The notes under the pieces were generated by a model, which was not told where the DNA came from, did not search any database, and saw only the letters and a program-made list of their open reading frames with translations. A DNA stretch of 64,000 bases from Mobula hypostoma (taxonomy: Eukaryota): positions 52,826,001 to 52,890,000 of the forward strand of contig NC_086108.1 of the NCBI RefSeq assembly GCF_963921235.1, read 5' to 3'. The position numbers were made by a program, and so were the translations under genes. Shown here piece by piece: positions 1-64,000 of this stretch. Positions within the stretch are counted from its first letter, which is position 1; the number at the start of each line of letters is the position of its first letter.

Positions 1-677
1 TAAACAGTTTCCATCTAGTGTCAATCGCATGCACTTGCATGGTTATTAGATACTACACTGTGCTTTTAGAGAGAATTTTTAAAAATAGCATTATTTTGTT
101 TGTTTGTGTTCAAAAACCAGCAATTTTTTTTGTTGCTGATATTTAGCGAGATATAAGTAGTAAGACAATTAAAAATTGTTTTGCTCTCTGCGGTTTCAAG
201 TATTCAGGCTTGAGGATGCCAGAAATGGCCATGAGTGAAAATGAAAATGAACTTAAAGAAGGTAGAAACTATGAAAAATTTGAATATATTGACAATCATC
301 TTGAATGTTACAATGAAAATGAAGATTTGGAGGATGCAATAATCAAAAGAACTGTATGAAGGCAGTCCATTATCTGCACTAGGTGCCTGCGCTAATTTTG
401 TTCATTTACAGTCAATCAAAAGAACACAACAGTGCACACTGGATGAATTACTCCATTGATAACTATAATGAACTAACATGCAGTTTTATCGTACTGTTTT
501 AGTATCGATAGTTCTCTAATTTGTTCAGTATTTCATTTAAATACATAACTCGTTACTCCATTTGTGTTTTTTATACCTTTTTAACTATTTCCATGAAACT
601 TTGGCTAATTGGGGTAACCATTTAACTGGGCCAAACTGTGCTGGTTCTGATGTGACCCAATTAACCAGAATCCATTG
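1..677 (+). mobile_element. Tigger/pogo-type DNA transposon remnant (3' part; window starts inside it)
   Basis: Decayed transposase C-terminal motif VADI*RDISSKTIKNCFALCGF near 132-197 (pogo/Tigger W..I...TI.NCF...GF). Ends in the TIR-like CCCAATTAACCAGAATCCATTG at 677, followed by TA. Confidence 0.7.
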
Positions 678-3600
678 TATTACGTTTTGAGGGGATAATC
701 AGTTCTTATTTTTAGGCTCGGGAAGTCATTATAAGGAATGGGGCACCTACCATTTTACAAGCTCAGTGTCATAAGCAAATGATCCTAGTTAATTTACAGT
801 AGGATTTAGATATGAAATTCCCTCTACTTTGCTTTTTGAAGCAGTGCTAAGTGTACCATCAATTATATACAGGATAAATTTCTGCTCCATTAAGCACTCC
901 CACAGTGGGCATAGAAAGATGGTCTCTTCCCTTAGATCTGTTCTTGTGGATTATAGTGCCAAATGTAATGATGACCATATTTGAGTATGTGATCAAGATC
1001 ATTTCTCATTCTCACCATTCAATTCAAGACTCTGAACAACCTGGACTGTACCTAGCTTGAGGGGTGGAAGGTGGGGAATTGAGGAATGTGTTACAGTCCA
1101 TTTCTCACTTCATCATCTGGCCAATTGCATGTAAATTTTCACTATTCACCATGTAGAGCAACCCACAACAGGTCTGCTCGCTGAGCTTCTACTTTCAAAT
1201 GGAGTTCTGAGAGGACCAACTACTGTCATGTACAACCAACTAATTCAATGCTGGCTGAAGATCCATTTTATTAAGTAACTCACTGAAGAAGTGTGTTTAT
1301 TTGCAATCAAAAACAATTTGCTAAGAACAGATCTTATAATTATTAGGAGAATGCATTTTATCTCAGAAATATTATGTGGAGAAATATGTGTGAAAGCTCT
1401 CTGGTATTTCATCTTGTAGTTGTTTGCTAAGCAACTATGGGAAACACCCCACAGTAAAATATGTTTTTAAGATTGTGTCCTGTTGGCAGTGTAGGCAATA
1501 GTTTGTTGTCATGCTAAATACAAATTCTTGTAGTAATGGGTCAACGGCCTAACTTTCTTCATCTGCATTTGAGAGCCTATTGAATTGATGGTAAACAAGG
1601 GAACAGAAGGACAATTCATTGCAGGCCTCTTGGTAACAGATTAGAAATGGTTGGTATGAAGCAATGAAAGAATAATTTTTAATTTAATTGTATGACCATG
1701 AACATTTTGTAATCGGTCAGAGGGGTTCAGTTATGTCCTTTTTGGAAATGGCAGCGGAGAGTTTTACTAGCATTGTAATTGCAAAAACACGATCATATTT
1801 TCTGAGGATTTTTTGTTTCAGTTTTTAACATGAAAGGGTGCTTTTTTCTGAGGGGATATACTGTTCAGTGTGTATTTACAGAGAGGTATGAATATTTGAT
1901 TAAATGAGTCATGGTCTCTGGAGAAATTTAATAACTATGGCATACACAGCACACTCCTTTCACAGTTAACACAGCTGCCAATAATGTCAATGACATTCAG
2001 ACCTTACAAATCTAATATATTCTGTGGAGTAAATTCCTGGTTACAAAGAGATCTATAAAGTGACACTATTCAGATATCAGTTTTGAACTATTATCAGACC
2101 AATTTACTGTGTCTAATTTGTAAAGATTTTTTTCCTACGGAAATGAGCAGCCTTGGGAAAGATTTGGTGGCTTACATTGTGGGCACGTGGTACTGGAGGC
2201 TGCATAACTTCAGTCATTTGGCTTAAAAAGCTCATAATAGATACCTCAAAAATACAATGGAAATAGTTTTTAGTGTAAGTTTGACTGAATAAAACAAAGT
2301 TTTTTTTCACAAAAAAGAATAATTTTTCCCCTTCCAAGGATATCTGAGTCTTTAGCTGCTTTACCCAAGGTTGTCATGCATGAGTTTACATAAAGAGTGC
2401 TGGCCAGTTGTTCCCTGGGGAAGAAGAATCAAACCTAATCATCTACATGCATTTCCCAACAGAGATTACTCAATGGCAATGATTTAAATTGGAATGTAAA
2501 GTTTTTCAGTCGATTTAAACTTTAAACTTAAAAAGTTTCTTTCCTTCAACAGTCTCCAATATGTTTTTGAATAATTGGTTATAAAAATTAAAAGAAAGCA
2601 AGTAACAGAGAGAAGATGAAAAGTAAATTGGATTTGTCTGTTTTAAAGAATCACTGATCAAATTAGTTACTGGGTAATTTAGAAGAGTCATAAGATGACT
2701 AATTTTTGGAAGCCACAATTATTATGTCTCTGTGATATTAGTGCTGTCAACAATAATTGTTTTTGAAACCACCTGAGTCATTTATTGGATTAAGAGACAG
2801 TTATCAGACTTTGAGGGCAAGAAATACACTTCAAATGTATCTAGGGCACTCACTTGTAGAGGTCTAGCGACAGATCATCAGGGACTTGGTGAGGGAGCGG
2901 TATTGGCAAGTCAGTAACATTGATTTAAGTAATGACAGCAGGAGGGTGGGGGTGGTAGGGATCAAGGAATTCAGCAGCTCTGATGACTTTAAGAACTGGC
3001 AACTCCATTGATTTATTCCAGTGCAACAAATCAAGAAACAGTCAGGAGAGGGAACCCTGCAGAATTTTTCCATCTTTGTTGCATGGGATAAGGGGGTTGT
3101 TACGATTAATTTTAGCACTGTATCATTTAAGACTGGATTCTGGAGCAATGATTGGGTACAAATTTGGAGCTTGCTTTATTTACAAAGTTTAATAATGTTC
3201 CAGGTATATCTCGTAGTATGTTGCAGAGGAACAAGGTCCTGTTTGGGCTGAATGAAATCATATGCAGAGATTTAAATTCACATGAGCTTATTAGATCATC
3301 TGCTAAATACAGTTTTTCACTGCAGATCCAGAAAGATATATTTCTTGTGTTTTGAACTAAACAAAACACAACACAGGATGGCTTTATGTTTATCAGTACC
3401 TATAAACTGCTTTTGCAAATACTCAAACTTGACAATTGATTATGGTGCCAAGAAGGAGATGTTACCAAAATAAGTAGATTTTATATGAGGGTTGTGGCTG
3501 GCACTCCAGTGCATTTTCCAGTGCTACCTCAGAACACAAAGCTTACACTTACAGGAGCTGCAAAGTTGCAACTTCATAATTATTTCTATCTGTCTAAAAT

Positions 3601-4088
3601 GGTTCTCAATCACCAAAAATCATCTCTCGAACTTCCCACACTATCCAAAATATGAGACTAATAAGAAATCTTAATTGAAAGAAGTAACATAGTGTGCAAT
3701 TTGTGTAGGAGTATACAATTATGTTTAGTGACAGGACAGAGATGTTCAGTAAATCAGTAATCCAATCTCTTGGTTTTCCCATAATAATATGCAAAACTGT
3801 GATTATACTTGATTACATGCCACATCTTCAGCGGGTCTTGGGGACCAGTGAAATAGGTAGAAATGAGGAGACATGTTTCAATTGTGGTCATTGCATAGTC
3901 ACCTCTGAACTTTAAGCTAATTTGTTTCATTACAAGTTCATTTATTCAACTATGTTTCGTGTGAGATGATTTTATGTAGAATCAGGAAAATCACAATGCT
4001 GGAAAACTGAAAGAGAAGTAGAACATGGTGGGAATGCAGTGTCTCTTAATCTGCATTTGTGAGAAAGGATTAATACTTTGTGACACAG

Positions 4089-4214
4089 GATATACTGCAG
4101 ATGCTGGAAATTTAGAACAATACACAAAATGTGTTGCAGGAGCTCAGCAGGTCAGGCAGTATCTATGGATGGGAATAAACAGTCGCCGTTTCGGACCAAG
4201 ATGCTTCATCAGGA
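4089..4214 (-). mobile_element. Short Penelope-like 3' end (pLTR) insertion with decayed hammerhead
   Basis: Homologous to the terminus of the adjacent PLE. Minus strand reads AGTC-CTGATGA-AGCATCTTGGTCC-GAAA-C-GGC-GACT. Flanked by ctttgtgacacag (4076-4088) and ctctgtgagacag (4215-4227). Confidence 0.75.
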
Positions 4215-4375
4215 CTCTGTGAGACAGCTGAATTAAATATTATCTATGATGTACAAAAATATTCAAATCTGATAACTCAAACACGAGGAATTCTGCAAAT
4301 GCTGGAAATTCAAGCAACACACATCAAAGTTGCTGGTGAACGCAGCAGGCCAGGCAGCATCTCTAGGAAGAGGTA

Positions 4376-4413
4376 TAGTCGACGTTTCGGGCCAAGACCC
4401 TTCATCAGGACTA
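4376..4413 (-). ncRNA. Minimal type I hammerhead ribozyme motif (PLE-associated)
   Basis: Minus strand: UAGUC CUGAUGA A GGGUC-UU-GGCCC GAAA C GUC/ GACUA. Perfect 5-bp stem I, stem II, intact core, and palindromic ACGU in place of stem III. Confidence 0.8.
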
Positions 4414-5471
4414 ACTGAAGGAAGAGCTAGTAAGAGATTTGAAAGTGGGAGGGGGAGGGGGAAGTCCAAAATGATAGGAGAAGACAGGAAGGGGAGGGAT
4501 GGAGCCAAGAGCTGGGACAGGTGATTGGCAAAAGGGATATGAGAGGATCATGGGACAGGAGGCCCAGGGAGAAAGAAAAGGGGAAGGGGGGGAGAAAAGC
4601 CCAGAGGATGGGCAAGGGGTATAGTGAGAAGGACAGAGGGAGAAAAAGGAGAGGGAGAAAGAATGTGTGTATATAAATAAATAACAGATGGGGTACAAGG
4701 GGGAGGTGGGGCATTAGCGGAAGTTTGAGAAGTCAATGTTCATGCCATCAGGTTGGAGGCTACACAGATGGAATACAAGGTGTTGTTCCTCCAACCTGAG
4801 TGTGGCTTCATCTTTACAGTAGAGGAGGCCATGGATAGACATATCAGAATGGGAATGGGATGTGGAAATAAAATGTGTGGCCACTGGGAGATCCTGCTTT
4901 CTCTGGCGGACAAAGCACTCGTGTTCAGCAAAGCGGTCTCCCAGTCTGCGGCGGTTCTCACTAATATATAGAAGGCCACATCGGGAGCACCGGACGCAGT
5001 ATATCTCCCCAGCCAACTCACAGGTGAAGTGTCGCCTCACCTGGAAGGACTGTCTGGGGCCCTGAATGGTGGTAAGGGAGGAAGTGTAAGGGCATGTGTA
5101 GCAATTGTTCCACTTACAAGGGGAAGTGCCAGGAGGGAGATCAGTGGGGAGGGATGGGGGGGGGGACGAATGGACAAGGGAGTCGCATAGGGTGCGATCC
5201 CCGTGGAAAGTGGGGGAAGGGAGGGAAAGATGTGCTTAGTGGTGGGATCCCGTTGGAGGTGGCGGAAGTTACAGAGAATAATATGTTGGGCCTGGAGGCC
5301 GGTGGAGTGGTAGGTGAGGACCAGGGGAACCCTATTCCTAGTGGGGTGGCGGGAGGATGGAGTGAGAGCAGATGTGCATGAAATGGGGGAGATGCGTTTG
5401 AGAGCAGAGTTGATGGTAGAGGAAGGGAAGCCCCTTTCTTTAAAAAAGGAGGACATCTCCCTCGTCCTGGA

Positions 5472-6796
5472 TGAGTTTAAGTTCCCTGTCCCCCACCGCT
5501 TTATTTTCACCATGGATGTCCAGTCCCTATATACTTCCATCCCCCATCAGGAAAGTCTCAAAGCTCTCCGCTTCTTTTTGGATTCCAGACCTAATCAGTT
5601 CCCCTCTACCACCACTCTGCTCCGTCTAGCGGAATTAGTCCTTACTCTTAATAATTTCTCCTTTAGCTCCTCCCACTTCCTCCAAACTAAAGGTGTAGCT
5701 ATGGGCACCATATGGGTCCTAGCTTGCCTGCCTTTTTGTTGGCTTTGTGGAACAATCGCTTCCTGCACATGTGCTGAGCTTGTTGATTTCATTAACTTTG
5801 CCTCCAACTTTCACCCTGCCCTCAAGTTTAACTGGTCCATTTCCGACACCTCCCTCCCCTTTAGATCTTTCTGTCTCTGTCTCTGGAGACAGCTTATCCA
5901 CTGATGTCTACTATAAGCCTACTGACTCTCACAGCTATCTGGACTATTCCTCTTCTCACCACCTCTTGCAAAAATGCCATCCCCTTCTCGCAATTCCTCC
6001 ATCTCCGCCGCATCTGCTCTCAGGATGAGGCTTTTCATTCCAGGACGAGGGAGATGTCTGCCTTTTTTAAAGAAAGGGGCTTCCCTTCCTCCACCATCAA
6101 CTCTGTTCTCAAACGCATCTCCTGCATTTCACGCACATCTGCTCTCACTCCATGCTCCCGCCACCCCACTAGAAATAGGGTTCCCCTGGTCCTCACCTAC
6201 CACCCCACCAGCCTCTGGGTCCAACATATTATTCTCCGTAACTTCCGCCACCTCCAACGGGATCCCACCACTTAGCACATCTTCCCCTCCCACCCCCCCC
6301 CGCTTTCCGCAGGGATCGCTCCCTACACGACTCCCTTGTCCATTTCTTCCCCCATCCCTCCCCACTGATCTCCCTCTTGGCACTTATCCTTGTAAGCAGA
6401 ACAAGTGCTACACATGCCCTTACACTTCCTCCCTTACTACCATTGAGGGCCCCAGACAGCCCTTCCAGGTGAGGCGACACTTCACCTGTGAGTCGGCTGG
6501 GGTGATATACTGCGTCCGGTGCTCCCGATGTGGCCTTCTATATATTAGCGAGACCCGCCGCAGACTGAGAGATCATTTTGCTGAACACGTGTGCTTTGTC
6601 CGCTAGAGAAAGCAGGATCTCCCAGTGGCCACACATTTTATTTCCACATCCCATTCCCATTCTGATATGTCTATCCACGGCCTCCTCTACTGTAAAGATG
6701 AAGCCACACTCAGGTTGGAGGAACAACACCTTATATTCTGTCTGTGTAGCCTCCAACCAGATGGCATGAACATTGACTTCTCAAACTTCTGCTAAT
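5472..6796 (+). pseudogene. Broken PLE RT + GIY-YIG endonuclease ORF
   Basis: Pieced together from track ORFs 5314-5904, 5904-6275 and 5974-6606. It has frameshifts and stops. LFVGFVEQS joins directly to ASCTCAELVDF at ~5757, with no YxDD motif between them. Confidence 0.85.
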
Positions 6797-7091
6797 GCCC
6801 CACCTCCCCCTCGTACCCCATCTGTTATTTATTTATATACACATATTCTTTCTCTCTCCTTTTTCTCCCTCTGTCCTTCTCACTATACCCCTTGCCCATC
6901 CTCTGGGTTTTTCTCCCCCCTCCCCCTTTTCCTTCTCCCTGGGCCTCCTGTCCCATGATCCTCTCATATCCCTTTTGCCAATCACCTGTCCAGCTCTTGG
7001 CTCCATTCCTCCCCCTCTTGTCTTCTCCTATCATTTTGGATCTCCCCCTCCCCCTCCCACTTTCAAATCTCTTACTAACTCTTCCTTCAGT

Positions 7092-7129
7092 TAGTCTTGA
7101 CGAAGGGTCTTGGCCCGAAACGTCAACTG
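7092..7129 (+). ncRNA. Degenerate hammerhead motif in the plus arm of the PLE
   Basis: TAGTC TTGACGA A GGGTCTTGGCCC GAAA C GTC AACTG. The core C3 is changed to T and stem I is weakened. Confidence 0.65.
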
Positions 7130-7547
7130 CACCTCTTCCTAGAGATGCTGCCTGGCCTGCTGCGTTCACCAGCAACTTTTATGTGTGTTGCTCAAATTTG
7201 ATAACTGCTTGTGTAGCATCTTAGCTACCAACCTGAATATTTTATGCCTCTGCCAATAATGCACATTGGATGCAGTATACTATTTACAAAATCCAGTAAA
7301 ATATGTCACCCAAACTATCAAATATCTGTCACCAACAAGGGGCAGTGTTTTGGCCTCATGGAAACACCACTACCTGCATGTTCCTCCAACTTGCACAAAA
7401 GATAACATAAGAAAATAAAAAAAAAGTCAGGTGTAGGTTATTCTCCTGTTAGGTCCTTGATTTTCTTAATAGCTAAAAATCTGTCATTCTTTATCAACTA
7501 AATCAAGTGGCTAGAAGTACTTCCACAAGCTTCCGCTAGAAGTACTG

Positions 7548-7648
7548 CAGATCCCCATGGAAGGCAGCTCCTCACCACCTTCCCAAGAGCAATTAGGGAT
7601 GACGATAGCAGCAATGCCCAGATCTCAACAAATGAATGAATGGAAAAA
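7548..7648 (+). mobile_element. 3' tail of an ancient CR1/L2-group LINE or its partner SINE
   Basis: AAGGCAGCTCCTCACCACCTTCCCAAGAGCAATTAGGGATG...AATGAATGAA resembles the tails at ~17780-17864, ~24270-24320 and ~39130-39220. Confidence 0.55.
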
Positions 7649-9094
7649 CTTGTTTAATTGGCTAATAACACTTCTTGATAAAGACAGGCTTCATGTCTCT
7701 GTAAAGGTTCATTTCAGCCTCAATTATACCACAGAGTAACAGCGAACAGAAGAATTCCTTGCCTCTGTCCACATTTAGCACACAAGCAATTAATAGTTTG
7801 TTTTAGAGTTGCAATAAACATTGTGGTAACTCACTGGCAGTCAGTTGTAATTGTGATCATGAATCAGCTCAATTGATAATCACAGTGAGCAAATCACCAT
7901 CAACTTAATGTTTTAATCCAATCTTGTTGAGCATGAATGGTTTATATTAAAAACAAGAAGGATTATGTTTTGTGTGTAGACAGCTGAGCATGTACAATTT
8001 CATCTTTTGATATGTTCAAACATTTTGTTCTTCTAATCATTGTATTAATTTGCTGAAGGCAACTTGCAACCATTTTCATCATGGATGTAATCATTTATAA
8101 TTTACAATCTGGAAATGCAAGTCTTTAAGTAAGAACAATAAAATACACCCAATTTATGAGGGACAAAATGTGAATGGGAGAGGCCAAGCTATGTTGAGAA
8201 ATTTAAATATTAACATCGGTCCAGAATAGAAATTTTAAATATATGATTACTAAAATCCTATTGTAATCATAGAATAAATATTAGGTACTGTTTCAAGGTG
8301 AGCTTCGGATATAGTTTTTTTTTACCAGTTCTATCAATTTACCTGAAGGCACTAAGGATGAAAATATCCTTTAATGATAGTAAATTATCAGCCTATTATA
8401 CACCTGCTTGGTTCTGTTTTCTGTTGCAGTCACTGGAAAATAAAATAAGGCAGTGTGTAGAAGGGGCTACTGATTTATTATAGTCTGTTTGTGCTATCAT
8501 CAAAGAATATCTCCCCCTATGACTCTTGCTGATGTACTGTTCCACAGATGCTGATAGCCTCCAGTGATTCATCCAAATAGTTGTTTATTGTGTGTAACCC
8601 AAGGCAGTGAGTGTTGTCTAGATTTTGAATCTCGGGGTAAAGCAAAATTCTACCCTCACCAAATGTGCATACACTCGTGTGCATAAGCTTTCATAATAGC
8701 AATCAAAAGGAAATCCTAGTTTGATTCTTTTCACTTTAATTTCCCAGTATATTGAAGACAACTGTTGACAGGCAGTTGAAATCTCAGCACAATCCATGAT
8801 AGGTGTGTAAACCAATGTAATAAAAGCAAGGGGCTAGGAATACTCATCAAATCAGGCAGCAGCAGTAGAGAGAGAAACAGAATTGATGTTCCAAGAAAAT
8901 GATCCAACACAACTAATGGATAAATGGAAGTAGTAGAGTAAGATAACTAACCAGTCCTCCTACAAATTTTTACAAATGTAAACCAAGATCTCTATTTTTG
9001 TTATAAGCACCAGTTATTGTAGTTGACAAAGAGAAAGATTCCACTGACCAGTTGACTGAGGAAATGGCAAATCAACTATAAATGAAATTCAAAC

Positions 9095-9325
9095 AACTTA
9101 ACATAGAACAATACAGACTCTTCAACTCACAATGCTTTGGAGATCATTTAACCTACTCCAAGATGATCCTAACCCTTCTCTTCCCCATAGCCCACCACTT
9201 TTTTCTTTCATTCATTGGCCCATCTAAATTCCCTAATTTACTTGCCTCTACCACCACCCCGACAGTGCGTTCTACACATCCACTACTCTGTGTATTTTTT
9301 TAAAAGCCCCCCCTCTGACATTCCT
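9095..9325 (-). mobile_element. Decayed CR1 3' end
   Basis: Starts AACATAGAACA (reverse of the TTCTATG tail) and resembles the reverse complement of the CR1 3' UTR at ~51500-51680. Confidence 0.55.
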
Positions 9326-9352
9326 CCCCTCCCCCCTTCTATAAAGTGCAGG

Positions 9353-9552
9353 TGAAATAAAAACAGAAAATGCTGGAAGCAGGCAACAGGTTAGACAGCA
9401 TTTCTGTCATGGGAACCAGTAAACATTTCAGGCCCAGAACCTTCATCAGAACTCATGATGAAGCAGCTCAGGCCTGAAACATTAACTATTTCTCTTGTCA
9501 CAGTTTCTGCCTGGTCTGTTGGATGTTTCCAGCATTTTCAGTTTTTAACTCA
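9353..9552. mobile_element. Palindromic mini-element made of two back-to-back PLE termini
   Basis: Left arm TGAAATAAAAACAGAAAATGCTGGAA...TTCATCAGAACT and right arm ATGATGAAG...TTCCAGCATTTTCAGTTTTTAACTCA are imperfect reverse complements. Two hammerhead remnants meet at ~9452. Confidence 0.75.
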
Positions 9553-10334
9553 AATCAGCTGTCAGAAACCATTACAAATTGCATACTTAGTTTTGCAAAA
9601 ACTTTAGGTAAAATTGTATACCAATATTATTTAAGTTGAAAGCTGGGTATTTGGGGAAGCACTTAGATTTGGGTAAGAAATTAGATGATGGGTGGAAACA
9701 AGAGATGAAAATACCTGGAAGCAAAGCAGGGGCAGTGCTCATTCACAATTAATTTGGTTTCAGAAACTCAATGTTTCCCCAATGAGCGGATATAAAATTC
9801 AAAGGAACAGTCAAATTGGAAGCAGTCAACCCAGAATTATGTGAGTGTATATTAGGAATTGAAATTTCATACAGTAAAAAATTCAGATTTCTGCATTAGG
9901 ATCAATGGAGAGTAAATATAATCTATAAACTGTACTGAGTATTATAGAGTGAAGTTGAAGACATGGGATTCAAAGTAGTGCAAGAATCACCAAAGCCAAC
10001 AGAATGGTGAACTATGATTTTATAATATAAATCAGAATACACTGCAATCAATCAGCAGAGAGCACACTTGGAACACCATGTTCATTTCTGATCAGACCAC
10101 ACCTTGAGCATTTGAACTCTATATCCAGTTCCAGTTAATTGTGCTTAATTTGGGCAACTGAGATTCAAAACATGCTTCCAAGCACTGAAAGAAAACTTGA
10201 GTATGATCCGCTTATTGGGGCAAATGAATAAATGCTTAATTCAAAAGGTAGTTTTTACAGAGAAGTGGAAAAGTGGGGTTTAGAGATGAGCAGATTTACT
10301 GAGAAAGCTCCAGAGCAAAGTAATGAGACTCCCT

Positions 10335-10920
10335 TGGCAGACAATGCTATCAACCAATACTTACTCTCCAACAACCTTTTTATCAATGTCCAACATGGAT
10401 TTTACTTGGACTATTCAGTTCTGGATCTTGTCACAGTCCTGGATCAAAGGTAGACCGTATAGCTAAATTCAGATATAAGTGAGAGTGCCTGCCCTTGACA
10501 TCATGGCAGCATTTCACAGAGTGTAACATAAAGGTATGGTGCAGCAATTGGCATTAAAAGGAAGATAAGTGGTTGCTTGTTGATGGAAAGCAGTCAATCT
10601 AATCCCAGAACATCACTGAAGTTGTTCTTCATTCAGTGCCTAAACCCAGCCATCTTCAACTGCTTCATAAATGATCTTCCTTTTATTCAAGGATAAGGAG
10701 CCACTTACTGATGATTGATGGTGTTTAAGTCCATTCAATACTCCTCAGCAAATGAATCACTCCATGCCTGCACGTAGCCAGACTGAGACAACGTTCAGGC
10801 AAGGAATGGTAAGTGGTAAGGACCATTTGTTCTACACAAGAGTGCCAGGCACTAACTACCTCCAATAAGATAAAATTTCAATGCCAACTTCCCTTGGCAT
10901 TGAAATCCATTATCACCACT
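10335..10920 (+). mobile_element. Ancient CR1/L2-group LINE, RT part (outer host of the nest)
   Basis: LDIMAAFHRV at 10494-10523 (decayed LDIxAAFDRV) and a downstream IFNCFINDLP-like segment. Resumes at ~17270. Confidence 0.65.
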
Positions 10921-12325
10921 GCATCAAGACCACCTTTAAAAAGTTTCTGACAACTACCACCTGCATATCACCTATGGAACCAGAACACCCAACACACTTG
11001 ACCACTGTTATACTACCACCAAGTACGTTTACAATACCATCTTATGCCAGCTCTTTGGAAAGTCCAATTACCTGACTGTACTTCTAGTCCTGTCGTATAG
11101 GCAGAGACTAAAGCCCACAGCACCTGTGGTGAGGACCAAGAAAGTATGGTCAGAGGAGGTGGAGGAGCACTTACAGGACTGCTGTGAGTTGGTGGATTGA
11201 CAATATTCAGGGAGTCATCTTCAAATCTGAATGAACACGTCACAGTTGTCACCGGCTTCATCAAGACCTGAAGATGAGTGTGTGCCTTTGAGAGCATAAT
11301 GGCCACACCCAAACCAAAAGCCACAGGTGAACCAGGAGATTCATAGTCTGCTAAGGGCTAGATCTGTGGCATTCAAGACCAGTGATCCAGAACTATACAA
11401 GAAATCCAGGTATGACCTACACAAGGCTATTTTAAGAATGAAAAAAAAAACCCATTTGAGGTTAGGGACAGAATTGGATGCACTGGCAGGGTTTTTACTT
11501 CCTACAAGGTGAAACCTAACATTATGAATGGCTACGAGGCTCTATTCCCAGATGAGCTAAATGCCTTTTATGCGCGCTTTGAAAGGGAGAATAAAACTAC
11601 ACCAGTGTGAATCCCTGCAGCATCTGGCGACCCTGAAATCTCTGTCTCAGAGACTGATGTCAGCACATCTTTCATGAGGGAGAACCCTTGCAAAGCCAGG
11701 CCCTGGTGATGTACCTGGTAGGGATCTGAAAACCTGTGCCAACCAACTGGCAAGAATGTTCAAGGACATCTGCAATCTCTTACTGCTGCAGTCATAGTTT
11801 TCCCTACCTACTTCAAAAGGGCAACAATCATACTAATGCCCAGGAAGAACAGGGTGAGCTGCCTCAGTGAAAATTGCCCAGTTGCATCTACTGTGATGAG
11901 ATGCTTTGAGAGGTTGGTCATGGCAGAATCAACTCCTGTCTAAGCAAGGACCTGGACCCACTGCAATTTGCCTACTGTCACAACAAGTCTACAGCAGATG
12001 CAATCTTACTGGCTCTCTACTTGGCCTTGGATCACTTCAACAATAGAAATTCCTACATCAGGCTGCTGTTTATTGTTTACAGCTCCGTGTTCAACACCAT
12101 CATACCCTCAGTACTAATGAACAAGTTTCAAATCCTGGATCCCTGTACCTCCCTCTGTAACTTGCTCCTTGACTTGCTCATTGGGAAACCACAGTCAGTG
12201 CAGGTCGGAAATAACATCAGCACCTCGCTGAAAGTCAACACTGGCACACATCAAGGGTGTGTGCTTAGCCCACTGCTCTACTTTCTCTACACCTGTAGGC
12301 ACAGCTCCAGCACCTTCTATAAATT

Positions 12326-13011
12326 AGGAGGGAGGAGAAGATGGCAGTGTGCGCAGCCATTTTGGTGATGATGTCTGTTATCTGTCAAGTAGGGGACCAT
12401 GCACAATTCTGATTTGATGGAGACAGACATGAGAGCACGGAGGAACATCTGGAAAACTTCTGAAATGCCCGCTTCGCTGTCGCTGCTACTGTGTGGTAAC
12501 TGGAATCTTCAGAGCTGAAAGCCCTGAAATTCTCGGCTTTGCGTGTTTCAGCGGCCAGGGAGAGGTCGAAGGCTGTCAGCAGTGGATGGCGCTCGGGAGA
12601 CTGTATCGGAGAGGCTGGTCAGAAGCTCGAAGTTTTCGGACAGATGGACTCAGTGTCAGCTGTGGTTGGCTGCTTCCAAGGCATCGGCAAGTTGACGGTG
12701 CCTGGAGGTTTATGGCAGGGAGTTTCTCCCTTTTGCCGCCTGCTATCGGGGACTCAGGAGTTGATCGACTCGGGTACTTTGAGACTTTTTTTTTACCGTG
12801 CCCATGGTCTGTTCTTCATCAAATTATGGTATTGTTTTGCACTGCTGTAACTATATGTAATAATTATGTGGTTCTGTCAGTGTTAGTCTTTGGTTTGTCC
12901 TGTTTTCTGTGATATCACTCCGGAGAAACATTGTATCGTTTCTTAATGCACGTATGCATTTCTAAATGATAATAAAAAGAGGATTGAGTGTTCTCATAAT
13001 CTAATCTAATC
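12326..13011 (+). mobile_element. ~690-bp non-autonomous retroelement (copy 1)
   Basis: Starts AGGAGGGAGGAGAAGATGG and ends AATAAAAAG...(TAATC)n. Splits the Rex1 RT at YK/F-ADD. A near-identical reverse copy lies at 28149-28830. Confidence 0.85.
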
Positions 13012-13856
13012 AGCTAATGACACAACTGTTGTTGGCAGAATTTCAGATGGTGATGAGGAGGCAAACAGGAGTGAGATCGATCAGCTGGTTGAGTGGTGTC
13101 ACAACAACAACCTTGCACTCAATGTCAGTAAGACCAAAGAACTGATTGCAGATTTCAGGAAGTGGAAATTGAGGATATACACACCAGTCCTCATCGAGGG
13201 ATCAGCAGTAGAAAGGGTGAGCAGTTTCAAGTTCCTGGGTGTCAACATCTCTGAAGATCTACCCTGCGCCCAACATATTGATGAAATTACAAAGAAAGCA
13301 TGATAATGGCTATATTTCATCAGGAGTTTGAGGAGATTCAGTATGTCACCAAAGACTCTCATTTTCTCTTCGGCATTCTTCTATCTGGCTTCACAGAGCC
13401 CGAGGAGGTGCCAGTTGTATCTTTCCATCTCATGCGTGAGTTCCTTGAGTTTCCCTGCTTGGTTCAGCGTTCTTACATTCCATGTAGCGATTGTGATGTT
13501 CTCTCTGCCACAGATATTCTCTCTGCCATGGATCTTCTGTGTTGAATCACCAGTAGCACATTTATCGCGTCCGCCCTGGTGCGAGATGGATAGCACGGTC
13601 ATTGGTAACCCGGGCTGTGACCGATCCGCTAAGAAGTTGCTTTTTGGTGTGCTCATCGTGCGGGCGTGTCTGGGGCATCTGAAACCTGGCGGAGCCCATC
13701 CCTCTCCAGGTTTGACCACAGCCGATTTCCTCCAACTAGGTGGCTTGCCTTGGTCGTGAACACGTGGCCGTTATAGTTCATCTGAGAACCTTTCCGTCCC
13801 GGCCAGTGACATCATCATGGAAGTCATTCGCCCAGTGGTGCCGTGTTAACACCACC

Positions 13857-14033
13857 CCCTCACGTGTTTTAGCCCGCCAGCTGAAGTGGTTTACCTGGGT
13901 ATGGCGCTTGGAGCCACCTCGCGAGGGATTTAGGAGATGGATGAGGACCGATGATGCTCGTCCACCCTGTTTGGTAGGGAGCAGGATGCCAGACATCAAA
14001 GGTACTACCTCTATCCAGAGCCCCCTATACCCC
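13857..14033 (-). ncRNA. HDV-like (nested double pseudoknot) ribozyme at the RTE 5' end
   Basis: P1 GGGGUAU (14033-14027) / AUACCCA (13902-13896). P2 CCCUCGCGAGGU (13927-13916) / AACACGUGAGGG (13868-13857). P3 GGC/GCC with L3 UCCAAGC. P1.1 GG (13895-13894). J4/2 CUAA with putative catalytic C at 13872. Confidence 0.85.
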
Positions 14034-16709
14034 ATGAAAATGGCATAGGGTTCCTCGTCAACAAATCCATCAAGAACGCTGTCCTAGGATGCCAACCAGT
14101 GTCAAGCAGGCTCATGACCATCCGCCTGTGAGCAAAGCCATTCAACATCACAGTGGCACAAGTCTACGCCCCAACAACAGACTATGACGATGAACACACT
14201 GAAGAATTCTATAAGAAACTACAAGATGTCATCGACAAGGTGGACAAAAAAGATATTTTGATCATTCAGGGTGACTGGAATGCCAAGGTGGGCAGAGACG
14301 CACAAGATGATTGGGGAGATCTCATCGGCCCCTCATGCAATGACACCTCCAATGAGAGGGGACTATGCCTGCCAGAATTATAACAATATGGTGCTTTCGA
14401 ACACACTTGGAGAGCACCAAGCATCCCGAAGATGGACCTGGCATGCCCCCAGTGGTCAACATCACCAGATTGACTACATCCCAGTGCAAAAATGGCACAA
14501 ATCTGGTGTGAACAGATCGAAGACCAGAACATTCCCAGGAGCAGACGTGGGCAGTGACCATGACCTTGTCATGGTGAACATCAGAGTGCGCTTGAGGAGA
14601 ATCAACAAGTCAAAAAACAGCCGGCTGAGATTTGACCTTGAAAAACTGAAAGACCCCACCATCTCTGAAGAATTTCAGGCAGCAATTGGGGGAAAGTTTG
14701 CACCAATACTCCTCCTTGATGAAAACCTGGAGACCATCACAGATAACTTTAACACAGTGATGACGGAAACAGCAAGCAAGATTCTGGGGGAAAGCCACCG
14801 CAAATCTAAACCATGGGTCACTAACAAGATACTGGATATACATGACAGAAGAAGGAAATTAAAGAAAGATAAAAACACAGCAGAGAGAAGAACAAAATAC
14901 AGGAAAATCAACAAGGAAATCAGGAGGGAAATGAAGGAAGCAAAGCAAAGATGGACAGCCGAACAATGTGCCGACATTGAAGACAGCCTCTCCAACAATA
15001 ACACAAAGAAGGCATTCCAACTGGTGAAAGATCTTACCAAAGAAAAACAAGCCAAAGTAAACACCATCCAAGACAAAAATGGCAAAAGTCTCACGGAAGA
15101 AAAGGAAATAATGGAAAGGTGGACAGAGTACTGTTCAGACCTGTACAACTACCAGAGCAAAGGGGATCCAAGCGTGCTGAATGTGCAGGAATCTTCCAAT
15201 GAGGATGACTATCCAATCATGCATGAAGAAGTTGAAGCTGCAATACGATCACTGAAGTGCAGGAAGTCAGCAGGAGCTGACAACATCCCTGCTGAACTGC
15301 TGAAGCATGGAGGAGAGGCCACGAAGGACATGCTTACCACCATCTGCAATAGGATCTGGCAGGCGGGTGAATGGCTGACACCTTGGACTCAGTCGCTGAT
15401 CATTGTGCTTCCCAAGAAAGGCAATCTCCAACTTTGCCAGAATTACCGTACCATCAATTTAATCAGCCATGTAAGCAAGGTAATGCTCAGAATCATCTTG
15501 AACAGACTGAGACCTCAGGCAGAAGACATCATTGCTGAGGAACAAGCAGGCTTCCGTAAGGGCAGAAGCACCACTGAGCAGATTTTCAACCTTCGCACCC
15601 TCTGTGAGAAACACCTTCAGCACCAGAGAGAGTTCTACCACGTCTTCATAGACTTCAAGAAGGCATTTGATAGAGTCTGGCATGATGCCTTATGGGCCAC
15701 CATGAAGAAATTCAACATGGGGCAGAAACTGATTCATACAATCCATCAGCTTTACGCCAAGGCAACCAGTACAGTACTCACTCAGGACACCATCCGGGAG
15801 TGGTTCCACACCTCTGTAGGAGTCTGTCAGGGCTGCCTCCTCTCCCCCACTCTCTTCAACGTCTTCCTGGAACGAATCATGAGTGTTGCCCTTGAAGATC
15901 ACATGGGTACAGTCAGCATCGGAGGGAGGAACATCACAAACCTAAGATTTGCTGACAACATTGATGGACTTGCAGGAAAAGAGGATGAACTGGCCAACCT
16001 GGTCAGCCATCTTGACAGAGCCTCCACAAAGTCTGGAATGGAAATAAGTGCCGAGAAAACCAAGCTCATGGCAAATGCCAACAGTGCCATCACAACAGAC
16101 ATCTCAGTCCATGGTCAGAAACTTGAGACAGTGCAGCAGTTCAAATACCTGGGGGCAATCATCAGTGATGAAGGATCAAGACCAGAAGTGCTGGCAAGAA
16201 CCGGACAGACAATGACTGCACTATCCAAACTCAAGACAATATGGAGGGACAGCAACATCACCATGAAGTACAAGATCAGACTCCTGTGTGCATTGGCATT
16301 CTCCATCTTCCTGTACGCATGTGAGACGTTGACCCTCACAGCAGAGCTACAGAGGAAGATACAGGCATTGGATATGAGATGCTATCGCAACCACTTGGGC
16401 ATCTCATACTTGGACCACATCACAAACCAGCAGTTCTGCAAGACCATCCAGCACCACATTGGCTCCCATGAAGACCTTCTCACAACGGTGAAGAAAAGAA
16501 AGCTGAGATGGTACGGCCACGTAACAAGATCCAGTTGTCTTGCAAAGACCGTTCTACAAGGAACTGCGGAGGGGAAAATAAGGAGAGGTAGACAGAGGAG
16601 AAGATGGATGGGCAACATTAAAGAATGGACAGGGAAAACATTTGCGGTGACCCAGGCTCTGGCACACAACTGCAACAGAAGGAACAGACTGGTGCAAAGC
16701 TTGTCATGA
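14033..16709 (+). pseudogene. RTE APE-endonuclease/RT ORF, lightly damaged
   Basis: Track ORFs 14153-14383 and 14271-16709 (812 aa). TGA stop at 14129, frameshift near 14375, and catalytic FADD reads FADN (15948-15959). Confidence 0.9.
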
Positions 16710-17269
16710 CAGCACCCCGACAACTCCACCAGGAGTTAAGGGCGCAAGGCAAGACAAGGCAAAGACTCTCTCAAATTTCTACAAATGTACCGTGGAGAGC
16801 CTTCTAACTGGTTGCATTACCATCTGGGATGGAAGGGTCACTGCCCAGGATCTGAAAAATCTGCAGAAAGTTGCAAGTTTGGCCAGCTCTATCATGGGCA
16901 CTAGCTTTCTCAGCTTCGAGTGCAGATTCAAAAGATGATGACTTAAAAGGGCAGCATCTGTTATTAAGGACCCCCTTCACCCAGGACATGCTCTCTTCTT
17001 ATTGCTACCATCAAGGAGGAGGTACAGGAGCCTGAAGAAAAAACATTCAACATTTTAGGAACATCTTCCCCATCGCCATTAGATTTCTAAATGGACAATG
17101 AACCCATGTACATTATCTCAGTATTTTTTTTCTTATTGCACTACTTATTTAATTTATATTATTGTAATTTATACTTTTTTTTATTATGAATTACAATGTA
17201 CTGCTACTACAAAACAACATATTTTACAATATGTGCCAGTATTGTTAAACCTGTTTCTGATTCTGTATT

Positions 17270-17864
17270 CCCACCCATCAACCAGAATTTCAAGTAGAGT
17301 AACTTTTAGATCATGTCAGTGGCTGTGCATCTTACAGTGAGTGACTCTCCCTTTGATATCCCTAAGCTTTTCCATGATCTACAAGGCACAAGGCGGGAGC
17401 ATGATGGAATACTATCCACATGCTTCCTAAGTAAAACTCCAACACTCAAACTTGATACCATTCAGATCAAAGCAGCATGCTAAATTAGTGCCTGCCTAAA
17501 CACTCATTCCCTCCATCATCGGTGCATAGTGATTACGTTGTGCAGCATTTACAAATGCACTGCATTTACTCATCTCGGTTACTCTGGCCGCACACCCAAA
17601 TCTATGACTTTTATCATCGAGAAGTTCAAGGGCAGCAGGTGTAGGGCCACATCACAACTTAAACCTTCTCTTCAAAACTGCACACTATCCTTGCTTGGAA
17701 ATACATTATCATTCCTTCGACGTTCCAGTTACTCCCACCTTTCAGCATGGAATAACTACACCAGAGGAACTGCTGTGGTTTACAACCATCTTCACACGGG
17801 CAATGAAGAATAGGCAATACACATTGGCCTTGCACTTGTACCTTGAGAAATGAATAAATAAAAA
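17270..17864 (+). mobile_element. Ancient CR1/L2-group LINE, 3' part (continuation of 10335-10920)
   Basis: IYKAQGGSMMEY, LDTIQIKAAC and HSLHHRC-like residual codons, ending in an AATGAATAAATAAAA tail. Confidence 0.65.
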
Positions 17865-19444
17865 GACTGTCAGTGCTCACTGTTTATATCATTTAAAGAA
17901 AAACAGTGCACATGGCTGAGAGAGTTGGGTGGGGAGGGGGGTGGTTGGGGCATCATTGAGCTGCATCACGAGGGAAGCCACTTACCTCAGCAAAAGTTGG
18001 GGTGAAGCTTTTATAACTGGCAAGGAAATACAAGTTTTCTTGTCCCCTCTTCTAATTTACTGAATAAAGTGAATCCACTGTTGTTGCTGTAAACAGCAGT
18101 AACCTCAAAAGAAAGCTATCTTTTTGTTAACTAGAACATTTTATTTGATATCAAATTACAAACAAAAATCATAATGATCAATTCATCCCTTTATTTCCAG
18201 GAACAAGCTGATAAAAGTCTTTAACTGAATTTGTCTAATTTCTTGCACCTGTTTAAATTTTTATTACAGAGGATGAATGAATCCCACAGTAACATTTTAT
18301 GGAGCTTATTTTTGTATTACGCACCAATGCCCTGCAGCAATTTACTTTGTTTTCTAGGCCCTGTCCTGGGTGAAGCTGCTCAACTTGTGTGCAGATGGGT
18401 CTTTGACAGGCCTACAGCTGTTCCCTAATTGTTCATTAAGTGTTCTATTGATTGTATGATTCAAACTACATGTGTCTTTCAGCGAAGAGCTCTCATGTAA
18501 AGTGGCAGAAACATTCTGGGCAGGATGACAGAGTCAGTCCAGAGCTAAAATGCGAACTGCCAGTTTCAATAGAGAACAGCCTGCAGTGAACAGTGAAGCC
18601 ACAGTAAATAGAAGCTTTGTCAGTCTGATGAAATTTTTATTTTTCCAAACATTTGACATCAAACAATTACACCCACAGTAGTCAGGAAATAGAAAAAAAA
18701 ATAAGATATTTACATTCCTTTAAAAGTAAATCTATATGGAGGAGGTTGAATCTTGTGCTCATCAGTAATTAAAACATCAGAATTAAATAAATTTATAGTT
18801 CAGTAGGAGCTCAAATAGCCTGAGATGTCCGTGACCACTCAAAGGAAAAGAATTATTTCGGTTCATTTTATACCAGTGCTCCATAGGTTACTTCTAGGAA
18901 ACTGGTTGTTTTCCTTATTAAAGATCCCTGGTGTTAAATAGAACAATTATTTCCTGGTTAGGGGTAGCTCAATACATTTAAGTTCAATACTTGAAAAGCC
19001 CCTCTCCCACAAAATGTTTGCCAAGCTAGGCATTAATGAGTGAAGTTACTAATTGGTAGCCATTGGTACTAATTGGTTTGTGATTTGGCTCAATAGCTGC
19101 TATGAACTGGAGTGAAACTGGGTTCTTTAATCCAAGAAAGAAAAGATATTTACCCCATCAATCTCGGCTGGATTTAGATTGGAATTTGATTAGGAAAGGG
19201 CTGTGTACCAAATTGATTACAGGTATGTGTCCCCATTTAATTATATAGAGCTAGTATACGTAAAAGCATCTCATTACTTGTTTTGATAAACATTTTCTTC
19301 CTTGTAACTTGCACACAGATGCACTCCTATGGTACCAACACCCATCATGTTCCAACACCTCAACTTTAGACAAAACAATAAGACACAAAGATTTGGAGTT
19401 ACATAGCATCTCTCACACTCTGTTGATGGCATTCCATGGTCTTA

Positions 19445-19810
19445 TCTGAAGTACTTTTGAAATGTCAACAATGCTAATAATGTAGGAAGCATAACAACCA
19501 ATTCACAGACAGCAAACTCCTTTCATAGCAATGGAATATTGAGTTGCATAGAGTGAGGGATAAATATTGGTTGGGTTGCTGAGAACAACTCCTTTCCTAC
19601 ATTTCAGAATAATACCATGGGATCTTGAAGGAGTAGACTGGACCTCAGTTTAATATCTCATCCAAATGTCATCTCCTTTAACAGTGCAACAGCATCTACA
19701 GACTGCCCTGGAATGTCAGACTAGATTTTTTTTGTGTTCATACCTCTTGAGTGGGACTTCACTACATGTCAACAAGATGTATGACCAGTAGCTTATCAAA
19801 TCTGAGCCTG
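19445..19810 (-). mobile_element. Deu-domain SINE (AmnSINE1/SacSINE1-like), ancient
   Basis: GAAGTACTTTTGAA, GAGGGATAAATATTGG, CCATGGGATCTT, GTTTAATATCTCATCC and GAGTGGGACTT match the remembered reverse Deu-SINE consensus in order. Confidence 0.65.
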
Positions 19811-20449
19811 ACATTGTCCACAACTGATATTCATATTCACACCAGAAGGACCAGACTGTGATCAACATCAGTAATCTTTGCTGCTCTGGCCACTCAATAA
19901 TTCTGGAGCACTTTGCCACCAGCAGCTAGCTAAATGCACATGGTTTAGACAGAATCTGAGCAATTCATGACCCTAGGTACCCTAGGCACTAAGCCTCTCT
20001 GGAGATATCTTTGTATATAAGAGAACAAACATCTGTTATTCAAAATAATGTTGATCAGTACCCAAACTTTTATTTTTTAGCATTTTAAACTAAAGGCATC
20101 AATGAAAAGATACTTAAAATAGACAGAAGTCATGAATCTTTGAAAAGTAAGCTGGTCTCATTTAGATCCCCATAAACAGAGCAATATATAGCATTTACTA
20201 CCCTAATACAAAGAGTTCCATCATTCTAATGTTCAGAATGGTCTATTCCATTTTGAGCCTTAATTGTCATCCATCTGAGCTGACATTTTCAGATTACAAT
20301 GTGATTATTGAAGCTTATTTTCATTACAGAATAGAGAAAGAGTAATGATAGTACAAAGGATATTTGGTTGAATCTACATTGCACAAAGAAAACTAACTGA
20401 AGGGGAAAAAGTGTATTCAGTTTCTGATACATGGGAGGGAGAGGACTGA

Positions 20450-20640
20450 ATGAACATAAGCTGTTCTCAGCTGGTCTAGGTGTTACAATGGGCCTTAGTG
20501 AACTTGGCTGAGTGAGGGGAACAATCAGCTTGAGTTCAGCTGCTCATTATCTGGTGACTATTGCTGTTGAAGTGTGTGGACATGAACATTAGGGGTGCAC
20601 AGGACAAATCCGGGCACTGATTATTTGTGGTTGAATAAGG
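20450..20640 (+). mobile_element. LF-SINE-like ancient SINE core
   Basis: TACAATGGGCCTTAGTG...GAGGGGAACAATCAGC...TATCTGGTGAC...GTGTGTGGAC...GGTTGAATA. Similar to 33210-33480 and to the reverse of 36620-36830. Family name is from memory. Confidence 0.5.
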
Positions 20641-20901
20641 AGTTTAAATAAATCATTTACTGTTCATGTTCAGACATGAAAAGAATATTGCATGAGGTCT
20701 TAGAGAAGAACGGATGGATCGGAAATGATTGCTCAACAAGGAGTCAACATACTCAGGATAAAAGGTAACAAAGTTGTAAGTGGTGGAGGCAGCAGGGTGT
20801 GCAGGTGAGGGAAATATGAATAAAATTTCTAAAACAGAATTCAAGAAGCTGGCCAGTCTTATGGCTGAGGTGTTCTGGTTATGATCTGAACATTTGCTTA
20901 A

Positions 20902-21903
20902 CCTGCTGGTGACTAGTGGTGTTCTGTAGCAGTCAGTATTAGGACCACTTCTTCTCACATTATATGACAACGATTTGGATGATGGAATTGATGGCATTTT
21001 GGCCAAGTTTGCAGATGATACAAAGGTAGGTGGAGGAACGGGTAGTATTAAGGAAGCAGGGAGTCTGCAGAAGTACTCGGATAGATTGGGACAACAAGGT
21101 GGCAGACGGTATACAGTGTAGGAAAGTGTATGGTCATGCACTTTGGTAGAAGGAATAAAGGCATAGACTATTTCCTATACAGGGAGAAAATTCAAAAACC
21201 AGAGATGTAAAGGGACTTGGGAGTCTTTCTGCAGGATTCCCTAAGGTTAACTTACAGACTGAGGCGGTGGTGAGGAAGGCAAATGCAATGTCAGCATTCT
21301 TTTCAAGAGGACTAGAATCTAAAAGCAAAAGAGTGATGTTGAGGCTTTTTAAGGCATTGGTCAGACCGCACTTGGAGTATTGTAAGCAGTTTTGGGCTCC
21401 TCATCTAAGAAAAGGTGTGCTGGCATTGGAAAAGGTCCAGAGGAGGTTCATAAGAGTGATTCCAGAAATGAAAGGGTTAACGTATGAGAAGCATTTGATA
21501 GCTCTGGGCTTGTACTTGCTGGAGTTTAGAAGAATGAGGGAGGATCTCATTGAAACCTATTAAATATTGAAAAGACTTAATAGAGTGGATGTTTCCTATA
21601 GTGGGTGAATCTAGGACCAGTGGGTACAGCCTCAGAATAGAGGGATGTCCATTTAGAACTGAGATGAGAGGGAATTTCTTTAGCCAGAGGGTGGTGTATC
21701 TGTGGAAGTCATTGCTACAGACAGCTGTGCAGGTCAATTCTTTATGTATATTTAAGGAGGAGGTGGATAGTCAGGGAGTCAAAGGCTATAGGGAGAAGGC
21801 AGGAGAATGGGGTTGTGAAGGATAATAAATCAGCCATGATGGAATGGTGGAGCAGACTTGATAGTCTGAGTGGCCTAATTATACTCCTATGTCTTGTGGT
21901 CTC
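20902..21903 (+). mobile_element. CR1 LINE 3' fragment
   Basis: KFADDTK, LVRPHLEYC and LEKVQRRF motifs plus a CR1-type 3' UTR. Confidence 0.9.
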
Positions 21904-23271
21904 AATTACCCCATTACTTCCTAAATTTGACCCAGAAGAGAAAAATTTATTGGTTTACTCAGATAAACAGCTGTAGGAAGAGGATTTGGGCCAGAAAAAG
22001 ATAAATGGTGTGGTTAAGTTACTGTGCAGTTGTCTGTAGACAACAGGAGAGCAGGTCGGAGAGAAGCCTCTTCCTGTGGTATGTGGGAAGCTTTCGAACG
22101 TTGGGTGAAACAGGGGGGGCAGTGGGAAGATGCAAATCAAGCATGAATAAAAACAGTAAAAGAAACCGCTCTACACCCTAATTTTCAGTCATAATAGATT
22201 TGTCCCACTAGTTTGCCAGGGAGTAAGCTGCTATTAGAATTGTGGACATTTATATCATTATCCTTCGTGTTCAGGACTAATGGTCAACTTAGAAGGAAAA
22301 CAACAAAAGAATAAAGAGGGTCTTTAGTCAAGATCTACTGACTGGGAAAATGCTTTATTCAGACCCAGTAAGTTGATTTCAAATTGTCTTAAAATCTCTG
22401 ATGTTATGAAGGTAAAAACTGGCTAAGGTTGAAAATTAGTGGTGAAAATAATCTAAAAAAATAATAAGACAACATTCCGTAAAAATTATCTAATTTAATT
22501 TCAGGCAAGAATGTGACTTAAAAAGTAATTGTTTTAAAATTTGACAAGGAAAGATTGTAAATGCATTCTAAGAGGGAGAGGAATTGCATGGTGATTAAAG
22601 GGATACAGAGACTCGTGCATGGAATGATAGAGCTCTTTCCTCCAGAAAGCTTTTAACATTGTGGATAAGATGTTCATTGCAGATGATGGTTCCAGTGACA
22701 GTGTTTTGTCAGTGTTACCACTTCGCTCCTTTGCTTCATGTAATAATATGTGGTCTGCCACTGCTCCCTGATGTTCCAAATTATCATTTGGTGATGTGCT
22801 AAGTATATGCGATACTAAAATTGAATCATTTAGTGAGATTACAGTCTAGTTGTCTGCGCACAGTAGGAGAGGAGGGTGGAGAGAGGAGTCTCCCTGCGGT
22901 AAATGGGGATTGGTAAGACTTGTGATCTTTTGACCACATTCCTGATTCATGGCAGAATGATTGATGAAGGTTCACAACCAAAATTGAGTAAGCTAACATT
23001 ATTACTGTCGAGCATTTCAAGCTATTTTCTATTACAGGAACTGGGCTACATGACTGAAAATTACATGTGGGTCATCACGATGAGAAGCTTACAACTTGGC
23101 ACCTTTTTTCTGAGGATCATTGCTCTATCTTAAAATGACAGTGTCTATATGAGGTAGATGTTGCTTTTTTTGGTGTGATTGTGGGTAGGGCGCAAGTTAG
23201 ATGCAGGAGAGACACAGAGTCCACAACATTATTTTAATCAAGATATCACTTGTGAGTGATGCAATGATATA

Positions 23272-23748
23272 CAGTCATTGGCTACTTTATTTGGTAAACC
23301 AGTACACCTGCTCGTTAATGCAAATCAGCCAATCATGTGGCAGCAACTCAATGAATAAAAGCATGCAGACATGGTCAAGAGGTTCAGTTGCTGTTTAGAC
23401 CAAACATCAGAATGGGGAAGATATTTGATCTATGTGACTTAGACCCTGGAATGATTGTTGGTGCCAGGCAGGGTGGTTTGAATATCTCAGAAATTGCTGA
23501 TGTCCTGGGATTTTTCTGTGCATATCAGTTTCTAAAGTTTACAGAGAATGGTGTGGAAAACAAAAAAAAAATTCAGACAACAGCAGTTCTGTGCACAAAA
23601 AAGACCTTATTAATGAGAGAGGTCAGAGGAGAATGCCCAGATTGGCTCAAGCTGACAGGAAGGCAACAGTAACTCAAATTACCATGTATCACAACAGTGG
23701 TGTACAGAAGAGCATCTCTGAATGCTCTAATAAAGTGGCCACTGAGCA
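23272..23748 (+). mobile_element. Internally deleted Tc1-like DNA transposon
   Basis: Imperfect TIRs CAGTCATTGGCTACTTTATT / AATAAAGTGGCCACTGAGCA, with TA on both sides. N-terminal HTH MGKIFDLCDLDPGMIVGARQGGLNISEIADVLG is present; the DDE domain is absent. Confidence 0.85.
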
Positions 23749-23779
23749 TACTTCAATATAACTTTATACATTTGTACCA

Positions 23780-24320
23780 CAGGAGTGCCAGACAATAACC
23801 ATCTCCAACAAAAGATGGTGGGGTGATCAATATGCTGAGGGGTCAGCACTGACCAGAAACTCAGCTGGAATATTGGCTCAGTTGACTCATATGTGGTTCA
23901 ATTCCATATTGTGAAGGAATACTCTTCACTTGCTTGGATTAGTGCAGCTCCAGCAACTGTCAGGAAGTTGGGAACATCTACTCCTAAAACTTCACCACCT
24001 GTGCATGATGGCTGCAGTGTACACTACCTTCAAAATGTATTGCACTCACTCATCTTAGTGACTGCAATAGTACCTTCCAAGCCCACAGCCTTCACTATCA
24101 GGATGGCCAAGTTTTTGGGAGCACCAACTCTTTATCCTTCAAGTCAAGCACCATCCTGACAAGGAAATATTTTACCTTGCCTTCATCATTGCTAGGACTA
24201 AGTCTGAGACTCTCTCTCTAACAACGCTGTGGAAGCACCTGAAGGACAGCGGCAGTCAATGGTGGTGATGAGCCATCATCTTCTCAACAGCACTTGGGGA
24301 TAGACAATGAATGCTGGTCT
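23780..24320 (+). mobile_element. Ancient CR1/L2-group LINE 3' fragment
   Basis: EYSSLAWISAAPATVRKL in ORF 23893-24159. Same family as 17270-17864. Confidence 0.6.
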
Positions 24321-26877
24321 GTGCGCCGCAATTCACTATGATCATGATTGTCCTTCTAAATTCTGTATCCTGTGCTGTTTTCTCCCCATATCCTTTGATA
24401 TTTTAGCCATTAGAATTATATTCAACTCCTCCTTGAATATACTTTATGATTTAGCTTCATTTACCTTCTGTGATAGAGAATTTCATAGGTTAACGATTCC
24501 TTGGTTGAAGAAAATCCTCTTCATCATAGCCCCAGGTGATATACCCTGTAGCTTTTGGCTATAATACCTGGTTCTGGAGTAGAAGTTACTCCTTAAAATT
24601 CCATGCCATTCCTGAAAAAAATGCTTGGTATGGATAAAACATCAGTTTTGTTGCGACAAGCTCCATGTTGCTTTTTAATACAGTTTAAATCATTTATGTT
24701 CCAAAAAAGAGCTCTGATAAATACAGTCAGAAATAGGAACAAAAAAATTAAATTTGAAATCAAAATACATTACAGAGTTCAGAAAAAGCATTATTATGCT
24801 GGGCACATGTACATTATATTAACAGTGTGAAGAAATTCTACACTTAATGATATTTTAGTAATTCTTTGTATAATAGCTCTGTTTTCTGAGGATGAAAACT
24901 ATACTGCTCGATTAAATTGCTTGTAATACCATCTATTTTTACAACTGTGAATTAGCTAAGTGAAATGCAGTTTTGTACTCTCAGAATCAACTGAAAAGAG
25001 AAGAGACAAACCATTCTGAATTTCTGAAGTGGAATTATGTTTGCAGCATAAAAATATTATCAAAATAGATATATTTGCAGCTATTGAGATATATCAATTA
25101 AACCTCTGTTAAATCCAATAAAATGAAGTTAGAAACAGAGTAAAGCTTAATATGTTCTCAATTTCAAACAGATATGGGCAACTCCTACAGTTCATTGTGA
25201 ACTGTACAGATCAAAGCTATAGCTAAGTGGCTAAAGTTGCCCAGAAATACGTCAAAATACAAAAATGATTCTGTTCAGCCGCTTAGCTCTAGAGTTGAGC
25301 TACATCACCATGAACTGGACTAAGTTTGCTCATACTGATAGACTTTAACCACATCATTTCCCAGAAGCATTGCAGTTACAAGATATTATTAGTCTCAGGT
25401 CAACTGAGATCTAGGTTCTTGAAGTGAAAGGCCACAAATAACTCACTTTAGCAAACACTTACTTTATTTTTTTAAAAACTTCTCTGGTCAATGTTTTTCA
25501 GAGTATATCTTACTTAATGCTCACATGCTGCATTATATATACCAAATATATTCTCTTCCACCTCCATACATCCCATTTTGAAATTAAATATATTTGGACT
25601 TTTATACACTAGGGATTTCAAAATTTTGCAACTCCTTACTCTGTACTCTGCCCCTTTACTCTACTCTTCTTCCTAACCTACAATTCTATTTCAAAAAATG
25701 CATTGGCATTACTTTACTAAGTTTAGCAATTTTTCAAAGTTTCACAGTCTGGGGTGCATGTGTCCAATTCAGATTGGAGGAACCCCAAAGATTTCAAAAG
25801 ACTATAATAATATTGAGCTAATTTAATTAGGGAGTTCTTAAAAAAAATTAATAATAAATAAAAGTATATTTGGCACGATGGCTGTCCGCACATCAACTAC
25901 CCATAGAAATTCTCAGGACTGACCAGCTCATTAAAAGCCGTAACTGTAATGACTTCATCATGTGTTTATGGAGAGTCATGTATTTAACCAAATGTGAACC
26001 AGAAGAGCTGTTATTTGTAATGGTTGGAATTAATTGATTTATATAATCAAATGATACATTTTCAACTGCAGCAATATCTTGCAGTGTGGATTTTGGTTTG
26101 GCATCATGTTTCCTCATACTTTTTAAGGTATTTAAATGTCACTGGTGATGACAACCTCTAAGTATAAAACCCTTGAAGTGTTAGAACAGGATAATTTGCT
26201 GTATTTATTTTAATGAAGAAAATATTAATCTAAATTAATCTGAAAAGTAAGAATAGTTCAACTCCAAATGTTAACATCAAAAGTGGAACCAAAGGTTATT
26301 AAAAAGCCTAATAACTCCTGAACATTCTCAAAAGGATGTTTCTAATTATCTCCAGTATTTGTCTTTTGTTAACAAGAATAGTTAGTTAAAGATTAATGTT
26401 ACCAAGTCATTTGTGTGGAAAACCTCTTGTAGGGATTTCATGTTTTTCTCTATACACCAATAGTACCAGTCTTATTAATTGGACAATTTCACACACAAAG
26501 ATTTCCATAAATAAGTGCTGCCAGATACTCTCTATCCAGCAGGTGATACTCAGAATGTTTTTATGAGAAGAATCTGTAATTAAAGTATATTAAATATTTT
26601 TCTTGTTTAAAAATAACATCTTAACATCACTTAACTAAATTTATTTCCCTTTTAATTGTGTCAACATTATAGTTCAATTTATTCTTAAATTTAGGAGGGG
26701 AGGAGTATAAGGACCTTTTAACTAGACAAGTATTGTTTTCCCTCAAACGGTTACACTGTTGGCATAGACTGAGTATTTTGCAAATTCTTAAGTACTAATT
26801 TACATCAGCATTTTAGGGATATATGAATGGCTCCTGTATTATTAAAGGTGCTATTGTTGAGGTATATGATTATATTA

Positions 26878-27070
26878 TGAAATAAAAACAGAAAATGCTG
26901 GAAACACTCAGCAAAGGAAGACAGAGGTAGCATTTCAGGTCAAAGCCGCTCTGACAGAGTGGGTAAAGAGGAAAAGCCAAGTTAGTTTAAGGTGTAGAGA
27001 AGGTTGTGGAGGGATAGATTAGACAGGAGAATATCAATGATAGGGTGATATTAGGGTTGCTATGGAGATA
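26878..27070 (-). mobile_element. Old PLE 3' end remnant
   Basis: TGAAATAAAAACAGAAAATGCTGGAAACACTCAGC is the same terminus as at 9353, followed by a purine-rich PLE 3' UTR-like stretch. Confidence 0.55.
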
Positions 27071-27314
27071 GGAACCTGACTACCTGTTCAGAAAGACAAA
27101 ATAGACAAAAGGAAAGCAAAAAGAGATCTATTTGTCTCTGTCATTACTTCATTCCCTAAACAATAGGAAGAAATAGAGAGATGTTTTGTATCATTAACTT
27201 TTGGTAAGATATTGCAATGAGCAAATTACTTGTCACATACAGTATACCATTTGCCTATGTAAGCAATAGGGACTGACTTTTCAAAAGTATTCATCAAAGT
27301 CTTTATAAATCATT

Positions 27315-30300
27315 AAAAATATTATTGGCAGGAGGGTGGGAACCAGAGTGATGGGGCTGAGGGTGGGGCAATTAGATGCAGTGTAGAGTGAGATTGTGAG
27401 GAAGGTCAGGCAAATGACAAGGCAAAATTGCTGTCAATGGGATGAGATAAAGTGTAACGGGGACCAAACTCAAAAAGGGTGATGAATACAGGACTGGAAG
27501 TGTTATATTTGAATGCACACAGTAGACAGAATGAGGTAGATGATCTTGTAGTGCAGTTAGAGATTGGCAGGTATGATGTTGTAGGCATCACTGAGTTATG
27601 GCTGAAAGATCATAGTTGGGAGCTTAACATGCCAGGATACACACTGTATCGAAAGGACATGCAGGTAAGCAGAGGGAGTGGGATAGCTCTGTTGGTAAAA
27701 AAAAATGAAATCAAAACCCTAGAAAGAGGTGACATAGGATCAGAAGATAGAGTCCTCGTGGGTAGAGTTAAGAAACTGGATGAAAAGACCCTGATGGGAA
27801 TTATATACAGACCTCTGAATGGTAGCCATAACGTGGGGTACAAATTACAATGGATGATAAAAAAAGCATGTAAAATCATGGGGATTTCAATATGCAGGTA
27901 GGTTGGGAAAATCAGGTTGGTGCTGATTCACAAGAGAAGGAATTTGTAGAAATCATATGAGATGTCTTTTTGGAACAGTTTGTGTTTGAGCCCAGTCAGG
28001 GAAGAGCAATTCCAGATTGGGTGTTACATAATAACCCAGATTTGATTAGGAAGCTTAGGAGGTTGTGATCGTAATATGATAGAGTTCACCCTGAAGTTTG
28101 AGGAGAAGCTGAAATCAGATGTATCAGCGTTACAGTGGAGTAAAGGGAATTAGATTATGAGAACACTCAGTCCTCTTTTATTGTCATTTAGAAATGATAC
28201 ATGCATTAAGAAATGATACAATGTTTCTCCGGAGTGATATCACAGAAAACAGGACAAACCAAAGACTAACACTGACAGAACCACATAATTATAACATATA
28301 GTTACAACAGTGCAAAGCAATACCATAATTTGATGAAGAACAAACCATGGGCATGGTAAAAAAAAAGTCTCAAAGTACCCGAGTTGATCAACTCCCAAGT
28401 CCCCGATAGCAGGTGGCAAAAGGGAGAAACTCCCTGCCATAAACCTCCAGGCACCGTCAACTTGCTGATACCTTGGAAGCAGCTGACCACAGCCGACACT
28501 GAGTCCATCCGTCTGAAAACTTCGGGCTTCCGACCAGCCTCTCTGATACAGCCTCCCGAGCGCCATTATCTGCCGAGCGCCTTCGACCTCGCCCTGGTCG
28601 CTGAAACACGCAAAGCCGAGGATTTCGGGGCCTTCAGCTCTAGAGATTCCGGTTACCACACAGTAGCAGCGGCAGCGAAGAGGGCATTTCAGAAGTTTTC
28701 CAGATGTTCCTCTGTACTCTCATGTCCGTCTCCATCAAATCAGAATTGTGCACGGTCCCCTACTTGACAGATAACATCACCGAAGTGGCTGCGCGCGCTG
28801 CCGTTGCACCACCATCTTCTCCCCCCTCCTGGGAGGCATGAGAGAGGAACAGGCCAAAGTTGAATGAAAGAGGACACTAGCAGGGATAATGGCAGAACAG
28901 TAAGGTTGCTGTTTCTGGAGAAAATTTGGAAGGTGCACAAAAGATACATCCCAAAGATGAAGAGGCTGACAGGGAACGTCAAAGACCGCATCAAGGGAGG
29001 GTACATAATAGAGCAAAAATTAGCAGGAAGATAGAGGATTGAAAAGCTTTTAAAACTAACAGAAGGCAACTAAAAAAGCTATAAAGAGAGGAAAGATGAA
29101 ATATGAAGGTAAGCTTCTCATTAATATAAATGAGGATACAAAAGTGTCTTTGGATATATAAAAAATAAAAGAGAGACAAGAGTGGATATCAGACTGCTGG
29201 AGAAGTAGTAATGGAGGACAAACTGAATAAGTATTTTGTGTCCATCTCCACTGTGGAATACACTAACAGAATGCCAGAAATGTGAGTGTGGATGCTATTA
29301 CTAAGGAGAAGGTACTTAGGAAAGTGAAAAGTCTGAAGGTAGATAAGTCAGCTGGACCAGACAGATTACATTCCATGATTCTGAAAGAGGTATTGTAGCT
29401 GACGAGATTGAAGAGGTATTAGTAAAGATATTTCAAAGAAAGGAAGGAGGCAGAAGAACGGATATTATAGGCCAGTTAGCTAGCCTGACTTCAGTATTTG
29501 GAAAGATATTAGAGTCTATTATTAAGGGTGAGGTTTTGGGGTACTTGGAGCCACATGACAAAATAGGTCAAAGTCAACATTGTTTCCTTAAGGGGAAATC
29601 TTGCCTGACTAATCTGTTGGAACTCTTTGAGGAAATAAGAGGCAGGATAGATGAAGGAGAGTCAGGGGATGTTGTTTACTTGGATTTTCAGAAGGCCTTT
29701 GACAAGGTTCCTCACATGATGCTGCTTAACAAGATTAGAGCCCATGGCATTCCATGGCATTTTCTGGTTGGCTGCTGGTGACTGGTGTTGTGCTGCAGAG
29801 GTCAGTGTTCAGACTGTTACTTTTCATGTTATATGTCAGTGATTTGGATAAAGGAATTGATGACTTTGTGGCCAAGTTTGCAGATGATACGAAAATAGGT
29901 GGTGGGGCAGGTAGTGTTGAGGAAGCAAGGTGTCTGCAGAAAGACTTATCTGGAGAGACTGGGCAAAGAAGTGGCAGATGGAATATAGCGTAGGGAAGTG
30001 CATAGTCATGCACTTTGGTAGAAGGAGTAGAGGCAGGGACTATTTCCTAAATTGGGAGAAAATTGAAAAATTAGAAGTGCAAAGGTACTTGGGAGTTCTC
30101 GTGCAGGATTCCCTAAAGGCTAACTTGCAGGTTGAGTCAGTTGTAAGGAAAGAAAATGCAATGTTAGCTTTCATTTCTAGGATACAAAGTCAAGGATGTA
30201 ATGCTGAGGCTTTACAAGGCATTTGTCAAACTTGCACTTGGAATATTGTCAGCAGTTTTGGGCCTTTTATCAAAGAAAAGATGTTCTGGCATTGGAGAGG

Positions 30301-30778
30301 GTCCAGAGGAGATTTACGAGTATGATCCCAGGAATGAAAGGGGCGTTTGATGGCTCTGGATCTGTACTTGTTGGAATTTAGAAGAATGACAGGGGATCTC
30401 ATTGAAACCTATTGAATATTGAAAGGCCTAGCTATAATGGATGTGGAATGGATGTTTCCTATAGTGGGGGAGTCTAGGACCAGAGGGCACAGCCTCAAAA
30501 TAGAGGGACATGAATTTAGAACAGAGATGAGGAAAAATGTCTTTAACCAGAGGGTGGTGAATCCATGGAATTCAATGCCACAGACAGCGGTGCAGGCCAA
30601 GTCATTGGCTATATTTAAAGTGGAGGTTGATAGGTTCTTGATTAATCAGGGTTATGGGGAGAAGGCAGGATAATAAGATTGAGAGGAATAATAAATCAGC
30701 CCTGATGGAATGTCGGAGCAGACTTGATGAGCCAAATGTCCTAATTCGGCTCCTATGTCTTATCGTCTTATGTTATGA
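27315..30778 (+). mobile_element. CR1 LINE (ORF1 end, APE, RT, 3' UTR), decayed, interrupted at 28149-28830
   Basis: VLYLNAHS...YDVVGITELWL (APE), KSCLTNLLE, VYLDFQKAFDKVPH, KFADDTK, and a TCTTATG-type tail. Confidence 0.92.
28149..28830 (-). mobile_element. ~690-bp non-autonomous retroelement (copy 2)
   Basis: Reverse complement of 12326-13011 with the same 5' start and (TAATC)n tail. Inserted in CR1 ORF2. Confidence 0.85.
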
Positions 30779-31329
30779 TATGCTTTCACATAAATGCAAA
30801 TTTGTTTTTAATATCGCTGTTACCGCCAAATGGATATACTTGGAAAGTGGATGCAAATTAGAAAAACACATACATATAAAATAATTAATTTATGTTTCTA
30901 CCACATGTCAAAATTAATGATTTTAATACTCCATTTGATAAGTACAACCTCTTTCCAATTGTTTTGAAAAATAAGCTTTGAGTTGCATAAATAAATTATA
31001 TTATTACCTTACCACCATAGGTTCTATTGTGCAAGATTTTTGTTATGCTACAGAATTTTCTAGATTTTATTTCATGTGTAGAATACATACATTTTTATCC
31101 ATTAAAAAAAAATTTAGTACTAAGCCAGTATTGTAATTACAGAACTGGATGTAAATTTAGAAACATCATTCCTTATGAGTATGAGATAGAAAATATTAAA
31201 GTTCTTCACTCTAAAATAAACACACAATTAAGATTACATAATATTATAACTTTAAATTTCCACTTTAATAAAAGTAGGTACTGAATATTAATAATGTTGA
31301 AAATTACTCTCATTGCTCTTGAAACTATC

Positions 31330-31475
31330 CTACAACAATCCAGTAGCTTTTGTACTCAATACCCAGAGTTGTCTGAGTGGATTTTTCCAAATTACAGATT
31401 ATTAACTGAAAATTTTGATAGCTGCCATGGTGGAGTTTGAATTCAGTCTGTGGATTGTCAGTCTGGGCTTCTACA
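31330..31475 (-). mobile_element. Old tRNA-derived SINE head remnant
   Basis: CTGCCATGGTGGAGTTTGAATTC is the reverse of a B-box-like GAATTCAAACTCCACCATGGCAG. Confidence 0.45.
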
Positions 31476-31521
31476 TCAGCAGCTCCATTCAAAATGGTTC
31501 CACGTGCATGGTATTGTACAG

Positions 31522-31683
31522 CAGTGGTCCTCAACCTGCGGGCTGCGGACCCATACCGATCCGCGAAGCATGCAGGGCTGCAGCAGTAGCCGGAACGCAC
31601 CTAGCACACTTTAAAGAAAAAAGCCGAACTAAACAAGCTAATTAATTAGGTGCCGCCCGGCACGTAAATGTCGGCCCAGATCC
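31522..31683 (+). mobile_element. hAT (Charlie-like) terminal fragment
   Basis: CAGTGGTCCTCAACCTGCGGGCTGCGGACC terminus. CpG-rich island in AT-rich DNA; no second TIR seen. Confidence 0.6.
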
Positions 31684-33209
31684 CATGATTTGGAGAGGAA
31701 AGAAGAGCTGAACAATCACACTCATTAGCTTTTCCTTTTGACCCATTATGTTTCTAAAACAATAAGGAAGACATAAACTGACTAACTGTTAAGAGAACTA
31801 CAGGAATTGAGGTTTTACTGATAAGAACATTACATATTTATTAAGGTATAAGTGCATTTTGGTTGAATATAGACTGACAATTTAAAGTCTGCCTGCTTTT
31901 GTACCTTTGTTGCTATCTTCGAAAAATGCCAGAAAGTAAAATATACCTATATTAAAAACACAAAAACACACATTTGCAATACTTTAAACTTTGGCAAAAA
32001 AATCACTGAAACTTATGCCAGAAAAATCTTGATTTTACATCAGTTTACATAATACTCTATAACAGTACCGGCCAAAACAATGAAATATTATAGATTTATC
32101 TAGCTACAATTACATTTTTACCTAGCACAGTTTCAATTTATAAATGCAATTCTTTGACTGCAATGGAAAAGCTTTTTCTTTTGGAGTGATAACGACACCT
32201 TTTGTTATGCAGCTCTGGAAATTCTGAGGGTGAGCTACACCTTCACACATGAGGGTATTTTCATCATTGGCTTGATGTGTATTCGAATTTCTACATCTTT
32301 ATACTACACAGTACACTTTGAGGGTAATTTTCAGTTTTCTCAGTTGGATAGGGTTAGTCGTAAGAAGCTGCCAGTTTGATGTGGAATGGGGCCAACTCCC
32401 TTTGCTGCTGAGTATTCCAACCTGTCCGGTTAATACTCCAGCACTGATTTTGAAAACTACTCCCATTGTATTTGAAACTTGCACTTGTTAAATAGACGAG
32501 TCCCTCCTTTCTGTGCAAACTGATGATTTCAACAGGTATGGAAGTCTAAATTGTCATTAATTGGTTATCTCTGTCATAATGCATAGGTTAGCTGTTGTGG
32601 AACATTAAAATGTAAAGCAGTTGCAAATGTGAGTATTATTTTGAGTTTAGGATGAGATCATTTAAGAGGTTAAAGTTTTGCTCTGTTTCTAATCTGAATG
32701 ATTGGAAACAGAGGCTCTTGCTAATACATTGAAAAGCATGGTATTAATACAAACTCAGGCAGGTTAGCATTAGTACATACAGGATACAACGCTCAGATGA
32801 ATTTTCAATAATGCAGACATCAACATATGTACTATTCATTTATACTAATATGCATCTAATACTTAGTAATAATGAAAAAAAGATATATTCCAAAGATGGA
32901 TCAGGTATTTATATTCAATATAAGACTGCATAGCTCATAAAGCTGGCAAATAAAACATTACTGCCATGTAACATTTTCTTTAAAATAAATTATTTTCTTT
33001 TGCAATTAAATAAACAATATTAAGGTATAGCATTTCAAAAGAAATTATAAATAGATGACTCAGTCAAAGGGGTGACAAGTTTTGGTTGACTGGTCATCCA
33101 TGTAATCCTCACATAATCACAAGTGATAACAACATAAAACGTGTCATAAGTTCTCACGTAAGAAAAGCCTGGTAGCATTGTTTTGGAACTATACTATTAA
33201 AACTCCTTA

Positions 33210-33480
33210 TTGACACAGTAGGTAGAACTGTATGCTATCAATCTATGTGGCCCAGAAGGAATGAGTTCCAACTGTGCTCTGTTGGTTCATAACTTCTGCA
33301 GCAGCTGTTGGAACACTACAACTGGTGTGATTGCCCCTGACTAGACAGGAGTAAAAAATATCCAAAGAGGTTCTTGCTCCTAAATACTATTCTGCTGGAA
33401 AATGAATGTCATTTGATAGCAGGATAAGACACAGCTTGAACTTCTTTATAGTTGGGTAGCCTTCAGACTCTTGTCATGGA
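33210..33480 (+). mobile_element. LF-SINE-like ancient SINE
   Basis: ACTACAACTGG...GCCCCTGACTAG...GGTTCTTGCTCCT...CTGCTGGAAA, homologous to 20450-20640. Confidence 0.5.
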
Positions 33481-33803
33481 AAGTGACGTACACGACACAG
33501 AGAAGTTACATTTGGTAAATGCCAATTCAGTCATGTACATTAGAAGGTGAATGGTGTGTCGTTGAGTGTGGAAACAAGGTTATCTCTGATGCGGCCCAGA
33601 GTTGGAATTATTACATGGACGAGGTTCAAGAAGATGGCCAAAATTTTGGAATTGTGCTCTAATATAAATCAGCGCCTAGAAGTGCACAGAAAACTGGGGA
33701 ACTGCACTTAATGTTTCAAGAAGTATTAACTTTAGATGAACTATAAGGTGTAGAGTAACCAGCATTCACTTTGCTGCACAACCTTAAAGAAAATGAGAGT
33801 CAT

Positions 33804-34056
33804 GGATGACACAGTTCCGTAGTGGTTAGCGTAACATTCGGGCAGAGCCAGTGACCCGGGTTCAATTCCGCCGCTCCATGTAAGGAGTTTGTACATTCTC
33901 CGTGACCATGTGGGATTCCTCCAGGTGCTCTGGTTTTCTCCCGCATTCCAAAGACATAAGGGTTAGTAGGTTAATTGGTTACACGGGGGTAATCGGGCGG
34001 TGCGGCTTGTTGGGTTGGGAAGTCCTGTTACCGGGCTGTATCTCTAAATAAAAATA
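33804..34056 (+). mobile_element. V-SINE (tRNA-derived, HE1-like), full length
   Basis: A-box-like TAGTGGTTAG and B box GGTTCAATTCC (33859-33869). V domain GGAGTTTGTACATTCTCC...CCTCCAGGTGCTCTGGTTTTCTCCC...TCCAAAGAC. TAAA tail. Confidence 0.88.
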
Positions 34057-34199
34057 AGAAGCAATCCGTACTTGACAGGAAATATTGTTTCCTCTGGTTC
34101 AGAAAGAGCAGGGTACTAAGACTTGTTCCAACAGTGTCTAGAATCTACCATATCGTCATTGATCCCTCTCTGCGATGGATACATTCTAAGCCACTTCGC

Positions 34200-34420
34200 T
34201 TACAATGAGCCACTTTGGAATATAGCGCTGATGGTGTCGAGGCAAACGGGCAGCCATTCTGCTGACAGCATAATCCCATAATGAGATAAATGGCCAGTTA
34301 ATCAGTTTTTGATCATGTCAGTTGAGGGAAGAATATTGACAAGAATATTGAGAGATTAGCTGACCTCCATTCGATAGAACTGTGGAAGACTGGCAGCCAG
34401 GCCTAGATTTAACATTTCAC
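34200..34420 (-). mobile_element. Deu-domain SINE remnant
   Basis: GGCAGCCATTCTG...GTTGAGGGAAGAATATTG...TTTAACATTTCA, homologous to 19445-19810. Confidence 0.5.
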
Positions 34421-36619
34421 CTTAAAGTGTATTTTTTCGATTTAGAAGTTAATATAAACACAATTTTTTTAATACATTAAAGTTTGCAATAAAAGTATTT
34501 CAGCAAACTGTTTTTCAGTTTTGTCTTAATTTAACTGGTTCTGTAAAACACTATGTCTTTTAAATAAAAGTACATTATGACACTTTGTAGAGAAAGCTGG
34601 AAAAATTCATAGCTACTCTGAGTAATAAAGACCTACCTTAAAGCACACGTAGCATAATAAAAACTATGGGGTCACCGTAAAGTTTGGGTTTATTGACAAG
34701 AACAAATAACTTTAATATTTGGCAGAAGCACTGAACCCTGAGTAGCAATTGTATTTGACACATCAGCAGCCAACTAGCCGTGACTGTTCCTCTACTTGCT
34801 CTCATCTCCTCTACGATGATTCACGTTCAAAGCATGACAGGTGTCCATTTATAGAGTCATTCATTTGGAAATTGTAGCATGTTCTGGGGTTTGGAGCCCT
34901 GGATAATTGTCAGTGCACAGATGTCGCAGCCCCCCGTACCTCCCCCCTCCCCCAATCACCTAGCTTTACCCCTCATTTGTATCTATTGTGCAAACAGCAA
35001 TATGCCAGTTTTCACAAGCTGATAACAGCTAATGTAGACATGAAAATTATTTTTCACAATAGGCTTTGAATCAGATGCCCAATAATTAAATAATTACAAA
35101 ACAAAAATTAGGTGTTAAAATGGAAGAGCGACATCATGTGGCTCTTGTGAATTTACCTGGACACAGCTGCTTTTGCCAATAGCTTGTATTTGTTGAGCAA
35201 CTACGTACATCACTGTAATCTTTTATTTTTATATGCCAGCCACTGACTGCTGTAACAGAGTGGGTTGATGGTCTGGACTCATAACTGTTGGTAAAATGTT
35301 ATGCTAATTTCTCCACGTGGTCACGGAGCTAGATACCCAAGGGACTGCTTGACAGAAGAGCCGTGATGATTATCATAATTAACACCAGCTTTGAAACAGG
35401 CGCAGATCCAAGAGCTTCCTGCAACTCTTCCTGGTCTACTAAATGTTTCCCTATTATTCTAAAACAATAGCTGGTGTTAATATAGAAAAACCTGGGGCCA
35501 GATGTACAATGCTATTCTCAGGGATTGCAACAACTCTCTGGTGACAATAAAAAAAAGAAACTTTAGTTTAAACAAAAAAAAGTTCCACCATATTTGCTCA
35601 GACTAACTATGATGAAAGGCAATGAAGGCAAAAAGGCTTCTCGTGTAAGTATCAATATAAATATTACTGCAAGGTCAATTAATATGTAAATTAACTCCTA
35701 CATTTAATTAGCTATTTAACTATTTTCTGAAGCATGGACATATTAAATCATGCTTAAAGACCCCTCTAACTAGCCTCCTGACAATAGTGCTGGGGAGTCG
35801 CAGGCTCATAAAACACCGACTTGACCTATAAAGGGCTTTGAGTCTGCTAATTCCATCTCAGCCTAATTTTATTACTTGCATAAAATAACCATAGTGTAGC
35901 TTTGTGGCTGTAAAACTGATAAGGATAATAAAACATACCCAGGAAAGCATCTGAAATTTCCTCTTTTTCCAGTGTCCTCATTTATTATTCTATTATTCTT
36001 TGCTAGATACCAAACCCATGCAAAAGATAAATGACCTTATTATATTAAATAATTTGTGAGGATATTAACCGTTAATCACACACAAACAGCATTTAAAGGG
36101 TATTGATTTTCCGCACTCTCAACAGCTTGTAAAATTTATGTCCAATAACAAGATTATAGATAATCCGGTGAATTATACGAGTCAGAAAGGGACAAAGAGA
36201 GATGAGGTCAAGAAGCAGGGGTCAAACCTGCACAAGAACAGTAGGTACATCTTAGCCTTCGGGTAAACAATTTGCACTGACCTCATTCAGCAATTTAGAA
36301 TAACAACCTGAAATAAAATAAAGATAAAACTGAAAATTTAAAACTGAAATAGCCAGAATGCATAGCTGATCACTCAGTAGCTGAATGAGAAAAATTGGCA
36401 AGCGTTTAGGGCATAACCTTAATCAGAATAGATGTATGATTTTTGTTTTGTTTAACCTTTTTTGTATATTTCTCCCCTTCTATTGTAACTTACACCAGGA
36501 TGTCCTTCTCCAAATGCATACTTGGTACATTCTAAAGTACCCATTCTTGTTGCCCGTCTTGACAATGTGCACTGGCAGGCCATTTAACTCTGGGAATGAT
36601 TATTAGGTAAATTGATCCT

Positions 36620-36830
36620 TACCTGATGAACATGTACACAGACTTTCCAGCAGGTGTCACTGGATAACAATTAGAAGTGGAAACTGGGTAATTTTCCTCC
36701 TCCCAGCTCATAGCTGCTGCACACTAAGGCAAAACCACTAACCCTAATTCTACTTTGCTGAGACTGACTAATCAAGCACTTTATGCAAGAACAAACCCAG
36801 TACACCCAGAACACGTATATCTCAGTACTA
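36620..36830 (-). mobile_element. LF-SINE-like ancient SINE
   Basis: TTCCAGCAGGTGTCACTGGATA...TTTTCCTCCTCCCAGC...GCTGAGACTGACTAATCAAGCAC, the reverse of the 20450 and 33210 copies. Confidence 0.5.
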
Positions 36831-38479
36831 GGTTAGGCAATGCACACTTATCTACTGAAAGCTGCAAGAAGCTGGAGCTTTTTCTTTTATAATGCACACC
36901 AATATGTACTTTATTCTTTTCAAACAAATTTTGAAATATTAAAATTACAATGATTGCTTTCATAATGTTTAGCGCTAGCCCCACATCCAATTTTATTGAA
37001 TACTGACCACCATTCTTTGACTCTGCAGTAGTGGTGCTCCTGTCTATTACAATCTTGCAATCGGGAAGGCAAACCACAGCTCTCAGCATTCAATGTCTAT
37101 GTCACTAACAGCATTGCTTTTTGCCCAGAATCAATTCCTTTCTGTTTACAGACCATTTCACAGCCCTTTACCTACATCGCACTTGTGTCATTCATGTAAA
37201 CACTTTCAGATATAACGCTTGAATTAGCATATGTATGGCTCTTGAAAAAAATGCAAGGATAAAGAAAATCAAATGTCAACATAATTCTTTCAGTTCAGAA
37301 ATTAGAGTCCATTATATTGCTTCACTGGAAATATCATCAAGGTAAAACCTTGTCCAACAACACCTCCAACCTTCTTATACTGAGTCTATTAAATGAAGCA
37401 TAGAAGATGATATGTTAGTAAACAAATTTGCTTTCCAGCCTTTTTGACTTTCGGAATATATCAGCTCACTCACTTCCTGAATGTGGTAAGTAATATGTTC
37501 TTAGATCTTAAAGGTTTTTGGATTTTCTATCTGTCCTCTCCTCAATTTGTGACTGAGGTATATTTCCACAATGTTTGTCAGAGCTCTGCAACCTCAGCCA
37601 AATAGGCATGTTCAAATCTGAACAATGAATGTGGGTGGCCTTTTTGACTATGACAGGCTGAATTTTATGTTTTCGTATCAAGAAACACAAATTCCAGCGG
37701 GATTACTGGATAGTGGCCAGAAAAGGGGGTCCTGCCTAAATATTCTCTCCTCTGAACTGCAGGAGTGCTTAGGCCAATTATAAAAATAGAAATTGCTTTA
37801 TAGTATCCTAATATTAAAGATCTTAGTTTATGCCAACTAAATCAATATAATCCAGGAACTGAATATGAGTGCTATTTGATGTAGGCACGTTCTACATTGA
37901 CCACTGACCAGGCAATCAGAGGAGTACTTTTATTTTTCAGAAAATGTTCTTCTTGGTGTGATCTCCTGTTCTAGATCATATATTTAATGCTGGTCGGGAT
38001 GAAGAGTAGGCATTTGAGGATGTGGTTGAGGCTTCATTCAGCCAAAGCTGCTTAACTGTATAATAAGAAAAACTGCTGCTGCTCTATCCCCTACTTGTCA
38101 TCTGATCCAATGCCCTGGTGTTTTCCTCTCTAACATGCTGATCTCAAACTCAGCTTAATCTCTTTCCCAAGCAACGCCTCAAACAATACAGGGATTGGCT
38201 CTCTTTGCTGCTTAATTGTTCCTCTTGCACATAATGTCTTATGGTATCTCACCTAAATAGTTACTTAAATAGAAGTCAGGAGAGTAAGGTCTGGCAGGCT
38301 TTTCAGTTTAGGAGGGTATCATGAGAGTGCCAATTTTTTCCTGACTGCTAGGGTGAAGAATAATGAAAGTAACTGCAGCAGTCAAGTTGGTGCCTTACAA
38401 ATTACCAGTACAAATCAGACTGAATTTTGGAACTTTATGGTGAACTAGTGACTTCTCAGATAATGCAACTGTCCTTGCA

Positions 38480-39220
38480 GGAAGACTTTGATAGTATTCA
38501 GGCATGAGCTGATAAATGACAGGTAAGATTTTTGTGACATAATTGCCTGCCAATGATCGTCTCCAATAGGATAGAGTCCAAGCAGTTAACCATGACATTC
38601 AATGCTCCTGGCATCACTATGATCTCAACATCAACATTTGTGAGGCACCATTGACCAAACATATTCTGTTTTGGAGGCTGGTTATCCTTTGCTGGTGCCA
38701 CTTATGCTCTGATTGCCCAAAGCCTTTTGACCAATGTGCTGGGAACAAGCCGGGAACATGATGGGAATTTATCCACATACATGTAGTTACTCCAGACCCC
38801 AAGAAGCTCAACATCATCCAGCACAAAGTGGCCTAATTGACTGCCACACTTGCACCATCTTAAACATTCATTTTTGCCAGCACGGGTTCAACTTGACCGC
38901 AGTATGTACGATATAGAACATACACCGCAGCAACTCACACTGTTTCTTCAGCAGTCCTCTCCAGACTTGTGATCTCCAGCCCAAAGGGGTTGAGAACAGC
39001 TGGCATATCGAACACTATCATCTCCAAGTCTCATGCTACTTTGACAGGGCAACATCCTGCTACTCCTTCATCATCACTAAGCCACAATGCTGAAATGCCC
39101 TATTTCAATAGAAGAACTGTTGTGGTTGTAAGCACTATCTTTTCAACAGCATTTAGGGAATGGTCAATAAATTGTGCACCTATAAATGATGCCCATCTCC
39201 TGTAAATTAAATTTAAAAAA
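38480..39220 (+). mobile_element. Ancient CR1/L2-group LINE 3' fragment
   Basis: Colinear similarity to 10800-10920 plus 17270-17864, including the tail. Confidence 0.6.
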
Positions 39221-42200
39221 ATAGAAGGGTTCATTTACCCACTGAGTCACCGAAGGGAGATGAGAAAAAAAGGGGACAGAAAGAATGTTTAAGATTGTGC
39301 TGGTATATTCACGGCCAATGAGTTATGACTCCCTTATGCTGATAAAAGAGTGGCTGTAACACACATCAGTGCAAGAATATTAGACTTCAATTCTACCTTT
39401 TCAAGAAAAATCCATTAAATGGGATCACCCATATTCCTGTAATTTTTGATTGCAAAATCTGTATTATTGAATTGTAGACAGGTTAATGATAACAGCAAGA
39501 ATAAAACTAAATAAACTGTGAAAATCAGCACTACCACTATGTGAATATCTTTTCTGAAATTATTTGCAAATTTTTTCCTTTCAGGATGGTCATTAATTTC
39601 TTGTTGGCATTGAACAATGTAGTTTTTTCTACCTGGCGCACTTAAATTATGTTAACCTGTCATGACAAATTCTGATATTTTGACTGTTAATATGTTAGAA
39701 ACAAAAATTATTTATACATATATTTTGCAGTTGACCAGCTTGTATTTGATCACTACTGCTGGAAATGAAAGCAGAAACCACGAAATTTACATGTCAACTC
39801 TTGATGTATTTCTAGATTATAAGATGATCGGAAACACGAAAAATAATTTGCATCAAACTATGGCTATCGTAATGCTGCTGACAGGCGCTCTTGATATTCC
39901 CCTCTTGGTTTTTGATACATTTCAAGCGATTTCAATCTATTGACAAGCCCAGCCATTAAACACACTCAGTGCAGACAGCAAGAAGAATTTCTAAAGGTTA
40001 TTTTTCCTTCACTCACCATTGCACACATACACTCTGTAGGATCAGGAGTGAATCATATTTAGAATCTGCATGCATTATGATAAGCTACATGGCATTCATC
40101 AACCCTGTTTAGTTATGGTTAGGCTGAGAGGTAAAAGATGCAATCTAGACTCTGCATGGGGTCTGAAATAGAGATGTGTGGAGCTGCAATAAATTATTCA
40201 CGTCTTACAAGGAAGGAGAAAAATTTCTTTTCAGCTGTATAAAATGACAATTTACCATTGAAGGTGGAAGGAATGCCATCATTTTTTGTTCAATTACAAA
40301 GGCAAATATTTATTATTTATAAGTACTAATCTTGTAGAGGCTTAATGTTATTTATAAACCTGTTGCACGGTGATTTTCAATGTAACTCATTATTTTTAGC
40401 CTGAGGGTGTTGTAAAAGAGCAGGGATATATTTAATGACACCGGGCTAGTCAGCGCAATTACAGTGTAATCATTATGTAAAATGTGCTATTAATTAAACC
40501 AAATTCTTTGTGGTACGTGGTTGTCTGCTGAGGCTTTAATCTTGATCTCCTGTAATCTTCCTTACTGTTTTTCACCTGTTACTTTCTGTTGTCAGTTAGC
40601 AAATGAGATATTTCAGAAGGGCCAAAATTATTCAATATCCAGTCACCTCTTTTAAAATTAAATAGCCATATATTGTTCACCAGTTTTTGGATTTTCTTTG
40701 AGATAGATATCAGGCACAGCTTTGCGGTAAGGGATTAGAAAAGTCAAATTATTTCCCCCTTGGCTTCTAATATTGAAAAATACTACTGATGAAATGTAAA
40801 TAAATAGATAAATAAATAGCTGAAGCATTAGCACAGAACAGCACTAGAGGGGGAGAAAAAGAGACGAGCAGGAAAAAAAAGTTAAGCAGAGGTAGAACTA
40901 GTTTTGAAAACTGTGGATTGCAAGTAGCGTTTAAGACTGAGATGGATGAATATAGAAAGCAGTTACATGGTTGTAATGAAAGAATAAGTTAGAATACAAT
41001 GCATTGTAATCATTTTGATCTCAACACAAGAGAAGATGCAAAAAATTAGGTGTTTGGAACAACAAATGAAGACAGAGAAATTCAAAAACTGTTTATCTTA
41101 ACCCCCACCCCCCAGAGCAAAACATGATGGACATCATTCAGTGTTTCAGTGTCAGGGTGAAGGGGACGATATCATAACAATACAACATACAACAATGTGT
41201 ATATGCTGTCCACAACATATAGCATTGCGAGGGAATTTAAACCACATTGTCTCAGGTGTGACTATCGTGAGTCACTGTGGTCTATTGACAATCTTGTCCT
41301 CCTAGTGCACTGTCAGGTGGATCAATTTTATCATTTTATTATGTGAATTCTGACCGCTGCCCTCTACACCAATATTACTGTCCCACCACCCCACGTCCAG
41401 CACTGCTCAGTTTCTGACAGCTCCTTCACAAGGCTCTGACAAACCTGCACCCTCTCACCCTGATCTGTTGCCCTTCCCAATCCCGAACAAAACCATGTAT
41501 CATTCTGCTGGCATCCTGCTTTCGTCCCCATCAACCATTCATCACAGCATTGGTATCCTAATCCCACCCTCACCCTCCACATAAAACTGTATGCTGGTAT
41601 CTCTACTCCCACTCCAAATGACTGTTCCTTTAGTCCTGTATGCAAATGAACATCAGTGTAACTGGGATTTATAGTGGGTGGCGGGGGGGTGCAATAGAGA
41701 CTGTCAGGAAATGTAGAAGACTCTTGACCCCAAAGCAGAACAACGGAGATGATTTAGTGGTGAGCACTAATTTTAATAATAAACCACAAAATAACTAGCA
41801 CAAAACAGATGAGACCAGATATTGAACTCACTGGCAATAAGGTAACTGAAGAATAGGAGCAACTAGTTGAGGCTGGCTGGTTCAATGAGCGATCACAGGA
41901 CTGTTGGACGAGAGCAAGGTTTAAATAGGCTGCAGGTGATGAGTGGGAAACATGGCAGATGACTCCTGTTAGCTGTGCAGGCCTGACAGGACAACAGCCC
42001 CCTCCACTCCATGGCTTGGCCCTGATGGCACAGGAAGATCCTGATAGATCCAATGGAACTCCTCGAAGAGTGACGGATTTAAGATGTAACTGGACGGCAC
42101 CCAAGATCTCTCCTCCTGCCTTTGAGGTACTGCACACCCTGTCCACAACAATGTGAATCCATTGACTGGCGAACTGTGTACACTGGACCACCTTGTACCA

Positions 42201-43413
42201 GAGTTCCAGAGGTGCAGGCTCAGGTGGGTTGAATGGTCTGTGGACAATAGGCTTCAGGCAGGACATGTGGAAGGTAACTGTGATATTGAGGGATGGTGGC
42301 AGCTGGAGTGACTGGATTGATCCGATAGGTAATCTTGAAGGGGCTAATGAACTAGGGTGAGAGCTTGTGGGAGTTGGTGTGGAGGGGCAGAACTCAGGTG
42401 GACAGCCAGACATGATCTGCAGGCTGGAGTAGACTGGCTGAGCACCTCCCGCAGTTGGCCTGTTGCCAGCTAAGATGTCCCTCCATGCCCTCGTCCAAGC
42501 ACTCCAGCAGCAGTGAACCAGGTCCCTGGCGGACAGGATCTTCACTGTTGGCACCTCCACAGGGAAAAATGGGGACGCCTGTCTGTTTGGAGGCCAGAGT
42601 CATGAGGCTTTTGAGGTCGGTGGGCATCTCCCAGTTAGACAGCTTGTCTTTCAGGCACTCTGAGAGGCCAGCAGTGCTTCTGCATTACTGCGGCACTCTG
42701 TTGTTAGGCTCCTGAATTCCATGGTGTAGTCCAGCACCGAGTGTGTGCAAGCCTTGACGAGGGCAAAGTATCCAATCTGCTTCCCCCTTCCACTTCCCGG
42801 ATGGTCGAAAACCTGGCGCGTCTCAGTGGTGAATTCCTCAGTTTTTTATTGCAAATGGTTGTTTTATTATCCCAGTTAGCAGCAGCCCAGGTCAACGATT
42901 GCCCAGTCAAGAGAGCGATGGCGAAGGCAAACTTGGCTCGGTCCATGGAATGCAGAAGTAACTGGAACTCGAAATGTAAGATGCACTGGAACAGGAAATT
43001 GCAGCATCAGGCTGGGGGTCCACCGAGCGTTCGGCACCGGAATCTGGGACTCAGAGGGAAGAGGTTGATTGCTGCATCGAGACAGAGAGTTGGTTGAGAG
43101 TGGTGAGCAGGTGGTCAATGGTTTCCTACTGCTTCTGGATTGTGTACTCATGTCAACAGACAAGCAAACATCACTGGGTCTATGGAGGGTTCACCTATCC
43201 TGTCAGGAAATGCAGAGGAGATTCGACCCAAAAGCAGAGCAACAGAGATGATTTAGCAGTGACAGATAACTTTAATAATGAACTGCAAAATAACAAGCCA
43301 CAAGGGGACACAAGACAAGAGAGAACAGTTACTAAACTCAGAGGCAATGAGGTAGCTGAAGACTAGGAGCAGTTGGCTGAGGCTGGCTGGTTCGATGGGT
43401 GAACAAGGATTTC

Positions 43414-43540
43414 TGTCTGTCTGTCTGTATCTTGTTTTATGGCGGTTGGCATCCAGCTTAATGGAGCATTACCGCCACCCTCTGCTCCAGAATGTGCACT
43501 AAACATACATTCTAAATCCCTTCACCCAATCGCGCGCGTG

Positions 43541-43606
<66 letters not shown>

Positions 43607-44087
43607 CAAACCTACACTTCACCCTCCCATCTTTGACCATCCTAGTATCCTATTCCTGTTTATTCGTCATATTCTATAAAAAAACCCCTGTACCCCTTAA
43701 AAACGCTAAAAATACCCAGACTTGTGCTCTCTCACCCATGCCCAGCAACCCTTTTAATGTGAATTCCTGCATCCCCAACTCCCTTAATTTATTTCTCATC
43801 ATCTCTCTCTGTATCCCATACTTCCTGCAACTCAGAACTACATGTTCTACTGACTCCTCTTCCTGACATTCCTCATACAATCCTGTCTGGTGTTTCCCTA
43901 TCATTTTCAATGTTTTGTTTAATGCACAGTGCCCCAGCCTTAACCTAGTCCACACAATTTCCTCTCTTCTGTTTCCACTACCTACCCTAGTACCTGCAAC
44001 ACTCTTTTGTATTTGATATAAATGCCTCCCTTTCCCCTCCCTGTCCCATCTTTCTTGCCACATTTGGTTGACTTTTTCCCAGATTAC
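43414..44087 (-). mobile_element. Nimb/I-group LINE 3' fragment
   Basis: Perfect TSD GAACAAGGATTTC (43401-43413 and 44088-44100). ORF 43674-44093 carries WQERWD...TRLRLGH...ESVEHVVLSC. 3' motif GGTGGCGGTAATGC...GCCAACCGCC and a (CAGA)n tail. Confidence 0.85.
43531..43608. repeat. Compound (CG)n(CA)n(TA)n microsatellite
   Basis: Unbroken alternating purine-pyrimidine tract of ~78 bp, read directly. Confidence 0.97.
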
Positions 44088-44285
44088 GAACAAGGATTTC
44101 GGATGAGAGCTGGGTTTAAATAGGCTGCAGGTGATGAATTGGATACAAGCGGCAGGTGACTCCTATTAGCTGGGTGGAGACTGGGAGGAGACTGCATGTG
44201 CAGGCCTGCCAGATCTGCCATCTATTTGTGTGTGCTGCAATTTCTAGGCTCAAAGAGTGAAGAAGCAAAGACCACAAAGTTTCAA

Positions 44286-45226
44286 TGAAGTACGACACAA
44301 AGCTGGGCGGCAGTGTTAGCTGTGAGGAGGATGCTAAGAGCATGCAGGGTGACTTGGATAGGTTGGGTGAATGGGCAAATTCATGGCAGATGCAATTTAA
44401 TGTGGATAAATGTGAGGTTATCCACTTCGGTGGCAAAAACAGGAAAACAGATTATTATCTGAATGGTGGCCGATTAGGAAAAGGGGAGGTGCAACGAGAC
44501 CTGGGTGTCATTATACATCAGTCATTGAAAGTGGGCATGCAGGTACAGCAGGCGGTGAAAAAGGCGAATGGTATGCTGGCATTCATAGCAAGAGGATTCG
44601 AGTACAGGAGCAGGGAGGTACTGCTGCAGTTGTACAAGGCCTTGGTGAGACCACACCTGGAGTATTGTGTGCAGTTTTGGTCCCCTAATCTGAGGAAAGA
44701 CATCCTTGCCATAGAGGGAGTACAAAGAAGGTTCACCAGATTGATTCCTGGGATGGCAGGACTTTCATATGATGAAAGACTGGAACGACTAGGCTTATAC
44801 TCGTTGGAATTTAGAAGATTGAGGGGGGATCTTAATGAAACATATAAAATCCTAAAGGGATTGGACAGGCTAGATGCAGGAAGATTGTTCCCGATGTTGG
44901 GGAAGTCCAGAACGAGGGGTCACAGTTTGAAGATAAAGGGGAAGCCTTTTAGGACCGAGATGAGGAAAAACTTCTTCACACAGAGAGTGATAAATCTGTG
45001 GAATTCTCTGCCACAGGAACTAGTTGAGGCCAGTTCATTGGCTATATTTAAGAGGGAGTTAGATATGGCCCTTGTGGCTAAAGGGATCAGGGGGTATGGA
45101 GGGAAGGCTGGTACAGGGTTCTTAGTTGGATGATCAGCCATGATCATACTGAATGGTGGTGCAGGCTTGAAGGGCCGAATGGCCTACTCCTGCACCTATT
45201 TTCTATGTTTTCTATTTTCTATGTTT
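44286..45226 (+). mobile_element. Young CR1 3' fragment with open RT C-terminal frame
   Basis: 282-aa ORF 44285-45133 (DTKLGG, WQMQFNVDKC, LVRPHLEYCVQFWSP) and a TTCTATG tail. Confidence 0.93.
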
Positions 45227-45894
45227 TACATGAAAAGCTATCACGGCCTTAAAGGTTTGAGCAAGAGATGAGATAATAATCACCTGCATATGACGTATCA
45301 TTTCTGGTGTTCTAGCCAGCAATATGAGAAATACTAGATCAATATGTAAGAACTTTGAAACATTAAATACAGGCCCAAAAAGCACCATTACCATTTGAGG
45401 TAGATTAATCAAACAAAGCAAATGGTTCCCAGATTCAGGAGTTGATACATTTTTATTGTCCCTACGATTGTTTAATCTGCTGGGGAGAGAGATGGAAAGA
45501 ATACAGCAGGAAGGTTGGGTGGTGCAGTTGTGTGACACATTTCTTCACTTTCAATACCAATATTTAAATCCAGGACATACTGATGGGGATGAAGTTGCCT
45601 TTGCGTGATAGCCATGAGGATTCAATACAAAATTAATTTTCTGATCTGCATGGGCTGATGGCATGTAACTCACCTAGCTGAAGTGATAATACCTGTACTG
45701 CCAATCTTATCAGGGAAACCCCAAGATGGCTGGTAGTGAGATACAGAGAAATGTAACATTGGTAGGCATTATGGTATGGCATAGAAGCAATGTTTTTCTT
45801 TTACATAGTAGTTATTCCTGGCTTGATATCACATACCATTTCATATTATCTCCTTTACCATTAGCAAAGGAATGGTCCCAAAAAAAAGGGAAAT

Positions 45895-46034
45895 ATTGGA
45901 GGGTTAGAAGGTTAATTAGTCATTGTAAATTGACCTGTGATTGGGCCAGGGTAAAATCGAGGGTTGCAGGGCAGTGCAGCTCAAAGGGCAGGAAGTGCCT
46001 ACTCTGCACTCTATCTCTACGTACTTAAATAAAT
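45895..46034 (+). mobile_element. V-SINE 3' fragment
   Basis: GGTTAATTAGTCATTGTAAATTG...TATCTC...TAAATAAAT resembles the 3' half of the SINE at 33804. Confidence 0.65.
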
Positions 46035-46607
46035 TTGAAAAATATTGAATGATTACCTTCCAGCCTTGTTCTACCACCATCTACCACTTAAATCTCTGGC
46101 ATGATTATTTCTGACCCCTAAAATTAATTGAGCTGATTTACTTAATATTCAATCATTCTTATATTTCCACAAATGAAATGTTGCCATCCAATGATAACTT
46201 CTAATTCATTTGCTAATTGTAACTCATTAAGTGTTTATTGTCATTACCATTCTTACTTAACAACCCTGTCCTCATTCCTAAAGGAACTTTCTGCAATTTA
46301 TTTTTGAGGGAGTTCATCAGAACAGTAAGACAATTTTGAATAACTTCTAAAAATGCTGACGGCTATGGAGCAATTAGGTAAAAGAAATGTGGATGGAAAT
46401 GCATTTTCCTCTGTTGTTGGTCTATGATAGAAAATAATCATCTCAGTGTTTCTTAGCACAGAAGTACTCACATCTGTCTTGCAGATTTAATAAATTGGGG
46501 AGAATTCCTGATTGTGGAAATCTTACATGATCTCTAAAGATAGGTTTTTGATGGGCTGACCAGTGTTCATAAATTTATTACTTAAAATAAAAGATGCTAC
46601 CAGAGTA

Positions 46608-46746
46608 GGCATCACTGAAGGGAAAAATTAAACTTCTTCAGGGTAGGCATCCCTGATGAAGGGTCTCAACCCAAAATACTGACTATTTACTCTTTTCCAT
46701 AGATGCTGCCTGGCCTGCTGAGTTCCTTCAGCATTTTGTCTGTGTG
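46608..46746 (+). mobile_element. PLE-derived mini-insertion with decayed hammerhead
   Basis: Perfect TSD GCTACCAGAGTA (46596-46607 and 46747-46758). CTGATGAAGGGTCTCAACCCAAAA is followed by the PLE terminus AGATGCTGCCTGGCCTGCTGAGTTCC. Confidence 0.82.
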
Positions 46747-46889
46747 GCTACCAGAGTATTCAGCCAAAGATAACTGCAGCACACACTAATATAACAGTAG
46801 TTTGATCATGGATCTTGATGGGAACAGATCAAGATTTGGAGAATTTACACTGAGCACCATGTAGGCAACTCCAGGTCTCAAATTCTACT

Positions 46890-47147
46890 ATTTTATTGAT
46901 TTATTTAGACAAGCAGTATGGTAATATGCTCTTCTGACCCAATGAGCCCATGCCACCAAAATGGCACCCATATAACCAATTAACATAATAACCTACATGT
47001 CTTTGTAGTGTTGAAAGAAACCAGCGCACCTGGCGGAAACTCACACAGTCACAGGAAGAATGTACAAATTCCATCCAGACAGCAGTGGAGATTGAACAAG
47101 GCTGCTGGTACTGTAATAGCGAATCACTATGCCATCATGCTGTCCCA
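46890..47147 (-). mobile_element. V-SINE, decayed
   Basis: GTCTTTG...GAAACCAGCGCACCTGGCGGAAACTCACACAGTCACAGGAAGAATGTACAAATTCC is the reverse V domain. Confidence 0.8.
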
Positions 47148-48206
47148 ATGAACTTAATACAATATCTGTCATTTTATCCTATTGTACTGATGCCTCCTTT
47201 CAATATCCGTCATAAGATCGAAATAGAAATTGTGTGTGTGTGTATATATATATTACTCACTGTTTCTTGCATAAGGTCTGGAGAAGTATGTTCTACAGTT
47301 GATATTATATGCACCACAAAACTTTTATTTCTTGAAACCAGTTACAGTATTCTATTAGCCTGCACTGGGTCATGTGATAGTGAGAGGCAATGTCAACCTA
47401 TATCTTCACTCTTGATTGCAATCTAATGTGATGCTACTTTGGTTTGACTATCTCAGGAGTTCTCTTGCTTGAGCAACAGGAGCAGACCGTGAGTGTAATC
47501 CATAAAACTGTCCAGTATAAAAAATATCTCCTTGAGGAGGGAAGCAGACTTTTGAAGAAAGAGAAGTAGAAAACAGGTGTTTTTGTATCATTTCAAAAAA
47601 AATAATTCTGACATGGTTGAATTTTGGAAACTGAGGTATTAAACCATAGCAGTCCCATTCACGTGTTGGGCTTTGGTGGCCATACCACCAGGGCAACCAG
47701 GTCATGGAGAAGAGGTGCTATAAATCAGAGCAACATGCTAAAATGAAGAGGAGGGAAGAGTGGCAGAAAGGCTCTGAGTTGGAGGCTATATTAACAATGG
47801 ATTTCTTGGTAACCCTTGCCTTGAGAGCAGAGCTTGTGAACACTCTGCTTCTCTGCGACAGTCCTCAAGCTCTAGCCTTATGCTGCAATCACCTCAACTT
47901 CAGAGCAAGGCCAGAAGTGCTTTGTTAGGGGCTGTCAAAATAACAGCTTTATTGAATTTTTATGCCTTTGGCTCTTTGAATCTAGTATTGGAAAACATAA
48001 GTTCAGGTTAAAACCATAGTGAATTAAGTGGGTAGACGAGTTATTTACTCAAGCCTTCCCCACCATACAATAAGTGATATTTTACACTTGTATCACTTTC
48101 CTGTGCTAACCCAAATCTTTTAATATCTGAAAACCCATTGATCCTTTCCTTGAATATACTTGGTGCTGGACACTCCACATGGGGTAGCCTAAGATTCACT
48201 GCCCAC

Positions 48207-48609
48207 TGTCCTGTGGGGGAGGGGGGGGCATGGCTTATTCTGATTGTCAAAAATCGCTTTGTCGTGATTGGTTAGTTTAGAAACTGCAGCTACAGCTGCT
48301 TTTCCCATTGGTTAGCTGCCTGGTGTCCAGTTTCAAATATCCTGGGTATAAAATAGCATGAGTAAGAGGCTTGTTCTCTCTTCCTTTGTTTATAGCAATG
48401 TGGTGCACATAACCATTGGAAAGGTATGCTCTGTGCGTGCTTTTAGTTAAGTATGTTTTTTGAATATTCAGCTTTGTAGTGTCTGTAACTAGGGAAAATG
48501 AATGTTTGGTCGAATATTTTCTGTTTGTAAATAAATGATTAATATACTTATTCGCAGTCAATGTCTTCTGTCTCATGTGCCAAACCCGCAAACCTGATTC
48601 AACGTTACA
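48207..48609 (+). mobile_element. Solo LTR inserted in an old CR1 3' remnant
   Basis: TGT...ACA ends with 5-bp TSD CCCAC (48202-48206 and 48610-48614). Two ATTGG boxes, TATAAAA at 48347-48353, AATAAA at 48530-48535. Confidence 0.8.
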
Positions 48610-48963
48610 CCCACTGGGTGAATATTTTTATTCTCATCTTTATCTGGAAGTGACAAAACTCTTTATTTGTCTAAGACTGTGATTGCTAGTTTCAAACACC
48701 CAATCCAGGAGAAAATATCATCTCAACATCCATTCTTTCCCTTGACAGCAAATATCACTACACTCTCTAAGAAGGGAGGGAGGCAGAAGAAAGAAAATTA
48801 TAGACCAGTTAGCCCAATTTCAGTGGTTAGAAAGATTTTGGAGTCCATTATTAAGGATGAGGTTTTGGGGTACTTGGAGGCACATGATAAAATAGGCCAA
48901 AGTCAGCAGGGTTTCCTTAAGGGGAAATCTTGCCTGACAAATCAGTCGGAAATCTTTGAGGAA

Positions 48964-51680
48964 TGTCTGGTGAGTGTGCTAGGCTTTAGATGTTTCAAAA
49001 AGAACAGAGAGGGAGGCAAAAGAGGTGGGGCATGACATTGCAAATTAGGGAAAGTGTCACAGCTGCAGAAAATGAAGAAGTCATGGAGGGATGGTCTACT
49101 GAGACAGTGTGGGTGGAAGTCAGAAACAGGAAAGGAGCAATAACTTTACTGGGTGTTTTTATAGATCCCCCAATAGGAACAGGGATATCGAGGAACAGAT
49201 TGGAGGGCAGATTCTGAAATGGTGCAATAATAATCGGGTTGTTGTGATGGGAGATTTTAACTTTCCTAATATTGATTGGCATCTCCTTAGTGCAAGGGGT
49301 TTAGATGGAGTGGAGTTTGTAAGGTGTGTTCAGGAAGGTTTCCTGACGCAATGTGTAGATAAGCCAACTAGAGGAGAGGCTGTACTTGATCTGGTATTGG
49401 GAAATGAACCTATACAGGTGTCAGATCTCTTGGTGGGAGAGCATTTTGGAGGCAATGACCATAACTTTATTTCCTTCACCATAGCGCTGGAGAGGGTTAG
49501 GAGCAGACAATTTGGAAAAACACTTAATTCGGGTAGGGGGAAATATGATACTATTAGGCAGGGACTTGGGAGCCAATGTTTTCAGGGAAATGCACGACAG
49601 AAATATGGTAAATGTTCAGGGAACATTTGCATGGTGTTCTGCATAGGTATGTTCCATTGAGGCAGGGAAAGGATGGTAGGGTAAAAGAATCATAGCGTAC
49701 AAAGCATGTAGAAAATCTAGTTAAGAAGAAAGGTAAAGCTTATGCAAGGCTCAAGAAACTTGGTACTGTTAAAAAATTATAAGGGTGCTCGGAAGGAGCT
49801 TAAGAATGGAATTAGGAGAGCTAGAAGGGGCATGAGAAGGCCTTGGTGAGCAGGATTAAGGAAAACCCCAAGGCATTCTACAAGTATGTGAAGAGCAAGA
49901 GGATGAGCTGTGTGAGAATAGGACCAATCAGGTGTGATAGTGAAACCGTGTGCCTGGAGATGGAAGAGTTAGCAGAGGTACTTAATGAATACTTTGCTAC
50001 AGAAATCACCAAGGAAAAAGACCTTGGCAATTGTGGGGATGACTTACAGCAGAATGAAAAACTTGAGCATATAGACATTAAGAAAGAGGATGTGCTGGAG
50101 CTTTTAAAAAGCATTAAATTAGAAAAGTCACCCTGACTGGATGAGATGTACCCCAGGCTACTGTGAGAAGTGAGGGAGGAGATTGCTGAGCTTCTTGCCT
50201 TGATCTTTGCATCATCAATAGGGACAAGAGAAGTACCAGAGGATTGGAAGGTGCAAATATTTTTCCCTTGATCAAGAAAGGGAGTAGAGATAACCCAGGA
50301 AATTACAGACCAGTGACTCTGACTTCAGTGGCGGGCAAGTTGTTAGAGAAGATCCTGAGAGGCAGAATTTATGAACAATTGGAAAGGCATATTATGATTA
50401 GGAATAGTCAGTGTCGCTTTGTCAAGGGCAGGTCGTACCTTACAAGCCTGATTGAATTCTTTGAGGATGTAACAAAACACATGGATGAAGGTAGAGCAGT
50501 GGATGTAGTGTATATGGATTTCAGTAAGGCATCTGATAAGGTTCCCCATGCAAGGCTCCTTCAGAAAGTAAGGAGGTATGAGATCCAAGGAGACCTTGCT
50601 TTGTGGATCCAGAATTGGCTTGTCCACAGAAGACAAGGGGTGGTTGTAGATGGTTGTAGGTGGTTGCATGGAGGTCGGTGACCAGTGGTGTTCCGCACAG
50701 GAATCTGTTTTGGGACCACTGCTCTTTGTGATTTTTAGAAATGACCTGGATGAAGAAGTAGAGGGGTGGGTTAGTAAGTTTGGTGATGACACAAAGGTTG
50801 GGGGTGTTGTGGATAGCCTGGAGGGTTGTCAGAGGTTACAGCTGGACATCGATAGGATGCACAACTAGGCTGAGAAGTGGGAGATGGACTTCAACCCAGA
50901 TAAGTGTGAAGTGGTTCATTTTGATAAATCCAATTTGAAGACAGCATATAATATAAACAGTAAGACTCTTGGCAGTGTGGAGGATATGAGAGATCTTGGG
51001 GTCCGTGTTGATAAGACACTCAAAGCTGCTGCACAGGTTGACAGTGTTGTTAATAAGGCATATGGTGTGTTGGCATTCATCAACCGTGGGACTGAGTTCA
51101 AGAGGCATGAGGTAATGTTACAGCTATATAAGACCTTTTTCAGACCCCACTTGGAGTACTGTGTTCAGTTCTGGTCACCTCACCATAGGAAGGATGTGGA
51201 TACTATAGAGAGAGAGTGCAGAGGAGATTTACATGGATTTTGCCTGGATTGGAGGGCGTACCTTATGAGAATAGGTTGAGTGAACTTGGCCTCTTTTCCT
51301 TGGAGTGATGGAGGATGAGAGGTGACCTGACAAAGGTGTATAAGATGATGAGAGGCATTGATCATGTGGATAGCCAGAGGCTTTTTCCCTGGGCTGAAAT
51401 GGCTTACATGAGGGGGCATAGTTTTAAGGTGCTTGAAAATAGGTTCCGAGGGTACATTTTTCACACAGAGAGGGATGGGTGTGAGGAATTCACTGTTGGC
51501 GGCAGAGGATACAATAGGGTCTTTTAAGAGCCTCTTAGATAGGTACATGGAGCTTAGAAAAATAGAGGGCTATACACTAGGGAAATTCTAGGCAGTCTCT
51601 AGAGTAGGTTACATGGTTGGCACTATATTGTGGGCCGAAGGGCCTGCAATGTGGTGTAGATTTCTATGTTCTATGTTCTA
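48964..51680 (+). mobile_element. CR1 (second subfamily), APE to tail
   Basis: YRSPN, VMGDFNFPNIDW, NYRPVTLTS, VYMDFSKASDKVPH, KFGDDTK, and a (TTCTATG)n tail. Confidence 0.92.
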
Positions 51681-52468
51681 AATAACAGACAGGATAGACA
51701 AGGGAGAGACAGTGGATATTGTTTACTTGGAATTTCAGAAGGCCTTTGACAAGGTGCCACACCTAAGACTGCTTAATAAGCTAAAAGCCCACGGTATTAC
51801 AGGAAGGATACTAGCATGAATAGAAGATTGGCTGATTGGTAGCAGGCAAAGAGTGGAAATAAAGGGGCCTTTTCTGGTTGGCTACTGCTGACTAGTGGTT
51901 GTGCTACAGGGGTCAGTATTGGGACCACTTCTTTTCATGTTCTGTGTCAATAATTTGGATAAAGAAATTGATGGTTTTGTGGCCAAGTTTGTGGACAATA
52001 TGAAGATAGGTGGAGAAGCAGGAGGTGTTGAGGAAGCAGGTGTCTGCAGAGGGACTTAGACAGTTTGGGAGAATGGGCAAAGAAGCAGCAAATGGAATAT
52101 AGTGTAAAGAAGTGCATGGTCATACACTTTGGTAGAAGGAATAAAGGCGTGGACTATTTTCAAAATGGGGAGAAAATTTTAAAAATCAGAGGTGCAAAGG
52201 GATTTGGCAGTCATCGTGCAGGATTTCCCTGAAAAGTTAACTTTGGTTGGTGGTAAGGAAGGCAAATGCAATATGACCATTCATTTTGGGAGTACAGAAG
52301 CAAGGACGTAATGCTGAGGCTTTGTAAGGTATTGGTCAGACCATATTTGGTGTATTGTGAGCACCTCTGGGGCCCCTTACCTAAGAAAAGTTGTGCTGAC
52401 ATTGGAGGCGATCCAGAAGAGGTCCATGAGAATGATCCCGAGAATGAAAGGGTTAACATATGAGGAGC

Positions 52469-53271
52469 AACACACGCAAAATTCTGGAGGAACTCAGCAG
52501 GTCAGGCAGCATCTTCTTAAGGATTGGAAAGAAAGTGAGAAGATGTCAGAATAAAAAGGTGGGAGCAGGGAAAGGAGGATAGCTAGAAGTTGATAGGTGA
52601 AGCCAGGAGGGTGGGAAAGGAAGGAATCTGATAAGAGTGGAAGACTGGACCATGGGAGAAAGGGAAAGAGGAGGCGACCCAGGGAGTCGTGATAGGCAAG
52701 TAAGAAGAGGTAAGAGTCCAGAGCAGGGATTAGAAGAAGAGGGAAGGGGATGGGATTTTTTTACTGGAAGGCGAGATTGAAAATCACACCATCAGTTTGG
52801 AGGTGCTGCTCTTCCATGCTGAAGGTGTCCTCATTGTGGCACAAGAGGAGTCCATGGTTCGACTTGTCGGAAGGGGAATGGGAAGTTTCGCTTTTGGCAT
52901 ATGGAACAGAGGTGTTCAACAAAGCAGTCCCCCAATTTACGCAGATCTCACCAATGTAGAGAAAGTCGTATCGGGAACACTGGACACAATAGATGACCCC
53001 AGCAGATTCACAGGTGCCTTACCTGGAAGGACTGTTTGGGGCCCTGAATGGAGGTGAGGGATGAGATGAACGGACAGGTGTAGTAATTTGGCCACCTGCA
53101 AGGATAAGTGCGTGGTAGGAGATTAGTGGGGAGGGATGAATAGACAAGGGAATCATGGAGGGAGTGATCCTTATGGAAAGCGGAGGGAAGAGGGGAGGTA
53201 AAGATGTGTTTGGTGGTAGGATCCTTTTGGAGATGGCAGAAATTGTGGAGAGTGATGTGTTGGATATGGAG
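52469..53271 (-). mobile_element. PLE 3' fragment (GIY-YIG region plus terminus), decayed
   Basis: TSD AACATAT(G/C)AGGAGC (52455-52468 and 53272-53285). Homologous to 4310-5290; the hammerhead segment is missing. Confidence 0.85.
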
Positions 53272-53855
53272 AACATATCAGGAGCGTTTGATGGCTCTGG
53301 GCCTTCACGTGCTGGAATTTAGAACAATGAGGTGGAATCTCATTGAAACCCATCAAATAGAATAGGCCAAGATAGAATGGATGTGGAGAAGATGTTTCCT
53401 GTAGCTGGGGAATTCAGGACCAGAGGTCACAGCCTCAGAATAGAGGGACATCCATTTGGAATGGAGATGAGGAAACATTTCTTTAGCCAGAAGGTAGCGA
53501 ATCTGTGGAATTCATTGCCACAGACAGCTGTACAGACCAAGAGATTGGGTATATTTAAGGCAGATGTTGACAGGTTATTGATTACTCAGGGCATCAAAGG
53601 TTACGAGAAAGCGGGAGAATGGGGTTGAGAAGGATAATAAATCACCCATGATGGAATAGTGGAGCAGACTCAATGGGCCAAGTGGCTAACTCTGCTTCTA
53701 TGTCTTATCGCCAAAGGCCCATTAGAATTTTCTATCTTACAGTGAGGTGACCTCTCATTCTTTTAAATTCGAGAGAGAATAGACTGATTCTAGTTAAATC
53801 TCCCCTTATGACAAAATTAGCAATCCACCTCCAATTCCGACAGCATCTTTTTAAT

Positions 53856-54013
53856 GCAGGTCAGGTGACATCTATGGAAAGGAGTAAACAGTTGATGTTT
53901 CAGCTGAAACTTTTCATTAGGACTCCTAGTGAAGGCCCTGATACGTCGACTGTTTATTCTTCTCTATAGATGATGCATGACCTGCTGAGTTCCTTTAGCA
54001 GTTCGTGTGTGCT
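53856..54013. mobile_element. Palindromic PLE-terminus mini-element
   Basis: GCAGGTCAGG...TAAACAGTTGATGTTT...TCATTAGGACT is followed by its imperfect reverse complement. Flanked by ATCTT(T/A)TTAAT (53845-53855 and 54014-54024). Confidence 0.78.
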
Positions 54014-54124
54014 ATCTTATTAATCCCAACCCTTCAACCCTAAAATGATCCATTTACTCCTAGTCCCTGGTATCTGTCTGTTCACAAATTCTCAATGCAT
54101 GTCTTTCAGTATTAGGTAGCTTAT

Positions 54125-54290
54125 GATGGATTGTCAGAGGCTCTGTACTCAAAAGAGCACCTGATTCCTCTTACTTGGTGCAGAGCTGGACCCTGAGCTG
54201 CTAGAATGGAGATTTACCAAGGTATTGAGATGCCAGACTGTGAAAGGAGCCATTGACTGCACCCATATCAGACTCAGAGCCCTCATATGT
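54125..54290 (+). pseudogene. PIF/Harbinger transposase fossil
   Basis: VKGAIDCTHIRLRA at 54240-54281 contains the GAIDCTH first-Asp motif of Harbinger/HARBI1. The upstream frame is shifted. Confidence 0.6.
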
Positions 54291-55405
54291 TCACAGAATA
54301 AAATGATGTTCACTGCCACAGTGGCCCTGATTATTCTCCTCTTCTGACAGTTATTCTGTAGAGAACGTTGGCTAACAGCTTTGTGCAGTTCAACACATTC
54401 CTCGGTTCTGCACCCATGTATCAGAGTGAGCATGTCAATTCAGGGATACCTGACCTCCCAGTCCAACATTAGATTCAGAAATATGTACCTAGCTCTGCTG
54501 TTTCATCAATGTAGCACAATATTGAAACGTTCATTGGAAATAGTTTTTATTTGATTTTGTTTTGTTCTTAATTAATGGATGTTTCATATGTCTTTAAATA
54601 AAATATTATTTTAAATGTTTTTGTTTTTTTTACTATTTCAATTGCTTTTCGATTTTTCTGATCATCAGAGACAATTAGAAACAGTTGGAAAGGCCTTTGA
54701 CAACATGATCCATTAGGGCAGTGGGGGACAATGCCCCAGGATCTGCCATCTGAGGCACATTTGCCGCTTGCGGTTAGCTTCATTTGGTTAGACAGCAATG
54801 GAGGTGAACTCTGGAGCCTGATTTGTCCCAAGGGCTGTAAAAAGATAATTGTGAGCGCTGGGATTGTGGGGAATTGAATGCAAGATGCAGGCCTCCTTGA
54901 GCTTGGCCCATTGTACAACGTGTCTGCAACCATGGCCAGAGGATAACAATAATCTTTTTTGGGAGCAGTATTATTACCTTCAAAATGCCACGTTTCAATG
55001 TCAGAGCAAATGCGAACATGGTAAGAATCAATGTTCTACAGCCAATGAAACAGACTATGTCTTAAAGTAACATGGTCTGGACAGTGTACACAGCATTCAA
55101 AAGCTAAGTTTTGTAGCTACTGGTTGTAAAAGGCTATTTTATTGTGGGAAACTCACTGGAATCCTCAGAGTACAACTCCTGAAAATGATGGAGTGCATAA
55201 AGCAATGTAACTCCATCAACAGTCAAGAGGCTCAACACAAGCCAGAGTAAGGGGACTGGCTTATGGACACACCATCCTGACCCACTGACTCTGCCAGCTT
55301 GCCATGCAGCAAGGGTGCAAGATCTAACATTAAAGATGCACATCATCAATGTGTCTTGGATTATTGTTTGCCCCTCCCAAAGATGCATTCCCTACTGTGC
55401 AGATG

Positions 55406-56059
55406 CAGACATCCCACCCTGCAAAAGCTCATTTCAGGGAGGTAGCATCATCAATTTGCGGGAGACTCCCGGAACTTCTGGGAGAGGTGGGATGTCTGCA
55501 ATAGAGTAGCTCCTTAGCAGCTATCCAGTTAGTTTCAATAACACAAAAATAACCTGCTGAGTTCCTCCAGCGCATTGTGAGTGTTAGTTTAAATAATGTT
55601 AGCTACGCTAATGAACAAATGACACCTATTAAACTCACCTCAACATGTCTTTTACAGTCTTAACCCACCATGGGCAATAGAAAAGTCACTGTTGCAAACA
55701 GTGCAGCGAGCAACACTGTCATTATTTTCACCCCTATTAGGCAGGGGTACACTTTCGCGTAGTCTGGGGTGATGTACGTTTTATATTTTCTTTTTTTGGA
55801 ACACTCTGACACTCTGACTTTTTTTGGAACTCTCTCGCTCTTGCTCTCTCTCTCGCGCTCTCTCTCTTGTGGTTGCTCTCACTCGCGCTTGCTGTCTCAC
55901 GCTTGCTTTCTTGCTCTTGCGCTCGCTCTTTCTCGCGTGTTCTCTCACGCTCACTCAAAAAAATCAATTTCCGGGACATTGTATATAATTTGCGGGCATC
56001 AGGGAACCACTATTAATATGCGGGAGACTCCCGGAACTTCCAGGAGAGGGGGATGTCTG
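55406..56059. mobile_element. hAT-like non-autonomous DNA transposon
   Basis: TIRs CAGACATCCC / GGGATGTCTG with CAGATG on both flanks. The palindrome CGGGAGACTCCCG occurs twice, and there is a CT-rich internal tract at ~55830-55950. Confidence 0.75.
55542..55582. mobile_element. ~40-bp PLE-terminus micro-insertion nested in the hAT-like element
   Basis: ACCTGCTGAGTTCCTCCAGC...TGTG is the PLE extreme 3' end. Flanked by GTTAGTTT(C/A)AATAA (55528-55541 and 55583-55596). Confidence 0.7.
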
Positions 56060-56149
56060 CAGATGTACAGGGCAGCAGAGTCATGATAGCACCAGGACCT
56101 GTAGTTTCCTCTTCAAGTTACATATCCCCCTGATGTGGAAATTCCCCAC

Positions 56150-56280
56150 CATTCCTTCAATCCCAGGTTGTTTTCTTGACTTCCCCCTGACGACCACAAT
56201 CAGTTCTTTAGTCTCGCTGACATCGATTGCCAAGTTGCAACACCACTCAGCCAGCTGATCCATCTCAGCCTGTAACAGAT
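56150..56280 (-). mobile_element. Rex1/Babar RT fragment
   Basis: EMDQLAEWCCNLAIDVSETKELIV in ORF 56081-56344. Confidence 0.7.
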
Positions 56281-56389
56281 GATGCAACAAACAAATTTGT
56301 AGACAACTTCCAGTAGCTAAACGAGGACCATATCGTCTCATCACCAGTAGCAGCAGTCTGGCTGACTGTCATCAAGTGATAACAGGTAT

Positions 56390-56777
56390 GCTGGTCTCAT
56401 TGAAATCTAGCAAGCATTGAAAGGCCTAGATAGAGTGGATGTGGAGAGGATGTTTCCTATAATGGGAAAGTCTAGAACCAGAGGTTACAACCTCAGAATA
56501 CAGGGATGTATTTTTAGAATAGAAATGAGGAGGAATTCATTTAGCCAGAGAATGGTGAATCTGTGGATTTCAATGCCACAGACAGCTGTGGGGGCCAAGT
56601 CATTGGGTATATTTAAAGCGGAAATTGATAAGTTTTTGATTAGTCAGTGTGTCAAAGGATACAGGATGAAGGCAGGAGAATGGGGTTGTGAGGGATAATA
56701 AACCAGCTATAATTGAATGTTGGAGCAGACTTGATGGATCGAATGGCCTATGTCTGCTCCCATGTCTTATGGTCTTA
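56390..56777 (+). mobile_element. CR1 3' fragment
   Basis: KGLDRVDVERMFP...SRTRG plus a CR1 3' UTR. Confidence 0.88.
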
Positions 56778-56929
56778 CGGGCAGTGGTCGTGTGACCACA
56801 TACGCTGTCCCCCTGGGAGAGGATAGTTGATTCATTCTGCACCAAACCACTGGCTCTTTCCAGACAGCATCTCACCAGTTTCAATAGATTGTTGGACTGG
56901 CAATGAATATCGAATACAGTACTGACACT

Positions 56930-57760
56930 TAGAGCCTTCATAATGTTGTGCCCACTTTTTAACCTACTCCAATATCAAACTAACACTTCCATCCCAAATA
57001 GCCCTCCATTTTTCTTTCATCCATATATCTAAGAGTCGTTTAAATCTCAGTAATATTTCCAACTCTACCATTCCCCCAGGCAATGTGTGTTACATATTTA
57101 CCACTCTTTGGGTAAAAAAACATATCTCTGACATCCCCCCTAAACTTTCCTCCAATCACCTTAAAATTAAGCCTCTTTGTATTAATCATTTATGCCCTGG
57201 AAAAAGGGCATTGTCCACTCTATCCACATCTCTTATCATCTTATGCAGCTTTATCAAGCCACCTCTCATCCTTCTTTGCTTCAGAGAAAAGCACTGGCTC
57301 TCTCAATTTATCCTCATAAGACATTCTCTCTAGTCCAGGCAGTATCCTAGTAAATCTTCTCTGCACCCTCTCCAAGACTTCTCCATCCTTCCTATAATGA
57401 GGTGACCAGAACTGAACATAATATTCTAAGCGTGATCTAACCAAAGTTTTATAGAGCTGCAATATTACCTTGCCGCTTTTAAACTCAATCCCCCAAATAA
57501 TGAAGGCCAACACACCGTTCACCTTCTTAACCACCTTATCAACCTGTGTGGCATCTTTGGGGGAATCTATGGACGTGAACCCCAAGATTCCACCATTCCT
57601 CCACACTGCTAGGAATCTTTCCATTAACCTTGAAGTTTGACTTTCCAAGATCACCACACATTTCCATATTGGACACCATCTACCACCTCTCAGCTGGCTC
57701 TGGATTCTATCAATATTCAATTAAAATCATTGACAACATTGTACACTATCCACAACACCA
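56930..57760 (-). mobile_element. CR1 3' fragment
   Basis: LYKTLVRSRLEYYVQFWSPHYRKD in ORF 57241-57720. Confidence 0.85.
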
Positions 57761-58069
57761 TATACCCTCATGTCATCAGTATGCTAAGCTTAAAGCACCT
57801 TTAAACACCAGTACCCAAGGTTCATGATTGCAAATAACAAAATTGGAAGCTGAGACATTAGTTGCTGTTGTTGAGTCAAGAAGTAAATGCCAACATTCCC
57901 CAATACAATGGGACAGAATGGCTCCAAAGTCTGCATTAAACTTCGTGCTGTGCACAACTCCCTGGCAAAGGATTCCTTATTTTCCTAACTGCTGCTGTCT
58001 TGCAAGGGATTTATTTCCACCTGAGAACATGAGCACCATGGTCTAGTATGGCAATTTGAATATGCTAAG

Positions 58070-58450
58070 CATAAGAAGATGCAGAAAATAGTGGACTTGG
58101 CTAGATACATTATGGGGATATCCCTCCCTCCCCACCATTAGTAATATCTACAGGAGGTATTGCTTCAGGAAAGCAACATCTATCACCAAAGATCCCCACT
58201 ATCCAGGCCATGCCTCCTCTCACAACTACCATCAGGCAGGAGATGCAGAGGCCTGAAGTCCCACACCACCTGGTTCAAGAACACCAACTTCTCTTCAACT
58301 TGAACCAGCCAGCGCATCCCTAATCATTACAGTTTAGCAAAGCTATGACCACTTTGATCACTTCGCACTGAAATTGACTTTTGTTTTAGTTTGTTTTTCT
58401 TGTAAAACTGGTGGATGATTTAAGTTTAATATATTCTTTTCTTGCGAATG
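58070..58450 (+). mobile_element. Rex1/Babar 3' fragment
   Basis: KATSITKDPHYPGHA...LPSGRRCRGLKSHTTWFKN-like segment. Confidence 0.75.
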
Positions 58451-59085
58451 TTCAAAGTCCAAAGAAAATGAATTATCAAAGTACATACACCATATCCAAA
58501 CCTGAGATACATTTCTGTGGGCAATCACAGTAAGTACAAGAAACACAATAGAATCAAAGAAAGACCTCACTCAACTGGATTACAAACAGCCAATGTGTAA
58601 AAGACAACAGGCTGTACAAATACAAAAGGAAAGAAATAATAATCATAATAAACACGTAAATAAACAATAAATATCGAGAAGACGAGATGAAGAGTCCTTC
58701 AAAGCGAGTCCATAGGTTGTGGGAACAGTTCAGTGATGGGGTGAATGAAGGTGAGTGAAGTTATCCCCTCTGGTTCAAGAACCTGTTGGTTGAGGGGTAA
58801 TAACTGTTCCTGAATCTGGTGCTGTGGGTCCTGAGGCTCCTGTACCTTCCTCCTGATGGCAGCAGTGAGAAGAGAGCATGGCCTGGATGGTGGGTGTCCT
58901 TGAAAATGTATGTTGTTTTCCTGCAACAGTGCTCCATATAGTTGTACTCTTTGTGGGGAGGGCTTTACATGTGATAGATTGGGCTGTATCCGCTACCTTT
59001 TGTAGGCTTTTCCATTCCAGGGCATTGCTGTCTCTATATGAGACCAGTCAATATATTCTCCACCACACATCTATAGATGTTGCTT
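58451..59085 (-). mobile_element. Rex1/Babar 3' fragment, tail-to-tail with the previous copy
   Basis: Minus strand encodes an HPGHALFSLLPSGGRYRSL-type segment and 3' UTR. Confidence 0.78.
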
Positions 59086-60814
59086 ACTGTATATGATGCT
59101 ATATGCCTGTGCTGCTGTTACAAGTAAGGTTTTTGTTGGGCCTGTGCACATGTATTATTGTGTATATAACAATAAGCTCAAATTTGAGAGAAGACATTTT
59201 CAAAGATGAGGATTTAGTGATAGGAGATGTGGAGAGTGGAGTGGGAGGGTGTGAAGTAAAATACATGCTCACAGCATCTGCAGATTGTAAATCTGAAAAA
59301 ATAGTGGGATGAACAGGAAATGAGAAATGAGAAAGGGGATTGTCGCCATCAATGATCTCCGCGGTATGGCTGGCCACCGACTCTGTGGCAGCTACTCTAA
59401 TACCTACCACATATTTCTGATGGTGTCCAAGATGGTGTTTTCCTTTTGAACTCCTATGTCTCTTGCCAAAGAGACATAGTCCCATCAGTCCCATCCTGGA
59501 AAGTATAACTGGATAACAATCTTTTCTTCTCTCTCCTGTTGAACTCATGAAACAAGCTGCAGGAATCCTCTTATTAACGTTTACATTATTTTGAAGAACT
59601 AACTTTTCCTATTATGAATAGCTCAGTACTATAGGTGCTATCCACATGCATTAACTGAGCTAACCAGCAGTGAATAATTTGCCTTTAATTTGTGACTAGT
59701 TTATATGCCACTACCAGTTCTTTGAAATTGAATTTGTTTTCCTTTAGAACCCGTTTTTGTTAGTGAATTGAAGCTTTTAAAAATTATGGATGTTTGCTTC
59801 ATATGTTGGCTATCTTGATGTGACAGTACAATTACAACTTATGTAGAATGCAGTTATGTTAAAATTCTGCAAAGACAAGTTCATGTTTTGTGACTCACCT
59901 TACATGCAAGATGGATGTGTTATAAAAAATTTTATGGCACTGTGTGCACTGGGTAATATATCGACATCTTCAGAAAAGTAACATTAAGACAAAGACGTAG
60001 AGTATTTGATGAAACATAAATCACACCCTGCTTTTGGTTTTAGCACTTGGTTTTTGTGAACTCGTATAAGTCACATAGGAGTATAAGCTGCACTTGATAT
60101 ATTATGGACAGGAGATATCAATGTGGATAAAACATACATCAATCAAAAGCTTCAGTTGCACATTTTGGGTTGTAATATTTATAAAGGCTTATTTGAATTT
60201 TTTATTGTCATGAAGTAAGTAAACTTAGAAGCTTCAAATTTGTGTTGTTAATTCTATGCAATGCAAATATTTTTTAATCATGTAGTACATTATCCCCATC
60301 AAAGCTGTTCCTTTACAATTAATTAGACTTCCTTTAAGTATTCTGTAATCTATCTTCATTCCAATAGTTGTCCCTTTTGACAGCCATATATGCATAGATA
60401 CGGTTTCCCTGCAAGTTAATGTAACTTTTGATTTAAAAAAATTCCAAGCAGTGATTTCCTGCTAACTTCCTAACTTCAATTTGTATTACAAGTTGTTTGA
60501 ATTTTTTTTTTATTTTCCCTGATCATCCTCAATAATTCATAACATAATACTGAAAATGTAATGTTGGCTATCCAAGGAATTTCATTTCCAAATTGCATAA
60601 AGTAGTTCTCTAAATTTTTTCAGATTAATGCAAATATTTGAAGTACAGAATTATTTCTATCAAAAGGTCACATCCAAAAGTCTATGTTGAATTAAAACTT
60701 CAAACCCATATAAAGTTTGTTTCAAACACAAGGCATCAGATTGCTGATGATGACTACATTTTAGCCAACACAAAGAATATAACTGTTACTGCTAGGGACA
60801 TGCTCTGATTCCAA

Positions 60815-61305
60815 CCACCTCTCCTGCACCCTTTCCAAAGCCTCAACATCCTTCCTATAATGGGGCGACCAGAACTGAATGCAATGTTCTAGATGTGGCC
60901 GAATCAGAGTTTTATAAAGTTGCAACATAACCTGTTGACTTTTGAACTCAATGCCTTGACTAATAAAAGCAAGCATTCTTAAGCCTTCTTAACCACTCTG
61001 TTAACCTGAGTAGCCACTTTGACCTTGGATCGTAAGATCTCCCTGCTCAACAACACATTGAAGGGTCCTGCCCTTAACAATGTACCGTTTCCTTGCATTT
61101 GCCTTACCCAGGTGCACCACCTCACATTTATCTGAGTTAAACTCCATCTGCCATTTCTCTGCCCATATCTGCAACTGATCAGAATTACGCTGTGTTTTTT
61201 TTTTCCAGTCTTCTACGTTATCCGCAACTCGATCAAACTTGGTATCTTCCACAAGCTTACTAATCCACCCATCTACATTTTCATCCAGGGCATTTCACAT
61301 ACATC
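60815..61305 (-). mobile_element. CR1 RT fragment
   Basis: WQMEFNSDKCEVVH and LIRPHLEHCIQFWSPHYRKD. Confidence 0.85.
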
Positions 61306-61359
61306 ACTTAATTCGCCATACACATTTACCTGTATTAGGAATTTGCTGTGGTATGTTGG

Positions 61360-61830
61360 TCAAAGTTCAAAGTAAATTGATTATCAAAGTACATATATGT
61401 CACCATCCGTTACCTTGAGATTCATTTTCTTGAAGGCATTCACAGTAGAACAGAGAAATACAACATAATCAATGAAAAATTACACACAAAATTTGCCAAG
61501 CATCCAATGTGGAAAAGAAAATAAACTGTGCAAATAAAAAGTAATAAATAAATACGTAAATCAATGAATGAATGATACCAAGAAGATAAGTTGTAGAGCC
61601 CTTGAAAGAGAGTCCATAGGTTGCGGAATAGTTCAGTGTTGAGCTGATTGAAATTATCCATGCTGGTTTAGGAGCCTGATGGTTGAAGGGTAATAACTTT
61701 TCCCAAACCTGGTGGTGTGGGACCTAAAGCTCCTGCACCTCTTTCCTGATGGCAGTAACACGAAGAGAGCATGGCCTGGATGGTGACATTCATTAATGAC
61801 AGATGGTGCTGGATGCGTGACAACACTTGT
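61360..61830 (-). mobile_element. Rex1/Babar 3' fragment
   Basis: HPGHALFVLLPSGKRCRSFRSHTTRF in ORF 61654-61848. Confidence 0.8.
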
Positions 61831-61869
61831 TGACTGCCCCCAGCACATCCTTAGGTTGTCATTGAGTTA

Positions 61870-62650
61870 AAGAACACTATAGCACATGAACAGGCCCTTT
61901 GGGCAATCTAATCAGTGCCAAACTATTATGTTGTCTACTCCCATCCATACACCCATCCTAATTCCTCTTAAATTTTGAACCCCCACCTCCATCCACCACT
62001 TCTGCTGGCAACTTGTTCCACATTCTCACCACCCTCTGAGCGAAGAATTTCCTCCTCATATTCCCCTTAAACATTTCACCCTTCACTTGTAACCCGTAAG
62101 ATCTCACCCAACCTAGGTGGAATAAGCTGCTTCTCCCTTCATTCTCCTATGCTCCAAGGAATAAAGTCCTAACCTATTCAAACTTCCCCTATAACTCATG
62201 TCCTCAATCCCAGCAACATCCCTGTATAGTTTATCAGTACTCTTTCAATCTTATTACATCTTTCCTGTACGTGGCTGACCAGAACTGCACACAATACTCC
62301 AGATTAGGCCTCACCAATGTCTTATACAACATCAACATAACATCCCAACTCATGTACTCAAATACTCTGATTTATGAAGGCCAAAGTACCAAAAGCTCTC
62401 TTTATGACTCTCTTTATCTACCTGTGACATCACTTTCAAGGAATTATGGATCTGTGTTCCCAGATCCCTCTGGTCTACCACACTCCTCTGGTCCCTACTG
62501 CTCACCATGTACAGTAAGCTCTTGCCTGTGTTTGTCCTCCAAAAGTGCAACAACTCACACTTATCTGCATTAAATTCCATTTACTATTTTTCAGTCCATT
62601 TTTTCCAGGTGGCCCAAATCCCACTGCAAGCTTCGATAGCCTTCCATTCT
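61870..62650 (-). mobile_element. CR1 3' fragment
   Basis: MEFNADKCELLHF and the reverse of LVRPNLEYCVQFWS, plus a CR1 3' UTR. Confidence 0.82.
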
Positions 62651-64000
62651 GTTCGCCATGTTGTGTTGGTTGTTAATGTAAATGACACATTCAATTGTAT
62701 GCTTCAATATACTGTATGAATAAATTAATCGGACCTGGATCTGAATTTATTTGAAGTATTGCACTAAGAGAAAGGGAACTGCAAAACTACATTTAACAGG
62801 TTAGAAGTTATTATATTTATTTTGTACATTCACAGTAATAAAATATCCCAAGTCATCTCATAGGAGCATTATCAAACAAAATCTGACAATGGAAGTGCTA
62901 TATCGATCAATCAAAGCATATTTATTATCAAAAAATGTATAAATTATGCACCTTGAAATTTGTCTGCTTACAGGCAGCTACAAGAAACTCAATAACCCAA
63001 TAAAAAAGACCGAAAACCACTGCACAGAGAAAGAGAGAGAAAAAAACACACACATCATGCAAACAATAGAAACAATATAAAGGTAAATCTGACTCACCTC
63101 TTTTGATTCAGATATAAAGTAAAAACCCTCTCCTTTGAAGACATGGTTTTAACTATGTTGAGATAAATGGGTTTAGTGATCCTGGTAGAAGAATAAGTGT
63201 TGGCCAGTATTCTTTCTTGTTCCTCTACGTAATCTCACATCAAACAATGTAGTTTCTATCGTAGTGATTAAAAATTACTCAAAATACAAAGTTTGAATTT
63301 TAAAAATTCTTAGTCCTTTATGACCAAATGGATCGGGCTACCTGAGCAGTTGTTTATGTTTTGAACATCTTTCTTCAGGTTTGCCTGAACAACAATGACA
63401 GGTTCACTCCACAATGTTTTTTTTCAGGAGGGTCCGGAAGGAGCAAGCCAGTGGCTTGCCAGTTTGCTAGAATCGTTTCCTCCGTTCATCAGTTATAATG
63501 ATAATTGCTTAAAGTTGTGGAATATGATTTCATCAACAAACTCTCTAACCAACAATCCAATAGAAGTATCTTCAGCAAATCAACTGTACTGGTTTCATTA
63601 TCATCACATGAGTAATAAGTTAAAGGCAATGAATACTGGCCTTGTCAGTATTGTACACATTATGAAAAATTAATTTAATATAATCTCAAAAAGAAAACCA
63701 CTTGCTTATAACTTTCAAATCATTTTCTCTGGAACTAAATGGTTTTATCACTCTTAATTCTTTCTTTAAGCCACTGCCCCCTACCCCAACATCAATCAAG
63801 ATTTCATCAAGATATTATCTGTTCTGAAGGCTTTAACTACCAGAGTTTCTAAATGCAATGGATTGCACATGTTAGGTAAGCAAAATTACATATTCTTCAC
63901 AGAAAATGTGTTTGGGATAAAATTCTGTATGTTCAAAACATAGTTATATAGATGATGCCAAAATGCTGTCTTATATCAGATGTATATGATTAATTGCAAA

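Follow-up and report, generated by a model that had tools for sequence, protein, structure and literature searches.

In the accessible parts of the literature, insertions of endonuclease-positive Penelope-like elements (PLEs) are described as having 5' truncation, partial tandem pLTRs, an adjacent inverted 5'-truncated copy and a one-sided tail of 30-40 bp (PMC8557442; PMC3846280), and solo pLTRs and palindromes at inverted junctions are also mentioned (PMC3846280). The minimal hammerhead ribozymes of metazoan PLEs occur mostly as single motifs, with some opposite-strand pairs, and were read as probably truncated PLEs (Cervera and De la Pena 2014, PMC4209133); no breakpoints are mapped in the accessible part of that paper, nor are the 5' ends of PAc, the Poseidon element of Anolis, in that of Frangieh et al. 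2024 (PMC11167929). By definition, retrozymes are built of tandem units that each carry a ribozyme, and they yield circular RNA (PMC7229834; accessible part of bioRxiv 10.64898/2026.07.22.740005).

The DNA analyzed here, termed the window, is a stretch of 64,000 nt from Mobula hypostoma (GCF_963921235.1, NC_086108.1, 52,826,001-52,890,000, forward strand). It contains an insertion of the parent type:

4278..7191: young PLE insertion with head-to-head 5'-truncated arms (minus arm 4281-5471, tailed; plus arm about 5480-7191, tail-less)
4263-4277 and 7192-7206: its 15-nt TSD
4377..4412, minus strand: minimal type I hammerhead with an intact core
7093..7128, plus strand: second hammerhead copy, predicted to be inactive (core reading UUGA instead of CUGA, helix I mismatched)

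Both arms carry remains of a C-terminal ORF, with a C-x4-C-x2-C linker, a GIY-YIG-like end and a pyrimidine-rich 3' UTR. The hammerhead at 4377-4412, read by eye against the minimal-hammerhead description in the accessible part of PMC4209133, comprises helix I (AGUC/GACU), CUGAUGA, an extra A, a 4-bp helix II and GAAAC-GUC, without loop 3. The CUGANGA and GAAA core, helix I (4-5 bp in this class), the extra base before helix II and the palindromic 15.2-16.2 pairs of PLE minimal hammerheads are thus all present. The short helix I, the extra base, the G-C first pair of helix II and the palindromic ACGU without loop 3 are as in the metazoan motifs of PMC4209133, while helix II has about 4 bp here versus 7-8 bp in the S. 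mansoni motifs. An Rfam scan at gathering thresholds returned no hammerhead matches; the strict core plus helix I pattern was intact in 21 of 87 top-hit loci.

A full arrangement was observed at a further locus (L061, 1353-5214), a partial tandem forming a pLTR with a 13-nt TSD, in which the terminus runs through the tail into the ORF; this continuity was found at 37 further loci. The ORF consists of a 612-aa frame and two frameshifted pieces. An endonuclease-positive PLE would have a PLE-type RT followed by a GIY-YIG endonuclease in a single ORF; against Pfam, the protein gave no RT match and a GIY-YIG match below the cut-off (E 0.11), and in the Atlas it matched unnamed DUF8422 clusters at 0.96-0.97. 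The DKG motif is one named for PLEs in PMC8557442. The C-x4-C-x2-C spacing of the linker would fit the Neptune-type Zn-finger-like C-x2-5-C-x-x-C between RT and EN. The RT and EN motifs other than DKG are presumed assignments.

Besides the parent-type insertion, the window contains short stubs of the PLE terminus. Positions are numbered from +1, the A of the AGTC directly 5' of the CTGAnGA core, with the predicted cut after +32.

4089..4216, minus strand: single-arm stub of an older subfamily, from +1 (4216) into the tail (model 1-115, E 6e-26)
4075-4088 and 4214-4227: its 14-nt TSD with 2 mismatches, the right copy overlapping the element's first 3 nt
9353..9552: two head-to-head stubs from an older divergent subfamily, the minus arm starting at +1 (9453) and the plus arm at +4 (9454), without a convincing TSD
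46608..46746, plus strand: tail-less stub from +4 (46652), with 44 nt of junction filler before the core
46596-46607 and 46747-46758: its 12-nt TSD, exact
53856..54013: two head-to-head stubs meeting at 53924, of which the minus arm spans +1..+70 and the plus arm +3..about +100
53845-53855 and 54014-54024: its 11-nt TSD, 1 mismatch
55542..55582, plus strand: stub of 41 nt without ribozyme, made up of about +65..+100 and a small inverted fragment
55528-55541 and 55583-55596: its 14-nt TSD, 1 mismatch
52465..52515, minus strand: further stub, +52..+102, within a LINE-like repeat
8810..8893, minus strand: further old stub, +24..+107 (E 2e-5)

The first five of these had been named in the original prediction as insertions of the PLE terminus only, and all five matched the terminus in a search with a terminus model. 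The 11-14-bp TSDs reported at four of them were recovered (11, 12, 14 and 14 nt), and four do stop or invert at the 5' edge of the hammerhead, as claimed (+1, +1/+4, +4 and +1/+3). This boundary lies upstream of the cut, as had been stated, at a distance of 28-32 nt rather than ~35 nt. The last two stubs are additions, and neither starts at the hammerhead edge. In the 4089 stub the ribozyme core is present, with GGC in place of the GUC site, so that the ribozyme is predicted to be dead. The filler of the 46608 stub, between TSD and core, includes a small fragment of the core in inverted orientation as well as repeated target sequence.

The family was then described from 160 evenly spaced 10-kb loci (1.6 Mb) together with the window, in which the terminus model gave 330 matches (none in reversed sequences); about 690,000 arms would be expected genome-wide. 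Copies are 98-100% alike, indicative of recent activity; the parent is a very abundant, recently active PLE. The young set comprises 130 insertions, 85 of which were top BLAST matches required to carry the tail and are not a random draw. Nine of 139 rows were left out of the young counts (six because they were the second arm of the same insertion, came from a duplicated locus or were ambiguous, and three because a locus edge cut them), and two insertions (L233 and L272), in which an inverted arm further off was seen later, were counted as single-arm. The ORF-side set holds 37 of 40 tail-to-ORF matches, the other three being the query locus itself and two copies internal to full tandems; one of its members (L296) was placed beyond +15 by eye.

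Insertions end at two sites, about +100 (tail-less) and +135 (tailed), and their TSDs are mostly of 13-14 nt. Head-to-head pairs hold 104 of the 330 arms, and every young pair combined one tailed with one tail-less arm (12/12 random, 33/33 top-hit), which is the known PLE pattern. Within a pair, the arm lengths correlate (Spearman 0.60, 45 pairs), and the arms are 96.4% alike, compared with 92.8% between loci (30 pairs). Head-to-head arms, a tail on one arm, TSDs, a full partial tandem (L061) and a terminus running into the ORF start are thus shared with endonuclease-positive PLEs as described in the accessible literature. As in PAc (PMC11167929, accessible part), two 3' ends occur with a spacing of about 35 nt and lie about 100-135 nt behind the ribozyme; both strands appear to be used, judging here from the arm pattern, and cleavage is apparently dispensable. 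Unlike PAc, the linker is C-x4-C-x2-C (Neptune-like), and the young family has an in-frame stop before the tail. In contrast to the endonuclease-positive PLE descriptions, about half of the young insertions have only 100-165 nt per arm, with ends clustered at helix I; such clustering was not found in the accessible parts of PMC8557442 and PMC3846280.

Among the 115 young insertions that reach the first bases of helix I, 26 end at -2..+4 (8 of 36 random and 18 of 79 top-hit), a rate of 0.038 per nt versus 0.0012-0.0014 at -31..-700, or about 27 times background per base. Thirteen ends fall on +2, five on +1 and four on -2; at least three of the inverted +2 calls (L163, L264 and L268) depend on a 3-nt shared GAC. 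The peak is flanked by shoulders from +14 to -30, the interval -30..+14 accounting for the ends of 58 of 126 young insertions, and beyond -30 the rate is at background. Single-arm copies alone gave 14 of 82 ends in -2..+4. The 6-nt-window pile-up was equalled in none of 20,000 uniform simulations, each repeating the window-choosing scan, and the density of 5' breakpoints around the hammerhead therefore forms a sharp hotspot rather than a smooth distribution.

The boundary does not reflect mere failure of alignment to the 3' UTR, because the hotspot holds in young copies whose well-aligned UTR extends upstream of the edge; over the upstream 300 nt, 26 young copies form one cluster, and long copies are 86-97% identical. 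In 37 old short copies the consensus match falls from 0.78 at +4 to 0.35 at -1, while 61 old UTR-bearing copies match at 0.84 at -1. An adjacent TSD was present in 13 of 29 edge copies versus 3 of 33 truncated further up (p 0.003). When 162 copies, most of them old, were scanned strictly for TSDs, 15 were detected, six of them with left copies ending within -10..+35 (about 2 expected from mismatched pairs at -10..+39), and the TSDs of old copies are too few to map ends. A sub-peak at -14, considered as a branch-point stop, shrank once subfamily consensuses served as reference and was dropped. In the random sample an apparent cluster of ends was also seen at -530..-560; the top-hit listings each had at most one such end (-539, on an earlier reference).

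The earlier view that the boundary is not produced by simple cleavage is borne out by the distribution of starts. Retrozyme units are bounded by two cleavage sites; here, the peak lies at -2..+4, and a start in +30..+36 was seen in only 1 of 57 random arms. The sequence offers no helix I partner for a different triplet near +1, and cleavage there was rejected on that ground. The random arm L154 and the ORF-side copy L282 start exactly at +33, just past the predicted cut, which may be a hint of self-cleavage, as a dimer or with protein assistance.

The stubs share a type I hammerhead, the lack of an ORF, an origin from the PLE terminus and long TSDs with animal non-LTR retrozymes (PMC7229834; accessible part of bioRxiv 10.64898/2026.07.22.740005). 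Unlike retrozymes, they are dispersed, single or inverted, and not cut-site-bounded. It had been proposed, as one of two options, that a ~100-130-nt hammerhead-headed RNA is itself a mobile unit. An independent non-autonomous, retrozyme-like element of this kind, mobilized by the PLE enzyme and consisting of a 100-135-nt RNA or else of the hairpin pair, would account for the copy number, extrapolated to about 46,000 young edge-bounded insertions, and PLE-derived retrozymes and solo monomers have been reported (same preprint). Moreover, short or inverted copies are nearest neighbours of each other in 56 of 72 cases, versus 36 +/- 7.6 in shuffles (1 of 500 shuffles). This clustering was, however, traced to a long-only subfamily, through which alone the long and short copies of the old families differ; variants confined to short copies were not found, and the young family had no distinguishing variant of any kind, its 26 long and 19 short or inverted arms showing no differing column at p<0.01. 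Long and short young copies carry common subfamily variants, near-identical top-hit sets include both, and their flanks are unique, with none shared at the junction. The 5' ends and tails of the short young copies vary, so that the fixed 5' end with diagnostic mutations of a SINE-like family was not seen. Nor are there tandem arrays: only 11 same-strand neighbour pairs were counted among 234 arms, only one pair (L047) was clustered by a shared flank, and none of the five stubs of the window forms a retrozyme-type tandem. Finally, a one-ribozyme unit starting 32 nt before its own cut would not be releasable by that cut. A separate mobile mini-element is accordingly quite improbable, and the stubs were likely made anew at each insertion.

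The explanation we favor, with a probability of about 0.5, is that the stubs are internally primed de novo PLE insertions, their cDNA likely running off an RNA that starts at helix I, an option absent from the original prediction. The PLE protein would nick both target strands and prime internally at two RNA sites, as the biochemistry of PAc suggests (PMC11167929, accessible part). The terminus would also serve as the front of the ORF-bearing transcript, and the RNA may start at the initiator-like YCAGT/TAGT at helix I; priming in the terminus on such an RNA would therefore leave only 100-165 nt to copy. The hairpin would represent two cDNAs joined at their 3' ends, often via a few matching bases, and loss of one cDNA would yield a single stub; no ribozyme cleavage would be required. 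Single-base sharpness and clean, TSD-flanked ends are more simply fitted by a physical RNA end than by a folded barrier. An extra G before +1, present at 6 of 10 junctions unexplained by flanking homology (p 0.03, post hoc), fits a copied cap.

Several observations count against run-off. The end mode is +2 rather than +1, and G is not clearly enriched over all junctions in -30..+17 (19 of 62, versus 13 of 45 further up). The old subfamily marked by A at +9 shares the initiator-like edge but not the hotspot: it comprises 13 long and 3 short or inverted copies, versus 24 and 47 with T at +9 (p 7e-4, post hoc). The start of D. virilis Penelope, about 120 nt upstream of helix I (PMC2377424; accessible part of PMC4209133), also counts against it. 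Among ORF-side copies reaching +15, 19 of 26 read beyond -30 (12 beyond about -340); the RNAs of ORF-bearing copies thus mostly extend beyond the edge, and run-off then requires a second RNA class. The PLE is covered by contigs of four runs, presumed to be RNA and not recorded as such, which do not show starts, strand or level.

The main rival, which we regard as possible at a clearly lower level of confidence, places the limit in the enzyme. The PLE enzyme would let go, or the two cDNAs would anneal, after copying a protein-held domain from hammerhead to tail, with the template RNA continuing upstream and helix I, perhaps paired in a ribozyme dimer, acting as template boundary. The sharp peak is specific to adjacent-terminus priming, since ends at +1/+2 occur in 0 of 26 ORF-side copies versus 18 of 115 young insertions (p 0.04), and the shoulders on both sides of the peak, the loss of the hotspot with a single core-base change (+9) and the reuse at junctions of the GTC/GAC near-palindrome at +2..+9 point the same way. 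The PAc protein, moreover, depends on the first 172 nt of its ORF RNA and helps the ribozyme to fold (PMC11167929, accessible part). A folded ribozyme barrier, however, would be reached first near +37, and the predicted folds are weak, scoring no higher than shuffled sequences (z -1.4 to +0.75); the sharp, TSD-flanked ends noted above also speak for an RNA end. Of the earlier suggestion that RT stalls or switches template at the folded ribozyme, simple stalling, which would end near +37, is thus disfavored, and what survives is release or switching after the whole motif.

Two further readings concern the edge sequence itself. It resembles a 3' splice acceptor (branch-like CTNAC, pyrimidine tract, CAG|TTAG|) in 4/4 subfamily consensuses, ends at -2 and +3 directly follow the two AGs, three single-arm copies end at -2 (two flush with a TSD), and the intron of D. 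virilis Penelope terminates at helix I (PMC2377424; accessible part of PMC4209133); stubs could thus derive from RNA processed there. A spliced RNA should bring an upstream exon into the cDNA, but upstream PLE sequence on the same strand is absent from all 18 single-arm edge copies, and a comparison of 406 flank pairs revealed no common leader. With TSDs only 0-8 nt from the edge, and none of the 15 joints listed (of 15 + 438) being of the GT..AG type and leading to the edge, splicing is improbable. In the other reading, the cDNA passes the edge and folds back, UTR pyrimidines pairing with core purines around a loop at -2..+4, and is cut in the loop or self-primes, as proposed for PLE inversions (PMC3846280, accessible part). 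The predicted RNA and DNA hairpins of the young family place the loop exactly at -2..+4, and no single-arm copy ends at -3..-9. The DNA fold is nevertheless only about -5 kcal/mol, with an unstructured centroid, and the predicted fold is stronger in the hotspot-free subfamily (-7.8 vs -5.3). Since fold-back from a fixed first arm would always lengthen one arm, and the tailed arm is longer in only 25 of 45 pairs, this reading is highly improbable.

The role of the PLE hammerhead and the formation of pLTRs, inversions and tails remain unsettled (PMC8557442 and accessible part of PMC11167929). Tentatively, tens of thousands of genomic stubs may mark a boundary that is fixed in the PLE life cycle and lies at helix I: a dimeric enzyme would prime both target strands, using two sites on a single RNA, and the hammerhead would act as a capped start or a telomerase-like template boundary, not as a cutter, with a subfamily changed in one core base escaping. 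If true, a single mechanism would explain why the tail is one-sided, why the pLTR is inverted and why solo minimal hammerheads are so numerous in animal genomes. No published map of such breakpoints was found in the sources searched, most subscription journals, Repbase and supplements lying outside them; the coverage plots in Figure S2 of the PAc study may bear on this. The findings also caution against counting hammerhead stubs, solo or inverted, among the retrozymes. The base-precise, countable hotspot in a recently active family offers a direct test of helix I as RNA start, enzyme boundary or splice site.

The genome around the window comprises 3.48 Gb, in which LINE-like repeats are abundant. 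Apart from the short copies of the Penelope-like element (PLE) terminus discussed below (stubs), the following features were recorded in the window.

Features of the window other than the stubs
4278-7191: young insertion of a Penelope-like element, made of two 5'-truncated arms (93% alike) joined head to head and flanked by 15-nt TSDs
12326-13005 and 28149-28830: 680-bp repeat, its two copies oppositely oriented and 90% identical
14262-16709, + strand: open frame of 815 aa encoding an RVT_1 domain (E 4e-38), apparently a little-decayed LINE ORF, which we take to be RTE-like
52912-53271, - strand: older PLE ORF fragment, ~72% identity to the young element

Locus L061, outside the window, contains a full partial tandem from the family to which the 4278-7191 insertion belongs. 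Enclosed by a 13-nt TSD, it comprises, in order, a pLTR starting ~250 nt before the ribozyme, the tail, an ORF (~3.1 kb, with two interrupting frameshifts), the 3' UTR and a terminus without the tail. Since the Pfam search of the parent element returned no RT, and a GIY-YIG match only below threshold, the PLE label reflects architecture and motifs read by eye. Positions are numbered from the A of AGTC in the 5' strand of helix I (+1), with the predicted cut after +32; copies end near +100 without the tail and near +135 with it. The predicted ribozyme matches the minimal PLE hammerhead described in PMC4209133; a scan with Rfam detected no hammerhead. In the consensus of an old subfamily (c2), a frame begins with an ATG near +50 and continues across the tail. 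The same frame has, in the young family (L061, 1657-1780), a TGA right before the tail in 5/5 sequences translated, and given this TGA the ORF would begin further on or be read through.

The five stubs originally described in the window (starting at 4089, 9353, 46608, 53856 and 55542) all proved to be real copies of the PLE terminus, with TSDs confirmed for four and a start or inversion at +1 to +4 likewise for four. Two additional stubs in the window have 5' starts off the edge, at +52 and +24. The junction filler at 46608-46651 contains an inverted core fragment and repeated target sequence, and presumably resembles templated insertions from end joining.

An iterated terminus model, applied to 160 evenly spaced 10-kb loci and the window, yielded 330 arms (single copies of the terminus), 104 of them in head-to-head pairs, and 0 arms on reversed sequence; extrapolation to the genome gives ~690,000 arms. 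Several PLE subfamilies are present, and the pyrimidine-rich UTR is alignable in each. Exact ends, taken as the furthest 5' extent of an insertion, were mapped in the young family for 45 random-sample insertions and 85 insertions taken from the top hits of three terminus-only searches, 9 of 139 rows being left out of the counts. Ends fell within -2..+4 in 26 of 115 young insertions, or 0.038 per nt (0.037 in the random set and 0.038 among the top hits), with shoulders of 0.007-0.010 from +14 to -30 and a background of 0.0012-0.0014 from -31 to -700; 13 of the ends lay at +2, 5 at +1 and 4 at -2. None of 20,000 uniform simulations matched this pile-up, and in old copies the consensus match drops likewise between +4 and -1. 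The boundary at the hammerhead edge noted in the original prediction is therefore a true breakpoint hotspot that does not stem from faulty alignment. Among 57 random arms, one started at the cleavage site. A lesser cluster of ends at -26..-30, on a second initiator-like TCAAATC (L205, L225, L245, L133, L161, L294, L305 and L313), marks where the hotspot stops abruptly on its upstream side.

In all young head-to-head pairs mapped (12/12 random, 33/33 top-hit) one arm is tailed and the other tail-less. Arm lengths within pairs are correlated (Spearman 0.60), and either arm can be longer, the tailed one in 25 of 45 cases. Paired arms are 96.4% alike versus 92.8% across loci, and TSD length peaks at 14 nt (20/58). 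According to PMC11167929, both target strands are nicked and extended by a PLE protein, which primes internally at two sites bounding the tail and does not depend on ribozyme cleavage. Each event would involve two primings, one at each site, after which the two cDNAs would be joined head to head or one of them lost. We consider it highly probable (about 0.9) that the stubs arise de novo at insertion. At locus L254, the arms of a long inverted pair meet at a short palindrome and leave no loop, a junction more readily explained by two cDNAs annealing than by fold-back.

The alternative proposed, that a hammerhead-headed RNA is itself mobile, was not borne out. In the young family no alignment column sets the 26 long arms apart from the 19 short or inverted ones, and near-identical hit sets contain both kinds together. 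Short or inverted arms did cluster in a nearest-neighbour test (56/72 vs 36 +/- 7.6), owing to a mostly long old subfamily with A at +9 (13 long vs 3 short or inverted; 24 vs 47 with T at +9) and not to a short-only clade. This subfamily (L051, L054, L075, L079, L088, L133, L179, L183 and others), which differs from its T sister in yielding mostly long copies, is a natural control for the hotspot. Another subfamily, c1, has five long arms and no short ones. Upstream flanks shared sequence in 2 of 406 pairs (one match came from an inverted arm, the other was weak and lay off the junction), and same-strand PLE sequence was found upstream of 0 of 18 single-arm edge copies (uninverted stubs ending at helix I). 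Tandem units are scarce among the arms, and the stubs showed neither tandem nor cut-bounded units, the retrozyme features looked for; retrozymes derived from PLEs are reported as tandem units in passages of PMC7229834 and bioRxiv 10.64898/2026.07.22.740005. With no short-only clade, unique flanks and no private columns in the young family, an independent 100-135-nt unit carried by the PLE enzyme is very improbable. Short, internally deleted tandem units with one hammerhead each occur at L294, L295 and L317 (spans ~-204..+309, 513 bp, and ~-128..+300), and are nearer the retrozyme definition than the window stubs.

Four features coincide at the edge: the 5' strand of helix I, an initiator-like YCAGT/TAGT, a pyrimidine tract with CAG that resembles a splice acceptor, and a weak alternative hairpin, whose loop lies there. 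The chances that the edge is the start of a separate RNA class are about even. An RNA start is favoured by the single-base sharpness of the ends, the abrupt limit at -30, the more frequent adjacent TSDs (13/29 edge copies vs 3/33 ending further up) and a weak, post hoc signal of an extra G at the junction (6/10, p 0.03). Against it counts the finding that copies continuing from the tail into the ORF mostly pass the edge: of 37 such ORF-side copies 26 reach +15; 19 of the 26 continue upstream of -30, and no copy among them stops at +1/+2 (p 0.04 versus terminus-primed copies; p 0.16 for -2..+4). The A-at-+9 subfamily, with equal edge sequence and no hotspot, also counts against it, as do passages on D. 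virilis Penelope that place the start at 371 and an intron at 416-491 (PMC2377424), the end of which coincides with helix I (PMC4209133). The ORF-side outcome is compatible either with an edge-starting RNA class without the 3' terminus or with release of the enzyme after copying the domain that it holds, the latter a tentative possibility. Splicing at the acceptor-like edge is improbable, and processing of the hairpin very improbable. Seven of the 37 ORF-side copies (L282, L283, L289, L291, L298, L302 and L311) start at +33..+61, one of them precisely at the predicted cut (+33), where a random TSD-flanked stub (L154, 7115) also begins; such starts may be traces of in vivo cleavage on longer RNAs.

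Inverted truncated copies, one-sided tails and solo pLTRs of PLEs are described in passages of PMC8557442 and PMC3846280, and many single minimal hammerheads in PMC4209133; our literature search found no breakpoint maps at a ribozyme edge. The stubs are genuine and can be quantified; they belong to a known kind of element and are not a new mobile system, and the hotspot offers a testable clue to the PLE life cycle.

Follow-up and report, generated by a model that had tools for sequence, protein, structure and literature searches.

An HDV-like fold at the 5' end of an RTE-type LINE family and at the breakpoint of a 5'-inverted copy: a predicted ribozyme of the drz-Agam-2 type

HDV-like ribozymes at the 5' ends of RTE retrotransposons are established (PMC6765202, PMC3774820). 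PMC3774820 places the cut at the 5' junction, and PMC6765202 describes the elements that carry such ribozymes as promoterless. The best match to the present case is drz-Agam-2 of Anopheles, whose fold includes a P1.2 helix and a P2 of 12 bp and for which P1.2, the extended P2 and short linkers were shown to speed up the reaction (Webb et al. 2016, PMC4908430); its link to RTE goes back to Ruminski 2011, as cited in PMC6765202, PMC3774820 and PMC5786205. HDV-like ribozymes have already been recorded for lamprey (PMC8256844). The literature covered, which leaves aside Ruminski 2011, Webb 2009, Webb and Luptak 2011 and the supplements, yielded no RTE ribozyme from cartilaginous fish, nothing on the family described here and nothing on inversion breakpoints at a ribozyme site.

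Here we describe a fold of this kind in the window, that is, the whole 64-kb stretch of DNA that was analysed, from a genome of 3.48 Gb. The original prediction had claimed a full HDV topology on the minus strand, and direct reading of positions 14033-13856 bears this out: all HDV-like elements are present in the order of a nested double pseudoknot (P1, J1/2, P2, P3, L3, P3', P1', GG, P4, J4/2, P2'). The 5' strand of P1 (GGGGUAU, 14027-14033) begins with G1 at 14033, the predicted cleavage site, and its 3' strand (AUACCCA, 13902-13896) is followed directly by the GG of P1.1 (13895-13894; 13894-13902 together). Between P1 and P2, J1/2 (13929-14026) consists of a 98-nt hairpin, P1.2, with linkers of 1 nt and 3 nt in the majority fold. 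The extended P2 (5' strand of 12-13 nt at 13916-13928, 3' strand at 13856-13868) contains 12-13 bp with a G.A and an A.A mismatch, in agreement with the 12 bp and two mismatches proposed originally. P3 (GGC/GCC) and L3 (UCCAAGC, which contains the CC of P1.1) occupy 13903-13915, P4 lies at 13874-13889, and J4/2 (GCUAA, 13869-13873) provides the predicted catalytic C at 13872. The short P4 and long J1/2 of the original prediction are both there, except that P4 holds a single A.C mismatch, by which it deviates from the CCGC/GCGG of the family, and that J1/2 turned out to be the P1.2 hairpin. Immediately 3' of P2, a small hairpin was noticed on the minus strand (13835-13855); a contig from a different organism, diverged in sequence (X7; its loose end lies at L010:1679), appears to retain this post-P2 hairpin with altered bases.

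The fold resembles drz-Agam-2 in its nested double-pseudoknot core and in its location at the very 5' terminus of a LINE without site specificity; judged against the text of PMC4908430, it also shares the stable, structured J1/2 (P1.2), the P2 of about 12 bp and the short linkers. Unlike drz-Agam-2, it comes from a large-genome host, probably a cartilaginous fish, and the ribozyme is a predicted one; the two are likened by build and not by direct sequence comparison. The family opens P1 with G1-C, and not with the G.U that is the first P1 pair of HDV itself.

Thermodynamic folding recovered part of this structure. The P1.2 hairpin gave z = -2.5 in the window copy and -2.4, -2.2, -2.0 and -0.5 in four other copies, and the MFE z-score of the whole region was -1.4. 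The nested-only MFE fold, a method that cannot model pseudoknots, contained P1.2 and P2 and not P1, P3 and P4, whose pair probabilities were at or below 0.11; a competing nested fold buries the J4/2 region. The DNA was also scanned, as originally proposed, with an HDV descriptor, a home-made one whose first, stricter P4 rule missed the window copy because its P4 holds the A.C mismatch and was relaxed after that was seen. With the relaxed rule, a single match was found on both strands of the window (G1 at 14033, C at 13872), and 20 dinucleotide-shuffled whole windows gave 2 matches (0.1 per window). When the 669-nt inverted arm described below was shuffled 5000 times, a match of any kind appeared in 2 shuffles and one beginning at nt 1-4 in 0. 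The family majority sequence satisfies the strict descriptor, and individual copies pass the relaxed version in 16 of 48 cases and the strict one in 6 of 48. The Rfam models did not recognise the fold: neither the region nor an intact copy gave an HDV-type match with E up to 10, probably because the 98-nt J1/2 defeats these models, which would reflect library coverage rather than a defining property. Scans of contigs from metagenomes (5 loci), viruses (0 loci) and prokaryote genomes (17 loci, which are contaminants) brought up neither a descriptor match nor a close relative that includes a 5' UTR, and two other RTE-like families from a protein search (L116 and L117) had no descriptor match at the 5' end. 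L117 (G000:C36:131598500-131604300), whose product is 33% identical to P0101, has a structured 5' UTR, located some 200-450 nt ahead of the ORF match, that falls outside the HDV descriptor. An apparent HDV-like core was seen by eye upstream of the ORF in a eukaryotic RTE-like contig from a bacterial MAG (L136:100-230), where the descriptor was negative.

The predicted ribozyme is part of a single insertion (13367-16759) into an older LINE, whose reading frame resumes across the insert (…SMSPKTL / KTLSNFY…). On the plus strand, an 11-bp target-site duplication, CAAAGACTCTC, stands at 13350-13360 and as an identical string at 16760-16770; the initial bases of the left one are shared with the tail repeat on the right side. 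The host element (11910-13360 and 16760-17060) is another decayed LINE, presumably of the Rex1/CR1 group judging from its motifs, and a further insertion was noticed within it at about 12400-13000. BLASTN against full-length family copies, which measure 3.3-3.4 kb, resolved the insertion into two arms with about 52 nt missing between them. The inverted 5' arm (13367-14033, minus strand) corresponds to element nt 1 to about 667 and comprises the predicted ribozyme, the 5' UTR and the start of the endonuclease ORF. The non-inverted arm (14034-16759, plus strand) comprises the remaining, broken endonuclease region, an RT domain (Pfam RVT_1, E 4e-38), a short 3' UTR and a (GCAAG)n tail; proteins related to its product are 51-71% identical, many of them with Exo_endo_phos and RVT_1 domains. 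The RTE clade is defined by a single ORF with APE endonuclease and RT, a length of about 3.3 kb and a short 3' UTR that ends in a simple repeat. All of these features were found in the present element, and the clade to which we take it to belong is assigned from this architecture and from familiar motifs, not from an RT tree. A single ORF is stated for RTE in PMC8501958.

At the junction of the two arms, the plus-strand CAT codon of HENGIGFLV begins at 14033, the same base as G1. Since full-length copies read ...AACAGA-C-ATGAAAATGG at this point, the C at 14033 fits both arms and constitutes a 1-nt microhomology, in accordance with the one-base overlap that had been noted in the original prediction. 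Inverted 5' arm, forward 3' arm, small deletion, junction microhomology and flanking target duplication together correspond to the two-arm geometry of twin-primed L1 insertions as described by Kojima 2010 (PMC2912911). Unlike the L1 case, the element is of the RTE type, and the inverted arm reaches the first bases of the RNA in four of eight inverted copies.

The fold of the window copy was compared with that of its family. The catalytic C is retained in 48 of 48 copies. The family opens its 7-bp P1 with a G1-pyrimidine pair: of the same 48 copies, 26 have G-C as their first pair and 12 have G.U, and G.A is confined to the window copy. Correspondingly, the final base of the P1 3' strand is A in the window copy and C in the majority sequence, which retains the proposed pairings and restores both the G1-C pair and P4, and whose P2 carries a U.C mismatch close to its top. 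Because only 17 of 390 positions differ from the majority, the defects of the window copy, including the G1-A mismatch noted in the original prediction, are most simply read from the sequence as changes after insertion. Elsewhere in the family, A or T replaces G1 in 10 of the 51 copies that have GGG at nt 2-4. A distinct older subfamily with the P2 variant of the window copy was considered and rejected, with 2 copies only.

A loose end among contigs from other organisms carries the same ribozyme core with an insert in L3, and a gapped pattern found 96 L3-insert sites in the present genome, 30 of which were retrieved. These sister short families (L172-L201) have P3, P1', P4 and J4/2 in common with the family, carry an L3 hairpin of about 19 nt and often have a doubled P1 5' strand; their P3, P1' and P1.1 GG were imposed by the search pattern and have no evidential value. 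Twenty-seven hand-picked, mostly well-preserved sequences (12 family and 15 sister copies) were aligned. In the 22 pairs of P1.2 and P4, 90% of the cells were paired, compared with 27-54% in slid controls, and double changes were observed in 7 of the 22 pairs, 5 in P1.2 and 2 in P4 (one of the latter in 2 rows only); two pairs of P1.2 do not hold in the sister families. The observed covariation score and paired cells were reached in 0 of 500 shuffles, and the observed number of double-changed pairs in 95 of 500. The 27 sequences represent 2-3 related lineages, and each double change counts as about one event. P1, the 5' strand of P2 and P3 were mis-registered between families by MAFFT and were counted by anchors (41 of 48 family rows, 30 sister rows). 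By these counts, P2 shows one G-C pair replaced by C-G once a 1-nt register shift is set by hand, and P1 shows A-U replaced by the compatible G.U; the catalytic C is present in all 30 sister rows, as the anchoring rule required. The covariation that was originally sought is thus found between families, in P1.2, P4 and P2, whereas the copies of the family differ among themselves by decay alone, without compensation, and P1 and P3 offered no double changes that could be evaluated. As far as these few lineages go, the structure of P1.2, P4 and P2 was kept by compensatory change, which shows selection on structure and not on chemistry.

The 5' ends of family copies were tabulated in three sets. 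With the ribozyme as query (339 candidates, 40 scored, 30 examined; a set biased towards full matches), 29 of 29 other copies begin at nt 1-5 behind unrelated DNA, among the best of the 339 candidates. In a census based on an exact 26-mer of the ribozyme core (29 matches), 28 of 29 begin at nt 1-15 and one at nt 111. A query outside the ribozyme (67 candidates, 40 scored, 30 examined) gave 29 other long copies among the best of the 67, of which 22 begin at nt 1-9 and 7 are truncated. After pooling and de-duplication, the start lies at nt 1-15 in 66 of 70 copies, at nt 1-4 in 60 and at nt 1 in 42; as the original prediction required, copies do not extend upstream of G1. The upstream 30-mers match at 8.5 of 30 bases on average and share no sequence, and a G just before G1, such as a copied cap might leave, occurs in 6 of 41 copies, which is no excess. 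A target duplication above the score cut-off was called in 17 of 41 two-ended copies and in none of the other 24; 12 of the 17 abut G1 exactly, 3 lie 1 nt off and 2 lie 2-4 nt off. In L123/L156, L144, L165 and L166, the first 7-10 bases recur upstream of G1 as short tandem repeats. Their sequence suggests repeated re-priming at the template end, and such repeats may be the source of the doubled P1 strand in the sister families.

Within the census, 19 of the 29 copies are elements of about 450 nt in which nt 1-390/394 are joined to the last ~60 nt and the ORF is lost (L002-L030, L143-L171; e.g. L010:1501-1960). They carry their own target duplications of about 11 bp and show two or more variants of the junction (at nt 390 and at nt 394). 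Their tail is (AAG)n, that of the parent mostly (GCAAG)n, and their build is that of bipartite non-autonomous elements (SIDEs). It is likely that this ~450-nt family, which outnumbers its parent among the sampled copies, is driven by the ribozyme head joined to the terminal ~60 nt. SIDEs of R2 likewise combine the 5' ribozyme end and the 3' end of a parent LINE without the ORF (Eickbush and Eickbush 2012, PMC3414825). According to that account they are rDNA-specific and rare, whereas the short family is dispersed with ~11-bp target duplications and makes up the majority of the sampled copies; its switch to an (AAG)n tail also sets it apart from R2 SIDEs and from bipartite RTEs. In L1Tc/NARTc, too, a 5' HDV-like ribozyme, Pr77, is found on an APE-type LINE and on its short derivative; Pr77 is 77 nt long and also a promoter (PMC8256844). 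For bipartite non-autonomous RTEs, a link with ribozymes was offered by Kojima 2018 as a suggestion only (PMC5786205), and the short family provides a concrete case for the idea that ribozymes account for the tendency of RTEs to give rise to such elements.

Eight inverted copies, including the window copy, were found; the set obtained with the query outside the ribozyme is biased towards near-5' breaks. Four of the eight break at nt 1-4, the three besides the window copy being L064 and L080 (nt 1) and L077 (nt 4), all three with a microhomology of 1-2 nt; the other four break at nt 85 (L057), 471 (L106), 485 (L093) and 733 (L100). The coincidence of G1 and the breakpoint is real and recurrent, and shows that the second cDNA ran off a template end common to full-length copies. 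The original prediction had read the window copy as a fossil record of a ribozyme-cleaved template; that the cDNA ends at the 5' end of the RNA holds, but the breakpoint is the ordinary 5' end of the family and not independent proof of cleavage, because the same end would result from a promoter start or from any other fixed start of the RNA.

We propose, with a probability of roughly 0.8, that transcription of the element comes from flanking DNA and that the ribozyme cuts 5' of G1, which would set the template end of full-length, short and inverted copies alike. The window copy is a decayed, 5'-inverted member of an RTE-type LINE family, in which the first ~180 bases adopt an HDV-like fold of the drz-Agam-2 type. 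The RNA of the element would be co-transcribed from flanking promoters and cut by the fold out of read-through host transcripts at G1. Self-cleavage dependent on Mg2+ and on C162 would leave a 5'-OH RNA beginning at G1, with the P1.2 hairpin and the long P2 presumably acting to 'pinch' P1 and P2, as measured for Agam-2 (PMC4908430). In the window copy, twin priming would have used one target end at the 3' tail and the other inside the endonuclease region; the second cDNA may then have run off the 5' end of the RNA, and the two cDNAs would have been joined via one shared C.

An internal Pol II promoter that starts transcription at the same base is the alternative that survives best, although we consider it unlikely. 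Fixed 5' ends alone cannot tell a promoter from a ribozyme, and the compensatory changes speak for structure, not chemistry. The fold could then serve translation initiation, exonuclease protection, binding of the element's protein or back-up cutting, and a ribozyme need not preclude a promoter: L1Tc Pr77 combines the two activities in a single stretch (PMC8256844). Against a promoter, the start falls precisely on the base whose pairing partner is the end of P1', the catalytic C and GCUAA have been preserved, most copies lack an extra G before G1, and RTE elements with such ribozymes are, as mentioned, described as promoterless (PMC6765202). It is far less probable that the ribozyme was catalytically dead already during the spread of the family and that the 5' end results from RT stalling or an exonuclease block at the P1/P1.2 helix. 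The majority U.C mismatch in P2 and the competing nested fold that buries J4/2 would suit such a history; the majority sequence nevertheless passes the strict descriptor, and stalling would not strip the upstream flank so uniformly, with 12 of 17 called duplications abutting G1. A chance hand-folding of a G/C-rich UTR, to which the whole-region z of only -1.4 and the failure of Rfam might point, has next to no probability and is largely refuted by the shuffle controls, the compensatory changes between families and the identity of G1 with the family 5' end.

If ribozyme cleavage at G1 is accepted, what is likely new is the extension of RTE 5' processing to what is probably a cartilaginous fish, the mechanism itself being already known. 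The genomic support is unusually clean: the 5' ends are sharp, target duplications abut them, and compensation is seen across families. More tentatively, and with slightly less than even chances, this may be the first documented jawed-vertebrate RTE family in which an active HDV ribozyme of the Agam-2 type makes the 5' end of the RNA, accompanied by a ribozyme-headed mini-element that predominates, by twin-primed inversions that repeatedly capture the cut end and by L3-hairpin sister families. Were this true, the sister families, which differ by the L3 hairpin, would offer a natural series for studying the influence of peripheral helices on the core. RTE elements and ribozyme-headed templates are used as gene-writing tools (PMC13708176), and the compact natural template of 450 nt is for this reason of some practical interest.

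The protein encoded at 14262-16709 of the window was also compared with known sequences. Its closest matches, 66-71% identical, are unnamed assembly products, and the named relatives come from marine invertebrates: a crab (64%), a brittle star and a tubeworm. As a protein-level observation, such relatives would fit horizontal transfer.
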